Positions 1 through 64,000 of a stretch of DNA of 64,000 bases are shown piece by piece. A program made the position numbers and the translations under genes. Positions within the stretch are counted from its first letter, which is position 1, and each line of letters opens with the position of its first letter. A model generated the notes under the pieces. That model was given only the letters and a program-made list of their open reading frames with translations. It had not been told where the DNA came from and ran no database searches. Source of the DNA: Octopus sinensis (Eukaryota); contig NC_043019.1 of NCBI RefSeq assembly GCF_006345805.1, positions 14,445,360 to 14,509,359 on the forward strand, written 5' to 3'.

Positions 1-2378
1 GCTCGACCTTTCAAGGACAGCTTCCTCTCGGCCCATTTCTGGGTGAGACGTGCCATCCTGCTCGTCACTTCTTCCCAGTTTTTATCCACCTGGAGGTCTG
101 GACCGAACCAGACCCCGAGCAGTTTAACGGGTCCGTCTGTCCAGCGCCCTACGACGCTGTTGGACGGCATGGGCTTGCCTCTCCAGGTGCCCAGTTGCAA
201 GCCTACAGACTTTTCTGCGTTAATCTTTACCCCTGTCACCGCTTCGTACTCGATTAGTGTCTCGCCAATCAGGTCAATGTGCCTGTGGATCGACACCATC
301 ACGGTGACGTCGTCGGCATAGGCAGACATGCTGTTTCCACCTCCTAGATCACGCGGGATACCCCTCAAATCCTCCAACTTGTGCAGTAATGGCTCAAGAG
401 TCAATATGTACAAGAGGGAGGAGAGAGGGCATCCTTGGCGGACCGAACACGAGATGTCAAACGGTTCCGAAAGGTGACCATTCACCCGTATCACCGAGCA
501 GATGTTGCTGTATAAAGCAGCGATCCACCCGCGGAAGACTGGACCGAAGCCGGCTGCCTTGAGAACAGCTGCCAGGTACCGATGGTCGACCCTATCGAAG
601 GCTTTACTCTGATCTAAATTGATCAAAGCCCCACCCGCGCCAGCGTCGTTACCCACCCTCTCTAAGATGTAGTGCATGAGATGGAGGTTGTCGTGTATCG
701 ACCTGGTCAGCACGGCGCATGTCTGCGTTTTGCCAACCAGCTTGTCCACGACAAGCGCCAATCTCTTGGCTAGCACCTTGGCCAAAATCTTCAACTCTGC
801 GTTGAGCAGAGTGATGGGCCGAAAATTCCCTATAATGCCCCCTTGTTTGGGTCCTTTCTCAGCAAAGCCACTACCCCTTGACAGACAAAAGCAGAAATTC
901 TCCCGTTTTGCTGCCAATTGCAGTAGACGTTTGCCAACAGGCCCGCAAACAAGTCTGGCATTGAAGTGTAAAGCTCGTATGGCAGACCATCCAAACCCGG
1001 CGATCTACCTCTCATGCAACTCTTCATTGCTTCTTCCACTTCCCAGGCAGATATCGGTCCTTCGCAGCACTCTGCTTCGCTGTCCGAGAGTTGCGGTAGG
1101 CCGTCCAGGTACACACCAATATCTATACCGTTGTGCGTTCCACCGCTCCTTCCAAACAGTTGAGCAAAGTGCCGCTGAAACACCACACACATCTGCTTCG
1201 GTTCGGTAACCTCGTGCCCGTTCTGCTCCACCAAAGACCGAATGTTTGCTATGTTGCCTTGCTTCACCTCCGCCACGCGGGCCCGTCGAGCGGCTCTAGT
1301 CCCCTCCTCGCTTAGCGAAAGTGCCTTAGCTCTGACAACGCAGCCTTCGTGCTTGGTGTCAAAGTGTTGGTCAAGGGCCAACCTTGCTGCCAACACGTCG
1401 GTCGCGATGCCAGTCTCAAGAGCCTCGTCTAGTTTCTTAGCTAAATCCCGCTCTCTCTTCCTACGTTCAATAGCTAGAGCCTTAATAAACCTAATCGACT
1501 CTACTCTAATTGCTCTCTTGAGTGCAAACCACCAGTTGTTGTTGATGATTGCCCCTGTGAGCACCCGCTTAACTAGTAAACTAATCCGGTCTCTGTAAGC
1601 TTTGCATGCCGTTAACGACGCGTTCAGCTTCCAGTAGCCGGGTCCCTGTCTATGTAGCCTATCTAAGTCGACCGTACAGATCACGAATTTGTGGTCCGTG
1701 TAGTCGACTAGGTGGAATTGTGGACACCCTTTGCTGTCCTTATCCGCTGGCCTACAAAACACTTTATCTAAGTTTATCTAGACGACCCGATGCGATTGGT
1801 CCAAGTCCACAATGGCACATTCGGGTTGTCTAGTCGAAACCTGTCGAACAGCTGAAAGCGTCCGAGTAGGTTGGCGAGGTTCTTGCACCCCCCTCTCCTA
1901 TCAGATGCTCCCTGCCCACCCGATCGAAACGTTCGTCTAAGACAGCGTTCCAATCCCCAACTAGCACTAGAGTGCGTGACGTTCCCAGAAAAATTTCCAG
2001 ACGTTTGAAATAATCCGACTGCCCTGCTCCTGTCGGAGCGTAGGCAACCAGCAGTCTGAAAGCACCGCCGTCACTACCGTCTACGTCGAGGACCACCAAC
2101 TTACCTTCTGGATCCAGGAAGACTGTCCTTATTTTCAAGTCCAGGCCCTTCCGAAACATCACCGCAGTACTACCACCGCCCGCTCCCAGCCGACACGGAG
2201 ATAGAAAGATCTCATATCCGCCGAAAAGGGCTGCGAGTTCCTGCGGGTCGGAGAGCCTCGTTTCACTAATGGCTGCTACATCCACATCATGAAACCTCAG
2301 GTCGTTTAACAGGTGACCCTGTTTCCAAGGTGACCCGAGGCCTCTCACATTCAAGCAACCGATTCTAAGTTTTGCCAT
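1..2378 (-). mobile_element. Tx1/L1-clade LINE ORF2 (APE endonuclease + reverse transcriptase), frameshifted, runs off window start
   Basis: 1830-2378 gives EN motifs (CLNVRGL, AISETRL, LVGDWNA). 830-1762 gives the linker (YWKLNASL, SPGLDGLPYE). After a frameshift near 835 my manual translation reads GNFRPITLLNAELKILAK...DQSKAFDRV...VRQGCPLS...AYADD. Confidence 0.92.
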
Positions 2379-2686
2379 GTTTCAAAGGTGACAAAAAATA
2401 AAAGGAGAAAAAGGCTCTACTTACTGTTGTTGTTGGTGGGGGTGGCTCCCATGTGCTTTTGCACAGGTGTTTCTACAATATTTTTATAAAGTTTCTTTGA
2501 GAAACTTCTCCCTAGCGATCTGACATCATTAGGGAATATCTGTTTTATGTCACTGTATGTTTTTTGGTTAATTTTAATGGTGAGAATGTGTGCTGGTGGT
2601 GTGTTGTGTGTAGGTATTATGAAATCTGTAATGTTTGTACTTGTGTTGTCTTTTAGATATGAAACGAGTTTTTCATTTTTTTGTGT

Positions 2687-3959
2687 TTATGGCTGTAATC
2701 GTTTCTCTGTGTGTTGGTGTGTGTGGCAGTGGCAGTAGTGGTGTCGAAAATGTTGTTGTGAGTGTGTGTTGTTGTTGTTGTTGATGATGATGTTGGGAAG
2801 CACTATTTGTTCGTGCATCCCCTGTGTGTCTTTTTGCTTCTTCCTCCTCTTCTTCTTCGGAGGCACTGTGTGCCATTCACCTTTCTCGGTATCAGTGCTC
2901 GCACAATCCGAGCTGTCCTGATCCGAAAAGGGGATGGCTGTCGGGTCCGCTTCAGCAGCAGGGCGAAAAATTGTCGGTTCTGCTGGTATCGGTGGTGTTG
3001 CTGTATCTGTTGGTGATGGTGACGATGTCGGTGTCGGTGTTTCTTCCTTTTTTGTTGTTGTTTTTCTTGGTGTTGGTTTGGTGGTTGTTGGAGGTGGTGT
3101 CGTTCGTCGTAGTAGTGGTGATGGTGATGGTGGTGTGGCAGCCTTTGGTGTTTCTTGCTGTTGTTGTTGCTGCTGCTGCTGCTGCTGCCTCTCGCCGTCT
3201 GCCTCCATTCTATTTTTGTAAATGGGGCAGTCCCTTCTTAGGAGGCTTTCGCTGCTGCAGAGCTAACATCTTGGCTTTCGCCCCTCCACAGCAACGTGCA
3301 GCCTAATGCCGTCCGGCAAATTAAACCGAGTCAGGTATGGCATTAATGTATTCCTGCTGGATTTGTACCTGCAGTTGAACTCCCATACCTGACCAGTTTT
3401 TTTCCTTCACTCTTCGTACATCTAGAATAGTGGCAGTGTCCTCTATGTCATAGAGGACAGCCGCCACCAGCCATGATATATTTAGTTCGGGGGGTACTAT
3501 GTCGATTTTTATTTTCTGGACCCTCCGCCTGAGCTACATTGGAACGAGGAACAAATTTTCATTTTGCAAGGGCGAAATGGCATGCGCCATTGCATCCTCC
3601 TCTGTTGGGAAGCGAATCTCCACTGTTCCGAAACGTTTCCCTCTGGTGACATAGCTCTTTTTGCCCCATATAGGCTTCAGAGGTATTTCCAATTGTTGGG
3701 GTGTTGCGTTAATCAGTCTTTTGTTTTTCTTGTAGAAAACCTTGTCAAATATTGTCTTCTTGTTAGTGTCATGTATGAGTTGTTGAGGTGTATTGAGGAA
3801 AACACTGTTTCCCTCTTTTCTCAACAACTCCTTTGCGCTTTTGATTTTGTCCATCGTAACTTTTACTTCCTCCGAGCTTTGTTTTGCAGCGGAGGCGAAA
3901 TTGCTACGATGGCTTGTTGTGTTGTTGCTAGTGGTGGTGTCGGTGTGGCTGCTGGTCAT
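2687..3959 (-). mobile_element. Tx1-type LINE ORF1 (gag-like), disrupted, with degenerate CCHC zinc knuckle
   Basis: ORF 3534-3959 (GTVEIRFPTEEDA) continues after a frameshift to EGRKPRC*LCSSESLLRRDC (3227-3268). This is followed by polyQ, a Pro/Thr-rich tract and KKKRRKK. It lies directly upstream of ORF2 on the same strand. Confidence 0.75.
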
Positions 3960-4160
3960 TTTCTTTCCCTCCTTCTCCAGTACTGGAGCACTGGTGGAGG
4001 GAAGAGAAGGAAAATCTTCGATGACGTCAAAGGTGACGCCATCGTTGTCGCTTTTCTTTGGAACGCTCTTTCTTCCCTCCTTCTCCGGTACAGGAGCATT
4101 GGTGGAGGGAAGAGGAGGGAAATCTTTGATGACGTCAAAAGTGACGACTTCGTTTTCATT
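3958..4160. repeat. Two ~108-bp tandem monomers in the Tx1 5' UTR
   Basis: ttctttccctccttctccagtactggagcactggtggagggaaga...gatgacgtcaaaggtgacg is repeated twice with substitutions, just upstream of ORF1. Confidence 0.7.
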
Positions 4161-4880
4161 TTTGGAATCCCTCCCCGGTCCTTTCGAACCCCTCCCCCAT
4201 CATCTAACCGCTCTCCTTGGCCCATAAATTGGGAGCCCTTCCGGCAAGGAAAATAGTACGCCCAAAAGGACTCCCAGCCCTCTGCTTCAGAAGAGGTTAT
4301 GTTCAGATCACAACTAAGCCTTAACCTAAGTCTAAGCTAACCTAGCGAAAGGGGGCATGAGAGCCTTTAAAAGGCAGCGACCAATCCCGATCTAGTCCTA
4401 ACTCCACTTAGAGGTACTGTCGGTCAAGGCTGTATCAAAGGTCTGCATTGGAGAATGTTGCATCAAAGGTTTGCATTGGATAAGGATGCATGGAAGGTTT
4501 GCTTTGGAGATCTGCAGTGAAGAATGTTGACTTAAAGATATGGATTGGATAAGATTGTATTAGAGATCTGCATTGGAGAAAGTTGATTCGAAGGTTTGCA
4601 TTGGGGATCCGGATTGGAGTAACTTAGGAAAACTTACCAATAGCGTTAACAAAAAAATAAGGGGCCTGGCCCTTCTAGCCTAACTCTATGAGCAACTTTG
4701 CCAAGCACTGATATCGGCTGAGTGAACGTTGTTGTTGGATTAGTCAGCATTGTCTAATAAAGAAGAGGAAGAGTCTTTGGATCATGTTGCCGTGGTTTGA
4801 AAATATGTCCGGCCAATGCTTCCGAATCACTTGTTTATAACCACATCGGCTGCAATGATAACTTGTTCTTCTTTCTACGT

Positions 4881-5235
4881 CTATGAAACATCGCTATAGA
4901 CAACATTGCGCGTTCTGCCCCGAGGAGCACACACAAAAAGAGCGTTTCCACTCCCCACACTGGAGCAGGCTACATAAAGTTGCCCATAAGCATGGCTCCT
5001 CCAAATGGACGCCCACCACCGATAGTGTTTGGCCTTGGGATTTGTTGATGTACATGGCAATCTGCGGAAGTTAAACAGCATGTCTGATCCCGGGGATAAA
5101 GCTACTTCCTTGAAATGAAAACATTTCCCCCCTCCCACACCCCATAACCATAGCAGCCTCAATAAATTGGGGCGTCAGGGACTTGACTACCAAGCGGGTC
5201 CCGTTGCACTGTATAGGCGGATAAAGCGTGTACTC
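4881..5235 (-). mobile_element. Helitron PIF1-helicase C-terminal remnant
   Basis: Frameshifted minus-strand peptides LYPPIQCNGTRLVVKSL, SDMLFNFRRL and HAYGQLYVACSSVGSGNALFVCAPRGRTRNVVY match the Helitron/PIF1 motifs CNGTRL, HGQLYVA.SRV and TRNVVY. Confidence 0.8.
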
Positions 5236-5599
5236 TTTATCCCATTTGAGTTGTTGTTTTGAGTGGCAGGAGATAAGTTTCAGCAAACTTGAATAGCATG
5301 TTCGGAACTCGTTCCTAATGTTAAAATGCCACAAATGAAGAAATGCTTTTAAATCACATAGGAAGAAAAATGGCTACAGCACGAAGTCATCGATTTGCTT
5401 CGACCACCGAGAAAGCAGAAGTACGTACAAGGAATTTCATAAACAGAAATGAATGGAAAGAATGTTGCGGTTGAACAAAGTTTGTTGTGAGGTTTCTAGC
5501 GAACAGAAATAAAAAAAATAACAGCCAAGTAAAGAATTTTATTTCGTTTTTGGATTTGGTTTGCAAGGTTCTTTATATGAGTTCGTGTGTTGAAGCATA

Positions 5600-5850
5600 T
5601 TCTGTTGTGTCTGGGAGAGTCATTTTCTTATTGTGCCTTATAATGTAACACACTCACCGGTGAAATTTCCACTTATTTCTTATTTTTATTTTTCTAAAAT
5701 TTTCGTTGCATCAAGACTATTGAACAGGTTGCAAGATGCAACGAAAATTTTAGGAAAACAAAACTCAGAAATAAGTGGAAATTTTACCGGTGAGTGTGTT
5801 AAATTATAAGGCACTAAAAGAAAATGACTCCCCAGACACAACAAAATAAA
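5600..5850. mobile_element. Palindromic MITE/foldback element
   Basis: Arms of ~110 bp (ttgtgtctgggagagtcattttc...aattttcgttgcatc and gatgcaacgaaaatttt...gaaaatgactccccagacacaa) surround a ~20-bp spacer. Confidence 0.8.
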
Positions 5851-6760
5851 GAATTTTAATATTAAAGCAAACAAAAACTAAGAAACAAAATGTGCTAGTT
5901 GCTAATTACATCGTCATTAGGTTTTGTTTTCTAATTGAATAAAGCAACATTAATTATCTAATATTCAAAATTTCATTTAGAATGAAATATATGGAAAAAT
6001 TGAATACATACATATACTATATGCATACATTTCTTTCAGAGCGATTCGTCTTTGTTTTTCTGTATAATTGAAACTATATATACATTTCTTTCAGACCAGT
6101 TTATCTTTGTTTTTCTGTATAATAGTCGCCATTGCAGTGGACTTAACTCATGTTAGCAAACAACGGATTTCACAGACGTGAGAATTGGTAAAAGTTATGG
6201 ATGAAAATCGATTTTTACTGCTGTCCAAAGATGTCTCGGGAAAAATATGTTGACAAATGCACAGCCCTGATCGTGACTAATGTCCTCCTAACATTGGAGC
6301 GACATGCGTGCTAATTTGTGGACATGCATAAATTACATTCACGTACACACCCACTCATCGACAGTTCTTTTTTTGTTTTCTTTTTATGAGAACTTAAAGC
6401 ATTTAAAGTCCCCATGAGTCCTAAGTATCGCTGGCATCAAGTTTGAACAAAATACATCAAAACTGGTAAAAGTTATGGTTGAAAATGGGGTGTAGCCAAT
6501 TTTAGTGGGAAATCCTATAAGGAATCGGTCTATCGATTTTTCATCCTGATTGAATGGAAAACCCCATAAAGAATCAGTTCATTGATTTTTCCCCCCAAAA
6601 TAGAACTTAACCGAACGCTACATTGCTGATTCAAAAAATCTGTGTTTATAGTTTAAAGTTAGTTTTCACACCCGACACGGGTCTACAAAATCAGTGTCAA
6701 GACGGGAACGCATAGGTTGGGCGTTTGACCGGCGGACGTGATCGGGTTGCATTTGCCAGC

Positions 6761-7070
6761 CCTTTCGAAACCACTACCCTCATCATCTAACTCCCCTTGA
6801 CAGGGAGCCCTTCCGGCAAGGAAAATAGAACACCCAAAAACGGGTCCCGATCCTCTGCGTCAAAAGAGGTTATGTTCAGATCACAACTAAGCCTTAACCT
6901 AAGTCTAAGCTAACCGAGCAAAAGGGGGCTCGAGAGCCTCTAAAAGGCAGCAACTAATCCCGATCTAGTCCTAACTCCTCCTAGCAGTACTATCGATCAA
7001 GGCTGTATCGAAGATATGTATTGAAGGTTTCCTCGGAGATCTGCATTGGAGAAGGTTGCATCAAAGGTTT
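6761..7070 (-). repeat. Second copy of the Tx1 5'-region block (direct repeat of ~4180-4480)
   Basis: Shared run gggagcccttccggcaaggaaaatag...gaggttatgttcagatcacaactaagccttaacctaagtctaagctaac...cccgatctagtcctaactcc at an offset of ~2580 bp. Confidence 0.85.
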
Positions 7071-7145
7071 GCACAGTATTATATATATATATACATACAT
7101 ATACACACACATACACACACACAATATAAATGTCACATTCTCTAA

Positions 7146-9746
7146 CATATATATATCATCATCATCATCATCATCATCATTTAGCGTCCGTTTTCCATGC
7201 TAGCATGGGTTGGACGGTTCTACTGGGGTCTGTGAAGCCAGAAGGCTTCATCAGGCCCAGTCAAATCTGGCAGTGTTTCTACGGCTGGATGCCCTTCCTA
7301 ACGCCAACCACTCCGTGAGTGTAGTGGGTGCTTTTTACGTGCCACCCGCACTGGTGCCAGACAGAGCTGGCAAACGGCCACGAACGGATGGTGCTTTTTA
7401 TGTGCCACCGGCACGAGGGCCAGGCGAGGCTGGCAACGGACACGAAACGGGGCGGTGCTGGCAACGGTCGCGAAACGGAAAGTTCTCTTACATGCCACCG
7501 GCACTGGTAACACATCTGCAATTTCCATTGATCGATTTCGATTCTGATCCTCACTTGCCTCAATGGGTCTTCACAAGCAGAGTTTCGACATGCCACCGGC
7601 ACTGGTAGCACATCCGCAATTTCCATTGATCGATTTCGATTCTGATCCTCACTTGCCTCAATGGGTCTTCACAAGCAGAGTTTCGACATGCCACCGGCAC
7701 TGGTAGCACATCCGCAATTTCCATTGATCGATTTCGATTCTGATCCTCACTTGCCTCAACACGTCTTCACAAGTAGAGTTTTGTGTCTCAAGAAGGGAAG
7801 GTATGCATACGTAGGCTGGCTCCATCCCATGTAGAAGGCCACGGGTTGTGGACTCACTTGTCCTGCCGGGTCTTCTCGCGCACAGCACACTTCCAGAGGT
7901 CTCGGTCTCTAGTCATTTCCTCAGTGAGACCTAAAGTTCGAAGGTCGTGCTTCACCACCTCGTCCCAGGTTTTCCTGGGTCTGCCTCTTCCACAGGTTCC
8001 CTCAACCGCTAGGGTGTGGCACTTTTTCACACAACTATCTTCATCCATTCTCGCCACATGACCATACCAGCGCAAACGTCTCTCTTGCACACCACAACTG
8101 ATGCCTCTTAGGTCCAGCTTTTCTCTCAAGGTACTCACACTCTGCCGAGTGTGAGTACCGGCATTACACATCCATCGGAGCATACTGGCTTCATTTCTAC
8201 CGAGCTTACGCATATCCTCAGCATTCACGGCCCATGTTTCACTGCCATGTAGCATGGCTGTTCGTACACACGCATCATACAGTCTGCCTTTCACTCTGTG
8301 CGAGAGGCCTTTTGTCACCAGCAGAGGTAAGAGCTCTCTGAACTTTGCCCAAGCTATTCTTACTCTAGCAGTTACACTTTCAGCACACCCGCCCCCGCTG
8401 CTGACTTGGTTACCTAGGTAACGGAAACTATCAACTATTTCTAGTTTTTCTCCCTGGAAAGTGACGGAAGTTGGTCTCAGAGCAATTTCAGTGTTTATTG
8501 TTCCTGAGCATCTGCCACATACAAAAACCATCTTCCTAGTTAGCCTTCCTTTGACATTGCTGCATCTCTTATGTGTCCATAGCTTACACTTGGTGCATCT
8601 TATAGAGTTTCTACCTACACCTTTTCTACAGATCGAGCAGGGCCATCTACCTGAAGGTGTTTGTGATTTGTCTACCTTCCTACTGATTACGACTTTGGTT
8701 TTAGCTAGATTGACTCTGAGGCCCTTCGATTCTAATCCTTGTTTCCACACCTGAAACTTCTCCTCCAGTTCTGATAGCGACTCAGCAATTAGAGCAAGGT
8801 CATCAGCATAGAGGAGCTCCCAAGGGCATCCTGTCTTGAATTCCTCCGTTATTGCCTGGAGGACTATGATAAATAGGAGGGGGCTGAGGACTGAGCCTTG
8901 GTGGACCCCTACCTCTACCCGGAATTCTTCACTGTACTCATTTCCAACCCTCACCCTACTAGCGCGTCCCTATACATGGCCCGCACAGATCTCACTAACC
9001 ATTCATCTATCCCTAGTTTTCTCATTGCCCACCAGATAAGGGATCGGGGGACCCTGTCGAAGGCTTTCTCCATGTCAACAAAAGCCAGGTACAGGGGCTT
9101 ATCTTTGGCTAGGTATTTCTCCTGCAGCTGCCTTACCAGGAATATAGCATCAGTGGTACTTTTCCCTGGCACAAACCCAAACTGCATCTCATCTAAACTA
9201 ACTCTCTCTCTAATTAGTTGGGCTATGACCCTCTCCGTAACCTTCATCACCTGGTCCAACAGCTTGATACCTCTGTAGTTATTTGTATCTAGGGCATCAC
9301 CTTTACCTTTGTAGCAGTTGACTATTATACTGCTACACCAGTCATTGGGTATGACCCCTTTGTGTATCACCTGATTAACTATATGGGTGACTAGGCTATA
9401 GCCGACACTACCAGACATTTTGAGCATCTCTGCAGTGATTCCTGATGGGCCTGGGGCTTTCCCTGTCTTCATGCTTCTAATTGCCTTAGCTACCACAGAA
9501 CTATCAACTCGGATAGCTGGTCCCTCTGTTGGGTCAACATTCGGCAGACTCTCTTTATCCCATTCATTTTCTTCATTCAGCAACCTTTCATAGTGGCGTC
9601 TCCAAACCTCTCTCTTTGCATCCTCATTTAGCGCAAGTGAACCATCTTCCATGCGATAAGTATACCCACGCCACCAACCCCGTCAGTGTTCCCTGCCCAG
9701 AAAATCTTGTACCTGCGTTCCTTGCCTGTGAGTGTACCTGCGTTCC
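7146..9746 (-). mobile_element. RTE-clade LINE copy A: RT in two frames (8951-9652, 7854-8954), internally deleted EN region, 3' UTR with (ATC)n tail
   Basis: RT motifs NYRGIKLL, FVDMEKAFDRV, GVHQGSVLSP, LYADD, GSETW and GRPRKTW. The tail is (atc)n at 7155-7180. Confidence 0.95.
7490..7780. repeat. 98-bp unit x3 in the RTE 3' UTR
   Basis: acatgccaccggcactggta... starts at 7490, 7588 and 7686. Confidence 0.9.
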
Positions 9747-9806
<60 letters not shown>

Positions 9807-9818
9807 ATATATATATAG

Positions 9819-9861
<43 letters not shown>

Positions 9862-10272
9862 TGTTTATATTTTGTACCGTCGTTCTGTCCTGTTTTTGTT
9901 ACCTTTTTTACCCCTCCGCAAAAAAATCTCAAATTTTATTTAATTTGATTTTCGCGGGAAGGATTGTTTCATTAAAGTCATGTATCGCCTTGACCTTCGA
10001 AACGTGGAGTAGGTGAAACAAAGGCGACTGAAGAAGGGGAATTTTCCCTGTTTTGTCTGTCCTGTACTCTATTTTTTCGTTGTTTAAGAAAAATGTCCAT
10101 TTCCTTGGTTTTGTGTTTATGTTTTCGTTTCTCATTGTGTTCAACGTTTTTTTGGTGTCCCGTACCCATATATGCATGCATATATACATGTAGAGGTAGG
10201 TACGTACATATATGTATGTATATATGCATATGTTTTATTTACTTATTAATTTATTATATATATAAATATATT

Positions 10273-10304
<32 letters not shown>

Positions 10305-10328
10305 TGTATGTATGTATGTATATATATT

Positions 10329-10677
10329 TGTAGCGCCACAAACAGCCAGCGCCATAATGGATGAGACCTCACGGCAGCCATTGCCATCTCTGAGACTGGA
10401 GCAAGACCTCACCTGCATCCCTCTTGCCATGCACGAGAACACAAGTCTCGCGATGGAAACGATATATAGACAGAAAACCGATTCAGACCTGTGTCTTTTG
10501 GCGCCACCACCACAGCAGCACTGGTTGAGGCTTTCTGCCTGTCTATCTCCAGAGGCAATGCGCCCACACTATCGGAGCGTAAGATGGGAGCTTAGAGCAG
10601 CACACTTCACCTTTTCTGTAAATAATCCAGTTGTACTTGAGGTCTTTTCTCTTCGCCTGCCAGAAGCCTGAACTACA
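10329..10677 (+). mobile_element. Gypsy family-1 LTR copy (TGT...ACA)
   Basis: Homologous (reverse complement) to 41247-41630, which is preceded by a PPT-like ggggagccctt. It begins tgtagc and ends ctgaactaca. Confidence 0.7.
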
Positions 10678-11217
10678 TAAATAACAAAAAGAATGATGGA
10701 AGGAGACGATATTCTTCTGATATTATAAACCTTGCCTTCCATTACTAAAAATGGAGACCCCTGAAGTAGAAAAGGTTTTTCGACAGCCACAAACTGTCAT
10801 CGCATTATAAAATGCCTGAACCGAATCATTATAAAATGCCTCAGCCGAATCAACTCCTAACAAGACGACCATCACCTTCCAGTCATCGTTCCTGCCGCCA
10901 TATTTGAATTGCCCCACGTGGAAACAGGACTTAACTGACAAACGGAAAAAAAATATTTATTGGTACAATCACACACACCATTACAGTGTTTTTCTTTCCG
11001 CATTTTTTTTTTTTTTGTTGAAAGAAAATAAGATTTAAAAAAAAGCACGTTTAGCGACGAAATTTTTTTCTTGTCTAAGCATTCAGTACTCAATTTTATA
11101 AATTTTGCTCAGAAAATTACTTTCCTCGCACACACGCTATAATTTGCAACAACACTTTTTGTCGGTTATTTTTTATGGTCCATTTCTTTTCTTCTCTGAC
11201 AGAAGAAAAAACAAAAA

Positions 11218-12800
11218 ATGAGTCAACCTAATCTCCCTTCGAATACTGGTGACGTCTCACTTTGGTTTGCACAGTTAGAGACATATTTTGTACCTCATGA
11301 TGTACCCCTGTCGCGCAGGTTCTACCGATGCAGTTCTTAGCCTGGCATTTTTTCTTGTCACCGCTGGAGATGCTTTTCATTCTCTTTTGGCTTCATTCCC
11401 AGAGCTAGTAGATCATACTTTTCATTCGAAAAAGCTCGTGCACTTGACCCTCCATTCTATTACCACCCTTGGGCCACCTGTTTCTTCGCGCCCGCCACGG
11501 CTTGCACATGACCGACTAAAAACGGCTAGGGCCGAGTGTGAGCACATGCTCCTGCTTGGCCTGATACGCCCCTCCATCAGCCCTTGGGCATCTCCCCTTC
11601 ATTTGGCGCATAAAGGGGTTCTGATTTTCGCTCGGTGGGGGATTATAGGCGTTTTAATGCAGTTATGGTACCTTACCGATATCCTATAAAAAGACCTTCA
11701 GGATTTTTCAGCAAATCTTCATGGTTGTACCATCTTTTCTAAAGTTGACCTCATTCGCGCACCTGTCATCAGATACAGGTCAACCCAGCCGATATTCCAA
11801 AAACTGACTTACACTCCTTTTGGTTGTTTTCAGTTTCTATATATGAGTGGCTGTGTGGTAAGTAGCTTGCTTACCAACCGCATGGTTCTGGGTTCAGTCC
11901 CACTGCGTGGCATCTTGGGAAAGTGTCTTCTGCTATAGCCCCGGGCCGACCAATACCTTGTGTAGACGGAAACTGAAAGAAGCCTTTCGTATATATGTAT
12001 ATATATGTATATATGTATATATGTATATATATATATATGTATATATATGTATATATGTATATATGTATATATATGTATATATATATATGTATGTTTGTGT
12101 GTCTGTGTTTGTCTCCCTAGCATTGCTTGACAACCGATGCTGGTGTGTTTACGTCCCCGTAACTTAGCTGTTCGGCAAAAGAGAACCGATAGAATAAGTA
12201 CTGGGCTTACAAAGAATAAGTCCCGGGGTCGATTTGCTCGACTAAAGGCGGTGCTCCAGCATGGCTGCAGTCAAATGACTGAAACAAGTAAAAGAGTAAA
12301 AGAGAGAGTGTGAGTTTTGGTTTGCGGAACACTACCAGTACGTTCCAGCGTTTCATTGAGGAAGTCGTCTGCGGATTTGATTTTGTGTTCGCTTATGTTG
12401 GTGACATACTCATTGCAAGCGACACACGTGACAATCATCTCCGCTACTTGTCTCAGCTTTTTCAGCCTCTTCGCGCCTATGGTGTGCGTATTAATCCTGT
12501 CAAGTGTATTTTCGGGAAATCTTCTCTTGAATTTCTGGGACATCATATTGACTCGAGTGGCATCAAACCTCTCTCTTCCAAAGTCGATGCCATTCAAAGA
12601 ATCGCACCCCCGACACTTCACTACTCCAACTTCGTAAATTTTGGGGCATTGTCAATTTTTACAGACACTTCGTTAGAAATTGTGCAGACAAGTTACTTCC
12701 CCTGACTCTGCTATTGAAAGCAGATAACAAAAAGAGTAGCAGTTGTACTTGAGGTCTTTTCTCTTTGCATGCCAGAAGCCTGAACTACATAAAGAACAAA
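11218..12800 (+). mobile_element. Degenerate Ty3/Gypsy family-1 internal region (gag N-terminus, RT) ending in a partial LTR; RNaseH/integrase deleted
   Basis: Peptides MSQPNLPSNTGDVSLWFAQLETYF (gag), RPSISPWASPLHL, NPADIPKT and SFGLRNTTSTFQRF...FAYVGDILIAS. Relative to the copy at 41247-44982, ~2.4 kb is missing at ~12730. Confidence 0.85.
11846..12305 (+). mobile_element. tRNA-derived SINE with internal (TA/TATG)n microsatellite, inserted into the Gypsy RT
   Basis: A/B-box-like head gagtggctgtgtggtaag...gggttcagtccc and tail caaatgactgaaacaagtaaaagag. The Gypsy RT frame resumes immediately after it. Family members also occur at 16250-16350, 19375-19575, 32385-32580, 37705-37800 and 44140-44590. 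Confidence 0.85.
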
Positions 12801-12829
12801 AAGAATGATGGAACGAGACGGTAATATTT

Positions 12830-13290
12830 AATAATGAACCATGTAATTCACAATCTGGAAATTTGTTTCCCTAAAACGTTGGGAGTGGGTAAAATTTCCG
12901 AGGCTTCCACCTCACCCCACCCCATTATTCAGATACCAAAAAGGGTTTTGTAACATATTAGGAGGTCAAAGGTATTCATTCAACGAAAAAAACAAATATT
13001 CCAAATGATTCCGGGAATGGGGAAGGGGGTTCCCCTCCCTTGCCCTGCCCCCCTTTTTTCCGAACCAAAATACGAGATTTGCCGCATATTGGGTGAGGGA
13101 ACATGATTCCACTCAAAAAAATCCAAGTTTTTCTTTTTCTTAGTGAAAATCATGCAAGTGTTAATCTAAAAATTTACCCAACGTTTTCTTTTGCGCCATT
13201 GCTAGACGGGAGACTTATCTCATGTTAGCAAACTTACGGATTTCACCGACGTGGAAATTGGTAAAAGTTATGGTCGAAAATCAGTCATAT
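12830..13290. repeat. Non-autonomous DNA-element-like repeat (mirrored at 40750-41200; related segment at ~6130-6230)
   Basis: Shared catgttagcaaac..cggatttcac..acgtg..aattggtaaaagttatgg motif, and no coding capacity. Confidence 0.45.
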
Positions 13291-13899
13291 GGATTTGGGT
13301 TCAATCCCAGTGAATGGTACCTTGAGCAGTTATTTTCCACTGAATCCCTGGGGCAATCAATACCTTGTGATGAAGGTGAGCAAGACAAACATTTGAAATC
13401 ATTTAAGAATTTTAATTACACAACCCAGCAGGTATTTTATTGTCAGGAGATTTTTACTTGGTTTGAAGGCTTTTGAAATGTTGAATTATCATGCCTAGAT
13501 TTCAAGATACCAAAACGCCACAAATTTTGCAATTTTCCTCAATTTTCAGAAAAATGCATCGTCTGTGGAAATTGTGTCAGAAATTTAGAGCCAAGGAAAA
13601 ACATTGGATAATCAAACAATGACCAGAGCAAACGTTAGTTCCAGGGTCTTTTAATGTGGCTGAAGAGACGGTAGTGGTTATATATAGACAGTACCAGGTG
13701 GTGACGTGGTTGCGTGTACATTATTAGAAATAGAAATAAAATATAAATTCAAGTTCTATAAAATTACTGCATAAAAATATTTTTATTACATAACCAAAAT
13801 TGTAGAATCTAGTTGAATGAAGTAATCTATGCAAGAAAATTCAGAGATAGAAAATACAGAAATAACAGCTAAGTGGTGGCTTTCGGTCATGTGGCGTAG

Positions 13900-14800
13900 A
13901 GAAATAGACGGGCATAGGAATGACGTGAATGGCTCTAAGTCTAATCAACTAAGAAGCAAAGAGCAGGGTTAGCAAGCTGTTTTTATTAATGGAACGCTAA
14001 ACATTCTAGAAACTTCCAAGAGAAATGCTAAGCTTCTTGAATAATTAAGAATCGTGTCTCCTGACACAAATGCTTGGAGAAACTTAGAGAGGGGAGGTTA
14101 CTCTGCAAACTTTCTTGCAAGACAGATCCACTACAAACCGTTAATTCAAGGCATTTATTTAAAAAATAAATATCTTCCTCCAGTCCATATCAAACTTGGT
14201 ATTATGAAGCAGATTGTTGAAGTTCTGGATAAAGACAAACCATTTTTTCACCATATTTGCAGCATGTTTCCCAGTCTGAGCAGCAAAAAGATAAATGCTG
14301 GAGTATTTGACGAGCCTCAAATCAGAAAATCTATGAAAGATGAGAACATGAAACATGAAACTTATTTGTAATAGTTGTAAATAACTTTCTGGGAAAGAAG
14401 AAAGCAACCAGTTATGCTGAAATAGTTGACAACATGGCTGGAGAACTTTCAAAACTTGACAGCAAATATAAGCATAAAGCTGCACAATGCCCACAGCCAC
14501 CATGATGAATTCCCTAAAGATTCTGGTGACACAAGTGACTAGCATGGAGAACATTTCCATCAGGACATAAAATCAATGGAATAAAGGTATCAAGGCAAAT
14601 GAGTCTTGTATACGATGGTGGACCCATACTAGAACTTGGTTCGTCATCTTCCTGAGGTTCATCATTCAGGAAAAGTATCCAAACAGATATTCATGGGAAA
14701 TTAGGCATAAAACAATGATATAAGTTGCCTATAGAAATTTGAAGATTTTTAATAGTTCTTCAGTAGAATTTCAAGAAAACATTCTGGTTTTGAAGGAAAA
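13900..14800 (+). mobile_element. Decayed DDE transposase, Chapaev3/CMC-like (copies at 39230-40130 and 62790-63410, minus strand)
   Basis: YLPPVHIKLGIMKQIVEVLDKDK...KINAGVFDEPQIRKSMKDEN resembles the LPPLHIKLGLMK...GIF.GPQIR.LM.D family. The superfamily assignment is from memory. Confidence 0.6.
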
Positions 14801-14849
14801 TCCATTGCTATGTATGTTTGTATGTTATACCTTATTCCTCATAAGCTGT

Positions 14850-14855
14850 TTTATT
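14850..14855 (-). promoter_or_regulatory. Poly(A) signal AATAAA for c1 (equivalents at 39172-39177 for c2 and 62744-62749 for c3)
   Basis: AATAAA occurs ~85-100 nt after each stop codon in the same context, ctttcAATAAAacag. Confidence 0.6.
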
Positions 14856-14957
14856 GAAAGACCAATGAAATTCTATGCATCCAGTATCTTAAGATCTTGA
14901 CATGATGATGATACATGGATGTCACTTTCAGATTCTGTGTGCCAAAAAAATCTTATT

Positions 14958-16127
14958 TCACAACCATTTTTTTTGCCAGATGGCAGAAAATTTTTCTTTG
15001 TTGATTTGTTTTATTTTTGTATATCTAAAATAAAACACTTTGTTGTCTTTTTGGCTCATCATCATAGCATTTTCACCAAAACCACTTCGGCTTATTATCA
15101 ACGTATCACATTCACTCAGAATATATTGGTCCAAAAACGCCTTCCTTACACCATCACACTTGTTTTTCATCTCCTTACGTGGCCGATCCATATGCATTAT
15201 TCCCCCTGATGTGTACACAATTTGAGGAGAAAATTTTTTAAAAGCTATCGCCTGTACCTCTTCTGAGTCTGTTGTCACAAATATTTTGTACTTGCTTGTG
15301 TTGTACTTATTTAACAAGTTCCAGATAATCTGAATACTTGACATTGAATTCCTTGGGGGATCTCCTGGAACACTAGGGTTCTGTCCCATTCGAATCTGAG
15401 CACACACCAGATGTATATCTGGCCTGGGGATATTGACTTCAAAGAATTTGTCAAATTTTTCCTGTAAATGATCGCTGAAGCGAAACAATAAATTCATCAT
15501 TTTAGCAAATAAATTTCCATATGACATTTTTGATGCCCAATGCAGTTGTTCTTTGTAGCGAGGATTCCGTTTCAAGGCATGAAAATAGATTCGATTTGTT
15601 GTCAGATAGAGGACATCTTCAGGGTAAAGCATTTCTAAGTCTGCTGATTGTAAAGAGGAAATGTACGTATTGTTGTCAACCAAATGAAGGCGACGACTTC
15701 TTAGGCCATGCAACTCTTTTGGGTCAATTGTCCAGTTAATTTTGTTTGGTTGAAGATAATTAGTAAAATTACAAAGTCTTGAAATAATGATGCCAAAACG
15801 ACGACCCATGGCCTGTGCCATTAAATATATAGAAATTATTCCATGCTGTCTATCTCCCCAACCTCCACAACCTCTATGATCAACACAGTAAAAAATAATA
15901 TATTTAGTTTTGTTGTTTAACTGAACCAATTCCTGTTTCTTTTTGCTTACAGTTTTCTTATTTATATGATGCACTTGATTATTTGGAAATTCCTTAGAAT
16001 TATTTATAAACTTTTGGTTGTGTTTGTTTAATGTTGTCCCTGTATATTCTTTATTCACAGAATATTGCTTCCAGGCAAACAGTAGAAAGAAGCTGCTGAC
16101 CACAGCAATGAATCCAAGAACTCGAAT
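14958..16127 (-). CDS. Fucosyltransferase-fold glycosyltransferase (FUT8/NodZ/GT23-like), type II membrane protein, copy c1; large terminal coding exon, start exon not found
   Basis: Open for 389 codons. It has a hydrophobic anchor IRVLGFIAVVSSFFLLFAW, a K/N-rich stem and motifs CGGWGDRQHG, CAQIRMG, KIFVTTDSEEV and DQYILSECDTLIISRSGFG. It begins at a polypyrimidine-TAG acceptor in phase 0. Confidence 0.85.
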   Translation of the reverse strand: MRVLGFIAVVSSFFLLFAWKQYSVNKEYTGTTLNKHNQKFINNSKEFPNNQVHHINKKTVSKKKQELVQLNNKTKYIIFYCVDHRGCGGWGDRQHGIISIYLMAQAMGRRFGIIISRLCNFTNYLQPNKINWTIDPKELHGLRSRRLHLVDNNTYISSLQSADLEMLYPEDVLYLTTNRIYFHALKRNPRYKEQLHWASKMSYGNLFAKMMNLLFRFSDHLQEKFDKFFEVNIPRPDIHLVCAQIRMGQNPSVPGDPPRNSMSSIQIIWNLLNKYNTSKYKIFVTTDSEEVQAIAFKKFSPQIVYTSGGIMHMDRPRKEMKNKCDGVRKAFLDQYILSECDTLIISRSGFGENAMMMSQKDNKVFYFRYTKIKQINKEKFSAIWQKKWL

Positions 16128-16160
16128 CTAGAAATGATAAAAAGAAATAAGTGAAAATAT
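16128..16160 (-). promoter_or_regulatory. 3' splice acceptor of c1 (equivalents end at 37917 and 61474)
   Basis: ttttcacttatttctttttatcatttcTAG|ATT CGA GTT. The TAG is in frame, so the ORF cannot extend upstream unspliced. Confidence 0.7.
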
Positions 16161-16499
16161 GACAACTTTGTAATAAAATACCAGAAACAAATAGAAAAAA
16201 AGTCTTCTACTGCAATTTTTAGTTTTTCAGTTTTTACTAGCTTATAGGTACAGGCATGGCTGTATGGCTAAGGAGTTTGCCTCTCAACCACAAAGTTTCA
16301 GGTTCAGTCCCACTGCATGGCACCTAGGGCAAGGCTCTTCAACTACAGCTTACTTGTCTTCTATTCTATTAATACTATGCATGAGTGTGGGTGTGTGCAT
16401 GTTTATGTCTCCTTATCTTGACAGTGTATGATTATTGTAAATGAATATCCTTCTTCGTTTCCAGTGTTGTGTGAAAATCTGTCTGACCATGGGAAGATG

Positions 16500-16660
16500 C
16501 TGAGCTGGCAGAACTGTTAGCATGCCAGACAAAATGCTTAGCGGTATTTTGTCCGTCTTTACACTCTGAGCTCAAATTCTGCCGACGTTCACTTTAACCT
16601 TCATCCTTTCCGAGTCAATAAAATAAGTACCAGTCATGTACTGAGGTTGATGCATCCAAG
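16500..16660 (+). mobile_element. tRNA-derived SINE, second family (also 23075-23255, 37400-37550, 60840-60990, minus strand)
   Basis: gagctggcagaa..gttagc...aaatgcttagcggtattt...ctgagttcaaatt..gccga.gt...cttt.cctttcatcctttc. Confidence 0.8.
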
Positions 16661-17364
16661 TTCCCCCTCCCCTCAGAAAGGCCTGCCCATTACCATAATT
16701 TAAAGCCAATATGTCTGAATATGGAGAAATACTAAACTGAAACAGATAAGGGTTGGTGACAGGATGGGCACCCAGTCGTAGAAAATCTGCCATGGTAAAT
16801 TTGCTCACCCCATGCAAACATGGAAAAATGATTGTTAAAATTAGACTACCGTCAGACAAAGAATACTTACGACCCATTAATGCCAGCATTTTAATTCAAA
16901 TCATTCTTGTATGCTAGCTAATTCCCTACTTTGGTTAACCATAATTTGGTCTTACCTTAGTAATAGACAATGTATTAGACCATATCCAGACATTCTACTA
17001 CCTAGATCAATTGCAGTTGGATAATTCCCTACATTGTTAACCATAATTTGTTTTCACCTTAGTGATAGATAATCAACAAGACCCTAGTCAAACATTTTGA
17101 CATTTGTGAAAATACATATATGCTGTAGGGAATACGACCATACGTATGGAGCTGGTGACAAATGTCTCCTTTAAAATGCAGCACGGTCGCCCCTAACAAA
17201 ATATGAAAGCCAAATACAGACCCAAAGGAATAAATGAAGGACGACAACCGTTCTACTGTTTGAGAGAGAAAAAGACTTTATTTACAATGTGTACAAAGAG
17301 AGTGTGTGTGTGAGTGCTAGCAAGGTGTAGTGTCTGAATGCATGCGCATAGTATTTGTGACTGA

Positions 17365-17585
17365 GTGTTCGTATCATCATCATCGTTTAACGTCTGCTTT
17401 CCATGCTAGCATGGGTTGGACGATTTTGATTGAGGGCTGGCGAACCAGATGGCTGCTCCAGGCTCCCATCTTGATCTGGCAGAGTTTCTACAGCTGGATG
17501 CCCTTCCTATTGCCAACCGCTCCGAGAGTGTAGTGGGTGCTTTTTACATGCCACCGGCACAGTGGCCAGTCAGGCGGTACTGGCA
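17365..17585 (-). mobile_element. RTE 3'-tail fragment (another at 28172-28600)
   Basis: catcatcatcgtttaacgtc..ttttccatgctagcatgggttg, matching the 3' end of RTE copy A. Confidence 0.8.
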
Positions 17586-17589
17586 ACGA

Positions 17590-18400
17590 CCTCTGAAGCC
17601 CAGGCTATTGCAGTATCTTGTCCTACATCTTGGTGGCAAATTTGGGGTCGTTGGCACTATGCAGTGATGCCCAGTTCTAGTATTTGTGTAACTCTTGATG
17701 CCAAAGTTTGGGACAAGTCCTTCCAGGATCTTCCAGATATATTTATGGCATATCTTTCTCACCTATGCTCTAAGGAATAGAGTCTTAATCTATTGAGTCC
17801 TTCCCAATAGCTTATATGCTGCATAGAGTCGATCTTCTTCGTGTAGCTTCATTGGATTGCCTCAAGTTCTGAGATTAATTTGACCATGGCTGGTGACCAT
17901 ACCTGCGAGCAATAGTCAAAGTGGCTTAGGACAAGTGTCCTCCAGAGGACCATCATGGTTTCCTAATCTCTTGTTCTAAAAGTTTTAAGAATCCATCCGG
18001 TCAGCCGCCTACATTTCATTGCCAATTTAGCAACATGCACATGAAAGGATGCATCATTACTCATGTAAATGTCCGGGTCTTGCACTGACTGTGCCTCAGG
18101 GATTGCAATCCCTCCAGGTCCATGATCGACTTCATCAAAGGCCTTTGCAACGTCGAGATATATCACTTCCACATTTGAGTGGTTGAGCAGTCGTTTCAGC
18201 ACCCAGTCATAGTGTTGTAAAAACTGAGTCAGACAGCTTCTTCCTGGTCAGAAACCATGCTGGGTGTCAGGCAGCAAGTCATTATGCATGTATATATATA
18301 TCTGGAAGATCCTGGAAGGACTTGTCCCAAACTTTGGCATCAAGAGTTACACAAATACTAGAACTGGGCATCACTGCATAGTGCCAACGACCCCAAATGC
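17590..18400 (-). mobile_element. CR1-type LINE RT remnant with a short inverted piece at 18297-18400
   Basis: Peptides IYLDVAKAFDEVDHG, GWILKTFRTRD and IWKILEGLVPNFG. Confidence 0.8.
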
Positions 18401-18659
18401 CTGTACATATTACATGTACATCTATATATATACATCTACACATAAAATACAAAATACAAAGTTATATCTTGATATCGCTAGTGATAACAATACTCAAAAT
18501 ATATAACAGACTGGAATTGTAGGCCCGCCTCTTGCAACTTCGATCAAGTGGATCTTGTCCTCCCTCTTGTATAGAAGTGTACAGCTGCAGCGAAATTCAT
18601 TTTTGGACTTTCTTCTATTGAAGGCATTTTAACAAAAATGCTTCCGTAAAGACGGTGAA

Positions 18660-19360
18660 AATATTGTCAATTTCCCCAAACAGGGACACAATTCAATTTT
18701 TAAACAATAACCAAAGCCCCTTCTCCGAAAGGGGGAGGGTTACGGTTTACAATTATTTAACAAATGCAACATAACAACGTTTCCCTGACGAGGAACCAAC
18801 GAACGTGATTACAATAGTCAAACAATAATAATAATAACAAAAAACCTTTTTAATTTATCCCCATTTATGTGAAACCACTTATTCAAGTTCAAGTCATTGA
18901 TGCAATTTTATACGAATTGCTAATACACACACACACATAATGAGGGTGAAAAATTGAATATTAATTTGATTAATATGAATTGAAAACCATTGGTGTAGCA
19001 TATAAGACCATAGCGGATCTTCTTCTAGCAAAATGGATGTCCACTATTAATGGTTCATCCCTGTTATATAATACTTTCACTTGAATAGTTTCAGTATTAA
19101 AGTGAATGTCTGCATTACAATAGAGAGATGTTTTTGTTTCACTTTTAACACGTAATACCGAAATAGTGGAGAAGATATGATATTGTTGTGGGGTGACCCT
19201 AGAGAAAAAGTTAAAATATCTTTTGGCGATGACATTCCCCGGACCTTAAGTAAGGCATGTGTAAAATTTGAATGAAATTGGTTTTGTAGTTCTCAAGTTT
19301 TAGGGAAACACATAGACAGACAGACAGACACACACACATTCTCAGTTTTATATATAATAT
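18660..19360 (+). mobile_element. Helitron/DINE-1-like non-autonomous repeat
   Basis: The 3' part reads aaatttgaatgaaattggttttgtagttctc...acagacagacagacacacacattctc...tatata, typical of such elements. No ORF. Confidence 0.45.
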
Positions 19361-19839
19361 ATAATGTATATATATGTTTGTGTGTGTTTGTCCCCCCACC
19401 ATTGCTTGACAACTGATGTCGGTTTGTTTACATCCCCATAACGTAGCAGTTCAGCAAACAGAAACTGATAAATAAGTACTAAGTTTTAAAAAAATATATC
19501 CTGGGGTCGATTTGTTTGACTAAAGGCAGTGCTCCAGCATGGCCGCAGTCAAATGACTGAAACAAATAAAAGAATGTGTGTGTGTGTCTTGCATGTGGAA
19601 AAATCAACAATATATTTACTTACTGAGTAAAAACTATTTCCTTGGCAATTCTTCATTATGAAAGTTTCTTACTTAATAACTCGCTGTATTGCGTCTCTTT
19701 CCTTCCAAACTACAGTGAAATGGGTTAACAGACAGCTTCTTTTGTTATCTTAAATGTATAGTTGACTGGTAACTTTTAATCTGAAACACTTGGGCGGATT
19801 TGCTTTTAACTGTTTGCTTTCTTTTGCTTTAGTATGTAT

Positions 19840-20730
19840 GGGCTTTTTGTGTGTTTGTGTGTTGCCACTGTATAATAGAAAAGGCGGTACATGGAGGTGT
19901 CACACCCAGTGACTGGTGTAATGTCATCATAGTCAACTGCTACAAAAGTACAGGCGACACCTTAAATAGAAAAAATATGGAAGTATCAAATTGTTGGATC
20001 AGGTGATGAAAGTCACAGAGAGGGTCAAAGCCCAACTTATCAGGGAGAGAGTTATTCTAGATGAGATGCAGTTTGGTTTTGTGCCAGGGAGAAGCACCAA
20101 CGATGCTATATTCCTGGTAAAGCAACTGCAGGAGAAATACATAGCCAAAGATAAACCTCTGTACTTGGCTTTTGTTGCCTTGGGGAAGACTTTTGACAGG
20201 ATCCCCCGATCCCTTATCTGGTGGTCAATGTGTAAACTAGGAATAGACGAGTGTTTGGTGAGAGCTGTATGATCCATGTACAGGGATACTGTCAATAAGG
20301 TGAGGGTTGGCAATGAGTACTGTGAAGAATTCAGGGTACATGTAGGTGTTCACCAAGGATCAGTCCTCAAATCTCTCTTGTTCATCATAGTCCTCCAGAC
20401 AATAACAGAGGAATTCAAGACAGCCTACCTCTGGGAGCTCCTCTATGTTGATTACTTTGTTCTTATAGTTGAATCACTACCAGAACTAGAGAAGTTTCAG
20501 GTGTGGAAGTAAAGTTTAGAACTGAAGGGCTTTAGAGTTAACCTAGCAAAAACCAAAGTTTTACTATGTAGGAAGGCAGATAAATTACAAATCCCTTCAG
20601 GTAGAAGGCCCAACTCGGTTTTTAGATAAAGCATAGACAGAAACTCTGTAAGATATACCAAGTATAAGCTTTGGACGCATAAGAGGTGCAGCAATATCAG
20701 AGGAAGGTTAACAGGGAAAATAGCTTTCAT
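19840..20730 (+). mobile_element. Degraded RTE RT fragment (copy D; its 5' part is mirrored at 31775-32110)
   Basis: Peptides LLDQVMKVTERV...[10 protein letters not shown] and GVHQGSVL, with many stops. Confidence 0.85.
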
Positions 20731-21200
20731 GGCAGCTATTTTCAGCTTTGTCCGCCCATGCTCTTTCCAAAACTTGCACCATAACACCTTCAAGAGTTTC
20801 AGACCCCACTTCTCTGATTTCTCTATTGATGTTCTCCTTCAGTTGCACCAGAGTCTCTGGTTTGTTGACATAAACCCTCTCTTTCAGATATCCCCACAAG
20901 AAAAAATCCAGGCTAGTCAATTCTGGAGCATGTGAATGCCAATTGTTATTGATGTTGTGTAAAATTATTCTCTCTCCAATCACTGCCATAGCAACAGCAT
21001 TGTTTCTCTTGTGGCATGAGCAGTTGCCGCATCTTGCTGGAACCATATGTGAGGTCTACTTTGAATAGTCAGGCGCAAAAGGTCTCAACCATAGATACCT
21101 GAAAGAGAGGTTTTATGTCAACAAACAGGAGACCCTGGTGCAACTGAAGAAGAACATCAATAGAGAAATCAGAAAAGTGGTGTCTGAAATTCTTGAGAGT
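20730..21200 (-). mobile_element. Tc1/mariner-type transposase C-terminal remnant with a local inverted piece
   Basis: NWHSHAPELTSLDFFLWGYLKERVYVNKPETLVQLKENI matches the WP..SPDL.P.DFFLWGYLK motif. Confidence 0.85.
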
Positions 21201-21321
21201 GTTACGGTGCATCTTTTACCGTTTATTCCTTTGGAATAAAACCATGTTGTCTTCGAAACATATGTCGAATGTAAAGGAATTTTATTAACATCTTCGTTCA
21301 AGTCCATTTATTTATTTATTC

Positions 21322-21364
<43 letters not shown>

Positions 21365-21392
21365 CATGTATATATATACATGTGTATATATA

Positions 21393-21447
<55 letters not shown>

Positions 21448-21509
21448 ATGTGTGTGTGTGTATCCATCTATCTATCTATCTATCTTGTCAGGTCGGAAGA
21501 GATCAGATG

Positions 21510-22180
21510 AAAAATGCCTAAAAGGCGATCACCACAACAACCCTCTTCTTTTCAGGCACTGAATTACATCCCTCCTCCCCAAACCTCACCCCACATTACC
21601 TTCCTAGTTTTCAGATTTGGCATTGTCAATGTTGGTCCACTGAAAGGTAGGTCTAGTGAGATTGTAGAGAAGCTTGAAAGAAGACAGGTTGATGTATGCT
21701 GCATACAAGATCGAGAGGTGCTTCAGTTAGGGTCCTCACAGGCAAGGCACCTAGATATAAAGTCTTCTGGCTAGGTAACATGGATGGTGTAGGGGGTGTA
21801 GACATTCTCCTAGTGGAAAAATGGGTGGATAAGGTCATAAAGGTTTTCAAGGTATGCGATAGAGTACTCAAGCTCAGGTTAGTCCTACAGAACGGCACAG
21901 CTACGATTATCTCCGCCTATGCCCCACATGTGGGGTTACCAAATGATCAGAAGGACCCCTTTTATGATACCTTCAACAGGCTACCTCAAAGACGAGTGGC
22001 AAGGACCTCATATTTGTGGGTGGAGACTTTAATGGGCATGTTGGGCAGGAATCGGGTATCTTCACTGGGGTACACTGTGGCAATGGTATTGGTACCCGAA
22101 ATGATGAGGGAACCTGACTACTGGAATTCTGTGATGCATGTAACCTTTTAATCTGCAACACTAACTTCAGGAAGCCAGAC
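21510..22180 (+). mobile_element. RTE endonuclease fragment
   Basis: NVGPLKGRSSEIVE and GVGGVDILLVEKWVDKV...IISAYAPHVG, frameshifted. Confidence 0.85.
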
Positions 22181-22389
22181 TTTTCTGAATTCTTCCATAT
22201 TCTCTTCTCTAAGAATCCCCTTGTAAACACACTTATAGAGAGATCGTACAAATGTAAACTCTGGCAGAAACATACATTTTGCTCATATAAGGTATTTCGC
22301 CAGTCATTATAGTTTGAACAATTAGTTTACCTTGCACTTCACTTCAATAGAGGAATCTTTTCCTAAGCCTTTGAACATTCTTTTAATCA

Positions 22390-22870
22390 AGGTATCCCTC
22401 CCTCTCTATTTGTTCTCTTATTATTATTCCTTTAACCCTTCTCTTCCTACTATCTGCCTTTGACGTCAAATCTACTAACGATTTTTTTAAATACTTAACA
22501 ACGTTCTGTTTATCATGTAGGCAGCCATCATAATTGTTATAATGTCTTGTTGTTGAGAGAGGATCTCTTTCTTTCCTGATGAGAAGATATCATCTTACAC
22601 CGTTTATTCCTTTGGAATAAAACCATGTTGTCTTCGAAACATATGTCGAAAGTAAAGGAATTTTATTAACATCTTCGTTCAACTCCATTTATTTATTTAT
22701 TTATTTATTTATTCATCTATAACACACAAATTACTGCACATTAACTCGGAGTTTCTACCTTTGGAGAGGTCACTTCAACCGGGTTTTTGACGTGAATTTG
22801 CTACCCTGGTAACGGTCAATTGAATTTTCCATGTTAACAGTAAACATAGGATAATTCATTCACCCATCGA
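22390..22870. repeat. Unclassified ~480-bp dispersed repeat (second copy 33895-34350, partial copy 21205-21310)
   Basis: Direct homology, e.g. gtctgcctttgacgtc.aatctactaacgattttttt and accgttta..cctttggaataaaacca.tgttgtcttcgaaacatatgtcgaa. Confidence 0.75.
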
Positions 22871-22932
22871 AATATATATATATATAGATCGTACCAATTT
22901 ACTGGAGTCATTTTTGTTGCTTATTTTCAGTA

Positions 22933-23025
<93 letters not shown>

Positions 23026-23730
23026 ATATATATATGTGTGTGTGTGTATATATCTAAACAGAGAGGGAACAAACAAGGACAGACAAAGGGATTAAGTCAA
23101 TTATATCGACCCCAGTGTGTAACTGGTACTTAATTATCGACCCCGAACGGATAAAAGGCAAAGTCGACCTCGGCGGAATTTGAACTCAGAACGTAACGGC
23201 AGACGAAATACCGATAAGCATTTCGCCCGGCGGGCTAACGTCTCTGCCAGCTCCTTGCTGGCATGCTATATATGAATTACCCATGAAATAAGTATCTGAC
23301 TTAGTAACATACTGATATTAAAAAATATATTTATATCTAAATTAAATATTCTATGGAATGCATGGATGGTTCTTCTTTTATTATTGAGGCATATTATAAT
23401 TTTGAAGGACTAAATTGTAGCATAGTTGCTTCCCTTCTTGTTTATCTATGTGCTAGTTGTTGCTTGGAATTATGTATGTGTATAAGTGTATGCATATACA
23501 TATTACTATGTGTGTATGTGCGATTGATCTGTAGATGCGTGTGTGAATATTGGCGTTCCCTGACTAACCAACCGTATAATTTTCTTTTGTGATTTAAATT
23601 TCAAACCTATAGCCAATAGAATTAATCTATTTTTTCTTTACCTAGTGGTCAGCATTTCTTAACTCATAGTTATTTCGATCTTGTAAGGATGGACTTGGTG
23701 CTAACTTAACTGTATCTATTTTTTATTATA

Positions 23731-23769
<39 letters not shown>

Positions 23770-24120
23770 TATTATTATTATTAATAGTAATTTTTATTAA
23801 CTTTTATAGCTTTAGTATCTTATGAACTATACCACGGATTTATTTATTATTTTCCATCTCCATATATGTTAGCCTTTTTTTTATATATAAAAAACTACTA
23901 GCCAAATATGTATAATATCGGTACTTATTGATATTAATATATACACTATTATATATTTTGTTTTATTTTGTTCTGTTTGCTTCCTTTTTTGTACAAATGT
24001 GTAGTATATTATATAAGTGTAGCTTATGATGTATAAGTTTTTATATTTTATTTTTTTATATTTTTATATTTATATGTATATGATTGTATAATATTTTTCA
24101 CTATTATAACAAATTTAATT

Positions 24121-24240
24121 TAATTCTCTGAAGAGGCCGTGGGGCATCCTTGTTAATGCCTCATTTATACCTGCCTTTATGGCTTATAGGTTAAATGAGG
24201 TATGACTGTCCTCACTGCCGAAACAGCTGTCAGTTTTGAT
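24121..24240 (+). ncRNA. Type I hammerhead-ribozyme-like motif (Penelope-type), intact core
   Basis: CUGAAGA at 24128-24134, then a long stem II (GGC...GCC with inner AUGCCUCAUUUA/UAAAUGAGGUAU), then GAAA at 24220-24223, then C-AGCU-G-U-C. Predicted cleavage is after 24231. Confidence 0.6.
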
Positions 24241-24526
24241 TTATTTGCATATTATATTTGAAAAAAATTTTTTACTTATATCTCTTTATCTTTTTATCTT
24301 TTTACTATTACTGTATATCTCATTTCATTTTATGTATTGCCTTTACTCATATGTAATGGTGTATTAAAGTATGGATTGAGTATCATCGGATAGTTGATGT
24401 TTTACTGATTTAAGTATATTTCTCCATTCTCTAATTTTGTAGTATATATATATATATATATATACAGATATATATATATATATATATATATAAACATACA
24501 TACATACATACATATATATGTATATG

Positions 24527-24577
<51 letters not shown>

Positions 24578-25149
24578 GCGTGTGTGTATATATATGTATA
24601 TATATGTGTGTGTATATATATATATATAGCTTCCGCACATGTGTTCCTTGACCATTTCTTCCCCCCCCCTCCCCAAACTAACCCTGTCCCTCTCCCTATG
24701 TCTTCTATATGCCCCCGTCTTCGATAACCACCATCGCCATATATAAACCAGCGACCGCAAATCGCTAAGCCCACTCGCTTTCGACTCCACTACGAATGCA
24801 CAGCTCATGAACGGCTAAAAGTTAAGATTTCTTCTTTCAACCTCGCTCCTACTACCCTCTGCACGTATAATCACTATTCCTTCAGTTCCTTCAATTTCTC
24901 TCTCATATTTTCCTTCAAATTGACTTCTCTGATACTTTCAAACCTACTTTCTTGCTATCACGATTTTTCAGTACCCTCTATTCATATTTTCTTTCAGTTT
25001 TTAACATACCATTCATGTAATGTTTTTCGTTTAGCCTTGTCTCGTCTCCCTATTTGCTCCCATTTCATAGCCACTCATCGTCCCCCCTAAAAATTGACTT
25101 CTCTGATACTTTCAAACCTACTTTCTTGCTATCACGATTAACAGAATCC

Positions 25150-26935
25150 TCTTGCTAGTTTGGGGTTGACCCGCCCACCCACCCCCTCCACACATGCCGG
25201 AAGTTCCTATTCTTTTCATCCCTAGGTTGCTTCCCTTGAAGACTGCAAATGCTCTTTCACCATCCCTACCCCTAGTTTCGACCTAGGTAAGGTAATGATC
25301 ATACAGTGCAAAATATGAATGGGTAGTGTTATGCAGGTTGAATTGAAGGCTACTGTATTACTTGCTCATGAATTCTGCCAAATGCGAGCTTTCTTTTCAG
25401 GTACATGAAGCTACTGTCCACCGACGCAGGGTCTCTAGGGCCCATACCTCCCACACCCTCAGGGTTGGCACCCTCAATGTTGGCACACTGAAAGGTAGGT
25501 CTGGCGAGATAGTTGAGATGCTTGAACGGAGACGTGTGGATATATGTTGTATGCAAGAAGTAAGGTGGAGAGGAGGTTCTGCTAAGTTCCTCACAGGCAA
25601 GGAACACAGGTACAAGATTTTCTGGGCAGGGAACACTGACGGGGTTGGAGGCGTGGGTATACTTATCGCTGAGAAATGGGTAGATAAAGTAATTGAGGTA
25701 ATCAGAGTATGCGACAGAATACTTAAGATTAGATTAGCGCTTCATCATAGTTTAGCAACCATTATATCAGCCTATGCTCCTCAGTCGGGGCTACCTGATG
25801 GACAGAAAGACCGATTCTATGACACTCTACTGCAGACTACCTCGTTGACGAACGACAGAGACCTTCTCTTTGTGGCTGGTGACTTCAATGGTCACGTTGG
25901 ACGACATGCTGGGGGCTTCCACGGCGTACATGGAGGCTATGGCTCTGGTTCCCGCAACGAGGAGGGAACCAGGCTGCTGGAGTTCTGCGATGCAAATAAT
26001 CTTATGATTTGCAACACTAACTTCAGGAAACCTACCAGCCACCTAGTCACCTACCGATCGGGCCAACATACCAGCCAAATTGACTACATCCTTGCCAGGC
26101 AAAGGGAGAGATGGCTACTTATAAATGTCAAAACCTTCCCAGGCGAAGAATGCACCCCACAACATAGACTGGTAGTTAGTGACTTTAGGATCAGGAGTAG
26201 GACAACCAGAAGACGGATCTGAAGAAGAAGGATCTGGAAGCTTAAGGATCCTGTGAATGGACAGAGATTTAGAGACATGTTACTTGAAGCCTTTGACGAA
26301 GTAGAAGGGGATAGTGTATCACATGGGGTAGAGGACAACTGGACGTTTCTAAGGGACAACCTGCTGAGAGCCACTGACCAGATCTGTGGCTGGTGCAAAG
26401 TCCCCTCTCGTCCCAAGGTAACGTGGTGGTGGAACAGTGTCGTAGACAGGGCTATTAGAGAAAAGAGACAGACTTGGAAGCACTGGAAGAATGGTGGTAG
26501 CAGGGAATTGTATCAGACTGCTAAAAGGGAAGCTAGGAGACAGGTCTATCTAGCCAGAGGGGAAGCAGATAAGAAAAAATTTGCCAATGTTCTGCGCCGT
26601 GAGGACCAAAGACTGGAGGTGTTTCGCGTTGCAAGACAGTGTGTGAGAGAGAATTGTGATGTGGTGGGAGAGAAGTGTGTTCGCATGGAAGATGTGTTCG
26701 CATGGAAGATGGTATGTATATCTGTATCTTCCGTGCCGGTGGCACGTAAAAAGCACCCACTACACTCACGGAGTCGTTGTTTTAGGAAGGGCATCCAGCT
26801 GTAGAAACACTGCCAGATCCAGATCAGACTGGAGCCTGGTGCAGCCTCCTGGCTTCCTAGACCCCAGTCGGACCGGCCAACCCATGCCAGCATGGAAAAC
26901 GGACGTTAAACAATGATGATGATGATGATGATGTT
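25150..26935 (+). mobile_element. RTE copy B: 5' region + endonuclease + linker, RT deleted, joined directly to the 3' UTR and (GAT)n tail
   Basis: ORF 25362-26222 has EN motifs (GTLNVGTL, MQEVRW, GDFNGHVG, SQIDYIL). After 26713 the sequence jumps to the 3' UTR (gtggcacgtaaaaagcacc...ggacgttaaacaatgatgatg). Confidence 0.92.
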
Positions 26936-26939
26936 CATG

Positions 26940-27620
26940 TGTTGAGATCCTGAATTGGGTAGGAGACGTATGACCTCTGGTCTTAGCCTTGGATGAACCT
27001 AATTTGGAGATCGTTTGGACAATGCTGGTGGTATATCCTCCACATTGTGCAAATGATGTACAGCAGTACTGGTGGGAACAGAGTTTCAATGCCTTAAGGC
27101 GGTTCCAATAATTAAGATCGGTCATTTCCTTAATTCTTTCAGTGAATGTCCTCTGGGGTAATTCAGTTTTCAAAATGTTTTTTTGTGTGGGAAGACCACA
27201 GTGGGCAGCAATATTCTAGGTGTGGGCGTACTAAGAAAGAAAACAGAGGAATGATGACACCTTCTTCTCTGGATTGGAAGGTTCTTAGGATCCAGGAGCT
27301 CTTCCTACGAACTATATCAACCTTATTGTTGATGTGGGCACTCCAGCTGAGATTGTTGTCTGATATTAGTTTCTGTCAATGATTCCCCTGAAGGAAGGGA
27401 ATATGATTGCTTTAGCAGGATCTTTCTTCCAAAATGCATCAGTTCAAATTTTGCCTCATTTAATCGCATTTTGTTTTTGTCTGCCCATTGACTTACAGCG
27501 TGTAGATCGGACTGGAGTTCAGTTCGGTCTTCTCTGTTGATAATCCTGTGGAGCTTGGAGTCATCGGTGAATATTTTCGCTTTGCTGTGTTTGATGACGC
27601 TTGAAATGTTGTTACTCTAA
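26940..27620 (-). mobile_element. CR1-type LINE RT 3' remnant
   Basis: Manual translation gives KIFTDDSKL...ELQSDLHAVSQWADKNKMRLNEAKFELMHFG and NYWNRLKALKL. Confidence 0.8.
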
Positions 27621-27787
27621 TTCAGTTCTGACTAGGTATCGAACTGAGTTTGGTGACTTTTGCTTTGTTTAGTAAATGTATTTGTATTTTGTTAATTTGT
27701 ACAAATATTGGTTCTTATTTGCATACTGCTCTGCTTTGAACGTGGATTTTTGGGTTCTGCTTTAATCAGCGTGTATTTTTGAGAATG

Positions 27788-28075
27788 TGGAGGTGCAATG
27801 GCCCAATGGTTAGGGCAGCGGACTCGCGGAATCAGAGGATCGCGGTTTCAATTCCCAGACCAGGCGTTGTGTGTGTTTATTGAGCAAAAACACCTAAAAG
27901 CTCCACGAGGCTCCAGCAGGGGGTGGTGCCGACCCCTGTTGTACTCTTTCGCCCCAACTTTCTCTCACTCTCTCTACTTGTTTCTTGAGTAACACTGCGA
28001 TGGACTGGCGTCCCATCCAGCTTGGGGGAACTCATACACCACAGAAACCGGGCCCATGAGCCTGGCTAGGCTTGA
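27788..28075 (+). mobile_element. tRNA-derived SINE, third family
   Basis: A box tggcccaatgg, B-box-like ggtttcaattcc, and body gcgatggactggcgtcccatccag. There is no complete cloverleaf. Confidence 0.75.
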
Positions 28076-31000
28076 AAAAGATGACGTTTATAATTTTTTT
28101 ATCGTATTTTTGAGAATATATTGCTCACACATTCACTCTGTTATTGCTGGACAAGTTTTCACGTGGATAACCATCATCATCATTATCATCGTTTAATGTC
28201 CGTTTTCCATGCTAGCATGGGTTGCACGGTTCGACCGGGGTCTGGTAAGCCATGGAGGCTGCACTAGATTCCAGTCTGATCTGGCAGTGTTTCTACAGCT
28301 GCATGCCCTTCCTAATGCCAACCACTCTGTGAGTGTAGTGGGTGTTTTTTACGTGCTACCGACACAGGGGCCAGAGCAGGCTGGCAAACGGCCACGATCG
28401 GTTGGTGCTTTTACGTATCACCGACACGGACGCCAGTCAGGCGGTGCTGGCGTCTGCCACGTACGGACGGTGCTTTTTACGTGTCACCGGTATGGGTGTC
28501 TTAACTACAATTTCCATTTGATTTTTATCAGGCATCTGCCACGTTCGGACGGTGCTTTTTACGTGTCACCCGCACGGGTGTTTTAACTACAATTTCCATT
28601 TGATTTTTATTTTGATGTTGACGTACTTGACTCAATAGGTCTCCTCAAGAACAATAGGTCTCCTCTAAAACATAACACGTACATACATACAACAGCAGAA
28701 TCAATGTAAATATTTGAGCTCCATTGGTGATATGAATATATTAAAGTGGCTGGTTTGTCCTTTGTGTGTGAAGTCTATGCAGTCATGTGACGAAAACAGT
28801 TTCTTTGCAGTGGTGTAATATTTTCATTAATCAATTAAAAGAGTCACTTGAAACAGCCATATTGAATTTACACCTGTAACTCATTTATATCATATTACCT
28901 ACCCTTGAATCTGCACTTTGGAAATGTTATAGAAAGTATTTTTGTATTGTTATACAAAGTACAAGTCTGAATAACTGAGAGCGGATCCCTTCACTAAGTT
29001 GGGTTGTGTTATCTGCATTATGCTGCAAGAATATCAAGTGCAAATACTTTACTTCTGTACAGAGTTTGGTATTCACCTGATATTGTTTGGATGTGCAAAT
29101 TAGATCAATCTAACAAGGTGCCTCAGTTTAAGTACCTAATTCAACCGAATCTTAAATACACACACACACACACACATATAGATGGCCATGGTCACCATTA
29201 TGGATAGTGGTCTGTGGTGCATATCGTGTGACCATCTAATATCGACTCATATCAGAAGGCTGAAATAATACATACTACATGTCTATGCTATGTATGTATG
29301 TGTGTATATATGAACGTTGAGCAAAAAATATTTGACAGTCAAAAAAATACATGAACAAAATATTTAACAATCAAAAACAGGAACAGTGTGAAAAAACAAA
29401 AGTGTCCTGAAAAGTGAAAACATGCGAAAACTATGTAAAGCCAGTCTTTTGAAATTTAAAAACACACAAATAGTTCATTGTGTAGAGTTCACTTTGATAT
29501 GAACTGTAGTGAATATGAAAGATGGACGTGGTGAATATGGAAGGTGCCAGAATCCAAAATGGCACAGTAGAAGACAGGTGTTGCCTGAACAAAGGCGTCA
29601 AAAGATGGAATGTTGTTCGAAGATTTGCAGGAGCAACAGGGCATCTAGTTGAGAGGTACTATTGAGTGGCATTACTTGAAAATGCTGTCATGAAATCAAA
29701 GCTGTGAGCAAGAATGACCAAAAGATGCTTTGTAAATGAAGATAAGCCAGAACTGCCCCCATTTTCCGGCCGAGAGTAGTGGAGAGCTGACGAAGAATGC
29801 TGAACTGTGAACAAGAAGGCATCAAGAAATGTTATGTACTCACTGGAAATGTAACCGTGAATTTTACTACTATTTTCAGCAAGTAGATGACACTGTGTAA
29901 GAGTGAACTGATGTTTCATGAAACATGAAGAAAACTGCTCAAAAAGTTGTTAGGATGAAATAACTGTGAAGTTTTTTGTGTGAAGGTCTCAGCCACAAAG
30001 AAGTCTTTAGTTGTAGGCTCTGGAAGTCACTGACAAAATGAAAAACTTCAACGTAGAAAAATTTTTGTAGCTTTCCACTTGTGATGGATGATAATGTAGA
30101 GGCAATCCTGAAGTTGAATGTCGCAAAGCACACAAATTCAATGGCTGTTGAAACGAAGACTGTAGATCTTTTAGCTCGGGGTACCAATTTGTAAAGGACC
30201 ATGTGATGCGAGATAACGAGAGTTGATGTTGGACAACACACAGTCCTTACAATATATGTTAGATGGAATGCATTTCTAAGTCGGATCCGTGTTCCAAATC
30301 AGGGTCACCATTATAGATAGGGGCCCATGGCGCATGTTGTGTGACCATCTAATACCGACTCATATCAGAAAGTTGAAATAATACATATAATGTGCCAGTT
30401 GGAAAAGAGAAGAGACACAACCGAGTAGAAGGTTTATGAAAGATTTATTCATATATTTACATGCATCTGTGTGGGTTGTATGTTTGCTGTTAACCACGGC
30501 GAAGTAATTCAAAAACAGTGCTAGGTTAGAACCTGTGCAGTGTTGCTGGTGTTGTGTATGTAGAGATGTTGCTGATGACATTGGTGAGAGACATGATGGT
30601 GGCGACAAAGACGGAGATCACTGTGATGCTGTTGGACAGGTGTTGTCCGGCGTCATCGCTGGAACTGGCTGTGTCATGTGGTCAGTGGCTAGACCTTAGG
30701 TCTGGAACCAAAGACTCCAAGACATAGAGAAGTTGAGTTTTTATAAGTAACGGTAGGCTCAAATTGGGGTTTAGAACAAACTGTCTCACATGATTTATTT
30801 GGAGGCTGCAATTGGTTAGGTTACATATTGGCACAACAGAGTAAGAGATAAATTGCGCCAATACTAACCAATCAGAGTGGTGGACACAATGGGGTCCAAA
30901 TAGCACCAAAAGATTAGCTGTTATCTACTACATTCCATTGTATGTATATATAATAAAGGGAAGAGGAATTTCACAAGAGTGTCTGCTACATATACATATA

Positions 31001-31106
31001 TATATAGTTAATCCAAACAAGAAAGCACAAAAAAACACACAACAACGCAAGGACGTGGAACAAATATAGTATTATTGGACGCTCAGGAAAGAAGGAAGGA
31101 AGGAGG

Positions 31107-31141
31107 GTTTAATGTTTCGAGCGGAGCTCTTCGTCGGAAAC
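31107..31141 (-). ncRNA. Minimal hammerhead-like motif in a dispersed repeat (also 47667-47700 and 49748-49781, plus strand)
   Basis: GUUU-C-CGACGA-A-GAGC-UCC-GCUC-GAAA-C-(A/G)U(U/C)-AAAC. Position 4 of the core is C instead of U. Confidence 0.4.
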
Positions 31142-32611
31142 ATAGGAGAAGGAAAGATCCAGAGAAGGGAAGACAGAGGAAAAAAATCGCCAACAATAGT
31201 GTGTGTATATAACGGTTTTAATTGATTAGTAAAGATAAAGTTTTTAATTGAAGTTGAGGGCCACCAGTTTGTGACGGGAGAAATTGATTGCTGAACATTA
31301 TTATGATATGTTGTGGTCAGCATATGCAACAAAAAAAAGTTGTGGTTATAATTGTTTACTGTAGGATATGAAAGATGAACAGTGCATGAAGTTATAAGAA
31401 AGTATTTATTTACCTTTACATTACAAATACCTTTCCTCGATGGGCAGGTTTTGATACATCCAAAAGCATGCGAAGTAAAGTTTGAGTTTGGGTTCTCTTA
31501 ATTGTTTAGTAGTAATTGTGGAGACAGATAGAATGATGTTGTAAGAGAACAGAATTAGAGCTAGTGAGAATTGGAGGGTGTTGTCTGACAGTTGCTGGCA
31601 GTAAACTTCATTTCTCCCTCTGACCAATGTTGGTCAGCCAGACCACGTTGAGTCATCACCGACTGTGACTAACTGATTTTTACTTGGGATGAGCTGGCTT
31701 ATATAAAGATCCAGAAGGATAGATATATCATTGAGAACAATAGATTTAGTTGGTGGTCTTGTTATCACTATTCCACATTGACTACCAGATAAGGGATCGG
31801 GGGATCCAGTCAAAGGTTTTCTCCAAGGCAACAAAAGCCAAGTACAGAGGTTTATATTTGGCTATGTATTTTTCAAAACCAAACTGCATCTCATCTAGAA
31901 TAACTCTCTCCCTGATAAGTTGGGCTTTGACCCTCTCTGTGACTTTCATCACCTGATCCAACAATTTGATACTTCCGTAATTATTTCTATTTAAGGTGTC
32001 GCCTGTACTTTTGTAGCAGTTGACTATGATGACGTTACACCAGTCATTGGGTGTGACACCTCCATGTACCGCCTTTTCTATTATACAGTGGCAACACACA
32101 AACACACACAAAGCCCATACATACTAAAGCAAAAGAAAGCAAACAGTTAAAAGCAAATCCACCCAAGTGTTTCAGATTAAAAGTGACCAGTCAACTATAC
32201 ATTTAAGATAACAAAAGTAGCTGTCTGTTAACCCATTTCACTGTAGTTTGGAAGGAAAGAGACGCAATACAGCGAGTTATTAAGTAAGAAACTTTCATAA
32301 TGAAGAATTGCCCAAGAATTGGATTTCACCCAGTAAGTAAATATATTGTTGATTTTTCCACATGCAAGACACACACACACACATTCTTTTATTTGTTTCA
32401 GTCATTTGACTGCGGCCATGCTGGAGCACTGCCTTTAGTCAAACGAATCGACCCCAAGATATACTTTTTTTTAAACTTAGTACTTATTTATCAGTTTCTG
32501 TTTGCTGAACTGCTACGTTATGGGGATGTAAACAAACCCACATCAGTTGTCAAGCAATGGCGGGGGTACAAACACACACAAACATATATATACATTATCT
32601 CTCCATATAAA

Positions 32612-33530
32612 TAACTAGCTTAAGGTGACCCGCTCTACGCGCGGGTGTGGTTGTTACTTTCTGTTGCTTTCTTTTCTAAATTTGAATCCCCTTCCAGCTC
32701 CATTTAGACTCGTTTTTACATAAAAATCCAATTTGTGTATACGTTCGCCTTCTTCATTTTATAGATAAGATTAGATGCCAATTGCGCCAATCTGGAGGGG
32801 CTTAGCGCCCCCTTAAATCTTCTCACCATAGCAACCGCATCTTTCCAGATGGGGAGTTTTAACCTACTCAACTCTTTGCCTCATCACGCCTTCTATGCCT
32901 GTGTAAATTTTCAGCTCGATCTGACCACTGCTGTGGCCGCCAACCTCTGACGTAGCAAAACATGCATGCAATTTTGACCCAAAGCCTCTTTTATATATAT
33001 AGATAGCAGAGAAACCCGGTCTTGCTCGGGATTAAAATAGTTTATCAACGTTGTATTTGTTTCGGTATTATAACTTGATTTCATTCGGATCTACATGGGC
33101 CACACTTTAAAGATGAGGAATTTTGCCATAGAGGCCACACCTTTCAATTGAGCAAACTCAAAGTTGCCATGCAAACTCGCCAGGACTTTTAACATAGGTT
33201 TGCAAATTTTCAACTGAATCCTACCATATTTACTAACACTTTTGCCTGTATAACTGCCTGTGAGACAACGTCTGCCCTTTACACAAATATGTAGTAGACC
33301 TACAGAGATACCCGACTTTACTTGAGATTAAAATGGCATAGTTTTTCATTGTTTTACTTGTTTGGTTAATATAAGCCGATTTCATTCAGGTGTAATCGGG
33401 CCACATTTTAAAAGATGAGGAATTTTGTCTTAGAGGTCACGCCTTTCATTTGAGGATAAAAATAGTTGCCATGCAAACTCGCCAGCACGTCTAACATAGG
33501 TGTGCGTATTTTCAGCTCAACCGAACACAT
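32612..33530 (+). mobile_element. Two adjacent Helitron-like non-autonomous elements
   Basis: 5' ends actagcttaaggtgacccgctctacgcgcggg (32614) and agatagcagagaaacccggtcttgctcggg (33001). There is an internal ~300-bp duplication (33075-33230 / 33375-33530). Confidence 0.5.
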
Positions 33531-33687
33531 AATGCACACATAATAAATATATATATATATTTATATATATGCATTAAATATATATATGTACATATTTATT
33601 TTATATATATGTGTGTGTGTGTGTGTGTATTATATACACAAATGTGTGTGTGTGTGTGCATTATATACACAAATGTATACAAATTAA

Positions 33688-33718
<31 letters not shown>

Positions 33719-34406
33719 AGTACAGATATATACACTTTGTATATATACATTATATATACATGTTTATATATAGATACAGACAGATACATACACACATATA
33801 TAAATTAACCCAATAAATATCTGATTCATAATATTTGTTCTCATGATTGTGTGGTGGTGGTGGTGGTGCTAATAAGATGTGTTACAGAGTTCAACCAATA
33901 TATCTCTCTTTATTTGTTCTCTACTTATTATTTCCTTACCCCTTCTCTTCCTAGTGTCTGCCTTTGACGTCGAATCTACTAACGATTTTTTTTAAATACT
34001 CAATAACATTCTGTTTATCATTTATGCAGTAATCAAAATTGCTATAATGTCTTGTTGTTGAGATAGGCTCTCTTTCTTTCCTGATGAGAAGATTGCATTT
34101 ACACCGTTTATGCCTTTGGAATAAAACCAATGTTGTCTTCGAAACATATGTCGAAAGTAAAAGAATTTGAATAGCATCTGCGTTCAACTCAATTTATTTA
34201 CTAATACTACACAAATTACTGCACATTAACCCGGAGTTTCTACCTTTGAATAGGTCACTACATCCTTGTTACTTGCGTGAATTTTGCTACCCTGGTAACT
34301 GTTTATTGAATTTTCCATGTCATCGGTAAACAAAGGATAATTCATACATCCATTTACAGATATATATATATATATATATATATAGTGTGTGTGTGTGTGT
34401 GTGTGC

Positions 34407-34437
<31 letters not shown>

Positions 34438-34587
34438 TGTATTGTGGAAAGTTTCTGACCTACCTCATATCACTCTTAGTGTACTGTGACACAACTATTA
34501 AGTTGACAATTTTCAGGTCGTTAGCAGATCAAGTTGGGAAATACTTGTTGCCACGATTCAGAGCATTTCAAGTTTTTGTAATAGTAA

Positions 34588-35625
34588 TGTAGTGTGATAG
34601 ATGAAGAGGACAACAGAAGGAGAAGGAAATACAAACAGGTCTTACCTCGGCGAAGATGGGGTCTCTTACCAAACTCGGCACGTCCAGTCGCTTCCTCGTC
34701 TCTGCTCAAAACGCTGGCTTCGTTGATCGCCACACGTGCGTGCTGCTTGACCGCTTCCGCTTCCCCCTGCACATGCGCCCTCCGGTCTTCCACCGGGCCC
34801 CTGCAAGCCCTACTTCCGCCCTCCCTTATCTGTCGTCCTCTCCACCGACACCACACACCCCCCTGATCTACAGATCACTGAACCGGCTTTCTCACTCGCT
34901 CCCCGCTCCCGAACTCACACCCTTACTGGTTTCATAATCAGCCAACCAGGGAGGAGGGCGCCATTCCCTCTGTGGTCACAGTTCGACCCTAGGACAGGTT
35001 CCTGGCATGTTGCTGCTGGCCTCATCATCCTGTCTACTGGTGTTGTTTTCATCTTGCCCACTGCTGCTGGTCCCATCCTCTGAGGCATGGACAATCCTCC
35101 GTATATCCAAAACGTGGCGTGGAAAACCATCGACCGAGATGTTGCTCTTTGAATTTACAGAGGCTATTGCTCCCTTTCCCCATCGTGATGTACACCGTGC
35201 GTTTGGGGGTTTTACCCAAACTTCTTCCCCGACCTGCACGAAGGTGTGCTCTTCCTCCGCCCCGGGTCGCATTGACGCAGTACACGGATGCCGCCACTCG
35301 TACCTGAATATTGCCCTGTGTGGCACCGACTTCTCAGCCTTCCTGATCTGGGTGACATATTGTACCAAAATACAGCCTCGCTTGGTGAAATGTGACCCCT
35401 CTCTGCCATGGCCTTGATGGTACGATGATGCCTTTCCCCCACCCCATTTCCACTTGGCCGGTATGCCGCCCTGAAGAAGCGGTTGACCTTCCACCCATCA
35501 AGCATTTCTTTCAGCACATCTGAGCGAAATGCAGTGCCATTATCCAGAAGCAGTTCATCCACGGGGCCTCCTTCCAGGAATATCTCATTCAATACTTTCA
35601 CAATTTCCTCTGCGGTCCCCGTCTT
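34588..35625 (-). mobile_element. Truncated duplicate of the Gypsy family-2 element (3' LTR 34588-34855 + end of integrase)
   Basis: Same LTR and same ~150-bp left flank as 50133-51225. It stops abruptly at gcggtccccgtctt. Confidence 0.9.
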
Positions 35626-37917
35626 ATATATACGAAAGAAGGTTTGAAAATGCAATTTCTAAAAGATGTTTATTTACTTTACCAGTTTCACTCTTTGGAA
35701 GAAGATTGTCAAAAGTAACATGTAGAAGTTTGGTTGCGTTAATTATTGGTTGTTACAAAATGCTACATTACATATATACAGTCTTTGGTAACACGGACAT
35801 GTTAAGGACATAAGAAAGTTTAACAAGTTCCTCAAAATATTGGGCACAAAAGATTACAACATAAATAATCGTTCTCAAGAATATGTTAAAGATAGTTTCC
35901 AGAAGGAATTATTAAAAAGTTCAGTGGGATATTGGTATTGTATCTGTATATTCAAACATGCACAGAATATTATATATACATTCTTTGGTGACAAGAGCAT
36001 GTTAAGAACATAAGAAAGTTTAACAAGTTCATTGAAATATTGGGCACAAAAGATTACAGTAAATATATTATACGTTCTCAAGATAATTTCCAGAAGGAAT
36101 TATTAAAAAGTTCAGTGGGATATTGGTATACATGCACAGAATATTATGAGTTCAAAAAGGTTTACATTATAATAGTAGGGAAGCTAAAACTGATCTGTCC
36201 ACCATGTTAACATAAAAGAATATTATCTCTTTCAAGGGACACTGTAGGTGTGTTTGGGTGGGGGGAAGGAGGAGTAATATGGAACTGAAAAGAATTTCTC
36301 CCATATGTCTCTCCTTCAAGCATCAATGATTTGGGGGATTGGCTTTAGAGGTCAGGATGGTTTCAATGTGTGTGTCTTTGTGTGTGTGTGTATATAGATA
36401 TGTGGTGTGAATAGATGTGTCTGTGTGTTTGTAAAATCTGGTAGGATGGTGTGTGTATATGTGTGCCCGTTTGTCAACCATGTGTGTGATTGTCTTGGTG
36501 TTGTGTATGTGTGTGTATGTATGTGTGTGCGATTGGCATTTGGCATGGTGCTGCATGTGTATGTGTGTGTGTATATGTGTGTCTGTATGGAGGTCAAAAT
36601 GGTGTGAGCGTGTGTCTTTGTGTGTGTGTATATATATATATATGTATACATGTGTTTGTGTGTGTGTGTGGACTGTTTTTCATTGGTCCCAGGGTCCATT
36701 GTGGTGTAAATAGATGTGTGTTTTTTTTTATTTGGTACGATGTGTATGTATATGTGTGCCCGTTTGTGTGTGTGTGTGTGTGTATGTGTGTGGTTAATGT
36801 TTGTTAGTGTGTTGCGTGTGCATTAGTGTGTATGTGTATGTTCTAATCTTTTGTGCCCAATATTTTAAGGAATGTGTTAAACTTTCTTATGTCCTTAACA
36901 TGTCCCTGTTACAAATGTCGGTTCACAAATATCAAAATGTTTGACTAGGGTCTTGTTGATTATCTATCACTAGGGTGAAAACAAATTATGGTTAACAATG
37001 TAGGGAATTATCCAACTGCAATTGATCTAGGTAGTAGAATGTCTGGATATGGTCTAATACATTGTCTATTACTAAGGTAAGACCAAATTATGGTTAACCA
37101 AAGTAGGGAATTAGCTAGCATACAAGAACGATTTGAATTAAAATGCTGGCATTAATGGGTCGTAAGTATTCTTATAAACAACAGAATGTCTGATGGTAGT
37201 CTAATTTTAACAATCATTTTTCCATGTTTGCATGGGGTGAGCAAATTTACCATGGCAGATTTTCTACGACTGGGTGCCCATCCTGTCACCAACCCTTATC
37301 TGTTTCAGTTTAGTATTTCTCCATATTCAGACATATTGGTTTTAAATTATGGTAGAGGGCAGGCCTTTCTGAGGGGAGGGGGAACTTTGATGCATCAACC
37401 CCAGTACATGACTGGTACTTATTTTATTGACTCGGAAAGGATTATGGTTAAAGTGAACGTCGGCAGAATTTGAGCTCAGAGTGTAAAGACGGACAAAATA
37501 CCGCTAAGCATTTTGTCTGGCATGCTAACAGTTCTGCCAGCTCAGCATCTTCCCATGGTCAGACAGATTTTCACACAACACTGGAAACGAAGAAGGATAT
37601 TCATTTACAATAATCATACACTGTCAAGATAAGGAGACATAAACATGCACACACCCACACTCATGCATAGTATTAATAGAATAGAAGACAAGTAAGCTGT
37701 AGTTGAAGAGCCTTGCCCTAGGTGCCATGCAGTGGGACTGAACCTGAAACTTTGTGGTTGAGAGGCAAACTCCTTAGCCATACAGCCATGCCTGTACCTA
37801 TAAGCTAGTAAAAACTGAAAAACTAAAAATTGCAGTAGAAGACTTTTTTTCTATTTGTTTATGGTATTTTATTACAAAGTTGTCATATTTTCACTTATTT
37901 CTTTTTATCATTTCTAG

Positions 37918-39085
37918 ATTCGAGTTCTTGGATTCATTGCTGTGGTCAGCATCTTCTTTCTACTGTTTGCCTGGAAGCAATATTCTGTGAATAAAGAATA
38001 TACAGGGACAACATTAAACAAACAAACCAAAAGTTTATAAATAATTCTAAGGAATTTCCAAATAATCAAGTGCATCATATAAATAAGAAAACTGTAAGCA
38101 AAAAGAAACAGGAATTGGTTCAGTTAAACAACAAAACTAAATATATATTTTTTACTGTGTTGATCATAGAGGTTGTGGAGGTTGGGGAGATAGACAGCAT
38201 GGAATAATTTCTATATATTTAATGGCACAGGCCATGGGTCGTCGTTTTGGCATCATTATTTCAAGACTTTGTAATTTTACTAATTATCTTCAACCAAACA
38301 AAATTAACTGGACAATTGACCCAAAAGAGTTGCATGGCCTAAGAAGTCGTCACCTTCATTTGGTTGACAACAATACGTACATTTCCTCTTTACAATCAGC
38401 AGACTTAGAAATGCTTTACCCTGAAGATGTCCTCTATCTGACAACAAATCGAATCTATTTTCATGCCTTGAAACGGAATCCTCGCTACAAAGAACAACTG
38501 CATTGGGCATCAAAAATGTCATATGGAAATTTATTTGCTAAAATGATGAATTTATTGTTTCGCTTCAGCGATCATTTACAGGAAAAATTTGACAAATTCT
38601 TTGAAGTCAATATCCCCAGGCCAGATATACATCTGGTGTGTGCTCAGATTCGAATGGGACAGAACCCTAGTGTTCCAAGAGATTGCCCAAGGAATTCAAT
38701 GTCAAGTATTCAGATTATCTGGAACTTGTTAAATAAGTACAAAATATTTGTGACAACAGACTCAGAAGTGGTACAGGCGATAGCTTTTAAAAAATTTTCT
38801 CCTCAAATTGTGTACACATCAGGGGGAATAATGCATATGGATCGGCCACGTAAGGAGATGAAAAACAAGTGTGATGGTGTAAGGAAGTCGCTTATGGACC
38901 AATATATTCTGAGTGAATGTGATACGTTGATAATAAGCCGAAGTGGTTTTGGTGAAAATGCTATGATGATGAGACAAAGAGAAAACAACCTGTTTTATTT
39001 TAAACATGGAGAAATACAGCAAATCAACAAAGAAAAAGTTTCTACCTGGTGGCCAAAAAAATGGTGTGGGGGAATTATATCTTGA
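37918..39085 (+). pseudogene. Glycosyltransferase copy c2; two 1-bp deletions in the stem region and a 15-bp in-frame deletion (pseudogene or sequencing errors)
   Basis: Relative to c1/c3: aaacacaacc>aaacaaacc (~38024) and tattatttttt>tatatttttt (~38146). NTSKY is lost at ~38740 between AAGTACAA direct repeats. The catalytic frame 38222-39085 is otherwise open. Confidence 0.75.
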
Positions 39086-41246
39086 CAAACAGAATCTGAA
39101 AGTGACATCCATGTATCATCATCATGTCAAGATCTTAAGATACTGGATGCATAGAATTTCATTGGTCTTTCAATAAAACAGCTTATGGGGAATAAGGTAT
39201 AACATACATAGCAATGGATTTTCCTTCAAAACCAGAATTTTTTCTTGAAATTCTACTGAAGAACTATTAAAAATCTTCAAATTTCTATAGGCAACTTATA
39301 TCATTGTTTTATGCCTAATTTCCCATGAATATCTGTTTGGATACTTTTCCTGAATGATGAACCTCAGGAAGATGACGAACCAAGTTCTAGTATGGGTCCA
39401 CCATCGTATACAAGACTCATTTGCCTTGATACCTTTATTCCATTGATTTTATGTCCTGATGGAAATGTTCTCCATGCTAGTCACTTATGTCACCAAGATC
39501 TTTAGGGAATTCATCATGGTGGCTGTGGGCATTGTGCAGCTTTATGCTTATATTTGCTGTCAAGTTTTGAAAGTTCTCCAGCCATGTTGTCAACTATTTC
39601 AGCATAACTGGTTGCTTTCTTCTTTCCCAGAAAGTTATTTACAACTATTACAAATAAGTTTCATGTTTCATGTTCTCATCTTTCATAGATTTTCTGATTT
39701 GAGGCTCGTCAAATATTCCAGCATTTATCTTTTTGCTGCTCAGACTGGGAAACATGCTGCAAATATAGTGAAAAAATGGTTTGTCTTTATCCAGAACTTC
39801 AACAATCTGCTTCATAATACCAACTTTGATATGGACTGGATGAAGATATTTATTTTTTAAATAAATGCCTTGAATTAACGGTTTGTAGTGGTAGCTAGAT
39901 AGTTGAATGATCTGTCTTGCAAGAAAGTTTGCAGAGTAACCTCCCCTCTCTAAGTTTCTCCAAGCATTTGTGTCAGGAGACACGATTCTTAATTATTCAA
40001 GAGGCTTAGCATTTCTCTTGGAAGTTTCTAGAATGTTTAGCGTTCCATTAATAAAAACAACTTGCTAACCCTGCTCCTTGCTTCTTAGTTGATTAGACTT
40101 AGAGCCATTCACATTATTCCTATGCCCGTCTATTTCTCTACGCCACATGACCGAAAGCCACCACTTAGCTGTTATTTCTGTATTTTCTATCTCTGAATTT
40201 TCTTGCATAGATTACTTCATTCAACTAGATTCTACAATTTTGGTTATGTAATAAAAATATTTTTATGCAGTAAATTTATAGAACTTGAATTTATATTTTA
40301 TTTCTATTTCTAATAATGTACACGCAACCACGTCACCACCTGGTACTGTCTATATATAACCACTACCAACTCTTCAGCCACATTAAAAGACCCTGGAACT
40401 AACATTTTCTCTGGTCATTGTTTGATTATCCAATGTTTTTCCTTGGCTCTAAATTTCTGACACAATTTCCACAGACGATGCATTTTTCTGAAAATTGAGG
40501 AAAATTGCAAAATTTGTGGCGTTTTGGTATCTTGAAATCTAGGCATGATAATTCAACATTTCAAAAGCCTTCAAACCAAGTAAAAATCTCCTGACAATAA
40601 AATACCTGCTGGGTTGTGTAATTAAAATTGTTAAATGATTTCAAATGTTTGTCTTGCTCACCTTCATCACAAGGTATTGATTGCCCCAGGGATTCAGTGG
40701 AAAATAACTGCTCAAGGTACCATTCACTGGGATTGAACCCAAATCCATATGACTGATTTTCAACCATAACTTTTACCAATTTCCACGTTGGTGAAATCCG
40801 TAAGTTTGCTAACATGAGATAAGTCTCCCGTCTAGCAATGGCGCAAAAGAAAACGTTGGGTAAATTTTTAGATTAACACTTGCATGATTTTCACTAAGAA
40901 AAAGAAAAACTTGGATTTTTTTGAGTGGAATCATGTTCCCTCACCCAATATGCGGCAAATCTCGTATTTTGGTTCGGAAAAAAGGGGGGCAGGGCAAGGG
41001 AGGGGAACCCCCTTCCCCATTCCCGGAATCATTTGGAATATTTGTTTTTTTCGTTGAATGAATACCTTTGACCTCCTAATATGTTACAAAACCTTTTTGG
41101 TATCTGAATAATGGGGTGGGGTGAGGTGGAAGCCTCGGAAATTTTACCCACTCCCAACGTTTTAGGGAAACAAATTTCCAGATTGTGAATTACATGGTTC
41201 ATTATTAAATATTACCGTCCCCTTCCATCATTCTTTTTGTTCTTTA

Positions 41247-44200
41247 TGTAGTTCAGGCTTCTGGCATGCAAAGAGAAAAGACCTCAAGTACAACTGCTAT
41301 TTACAACTGGATTATTTAGAGGAAAGGTGAAGTGTGCTACTCTCAGCAACCACCTTAAGCTCCGATTGTATGGGCTTATAGCCACTGGAGATAGACAGGC
41401 AGAAAGCCTCAGCCAGTGTTGGTGTTCAGACAATGCTGCTGCGTAATGGCGCCAAAAGAGAAAAGACAGGACTGAATCGGTTTTCCGTCTACATCACTTC
41501 CATCATGAGCCTCGTTGTGTTCTCGCACATGGCAAAATGGATGCAGGTGAGGTCTCGCTCCAGTCTCAGAGATGGCAATGGCTGCTGTGAGATCTCATCC
41601 AATATGGTGCTGGCTGTTGGTCCTGCTACAAAGGGCTCCCCACTGAGTGCGGAAGTACGGAAACAGAATAATTGGAGCAGGCACAAGAAAGAGCAAAGAT
41701 GACAACTGATCGCAACCAAGATATGGCACAAATATGTCACAAGTCAAATAGAAAAATAACTGCAAGAAATTTAAATTGGCATGCACAAAATTTGACAAAA
41801 TGTTCAATGGCAGAGTATTGGAACTGCCCAGTAACACAAGAAAGTGATTGTCTGTCACAGAAAACACAAAAGAGATTGTCAGATATAAATAGTTTTAGTG
41901 AGTTTTTAGGCCAATGCAGAGTGCAGCCAGTCCTGGTGACAAAGGGTTTGTTCATGTTAGGCAGTGGCGACGAAGGTATGGGTGATGGTGTGGTCAAAGG
42001 TGCATGTGCAGGTGGATGTGTAGGTGGTTGTAAAGGATCAAAGGTGGGCTTGTTTGGGGTGTCATCGAAGGGTGTGGACACCTCAAGATATGCACTTTTA
42101 AGTCTGTCGACCGACACAGTCTCTGTTCGACCATTGATGTTGAGACTAAAAGTTTTGGGTGCATGTGATAGCACACGAAATGGTCCCTTATAAGGAGAAA
42201 CGAGAAGTCCTCTGACAGAATCATCCCGAACAAAAACATCAGTCCATTTGTCAATATCCGGAGGGACGTGAGAGGGAATAGACTAGTCACGCGGCTGCAT
42301 GGGTGGAAGACTTGAGAAATACAAGCGAAGTCTAGTGACATACAATGTTGGATCGGGGGACGATGAGTTGTCTGGCACTAACATTGTACCAGGGAGTGCC
42401 AGGGTGGTACCGTAAATGAGTTCAGCAGAGGAGAAGCCTAAGTCTGCTTTAACAGCAGCGCGACAATCAAAAAGAATGATAGGCAGGAATTCTGTCCTAG
42501 ACTGCGAGTCAGAAGTGACGCATAGAGCAGCTTTCAGTTGCCTGTGAAAACGTTCAACCATCCCACTGGAGGCTGGGTTGTAGCTGGTTGTACGAATGTG
42601 ATGAACTCCTAGGATTCGTGATAATTCACGAAATAGGGAAGCCTCGAACTGGCGTCCGCGATCAGTGGTTATTTAAGCAGGGACTCCAAAGCGAGCAATC
42701 CAGTTAGAAACGAAAGCTCGAGCAACTGACTCAGCGGAAATGAACACTATTGGAATGGCCTCTGGCCAACGAGAGAAATGGTCGACGCATATCAATATGT
42801 AAGAGAAACTGCGACTGACAGGCCATGGTCCAACCAGATCAATGTGGACATGGCGAAAATGAGCCTCCGGAGGGGAAAACTGTCCGAGAGAAGTGTGAAT
42901 ATACCTGTGGATTTTAGAACATTGACATTTTACTCAAGGGCGTGCCCAATCAGTGATCATCCGGCGCATCCGCCAGAAAAACCGAATAAGCTTCACCGAG
43001 GCAGCAACGCCAGGATGTGACAGTGAATGCAAGGCATCAAAAACGGAGCGCTGGTGGTTCTCAGGTACAAACGGCCTGGGAGAACCAGTAGCCGTGTCAG
43101 CAGTCGGAAGTGGCAGATAGGCAAATTTGCAGCAGGACAACATGGTAGAATCTAAATCCAAAGCGTCCAGAGCCGGCTGATCCTGTGCAATGGCAGTTAA
43201 ATCGATTGCTGCAGGAGATGAAAGGGAGCACACAGGAAGACAAGAGAATGCGTCAGCAGGCACGTTCTCTGTTGCAGGAATGTGCCGAATGTCACTCGTG
43301 AACTGGGAAATGTAGGCCAGGTGACGAAAAGCATGAGGCGAGTGGTTGTTCGATTTAGATGGCAGAGCAAACGTAAGACGCTTGTGATCAGTATAAATCA
43401 CAAAATCTCGGCCCTCGACTTGATATTGAAAATGATGAACTGACAGGTAGATCGCCAAAAACTCGAGATCAAACGTACTGTACCGACGTTGAGCTGGCTT
43501 TAATTGATGAGAAAAAAACCCCTCCAAAGGTTTAGTCTGATTGTCTACGGTGTGCTGCAAAACAGCATCAACTGCAGAATCCGATGCATCAACGGTCAAA
43601 GAGAGAGGGGCGTTGGGAACTGGATATGCAAGCAAAGGGACAGAAGCTATTTCCTTCTTAATGGACTCAAGAGCAGATAACCCCCTCGTCAGATAAAGCA
43701 ATAGGAGGATTCTTTTTGTTATCTACTTTCAATAGCAGAGTCAGGGGAAGTAACTTGTCTGCACAATTTCTAACGAAGTGTCTGTAAAAATTGACAATGC
43801 CCCAAAATTTACGAAGTTGGAGTAGTGAAGTGTCGGGGGTGCGATGCTTTGAATGGCATCGACTTTGGAAGAGAGAGGTTTGATGCCACTCGAGTCAATA
43901 TGATGTCCCAGAAATTCAAGAGAAGATTTCCCGAAAACACACTTGCCAGGATTAATACGCACACCACAGGCACGAAGAGGCTGAAAAAGCTGAGACACAA
44001 GTAGCAGAGATGATTGTCACGTGTGTCGCTTGCAATGAGTATGTCACCAACATAAGCGAACACAAAATCAAATCCGCGGACGACTTCCTCAATGAAACGC
44101 TGGAACGTACTGGTAGCGTTCCGCAAACCAAAACTCACACTCTCTCTTTTACTCTTTTACTTGTTTCAGTCATTTGACTGCGGCCATGCTGGAGCACCGC

Positions 44201-44358
44201 CTTTAATCGAGCAATTAGACCCCGGGACTTATTCTTTGTAAGCCCAGTGCTTATTCTTTCGGTCTCTTTTGCCGAACCGCTAAGTGACGGGGACGTAAAC
44301 ACACCAGCATCGGTTGTCAAGCGATGTTGGGGGGACAAACACAGACACACAAACACAT

Positions 44359-44427
<69 letters not shown>

Positions 44428-44982
44428 TACGACAGGCTTCTTTCAGTTTCCGTCTACCAAATCCACTCACAAGGCATTGGTCGGCCCGGGGCTATAGCAG
44501 AAGACACTTGCCCAAGATGCCACGCAGTGGGACTGAACCCAGAACCATGTGGTTGGTAAGCAAGCTACTTACCACACAGCCATTCCTACGCCTATACGAA
44601 CTATATCGAACTTATTATTGATGTGGGCACTCCAGCTGAGATTGTTGTCAACAATTACTCCTAGCTCTCTAATATTACTAGATGCTCTGGTATTATTACA
44701 TAACCAGGTGTTTCATTTTAATTTCATGACGAGTGGAATTATAAAGTATAGTAGTTAACCACTATAGCAGAAGACACATGCCCAAGATGCCACGCAGTGG
44801 GACTGAACCCAGAACCATGCGGTTGGTAAGCAAGCTACTTACCACACAGCCACTCATATATAGAAACTGAAAACAACCAAAAGGAGTGTAAGTCAGTTTT
44901 TGGAATATCGGCTGGGTTGACCTGTATCTGATGACAGGTGCGCGAATGAGGTCAACTTTAGAAAAGATGGTACAACCATGAA
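41247..44982 (-). mobile_element. Gypsy family-1 element, more complete copy (RT, RNaseH, integrase, 3' LTR 41247-41630), interrupted by a SINE and cut by the gap
   Basis: RNaseH motif LTVDASDSAV...YSTFDLEFLAIY...IYTDHK, integrase motif MVERFHRQLKAAL, and RT motif SFGLRNATSTFQRF. Confidence 0.9.
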
Positions 44983-45082
44983 NNNNNNNNNNNNNNNNNN
45001 NNNNNNNNNNNNNNNNNNNNNNNNNNNNNNNNNNNNNNNNNNNNNNNNNNNNNNNNNNNNNNNNNNNNNNNNNNNNNNNNNN
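44983..45082. other. Assembly gap (100 N)
   Basis: A run of exactly 100 N, a typical placeholder of unknown size. Confidence 1.
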
Positions 45083-45715
45083 TCTCTAGATTTAAATAAC
45101 ACCTAGCTTTTCTACCAGTAATCGTTTAACAATCCTCTACACTTGATTGTACTATTGGTCTTTATAATTTGAAACTTATAATTTATAAATTTATAATTTT
45201 GTATCTACATATATATGTTCTATATTGATTGTTTGTTGTCCTGGCTTGTAAAAAATATACCAAAAATATATATATATTTTGGGATATGCATGGCACTCTG
45301 ATATTCATAGAGATTTCCAAAGTTGACGGGTGTGTATGCGTATCATATTTTGGGGAGCTGGTTTTAGATTCTGTCATACTAATATGTAATAAATGCGAGT
45401 CTATATTGAGTATACATTGTTTATTTTGGTTGAGCATATGGGTTTTTGGCAGTCTTATATATTAAGTTTATCTTTATACTCATCTTAATTTGTATTTTAT
45501 GGTATTTATCTATTTATTTATTCATTTATTTATATGTAGATAAATACATATATATCTAATTATTTTTTACTTGTTTATTTATTTATTTATTTTTGTTTTT
45601 TTTGTTTATTTATTTATTTACTTATTTATTTATTTTTTTCTATTTTATTTTATTTATATATTTTTAAACTTTATTATTTTTATTGTATTTTATTTTTTAT
45701 TATTTTATTATATAT

Positions 45716-45790
<75 letters not shown>

Positions 45791-45799
<9 letters not shown>

Positions 45800-47826
45800 C
45801 AATTTTTATTTTTATTTATTTTATTTTATTTTATTATATTTTATTTTTAAGTAATAACACTTATTAATTTATAATTTTTTACTTATATATTATTTAATGG
45901 TGGGTCCTGTTAATTATTATATATGTATTTGTGCGTCCGCTGATATTTGAATATATATATATGTACTGCGAATGTTTGCATACACATTAAATGTGAATGC
46001 ACATATGTTTGTTGTTATGCACGAGTGTGTTATGTGTGAGTGTGTGTATAGGGATGTGTGGATGTGAATATAGTTTTCCTGGTTTGTTGGTGAGAGATTG
46101 AATAGAAGTGTAATGGTGATGTAGCGATGTAAGAGTTCAAATGATGTGATGTTTTGTGTATAAAATGTACGGTGTTGTTTTGATTATATATCTTGGAATA
46201 GTGGCGTATTTTGACTATTTACAATTAATTTCTTATAACTTAATTAATGGAAATTTGTGTTAACTTGGTATGTATGTGTTTATGCGTCCTTTGATAACCA
46301 AACATAAACATGTATTTTGTATTTTATAATTTGGTAAATGTTGAGTGGAGGCGTAGTGGAGATATAATGATATGGACATTTTTAGTTCTAAGATAATTTG
46401 TTTACGAAAAATACGATGTTATTTTAATTATGTAACTTATGATAATTTACATTCTTCATCTAGGTATAAATGTATGTATGATTGCATATACGGATTTATG
46501 GACATATGTGAGTGGATCTGTTTGAAAGCATGTATGTGTGTGTATAGGTGAGCTAGTATCTCTTATGTTATGTTGTGATTTGGTTGTGTATATGAGTATG
46601 TGCGCACGTTTGTAAATGTGCGTGCGCATGTGTATGTTTCCCAGCTAACCAACCGTAAAATAACTATTGTAATTCAAATTTAAAAGTATAGGCCAATCAA
46701 ATGCATCTGTGGAAATTAATACCATGTAAACAGAATAATTTGACTGCTTGCATGTATGTGCAGATATTTGTGGTATTTTGTTGGTATTTAGTTTTGCTAC
46801 TATATTGCTAATTATGTGATATATGTATTGTTTTATTAGTAATGATGTTATTAGTAATAAGAATATTGATATTGGTAGCATTATTGTTATTGATAACAGT
46901 ATTGGTATTAACATTAATGACTTTTTGTAAATTAATACAAATTAATATATGTACTGTTTACTATATATATCTGCATTAAGTATGAATATGTCTATGTTCT
47001 CTACGTTGTAATATCTTAATATAAAGTTGAAAAATTGTAACATTCAATATAGAACATCTATATGTTTATTGATTTATATTATTTATATTATTATGTATAT
47101 GTATATGTGTATATATAAGAGTATGAGTATATGCACTCATATTTATATGTAAATGATTTATTATGGGTATGTACCCATACTTATATAAGTATATATGTAA
47201 CTTGGTTTATACTTTAGAATCTCTGAAGAGGCCTTAAGATATTTTTGTTAATGTCTCATTTATAACTTCATATTGACCTACAATACATGGCTAATATAGG
47301 TAAAATGAGACATACTTATCTGCATGGCCGAAACAGCTATAAGTTATAGTGTATATGTATATTTATATCTTTTTATATTTATTTAGTTATATCCTCTTAT
47401 AATGATTGTAATTATTGTACTGTATAACTCTTTCTTGTACACTGTTTTATTATATATTTTTATGTCTAACCTTAATGTTCTTGTGTAGTGGTTAATAAAG
47501 TATGTGATTCGGTATTATCTGATAGTTGATGAATGATTTAGATATATTTCTCCATTTTCTTATTTTGTATATATATATATGTGCAACTCGTAAACACCAG
47601 TCGTCTTTTTTCTCTTTCCCTGTTGCCCGCTCTGGGATCTTTCTTTCCTCTCTCTTCCTTCTTTATGTTTCCGACGAAGAGCTCCGCTCGAAACGTCATA
47701 CCTCCCTGCTTCCATCTCCTGAGCGCCTTTTAATAATAATACTGTAATTGTTCCTGTTGTTGTTGTTTTTTTTGTTTCCCTTTTGGATTAAAATTATATA
47801 TATATATATATATACATATATGTATG

Positions 47827-47878
<52 letters not shown>

Positions 47879-49920
47879 CAATTTTTATTTTTATTTATTT
47901 TATTTTATTTTATTATATTTTATTTTTAAGTAATAACACTTATTAATTTATAATTTTTTACTTATATATTATTTAATGGTGGGTCCTGTTAATTATTATA
48001 TATGTATTTGTGCGTCCGCTGATATTTGAATATATATATATGTACTGCGAATGTTTGCATACACATTAAATGTGAATGCACATATGTTTGTTGTTATGCA
48101 CGAGTGTGTTATGTGTGAGTGTGTGTATAGGGATGTGTGGATGTGAATATAGTTTTCCTGGTTTGTTGGTGAGAGGTTGAATAGAAGTGTAATGGTGATG
48201 TAGCGATGTAAGAGTTCAAATGATGTGATGTTTTGTGTATAAAATGTACGGTGTTGTTTTGATTATATATCTTGGAATAGTGGCGTATTTTGACTATTTA
48301 CAATTAATTTCTTATAACTTAATTAATGGAAATTTGTGTTAACTTGGTATGTATGTGTTTATGCGTCCTTTGATAACCAAACATAAACATGTATTTTGTA
48401 TTTTATAATTTGGTAAATGTTTGAGTGGAGGCGTAGTGGAGATATAATGATATGGACATTTTTAGTTCTAAGATAATTTGTTTACGAAAAATACGATGTT
48501 ATTTTAATTATGTAACTTATGATAATTTACATTCTTCATCTAGGTATAAATGTATGTATGATTGCATATACGGATTTATGGACATATGTGAGTGGATCTG
48601 TTTGAAAGCATGTATGTGTGTGTATAGGTGAGCTAGTATCTCTTATGTTATGTTGTGATTTGGTTGTGTATATGAGTATGTGCGCACGTTTGTAAATGTG
48701 CGTGCGCATGTGTATGTTTCCCAGCTAACCAACCGTAAAATAACTATTGTAATTCAAATTTAAAAGTATAGGCCAATCAAATGCATCTGTGGAAATTAAT
48801 ACCATGTAAACAGAATAATTTGACTGCTTGCATGTATGTGCAGATATTTGTGGTATTTTGTTGGTATTTAGTTTTGCTACTATATTGCTAATTATGTGAT
48901 ATATGTATTGTTTTATTAGTAATGATGTTATTAGTAATAAGAATATTGATATTGGTAGCATTATTGTTATTGATAACAGTATTGGTATTAACATTAATGA
49001 CTTTTTGTAAATTAATACAAATTAATATATGTACTGTTTACTATATATATCTGCATTAAGTATGAATATGTCTATGTTCTCTACGTTGTAATATCTTAAT
49101 ATAAAGTTGAAAAATTGTAACATTCAATATAGAACATCTATATGTTTATTGATTTATATTATTTATATTATTATGTATATGTATATGTGTATATATAAGA
49201 GTATGAGTATATGCACTCATATTTATATGTAAATGATTTATTATGGGTATGTACCCATACTTATATAAGTATATATGTAACTTGGTTTATACTTTAGAAT
49301 CTCTGAAGAGGCCTTAAGATATTTTTGTTAATGTCTCATTTATAACTTCATATTGACCTACAATACATGGCTAATATAGGTAAAATGAGACATACTTATC
49401 TGCATGGCCGAAACAGCTATAAGTTATAGTGTATATGTATATTTATATCTTTTTATATTTATTTAGTTATATCCTCTTATAATGATTGTAATTATTGTAC
49501 TGTATAACTCTTTCTTGTACACTGTTTTATTATATATTTTTATGTCTAACCTTAATGTTCTTGTGTAGTGGTTTAATAAAGTATGTGATTCGGTATTATC
49601 TGATAGTTGATGAATGATTTAGATATATTTCTCCATTTTCTTATTTTGTATATATATATATGTGCAACTCGTAAACACCAGTCGTCTTTTTTCTCTTTCC
49701 CTGTTGCCCGCTCTGGGATCTTTCTTTCCTCTCTCTTCCTTCTTTATGTTTCCGACGAAGAGCTCCGCTCGAAACGTCATACCTCCCTGCTTCCATCTCC
49801 TGAGCGCCTTTTAATAATAATACTGTAATTGTTCCTGTTGTTGTTGTTTTTTTTGTTTCCCTTTTGGATTAAAATTATATATATATATATATACATATAT
49901 GTATGTATGTATATATATAT
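45791..49920. repeat. Near-perfect 2.08-kb tandem duplication of AT-rich, possibly Penelope-derived DNA
   Basis: Identical ORFs at offsets of 2080-2081 (46645/48725 and 47526/49607). Only a few 1-bp differences are visible. Confidence 0.92.
47215..47345 (+). ncRNA. Degenerate hammerhead-like motif of the same family as 24121-24240 (duplicate at 49295-49425)
   Basis: CUGAAGA at 47223-47229, GGCC...AUGUCUCAUUU/AAAUGAGACAU...GGCC, then GAAA-C-AGCU-A-U-A (cleavage triplet decayed). Confidence 0.45.
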
Positions 49921-50132
49921 ATTATATATATATATATATAATATATATATATTTACATATATATATATAGTGTGTGTGTGTGCGTATTGTGGAAAGTTTC
50001 TGACCTACCTCATATCACTCTTAGTGTACTGTGACACAACTATTAAGTTGACAATTTTCAGGTCGTTAGCATATCAAGTTGGGAAATACTTGTTGCCACG
50101 ATTCAGAGCATTTCAGGTTTTTGTAATAGTAA

Positions 50133-53100
50133 TGTAGTGTGATGGATGAAGAGGACAACAGAAGGAGAAGGAAATACAAACAGGTCTTACCTCGACGAAG
50201 ATCAGGTCTCTTACCGAACTCGGCACGTCCAGTCGCTTCCTCGTCTCTGCTCAAAAGGCTGGCTTCGTTGATTGCCACACGTGCGTGCTGCTTGACCGCT
50301 TCTGCTTCCCCCCGCACATGCGCCCTCCGGTCTTCCACCAGGCCCCTGCAAGCCCTACTTCCGCCCTCATTTATTTGTCGTCCTCTCCACCGACACCACA
50401 CGCCCCCCTGATCTACAGATCACTGAAACGGCTTTCTCACTCGCTCCCCGCTCCCGAACTCACACCCTAACTGGTTTCATAATCAGCCAACCAGGGAGGA
50501 GGGTGCCGTTCCCTCTGTGGTCGCAGTGCGACCCTAGGACTAGTTCCTGGCATGTTGCTGCTGGCCTCATCATCCTGTCTACTGGTGTTGTTTTCATCTT
50601 GCCCACTGCTGCTGGTCCCATCCCCTGAGGCATGGACAATCCTCCGTATATCCAAAATGTGGCATGGCATACGATCGACCGAGATGTTGTTCTTTGAATT
50701 TACAGAGGTTATTGTCCCCTTTCCCCATCGTGATGTACACCGTGCGTTTGAGGGTTTTACCCAAACTTCTTCCCCAACATGCACGAAGGCGTGCTCTTCC
50801 TCCGCCCCGGGTCGCAAAGACGCAGTACACGGATGCCTTCCCTCATACCTGAATATTGTCCTGTGTGGCACCGACTCTTCAGCCCTCCTGATCTGGGCGA
50901 CATATTGTACCAAAATACAGCCTCCCTTGGTGAAATGTGACCCCTCTCTGCCATGGCCTTGATGGTACGATGATGCCTTTCCACCACCCCATTTCCACTT
51001 GGCCGGTATGCCGCCCTGAAGAAGCGGTTGACCTTCCACCCATCAAGCATTTCTTTCAGCACATCTGAGCGAAATGCAGTGCCATTATCCAGAAGCAGTT
51101 CATCCACGGGGCCTCCTTCCAGGAATATCTCATTCAATACTTTCACAATTTCCTCTGCGGTCCCCGTCTTCATCTCCCTCCATATGGCCAACCGCCCCGA
51201 TTCGCTGTCAACCATTGAGAGATATGTCCCTTGCCGGTAGTGTGTTATGTCCACCGCCAGTCGTTTCCAGTCATGGTCCACTGGAATACTTCCCGCTTCA
51301 TGTACGCCCAGAGCAGGGTCGATGGACTGGCACCTGTCACAACTGCTAACCACTCTGTGCACGCTCTGTCTTGTTACATTGGAGTCATCTTTTCTGGCTA
51401 GGAACAATGTCCTGTCCACACCCATGTGATGCAAGGTATGCAGTCTCCGCAACTCCGAGTTGCTCAGATGGCATACTGCAGCTACAACCTGCTTCGCATC
51501 CTCTGGCACCTGCAACCAGACTCGCTTTACCCTGGTCAGGACGTCTGCCCTGTTCTTCTCGGAAGGCACAAAGATCACGCTCAGCTTCAGATTGAACTCA
51601 GTGGTTAGTTCACGTAGTATTCCCAATCGACGCTTTACCAGCATCTCTGCAGCCCCTTTGGTCCACACCCTCCGCTCATTGGTGATGACTGCTGTCACCC
51701 AACCAAGTACAGTGGCCGAATCAGACCTGATTTCTATGGTGTGCAACCCCACTTTAAGGCTAGGTTCACCCCCTTCAACACGGCATCCAACTCCACCACA
51801 TTGATACGATTGCAGTCATCCTTTTTCCTGAGCCAGGCTGCATCTTCCACCATGACACCTCCCACTTCTAAGACAACCCCTGTTGCGATGCTACTGGCGT
51901 CACACCATACAATCTCGCTCTTTGATTTGGGAACATACCAGCTGCCCCTCACTGGGTCCTCTGCTCCTACTCTGACCAAGACTTCCTGTATCATGTCGAT
52001 CGTCTTCTCCCCCACTCTATCATTCCACTTCACTCCTTCGGCTCGTTTCTTGATAAAGCTACATGCTGTCCGGAGCCAACCTGCAATCGGGTAGTGTCCC
52101 ACCAGCTTCCCACACACAGCAAACAGTTCCCGTCTACTCATGCTGGCGCTCAGTTCAGGGACCTCATTCCCTCGCTGGAACACCAACACGCCGGCCTTGT
52201 CTCTCCATAGCTTGAGGCCCAGTGCAGCACCTCCCTCCATTGCCTCTGGTGGCTTGGCGATCAGTCCAAAACCCTTCAGGTGGCCTATGACCTCCGTTGC
52301 TGGCATTACGGTTTCATCCACCAGAATGTCATCGATGTACGAATTGGTGGCCCTTTTTACTCTGTCCACCTTTCCCAGGATGGCCTTGAGAATTGTTGCC
52401 ATAATCTTTGGCACTGAATTCAGCCTGAACCCCAACCTAGTCAGACAGTACGTCCGGCCCTTATACCTGACAAGCTGGTACTTCCACAATTTCTCAGCCA
52501 CATGCACCTGTAGGTATGCCGACTTCAAATCAACAATCGTGGAGGCCCCTGTCATCTGCCTCCACTCTCGCAAGGTGTCTCCGCAGACATCTGTGACCTC
52601 GCTGCCTGTATGACATGATACGTGGTCATTCAGCTCTCAGAAGTCAAGCACTGGCCTGACCTTATGCTTTGTGGGCTGTATCACTGCCATCAGTGGCAGG
52701 ACTCCGCTCTCTTCTTAATCCCAAGGGATCAATATGCCCTCCTTAATCCACTGCTCCACCTCCCCCTCGAACTCACTTCTGGCATCTCCTTTTAGAGTAT
52801 GCTGATAGCAGCCCACTTTATTCTTTAACATCGGGGGCTCTCCCTTCCAGTGCCATTCCACTGTCCACCTCTTGCCATCAAAGACAGCCCGAAAATCCTG
52901 GTCTTCAATGGTGTGTGCAGCATGCTTTTCCTCACGGTTGTCACCAGTGCATGGTCTCGCCCTACACGGTTTCCCCGCTAACCCAAACATTACACCGGCC
53001 TCGTTAACGGTGACACTTCCCAAGCGGGTGATTGCATCCATCCCCATCACCACGTCAATCTCGTCCACCAAGTGACCAACCACAATTGCTCGCAGCGTCA

Positions 53101-54358
53101 TCTGTATCCCTGCACTACAATCTGGGCATCTGTAATGCCTTCACAGTGTACTTCTCTTCCGTCGACAGCTCTAACACTGCTTTCTCCACTCCATGTCTCT
53201 GCCACTTCTGTAGTCATCAGGGTTATTGTACAGCCCGTGTCCACAAGGGCTCGCAACATCTTCCCCTCCACCAGAATGTCGACCACAGGTAGCGACGATA
53301 AACGCGCCTCTACTGATCCGAAGAGACAACTACTGGCGCAGTAGTCTTCCTCAGTCCGTTTCCCCGCAGACATTCGCTGGCTATATGCCCCGGTTCTCGA
53401 CACCGGTAGCAAATGACCTCAGGCTTGGGTGACTCACAGTCACACACCATGTGCAGACCTTGGCACCGGAAACACTGTCCTTTGAACGGTCGCACACGTT
53501 CTTTCTTCGGCCCCTCTCCGCTGCTCCTAGCTCGGCCACTTTTGGATGTTGCAGTCGCTGCTACCGACGTCGTTCTGCTGCACAAAACTAGTACACGTGC
53601 CCGAGATATGATGTTCACCATCGGCATCGAATGAACGTTCGGAAGCAGCTGTAGCTCAACCGACATGTTGTCGGGAAAGCCAGTCACGAACGCCAACATA
53701 ACTGTCCGTTCCAGCGACCCTCCCTCATAACCCGCCAGTTTAGCCAATCTCCTAAATTCATTGGCAAACACGTCCACCTGTTCCCCAGTCCATCTTGTTC
53801 TACCCAGGCGAGCGTATGCCTCAAACATTCCCTCCGCAAAGGCCTCCATCAACCGGATTTCCACTTTCTCCGTGCTGAGTTGGTCTGTCTCCTCCATCTC
53901 TAGATACAGCGCCAATGCTGGACCATCCCAGTACAGTGGCATGAAGCTCACCAGGTCACTTATACCATGGAGCTTCACCACCAACTTCACTTTCTTCAAC
54001 CAAGAGACTACATCCATGTCGCCACAAGACGGTTTTATCATTTCGTGCGAAATACGGACACTCATCGTTCGTTTTTTTTTTTTTTCTCTTTATGTGCCGA
54101 AATAGCATGTAGTGTGATGGATGAAGAGGACAACAGAAGGAGAAGGAAATACAAACAGGTCTTACCTCGGCGAAGATCAGGTCTCTTACCAAACTTGGCA
54201 CGTCCAGTCGCTTCCTCGTCTCTGCTCAAAACGCTGGCTTCGTTGATCGCCACACGTGCGTGCCTCTTGACCGCTACCGCTTCCCCCCGCACATGCGCCC
54301 TCCAGTCTTCCACCGGGCCCCTGCAAGCCCTACTTCCGCCCTCACCACCGACACCACA
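50133..54358 (-). mobile_element. Complete Ty3/Gypsy family-2 LTR retrotransposon with 5-bp TSD (AGTAA); ORFs disrupted
   Basis: LTRs at 54108-54358 and 50133-50400 (TG...CA on the minus strand), with PPT ggggggcg. AGTAA at 50128-50132 and 54359-54363. Domain order: gag with two zinc knuckles, protease LVDTG, RT YIDDILV, RNaseH WCDAS, integrase LLLDNG...GNGVVER. Confidence 0.95.
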
Positions 54359-54466
54359 AGTAATATTAATGTTTTGTGTATATACTTTCTCCCACCCTGC
54401 TTTGTTACATTATATATCCAACACACAAGGACATACAAATATATAAACAGTTGTATATAGATATAA

Positions 54467-54853
54467 ATACCTAATTTAAACATACCTATTTTACACATAC
54501 TTAAGGGTTTAAAAAAATTAAAATATAGTTTATTGAATTGAATGTTGATAAAATCATATAAGGGCCTGATGATTGGGGTGGCATCTTGAGAGGGGTTCCA
54601 GGTTTATCTCGCCAAATAAAAAGAATTTTTATTTTTATTTTAAATACCTACTGTTTTATTACTTGGCAACACGTGTTTCATGAGGTACATCCTCGGGTTC
54701 CTAAACTGCTCCGTGTTTCCCTGGAACCCCTCTCAAGATGCCACCCCAATCATCAGGCCCTTATATAGTTTTATCAACATTCAATACAATAAACTATATT
54801 TAATTTTTTTAAACCCTTAAGTATGTGTAAAATAGGTATGTTTAAATTAGGTA
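54467..54853. mobile_element. MITE/foldback with ~135-bp terminal inverted repeats
   Basis: The left arm atacctaatttaaacatacc...gaggggttccagg is the reverse complement of cctggaacccctctc...gtttaaattaggtat. Confidence 0.85.
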
Positions 54854-54877
54854 TGTTTAAATTAGTTTTGCTGGACT

Positions 54878-55895
54878 CTACATATATAGTGTTCCAAATA
54901 AAATTAAATTTACAAAAACTATGTTAATAATATATAGTGTTCCAAATAAAATTAAATTTACAAAAACTATGTTAATAATATATAGTGTTCCAAATAAAAT
55001 TAAATTTACAAAAACTATGTTAATAATATATAGTGTTCCAAATAAAATTAAATTTACAAAAACTATGTTAATAATATATAGTGTTCCAAATAAAATTAAA
55101 TTTACAAAAACTATGTTAATAATATATAGTGTTCCAAATAAAATTAAATTTACAAAAACTATGTTAATAATATATAGTGTTCCAAATAAAATTAAATTTA
55201 GAAACACTATGTTATTAATATATAGTGTTCCAAATAAAATTAAATTTACAAAAACTATGTTAATAATATATAGTGTTCCAAATAAAATTAAATTTACAAA
55301 AACTATGTTAATAATATATAGTGTTCCAAATAAAATTAAATTTAGAAACACTATGTTAATAATATATAGTGTTCCAAATAAAATTAAATTTACAAAAACT
55401 ATGTTAATAATATATAGTGTTCCAAATAAAATTAAATTTAGAAACACTATGTTAATAATATATAGTGTTCCAAATAAAATTAAGTTTACAAATACTATGT
55501 TAATAATATATAGTGGTCCAAATAAAATTAAATTTACAAAAACTATGTTAATAATATATAGTGTTCCAAATAAAATTAAATTTAGAAACACTATGTTAAT
55601 AATATATAGTGTTCCAAATAAAATTAAATTTACAAAAACTATGTTAATAATATATAGTGTTCCAAATAAAATTAAATTTAGAAACACTATGTTAATAATA
55701 TATAGTGTTCCAAATAAAATTAAGTTTACAAATACTATGTTAATAATATATAGTGTTCCAAATAAAATTAAATTTACAAAAACTATGTTAATAATATATA
55801 GTGTTCCAAATAAAATTAAATTTACAAAAACTATGTTAATAATATATAGTGTTCCAAATAAAATTAAATTTACAAATACTATGTTAATAATATAT
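54878..55895. repeat. 48-bp minisatellite, ~21 units
   Basis: Unit atatatagtgttccaaataaaattaaatttacaaaaactatgttaata, with recurrent variants. Confidence 0.97.
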
Positions 55896-56010
55896 AAAAA
55901 ATGTGAATTATATAAAACAGAATAACGTAAGCTTTTACATTTTACTTTTGACAATCTTTTTCTAAAAAGTCAAACCTTTTAAAATTGCATTTTCACATTT
56001 TCTTTCATAT

Positions 56011-56091
<81 letters not shown>

Positions 56092-56309
56092 TATATACAT
56101 ATATATACATACATACACACACGCACACAAATACACACACACACAAACACACACATTCTCAATTGAAACCGTCCAACGAATAGGAACATTAAACTCTGAG
56201 TAGCAGATTTTTGCAAAAATTTTTATACATTTGCAGCTTTAATAATAAAGTACATACATACATACATACATACATACATACATACATACATACATACATA
56301 CATACATGC

Positions 56310-57150
56310 ATGCAGCCTACAAGAAACTCTGAGAATCTTCCCTGCTTGAACTTCCAATAGGCAAACTGGAAACAAATTGAGAAAGAGATCCTCGAACAAA
56401 ACAGGTGTAAATGTTTCTCCCCAGCAGACATAGACATGGAACTTCAACAATTCATGTCTGTAATGCAAGCCATATGTTACAAATGTGTCCCAGAGAGAAA
56501 TGCCACTGTACACAAGAACAAAATCCCCAGGGAGAGGAAAATTCTTATAAGATGGCATACAAAAGTCTCAAATCGCCTAAACAAACAAATTGAAAGCAGT
56601 GAAAAGTCCCACCTGAAAATACAACTGCTGGAGATTGAAAAAAGTCTGCTGCTCTCCCATGCAAAAGAAAGAGCAGACAAAGAAGCCTGGGCTTTAGACA
56701 ATATAAAATATTACCCCAGAGCTTTCTACAAGTTTGCCAAGACTCAAGAGATTAAGACTCTATCCCTTAGAGCATAGGCAAGAAAGATATGCCATAATAT
56801 ACATCTGGAAGATCCTGGAAGGACTTGTCCCAAACTTTGGCATCAAGAGTTACACAAATACTAGAACTGGGCATCACTGCATAGTGCCAATGACCCCAAA
56901 TTTGCTACCAAGAAGTTGGACAAGATACTGCAATAGCCTGGGCTTCAGAGGTCCACAGCTCTTCAATATCCTCCTGAAGGACCTGAGAGACCTGCATTGG
57001 GTGGATGTAGGTGTCTTCAAAATAAAGCTGGACCTCTTCCTGTCAAGTGTCCCAGATGAACCAACTTTGCAGCAAGAGGTGCAGATGAGGGCAGCTGCGT
57101 CCAACTCTCTCATGCACCAAATGTCAATTCCTAAAAAGCATTCATGAAGT
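56310..57150 (+). mobile_element. Internally deleted CR1-type LINE fragment
   Basis: MELQQFMSVMQAICYKCVPER...RAFYKFAK is joined to RLRLYPLEHR...IWKILEGLVPNFG...[12 protein letters not shown], the same family as 17590-18400. Confidence 0.8.
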
Positions 57151-57298
57151 AAAATTATGTAGCAACACCAAATGGCCATGCCCCAGCATGGCCACAGCTC
57201 ATGAGCCGAAACTAGATAAAATAAAAAAATATATATATTACACACATGGGCATGCATACACGTACGCATGCAGACATATGTGCGTATGTATATGTGTA

Positions 57299-57334
<36 letters not shown>

Positions 57335-57396
57335 CATACATATATATGTATATATATACATATATATATATACATATATATACATATATATATATG

Positions 57397-59357
57397 AGAT
57401 GCAGTTTGGGTTTGTCCCAGGGAAAAGCACCACTGATGCTATATTCCTGGTAAGGCAGCTGCAGGAGAAATACCTAGCCAAAGATAAGCCCCTGTACCTG
57501 GCTTTCGTTGACATGGAGAAAGCCTTTGATAGGGTCCCCCGATCCCTCATCTGGTGGTCAATGAGGAAACTTGGGATAGATGAATGGCTGGTGAGGGCTG
57601 TGCAAGCCATGTACAGAGATGCTGTAAGTAAGGTTAGAGTTGGCAGCATGTACACAGAAGAATTCAAGGTAGAGGTTGGGGTCCACCAGGGTTCAGTACT
57701 CAGCCCCCTCCTATTTATCATAGTCCTCCAGGCAATTGTGGAGGAATTCAAGACAGGTTGCCCCTGGGAGCTCCTCTACGCTGACGACCTCGCTCTAATC
57801 GCTGAGTCACTATCAGAACTGGAGGAGAAGTTCCAGGTGTGGAAGGAGGGTTTAGAATCGAGGGGCCTTAGAGTCAACCTAGCTAAAACCAAAGTACTAA
57901 TAAGTAGAAAGTTAGAAAATCCACAAATATCCTCAGGAAGATGGCCCTGCTCGATCTGTAGAAAAGGTGTAGGTAGAAACTCTATAAGATGTACCCAGTG
58001 TAAGCTATGGACACATAAGAGGTGCAGCAATGTCAAAGGTAGGCTAACTGGGAAGATAGTTTTTGTATGTGGCAGATGCTCTGGAGCATTGACCTCCGAA
58101 AATCTGCAGAAAACAACTTCCGTCACTTTCCGGGGGGAAAAACTAGAAGTAGTTGATAGCTTCCACTATCTAGGTGACCAAGTCAGTAGTGGGGGCGGGT
58201 GCGCTGAAAGTGTAACTGCTAGAATAAGAATAGCCTGGGCAAAGTTTAGGGAGCTCTTACCTCTGCTGGTGACTAAAGGCCTCTCGCTCAAAGTAAAAGG
58301 CAGACTGTATGATGCATGTGTACGAACAGCTATGCTACATGGCAGTGAAACATGGGCCGTGACTGCTGAGGACATGTGTAAGCTTGTGAGGAACGAAGCC
58401 AGTATGCTCCGATGGATGTGTAATGTCAGTGTACTTACTCGACAGAGCGTTAGTACCTTGAGAGAAATGTTGTACCTAAGAAGCATCAGTTGTTGTGTGC
58501 AAGAGAGACGATTGCGCTGGTATGGTCATGTGGCGAGAATGGATGAAGATAGGTGTGTGAGAAAGTGCCAATCCCTAGCAGTTGAGGAAACCCGTGGAAG
58601 AGGTAGACCCAGGAAAACCTGGGACGAAGTGGTGAAGCACGACCTTCGGACGTTAGGTCTCACCATGGAAATGACTAGAGACCGAGACCTATGGAAGTAT
58701 GCTGTGCGTGAGAAGACCCGGCAAGACTAGTGAAGCCATAATCCGTGGCCCCTACCTGGGACGTAGTCAGTCCACCTGTGCATACCTTCCTTCTTGTGAC
58801 ACTTGTGAAGACCTGTTGAGGCAAGTGAGAATCGAATCGAATCAAATCAAATCAAATCGAACCAAATCAAAATAGATGAACATCAATGGAATTTGTATCC
58901 TTGTGGTACCAGTGCCGGTGGCACATAAGAAAACCATCCGAACGTGATCGTAGCCAGTACCGCAACGACTGGCCTCCGTGCTGAGGGCACATAACAAACA
59001 CCATCCGAGCGTGGCCGTCCGCCAGCCCCGTCTGGCACCTGTGTCGGTGACACATAAGAAAACACCATCCGAGCGTGGCCGTCAGCCAGCCTCGTCTGGC
59101 ACCTGTGTCGGTGGCACATAAAAAACACCATCTGAGCGTGGCCGTCTGCCAGCCTCGTCTGGTACCTGTGTCGGTGGCACATAAAATCACCCACTACACT
59201 CTCGGAGTGGTTGGCGTTAGGAAGGGCATCCAGTTGTAGAAACACTGCCAGATCTGACTGGCCTGGTGCAGCCTTTGGGCTTGCCAGACCCCAGTTGAAC
59301 CGTCCAACCCATGCTAGCATGGAAAGCGGACGTTAAACGATGATGATGATGATGATG
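57397..59357 (+). mobile_element. 5'-truncated RTE copy C: open RT C-terminal half, 3' UTR minisatellite and (GAT)n tail
   Basis: Open frame from EMQFGFVPG to REKTRQD* (58730). The start of the tracked ORF (57246) lies in a microsatellite. Confidence 0.95.
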
Positions 59358-61159
59358 ATATACGAAAGAAGGTTTGAAAATGCAATTTTTAAAAGATGTT
59401 TATTTACTTTACCGGTCTCACTCTTTGGAAAAAGATTGTCAAAAGTAACATGTAGAAGTTTGGTTGCGTTAATTATTGGTTGTTACAAAATGCTACATTA
59501 CATATATACAGTCTTTGGTAACACGGACATGTTAAGGACATAAGAAAGTTTAACAAGTTCCTCAAAATATTGGGCACAAAAGATTACAACATAAATAATC
59601 ATTCTCAAGAATATGTTAAAGATAGTTTCCAGAAGGAATTATTAAAAAGTTCAGGGGGATATTGGTATTGTATCTGTATATTCAAACATGCACAGAATAT
59701 TATATATACATTCTTTGGTGACAAGAGCATGTTAAGAACATAAAAAAGTTTAACAAGTTCATTGAAATATTGGGCACAAAAGATTACAGTAAATATATTA
59801 TACGTTCTCAAGATAATTTCCAGAAGGAATTATTAAAAAGTTCAGTGGGATATTGGTATACATGCACAGAATATTATGAGTTCAAAAAGGTTTACATTAT
59901 AATAGTAGGGAAGCTAAAACTGATCTGTCCACCATGTTAACATAAAAGAATATTATCTCTTTCAAGGGACACTGTAGGTGTGTTTGGGTGGGGGGAAGGA
60001 GGAGTAATATGGAACTGAAAAGAATTTCTCCCATATGTCTCTCCTTCAAGCATCAATGATTTGGGGGATTGGCTTTAGAGGTCAATATGATTTGAGTGTG
60101 TGTGTCTTTGTGTGTGTGTGTATATAGATATGTGGTGTGAATAGATGTGTCTGTGTGTTTGTAAAATCTGGTAGGATGGTGTGTGTATATGTGTGCCTGT
60201 TTGTGTGTGTGTGTGTGTATGTGTGTGGTTAATGTTTGTTAGTGTGTTGCGTGTGCATTAGTGTGTATGTGTATGTTCTAATCTTTTGTGCCCAATATTT
60301 TAAGGAATGTGTTAAACTTTCTTATGTCCTTAACATGTCCCTGTTACAAATGTCGGTTCACAAATGTCAAAATGTTTGACTAGGGTCTTGTTGATTATCT
60401 ATCACTAGGGTGAAAACAAATTATGGTTAACAATGTAGGGAATTATCCAACTGCAATTGATCTAGGTAGTAGAATGTCTGGATATGGTCTAATACATTGT
60501 CTATTACTAAGGTAAGACCAAATTATGGTTAACCAAAGTAGGGAATTAGCTAGCATACAAGAATGATTTGAATTAAAATGCTGGCATTAATGGGTCGTAA
60601 GTATTCTTATAAACAGCAGAATGTCTGATGGTAGTCTAATTTTAACAATCATTTTTCAATGTTTGCATGGGGTGAGCAAATTTACCATGGCAGATTTTCT
60701 ACGACTGGGTGCCCATCCTGTCACCAACCCTTATCTGTTTCAGTTTAGTATTTCTCCATATTCAGACATATTGGTTTTAAATTATGGTAGAGGGCAGGCC
60801 TTTCTGAGGGAAGGGGGAACTTGGATGCATCAACCCCAGTACATGACTGGTACTTATTTTATTGACTCGCAAAGGATGAAGGTTAAAGTGAACGTCGGCA
60901 GAATTTGAGCTCAGAGTGTAAAGACGGACAAAATACCGCTAAGCATTTTGTCTGGCATGCTAACAGTTCTGCCAGCTCAGCATCTTCCCATGGTCAGACA
61001 GATTTTCACACAACACTGGAAACGAAGAAGGATATTCATTTACAATAATCATACACTGTCAAGATAAGGAGACATAAACATGCACACACCCACACTCATG
61101 CATAGTATTAATATAATAGAAGACAAGTAAGCTGTAGTTGATGAGCCTTGTCCTAGGTG

Positions 61160-61342
61160 CCATGCAGTGGGACTGAACCTGAAACTTTGTGGTTGAGAAG
61201 CAAACTCCTTAGCCATACAACCATGCAGTGGGACTGAACCTGAAACTTTGTGGTTGAGAAGCAAACTCCTTAGCCATACAACCATGCAGTGGGACTGAAC
61301 CTGAAACTTTGTGGTTGAGAAGCAAACTCCTTAGCCATACAG
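61160..61342 (-). repeat. 61-bp SINE head triplicated, specific to copy c3
   Basis: ccatgcagtgggactgaacc...tagccataca starts at 61160, 61221 and 61282. It is single-copy in c1 and c2. Confidence 0.9.
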
Positions 61343-61474
61343 CCATGCCGGTACCTATAAGCTAGTAAAAACTGAAAAACTAAAAATTGCAATAGAAGAC
61401 TTCTTTTCTATTTGTTTATGGTATTTTATTACAAAGTTGTCATATTTTCACTTATTTCTTTTTATCATTTCTAG

Positions 61475-62641
61475 ATTCGAGTTCTTGGATTCATTGCTGT
61501 GGTCAGCATCTTCTTTCTACTGTTTGCCTGGAAGCAATATTCTGTGAATAAAGAATATACAGGGACAACATTAAACAAACACAACCAAAAGTTTATAAAT
61601 AATTCTAAGGAATTTCCAAATAATCAAGTGCATCATATAAATAAGAAAACTGTAAGCAAAAAGAAACAGGAATTGGTTCAGTTAAACAACAAAACTAAAT
61701 ATGTTATTTTTTACTGTTATCCTAAAGGTTGTGGAGGTTGGGCAGATAGGCAGCAAGGAATAATTTCTGTATATTTAATGGCACAGGCCATGGGTCGTCG
61801 TTTTGGCATCATTATTACAAGACTTTGTAATTTTACTAATTATCTTCAACCAAACAAAATTAACTGGACAATTGACCCAAAAGAGTTGCATGGCCTAAGA
61901 AGTCGTCGCCTTTGTTTGCTTCAGAACAATACGTACATTTCCTATTTACAATCAGCAGACTTAGAAATGCTTTACCCTGAAGATGTCCTCTATGTGACAA
62001 CAAATCGAATCTATTTTCACGCCTTGAAACGGAATCCTCGCTACAAAGAACAACTGCATTGGGCATCAAATATGTCATATGGAAATTTATTTGCTAAAAT
62101 GATGAATTTATTGTTTCGCTTCAGCAATGATTTACAGGAAAAATTTGACAAATTCTTTGAAGTCAATATCCCCAAGCCAGATATACATCTGGTGTGTGCT
62201 CAGATTCGAATGGGACAGAACCCTAGTGTTCCAAGAGATCCCCCAAGGAATTCAATGTCAAGTATTCAGATTGTTTGGAACTGGTTAAATAAGTACAACA
62301 CAAGCAAGTACAAAATATTTGTGACAACAGACTCAGAAGAGGTACAGGCGATAGCTTTAAAAAAATTTTCTCCTCAAATTGTGTACACACCAGGGGGAAT
62401 AATACATATGGATCGGCCACGTAAGGAGATGAAAAACAAGTGTGATGGTGTAAGGAAATCGTTTTTGGACCAATATATTCTGAGTGAATGTGATACGTTG
62501 ATAATAAGCCGAAGTGGTTTTGGTGAAAATGCTATAATGATGAGACAAAGAAAAAACAACCTGTTTTATTTTAGAGAAGGAGTAATAAAACGAATCAACA
62601 AAGAAAAATTTTCTCTCAGGTGGTACAAATATTGGACGTGA
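61475..62641 (+). CDS. Fucosyltransferase-fold glycosyltransferase copy c3; intact terminal coding exon, start exon not found
   Basis: Open for 388 codons from the TAG acceptor. It has the same anchor and motifs as c1 (CGGWADRQQG, CAQIRMG, KIFVTTDSEEV, DQYILSECD). Confidence 0.85.
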   Translation: MRVLGFIAVVSIFFLLFAWKQYSVNKEYTGTTLNKHNQKFINNSKEFPNNQVHHINKKTVSKKKQELVQLNNKTKYVIFYCYPKGCGGWADRQQGIISVYLMAQAMGRRFGIIITRLCNFTNYLQPNKINWTIDPKELHGLRSRRLCLLQNNTYISYLQSADLEMLYPEDVLYVTTNRIYFHALKRNPRYKEQLHWASNMSYGNLFAKMMNLLFRFSNDLQEKFDKFFEVNIPKPDIHLVCAQIRMGQNPSVPRDPPRNSMSSIQIVWNWLNKYNTSKYKIFVTTDSEEVQAIALKKFSPQIVYTPGGIIHMDRPRKEMKNKCDGVRKSFLDQYILSECDTLIISRSGFGENAIMMRQRKNNLFYFREGVIKRINKEKFSLRWYKYWT

Positions 62642-64000
62642 GATAAAATTATTTTGACACCCAGAATCTGAAAGTGACATCCATGTATCATCATCATGTC
62701 AAGATCTTAAGATACTGGATGCATAGAATTTCATTGGTCTTTCAATAAAACAGCTTATGAGGAATAAGGTATAACATACAAACATACATAGCAATGGATT
62801 TTCCTTCAAAACCAGAATGTTTTCTTGAAATTCTACTGAAGAACTATTAAAAATCTTCAAATTTCTATAGGCAACTTATATCATTGTTTTATGCCTAATT
62901 TCCCATGAATATCTGTTTGGATACTTTTCCTGAATGATGAACCTCAGGAAGATGACGAACCAAGTTCTAGTATGGGTCCACCATCGTATACAAGACTCAT
63001 TTGCCTTGATACCTTTATTCCATTGATTTTATGTCCTGATGGAAATGTTCTCCATGCTAGTCACTTGTGTCACCAAGATCTTTAGGGAATTCATCATGGT
63101 GGCTGTGGGCATTGTGCAGCTTTATGCTTATATTTGCTGTCAAGTTTTGAAAGTTCTCCAGCCATGTTGTCAACTATTTCAGCATAACTGGTTGCTTTCT
63201 TCTTTCCCAGAAAGTTATTTACAACTATTACAAATAAGTTCCATGTTTCATGTTCTCATCTTTCATAGATTTTCTGATTTGAGGCTCATCAAATACTCCA
63301 GCATTTATCTTTTTGCTGCTCAGACTGGGAAACATGCTGCAAATATGGTGAAAAAATGGTTTGTCTTTATCCAGAACTTCAACAATCTGCTTCATAATAC
63401 CAAATGGATTTGAGGAAGATATTTTTTTTTAAGCAGTTGAAATAAAGGCTCTTCAGCTACATTAAAAGACCCTGGAAGTAATGTTTGTTGTGGCCAATCT
63501 TTGATGATCCAATGTTTTTCCTTGGCTCTTAATTTCTGACAGCATTTCCACAAACAGACAATGCATTTTTCTGAAAAATGAGGAAAATGGCAAAGATTGT
63601 GGTGTTTGGGTATCTTGAAATCTAAACATAATAAAAATTACATTCCATTTAAGGATTCACCATTTCAAAAAGCCTTCAAACCAAGTAAAAATGTCCTGAC
63701 AATAAAATACCTGCTGGGTTGTTTAATTAAAATTGTTAAATGATTTCAAATGTTTGTCTTGCTCACCTTCATCACAAGGTATTGATTGCCCTGGGATTCA
63801 GTGGAAAATAACTGCTCAAGGTACCATTCACTAGGATTGAACCCAAACCCATATGACTGAGAAGTGATCTCCTTAACTACACGACCATGTTTAAGAGTAT
63901 TTAGTTCCAATTTTTTTATATTCTTTGCTCAAATTCTACAAATTCCGACATTGCTTCTTATCCCCACTGTATTATTTAAATAAATACTTAAATAAAGAGG

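Follow-up and report, generated by a model that had tools for sequence, protein, structure and literature searches.

Gene organization of the locus

The analyzed window, a 64,000-nucleotide stretch of contig NC_043019.1 from Octopus sinensis (RefSeq assembly GCF_006345805.1), contains three related gene copies, c1, c2, and c3. They belong to a group of at least seven copies within approximately 211 kb of one chromosome, four of "c" type (c0, c1, c2, and c3) and three of "d" type, and the reading frame is disrupted in four of the seven. The features of the window, in window coordinates, are as follows.

11718..19976, minus strand: c1 arm of a head-to-head inverted duplication (inverted repeats I2, I4-I6, I9, I11, I13, I16, and I18; BLAST)
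14935..15065, minus strand: c1 tail hot patch, codons 355-389 plus the first ~20 nt of the 3'UTR (difference counts)
14958..16127, minus strand: c1 main coding exon, LOC118767629, 389 codons plus stop, intact (open frame)
15870..15887, minus strand: hypervariable 5-residue loop, c1 residues 82-86 (VDHRG), between C81 and C87 (multi-state sites; M2a)
19624..19656, minus strand: c1 first coding exon, isoform X2, MKNCQGNSFYS followed by a GTAAGT donor (six-frame peptide search; matches P0009)
31980-44982, up to the assembly gap: c2 arm of the inverted duplication, partner of the c1 arm (inverted repeats and BLAST)
32300..32332, plus strand: first coding exon MKNCPRIGFHP followed by GTAAGT (mirror image of c1 exon 1; P0011)
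37910..39085, plus strand: c2, probable pseudogene (frame analysis; identical in contig C10819)
44983..45082, no strand: assembly gap, intergenic or intronic, in repeat-rich non-coding DNA between c2 and c3
59358..63432, plus strand: c3 duplicated segment common to c1 and c2 (BLAST of the extended region; homology ends beyond)
61475..62641, plus strand: c3 main coding exon, LOC118767630, 388 codons plus stop, intact (open frame; RefSeq match)
~62535-62665, plus strand: c3 equivalent of the tail hot patch (c1-c3 comparison)

The initial annotation held that the family could not be assigned to a described gene. This has to be revised, since c1 and c3 correspond to the RefSeq models LOC118767629 and LOC118767630, both labelled "uncharacterized", and relatives in O. 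bimaculoides are named "GT23 domain-containing" in UniProt, the label being that of the source. The c1 exon is identical to residues 12-400 of XP_036368402/3, and the splice acceptor supplies the TAG that reads as a stop directly ahead of its frame. By position, the MKNCPRIGFHP exon belongs to c2, and it mirrors c1 exon 1 within inverted repeat I9 (19575-19976 / 31980-32381, 97% identity). RefSeq joins this exon to c3, in a model whose first intron, 29 kb long, covers both c2 and the assembly gap; no first exon of its own was found for c3 in the assembled sequence. The c2 copy is probably a mosaic pseudogene. Its stem has two 1-nt deletions, a further 15-nt in-frame deletion removes KYNTS, and loss of the stop extends the frame by seven residues; the sequence is c1-like 5' of approximately nt 934 and partly c3-like afterwards (breakpoint test, permutation p=0.006).

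None of the coding exons overlaps the gap, and the reading frames are therefore unaffected. On the left, the gap begins where the c1/c2 inverted duplication ends, and on the right it borders a dispersed repeat. No contig in the whole assembly bridges 44983-45082; the only other contig reaching the gap, C10819, is a 99.65-99.9% copy of the left contig and stops at exactly the same base as the gap edge. The placement of c3 relative to c1 and c2 thus rests on scaffolding only. It is conceivable, though very improbable, that the copies are an assembly artefact, with c3 representing the other haplotype of c1/c2 placed in tandem across the gap, or with the copies being consensus mixtures of paralogous reads. 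The unbridged gap fits such a scenario, as does the redundant contig C10819, which differs from the scaffold mainly near c1 and has many 1-nt indels there. However, c3 shares only ~4 kb with c1 and c2 (59358-63432) and 10 kb further on its DNA is not related to theirs; these are thus not collinear haplotypes. Furthermore, c1 and c2 sit together on both contigs, and the differences consist of substitutions plus a single in-frame codon indel, whereas consensus errors typically appear as homopolymer indels. An artefact would also not favour replacement sites.

Predicted protein fold and family

The description of the proteins as fucosyltransferase-like was borne out by structure prediction. The AlphaFold2 model was confident (pLDDT 89.5, pTM 0.83) and matched GT-B fucosyltransferases: a Foldseek search of the PDB returned 53 matches at E<=0.001, and all 50 of the 50 listed were fucosyltransferases, with E-values of 2e-12 for AtFUT1, ~1e-10 for FUT8 and NodZ, and ~1e-6 for POFUT2 and POFUT1. 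The donor-binding triad, R246/D333/S348, is spaced at 87 and 15 residues versus 88 and 16 for FUT8 R365/D453/S469, which are conserved in all structurally known fucosyltransferases, the equivalence being one of motif spacing and not of superposition. In the family, R246 and S348 are 97% and 94% conserved, respectively, and D333 is the majority state among distant relatives (64%) and invariant in octopods. The position of the HxR histidine (FUT8 H363) is Gln in octopods, His being the family majority (69%). Intact copies retain almost all of the near-invariant family residues, the exceptions being L271W in c3 and R109H in c0, which hits a 97%-invariant Arg.

At the N-terminus, 11 residues from exon 1 are followed by IRVLGFIAVVSSFFLLFAW. 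In the predicted model, residues 2-30 form a helix, the stem (29-56) has pLDDT values below 50, and the confidently modelled domain starts at residue 76. This arrangement of short tail, single hydrophobic anchor, disordered stem, and catalytic domain is the layout of Golgi type II enzymes. The proteins are type II membrane, GT-B fucosyltransferase-like proteins that are probably located in the Golgi and are predicted to transfer fucose from GDP-fucose.

Members of this uncharacterised family are present in several molluscs, and Pfam contains no model for it. A Pfam search at E<=1 assigned no family to c1 or c2 and gave one spurious match for c3. Relatives scored below threshold against the GT23 models (FUT8_N_cat, 20.5 bits versus a cut-off of 27.6; NodZ, 13.6 versus 28.3) and against XG_FTase of GT37 (14.5-16.7 bits versus 23.4), and a sequence-profile search of the PDB matched no solved structure.

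Divergence between c1 and c3

A recount reproduced exactly the codon comparison reported earlier for c1 and c3, namely 40 replacement codons, three synonymous codons (AGA/AGG, CAT/CAC, and AAG/AAA), and one codon indel. The exons differ at 57 of 1167 nt (4.9%), and in 17 of the 40 replacement codons two nucleotides have changed. Codons 1-75, covering the anchor and stem, differ at one residue (S12I), in agreement with the near-identity noted for this region, and the quoted motif pairs are present (YCVDHRGCGGWGDRQH versus YCYPK-GCGGWADRQQ, and RLHLVDNN versus RLCLLQNN). The flanking divergence of ~1.5% had been taken from 7 differences in 480 bp (35641-36120 versus 59371-59850). This count was confirmed, but the stretch compares the flanks of c2 and c3, not those of c1 and c3. 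Between the actual flanks of c1 and c3, 27 differences were counted over 1771 positions (1.52%), so the statement about the flanks still stands.

Against this background, c1-c3 divergence at replacement sites (5.5-5.8%) was 3.7 times that of the flanks (Fisher p=2e-8 to 3e-9) and also exceeded that at synonymous sites (1.8%), with 4 synonymous versus 51-54 replacement differences overall (NG86 dN 0.060, dS 0.018). When the tail was left out, replacement divergence over codons 76-354 was 3.9% versus 1.5% in the flanks (2.6-fold, p=0.0008). The c1-c3 pair was picked post hoc in the initial annotation. In a comparison of c1, c2, and c3 over codons 76-354, there were 28 changes specific to c3, two specific to c1, and six specific to c2.

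Codon-model tests

Pairwise maximum likelihood for c1 and c3 gave an omega of 3.6 (likelihood ratio test against omega=1, p=0.005). The elevated ratio persisted with more sequences: in the branch model the c-clade omega was 2.55 versus a background of 0.67 (p=0.003), and on three alternative trees it was 1.7 (p=0.02). The fastest-evolving copy was c3, with a branch omega of 4.45 compared with 2.99 for c1. By region, the branch test was significant in the tail (p=0.0007), gave p=0.059 in the N-domain, and was not significantly above 1 in the catalytic core alone (codons 76-354, omega 1.52, p=0.26); omega in the donor-binding half was 0.56. Site models, run on nine sequences only and with NEB, not BEB, posteriors, favoured M2a over M1a for the whole gene (2dlnL 54.9, p=1e-12) and for codons 76-354 (34.5, p=3e-8), with ~6-10% of codons at an omega of ~4.5; sites 84, 86, 179, 257, and 323 were identified, and codons of the cysteine-bracketed loop described below belong to this class. 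Likelihood ratio tests of site models give false positives under recombination. Taken together, a replacement excess beyond the neutral expectation in the c-type copies is statistically supported. Between paralog types and between species, omega is already 0.8-0.9, indicating weak constraint overall.

Gene conversion and the tail hot patch

Interlocus gene conversion among the copies is demonstrable. The closest pair switches segment by segment, and c2 is a mosaic; the c0 exon is 3.3% from the c1 exon, yet the c0 3' flank is 9% away, and c0 homology ends 17 bp ahead of the exon. Similarly, c3 and d11 are 97% identical at the intron end and only 83-89% identical in the exons, and two O. bimaculoides paralogs have identical, species-specific first ~80 residues. 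Gene conversion can inflate site-model tests.

The last 35 codons hold 24 of the ~51 replacement differences between c1 and c3 and no synonymous difference. Past the stop, the two copies differ at five positions in the first 20 nt, followed by ~400 nt with no difference. This patch is hypervariable also in the pseudogene c2 and in d-type pseudogenes. Since it runs into the 3'UTR and varies in pseudogenes, the tail variation is likely to have a local cause, either mutational or an unhomogenised tract. The c0/c1 tail matches d11 exactly over part of its length, and one tract of d-type sequence converted into c0/c1 accounts for 5-7 of the tail differences; interlocus conversion explains these differences as well as the identical stem.

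These results modify the earlier proposal of strong diversifying selection on acceptor specificity. The excess of replacements over neutrality stands; the tail hot patch, the core result (p=0.26), the high baseline omega, and gene conversion weigh against the stronger wording.

Replacement hot spots

The loop at residues 82-86 directly precedes the conserved GGWGDRQ motif and is bracketed by C81 and C87, which are 100% and 98% conserved in the family, respectively. It reads VDHRG in c1, YPK-G in c3, and VSHTV in c0, with M2a posteriors of 0.78-0.98. Further replacement hot spots are residues 148-151 and residue 179, adjoining the invariant N178. Residues 255/257 and 319-323 align, by spacing from the conserved Arg/Asp/Ser, with the donor-covering loops A and B of FUT8. 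The candidate sites flank invariant residues and match, by spacing, FUT8 loops A and B and the beta1-alpha1 loop. The hot spots may be oriented toward the acceptor and may have a part in recognition.

Several sites carry three or four states among the paralogs and have changed independently in separate lineages. Compared with all other paralogs and with O. bimaculoides, most states of c3 are both unique and derived, and no donor sequence for the c3-specific states was found elsewhere in the genome among the 15 matches, all of them known copies.

Evolutionary interpretation

The most likely reading, to which we give a somewhat better than even chance, is that positive, diversifying selection targets loops facing the substrate and that the paralogs consequently differ in the fucosylated glycans they make or prefer. 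The locus is a lineage-specific cluster of single-large-exon genes for Golgi-type GT-B enzymes of the GDP-fucose fucosyltransferase superfamily, evolving by birth and death. Through frequent conversion, little difference is left at the intron end, in the anchor and stem, at synonymous sites, or in the near flanks, and on this homogenised background the intact copies, c3 most strongly, have gained replacements above the neutral rate at a few positions adjoining invariant residues.

Near-neutral decay of redundant young duplicates is a possible but clearly less probable account, in which the very weakly constrained copies would be on their way to becoming pseudogenes like their neighbours, and omega above 1 would arise from chance, the post hoc choice of pair, a mutational hot patch in the A-rich 3' region, and short conversion tracts derived from divergent paralogs. 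It is consistent with the baseline omega of 0.8-0.9, the frame disruptions in four of seven local copies, the non-significant core omega of 1.5, the spread of the tail patch into the 3'UTR and pseudogenes, the partial identity of the c0/c1 tail to d11, R109H in c0, and the nearly even distribution of differences over codon positions (23/15/17). Searches for transcript or protein evidence for the c-type genes found none, and the c-type protein cluster includes no Logan public-run assembly, in contrast to the cluster of the conserved paralog, which has some. Neutrality, however, predicts that replacement divergence equals flank divergence, in contrast to the 3.7-fold excess overall and the 2.6-fold excess in codons 76-354. 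Pairwise and branch omega are significantly above 1, the tail has 24 replacement and 0 synonymous differences, and the same sites, beside invariant residues, have changed repeatedly across lineages. Moreover, both 389-codon frames are still open; the rough probability of both surviving pure decay is 0.05 x 0.17, or ~0.01.

The divergence may alternatively have been maintained without a recent burst, if the copies are much older than the 1.5% flanks imply and have been homogenised by conversion except in islands preserved by selection or chance, where clustered old replacements resist conversion owing to their importance for functions that are already distinct. The c0 exon being far closer to c1 than the c0 flanks are, the patchwork similarity among c1, c2, and c3, the homogenised stem and intron end even between c and d types and within O. 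bimaculoides, and the grouping of differences in three tight clusters all agree with such an origin. We regard it as improbable: old islands should hold old synonymous differences, and 4 synonymous versus 51-54 replacement differences were counted (0 versus 24 in the tail), and most c3 states are not shared old variants.

A bolder version of selection on substrate-facing loops, which we consider doubtful, is a glycan-diversification system in which duplication and patchy conversion shuffle the Cys-bracketed loop and a variable C-terminal hairpin/helix among paralogs. Under pressure from pathogens, symbionts, or gamete recognition, octopus individuals or lineages would come to differ in the fucosylated epitopes of their surface or mucus. 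The locus would then correspond, among invertebrates, to the histo-blood-group loci of vertebrates, in an enzyme family that lacks a Pfam model and for which the analysis found no characterised member.

To our knowledge, mollusc glycans are unusually fucose-rich and the enzymes building them are mostly unknown. The cluster suggests that an uncharacterised branch of the fucosyltransferase superfamily extends across molluscs, and the few short loops changing much faster than neutral DNA provide candidate residues for acceptor specificity. It is furthermore a natural system for the interplay of conversion and selection in young gene families. Should the copies be expressed and differ in specificity, they would open glycan-based recognition in cephalopods to study; otherwise they serve as a useful warning that a 3' hot patch and concerted evolution can mimic strong positive selection.

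Comparison with known systems

The octopus proteins resemble GT23 enzymes (FUT8 and NodZ) in their GT-B fold match, the near-equal spacing of the donor Arg/Asp/Ser, and a type II membrane layout as in FUT8. Unlike GT23 enzymes, they have no Pfam FUT8_N_cat or NodZ match, no coiled-coil or SH3 domain, and Gln in place of the HxR His, and the TM-score is only ~0.45. The best structural match is AtFUT1 of GT37 (E 2e-12, TM 0.52-0.56), and relatives show weak XG_FTase matches; the plant enzymes, however, are larger, identity is 14-18%, and there is no match at the family threshold. POFUT1 and POFUT2 (GT65/GT68) share the superfamily fold (E ~1e-6) and the three-motif donor site, but the match is weaker, and POFUTs are soluble ER enzymes encoded by conserved single-copy genes.

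With respect to genomic organization, the vertebrate ABO/GGTA1 and FUT1/2/Sec1 clusters belong to other glycosyltransferase families (GT6 and GT11), and their products and pathogen-driven selection are known. In these clusters, tandem paralogs, pseudogenes, and gene conversion occur together with replacements near the substrate that alter glycan products. The octopus cluster is similar in its tandem paralogs, pseudogenes, and conversion, and may be so in replacements near the substrate site.

Gene copies and assembly context

The window maps to G000:C23:14445360-14509359 of a 2.72-Gb assembly, and the proteins that it encodes match Octopus sinensis RefSeq models exactly. The DNA is repeat-rich and animal, with an LTR retrotransposon, satellite arrays, LINE elements whose ORFs encode endonuclease and reverse transcriptase, and three copies (c1, c2 and c3) of one fucosyltransferase-like gene:

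14958-16127, minus strand: c1, open 389-codon exon (LOC118767629, named "uncharacterized protein")
61475-62641, plus strand: c3, open 388-codon exon (LOC118767630, named "uncharacterized protein")
about 37910-39085, plus strand: c2, whose stem has two 1-nt deletions; it also shows a 15-nt in-frame deletion and has lost its stop codon
19656-19624, minus strand: first exon of c1 (11 codons, ending GTAAGT)
32300-32332, plus strand: mirror image of the c1 first exon, by position that of c2
44983-45082: assembly gap (N run) separating c2 from c3, surrounded by repeat-rich non-coding DNA

Because of its deletions and lost stop codon, c2 is probably a pseudogene. The large exon of each copy begins directly after a TAG splice acceptor. 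A first exon belonging to c3 itself was absent from the assembled DNA between the gap and 61475, and the RefSeq model of c3 instead starts with the exon at 32300, joined by a 29-kb intron that spans c2, transposons and the gap.

Since the gap is placed in non-coding DNA, no reading frame is at stake. The c1/c2 inverted duplication (arm 11718-11938 paired with 44762-44982) runs up to the gap on its left; on its right lies a dispersed repeat present in dozens of copies that are 75-85% identical. Over window -5994 to 44982, left of the gap, the unplaced contig C10819 (50,987 bp) matches the scaffold at 99.65-99.9% identity and terminates at exactly the base where the gap begins. No sequence bridging the gap was found in the assembly, and how c3 is ordered and oriented with respect to c1 and c2 therefore follows from scaffolding alone. 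Mismatches between C10819 and the scaffold were concentrated around c1 (25 of 63 at 13.5-17.6 kb, a stretch that also has many 1-nt indels), and 5/5 substitutions within the c1 exon were non-synonymous. Given the many single-base indels and the near-identity to the scaffold, C10819 was set aside as an independent allele of c1. A misplaced haplotype was ruled out for c3, which is a real paralog: homology to c1 and c2 is limited to 59358-63432 and the following 10 kb are unrelated.

The remaining repeats in the window comprised:

50132-54343, minus strand: LTR retrotransposon with 237-bp LTRs (50132-50368 and 54107-54343), gag with zinc knuckle, RT/RNase H region and integrase
34425-35497: truncated copy of that element, upstream of c2
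45727-49872: AT-rich satellite array of 2.08-kb period, immediately past the gap
54738-56045: satellite array with a 48-bp unit repeated about 27 times, reading as a long artificial ORF
3-2381, 7854-9682, 25347-26804 and 57225-58730: non-LTR retrotransposon fragments with ORFs for AP-endonuclease and reverse transcriptase, a PHD finger being present in some

Given the fragment upstream of c2, the LTR element was probably part of the c2/c3 duplication. Two of the non-LTR copies (7837-8960 and 57627-58750) share 88% identity.

Divergence between c1 and c3

An exact recount reproduced the 40 replacement codons, 3 synonymous codons and one codon indel of the initial annotation (57 differences in 1167 nt), and the near-identity that it described for the stem was confirmed, with one residue differing in codons 1-75. 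The flank count of 7 differences in 480 bp was also correct, but the stretch compared was the c2 and c3 flanks, not those of c1 and c3; the latter differ at 27 of 1771 positions (1.52%). Pairwise NG86 estimates for c1-c3 were dN 0.060 and dS 0.018. Divergence at synonymous sites (1.8%) equals that of the flanks (1.5%); at replacement sites it is 5.5-5.8% (p = 2e-8 to 3e-9). The replacement-biased divergence is real and beyond chance. Differences fall in three clusters, at codons 81-100, 141-160 and 355-389 of the main coding exon (c1 numbering).

Cluster history and gene conversion

The genome contains four c-type copies, the fourth being c0 outside the window, and three related d-type copies (C23:14440304, 14592924 and 14616822), and the c- and d-type copies together lie inside a stretch of about 211 kb; frame disruptions were present in all three d-type copies. 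More distant paralogs occur on C9 and C29. O. bimaculoides has a single head-to-head c-like/d-like pair (L028:5987-7135, minus strand, and 10679-11815, plus strand), so that amplification of the cluster is specific to the O. sinensis lineage. The homology of c0 (C23:14406052-14407218) to c1-c3 covers only the exon and 424 bp of 3' flank. At residue 109, c0 encodes His in place of the Arg found in 97% of the family (R109H). Residue 271, which is Phe in 97% of the family and Leu in c-type copies, is Trp in c3 (window about 62285-62287), and an aromatic residue has therefore been regained in c3.

Gene conversion is pervasive. The closest pair among the copies shifts segment by segment, and c2 is a mosaic (permutation p = 0.006). 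The c0 exon differs from c1 by 3.3% and its 3' flank by 9%, with homology ending 17 bp upstream of the exon, while the c3 intron end has 97% identity to that of d11, one of the d-type copies. This process accounts for the identical anchor and stem. In the O. bimaculoides pair the first ~80 residues (stem) are mutually identical and share changes particular to that species, a 6-residue deletion among them, while the catalytic domains differ at about 10% of nucleotide sites. Anchor and stem thus show concerted evolution in a second species as well. An unsampled conversion donor was rejected for this assembly, as a search of the genome DNA yielded known copies only.

Tests of selection

Diversifying selection had been proposed from the replacement bias. 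According to pairwise tests with our own GY94/F3x4 maximum-likelihood code, omega (dN/dS) was 3.6 for c1-c3 (p = 0.005), 2.06 for c0-c3 (p = 0.049) and 1.67 for c0-c1 (not significant). On a 9-sequence tree, a branch model put omega at 2.55 in the c-clade (p = 0.003 versus omega = 1) and at 0.67 in the background; on three alternative topologies that also counted the stem branch of the clade, the c-clade value was 1.7 (p = 0.02). Per-branch values were 4.45 for c3, 2.99 for c1 and 0.81 for c0. The proposal is supported by the pairwise and clade estimates above 1 and weakened by the branch test in the core (codons 76-354; omega 1.52, p = 0.26). By region, only the tail (codons 355-389) was significant (omega unbounded, p = 0.0007); the N-domain was borderline (2.47, p = 0.059) and the donor half gave 0.56.

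This restriction to the tail, together with a baseline omega of 0.8-0.9 between types and between species, weakens the strong reading and speaks for its main rival, to which we give limited credence: duplicates under weak constraint that drift almost neutrally, with a hot patch and conversion tracts in addition. Under pure decay, however, the chance of both the c1 and c3 frames remaining open is roughly 0.01, which makes that outcome unlikely.

Among site models, M2a was preferred over M1a for the whole gene (2dlnL = 54.9; about 10% of codons at omega 4.5) and for codons 76-354 (2dlnL 34.5, p = 3e-8; sites 84, 86, 179, 257 and 323), although pervasive conversion means that these single-tree values may be inflated. 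At several sites three or four states occur across the paralogs, the changes having arisen on different lineages, and the c3 states are mostly unique in the genome.

The tail patch

Drift with a hot patch also draws on the tail itself, where the variable stretch spills into the 3'UTR: c1 and c3 differ at 5 of its first 20 nt (window 14935-14957, minus strand, and 62642-62665, plus strand), and about 400 nt after these are identical. Between copies, the first ~20 nt past the stop vary as much as the final 35 codons do. In c2 and the d-type pseudogenes this patch is hypervariable too, and selection on the protein cannot account for its UTR portion. In c0 and c1, codons 355-364 match d11 exactly, so that 5-7 of the tail differences come from one conversion event with d-type sequence. 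A pure mutational hot spot, in turn, does not explain the 0 synonymous and 24 replacement changes in the tail, where about 3-4 synonymous changes are expected. Compensated frameshifts were rejected as a source, since the nucleotide alignment shows substitutions in register.

Protein fold and family

A Pfam search of the three copies and a PDB sequence-profile search gave no match. Profile searching recovered 1600 relatives at E<=0.001, the named ones all being uncharacterised mollusc proteins (Haliotis, Aplysia, Arion, Argonauta and Octopus); Pfam matches of relatives to XG_FTase, NodZ and FUT8_N_cat were all sub-threshold. Structure prediction from an 8-sequence alignment was not usable (pLDDT 37.6), and a 104-sequence alignment was used instead. 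The resulting AlphaFold model was confident (pLDDT 89.5), with a helix at the N-terminus (membrane anchor), then a disordered stem, and from residue 76 on a body of two Rossmann domains. In Foldseek against the PDB, every match among the 50 listed was a fucosyltransferase, led by AtFUT1 of GT37 (2e-12), FUT8 and NodZ of GT23 (about 1e-10) and POFUT2/1 (about 1e-6). Residues R246, D287, H312 and S348 are 94-97% conserved across the family. The spacing of R246/D333/S348 almost equals that of R365/D453/S469 in FUT8, residues that a structural study describes as conserved in every fucosyltransferase with a solved structure (bioRxiv 10.1101/2020.02.14.949818). The model matches and this spacing make the original description as fucosyltransferase-like well supported at superfamily level; a placement in either GT23 or GT37 is not supported.

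Exact look-ups of the 287-aa ORFs of c1 and c3 in public assemblies returned no transcripts, and neither these look-ups nor the literature yielded expression evidence for either copy. Literature on LOC118767629/LOC118767630, octopus fucosyltransferases and animal GT37-like enzymes contained nothing relevant.

Interpretation

We consider the best explanation, with somewhat more confidence than doubt, to be a young gene cluster in birth-and-death turnover under concerted evolution, in which positive selection would act on a small number of loops on the substrate side of a fucosyltransferase-like enzyme, most clearly in c3. Part of the first cluster of differences is a 5-residue loop between invariant C81 and C87, directly ahead of GGWGDRQ at the beta1-alpha1 junction, and site 179 directly follows invariant N178. 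By spacing, sites 255/257 and 319-323 align with two FUT8 loops that close over GDP. These positions fit substrate-facing hot spots. The case, in an enzyme family itself uncharacterised, belongs among rapidly evolving tandem glycosyltransferase paralogs.
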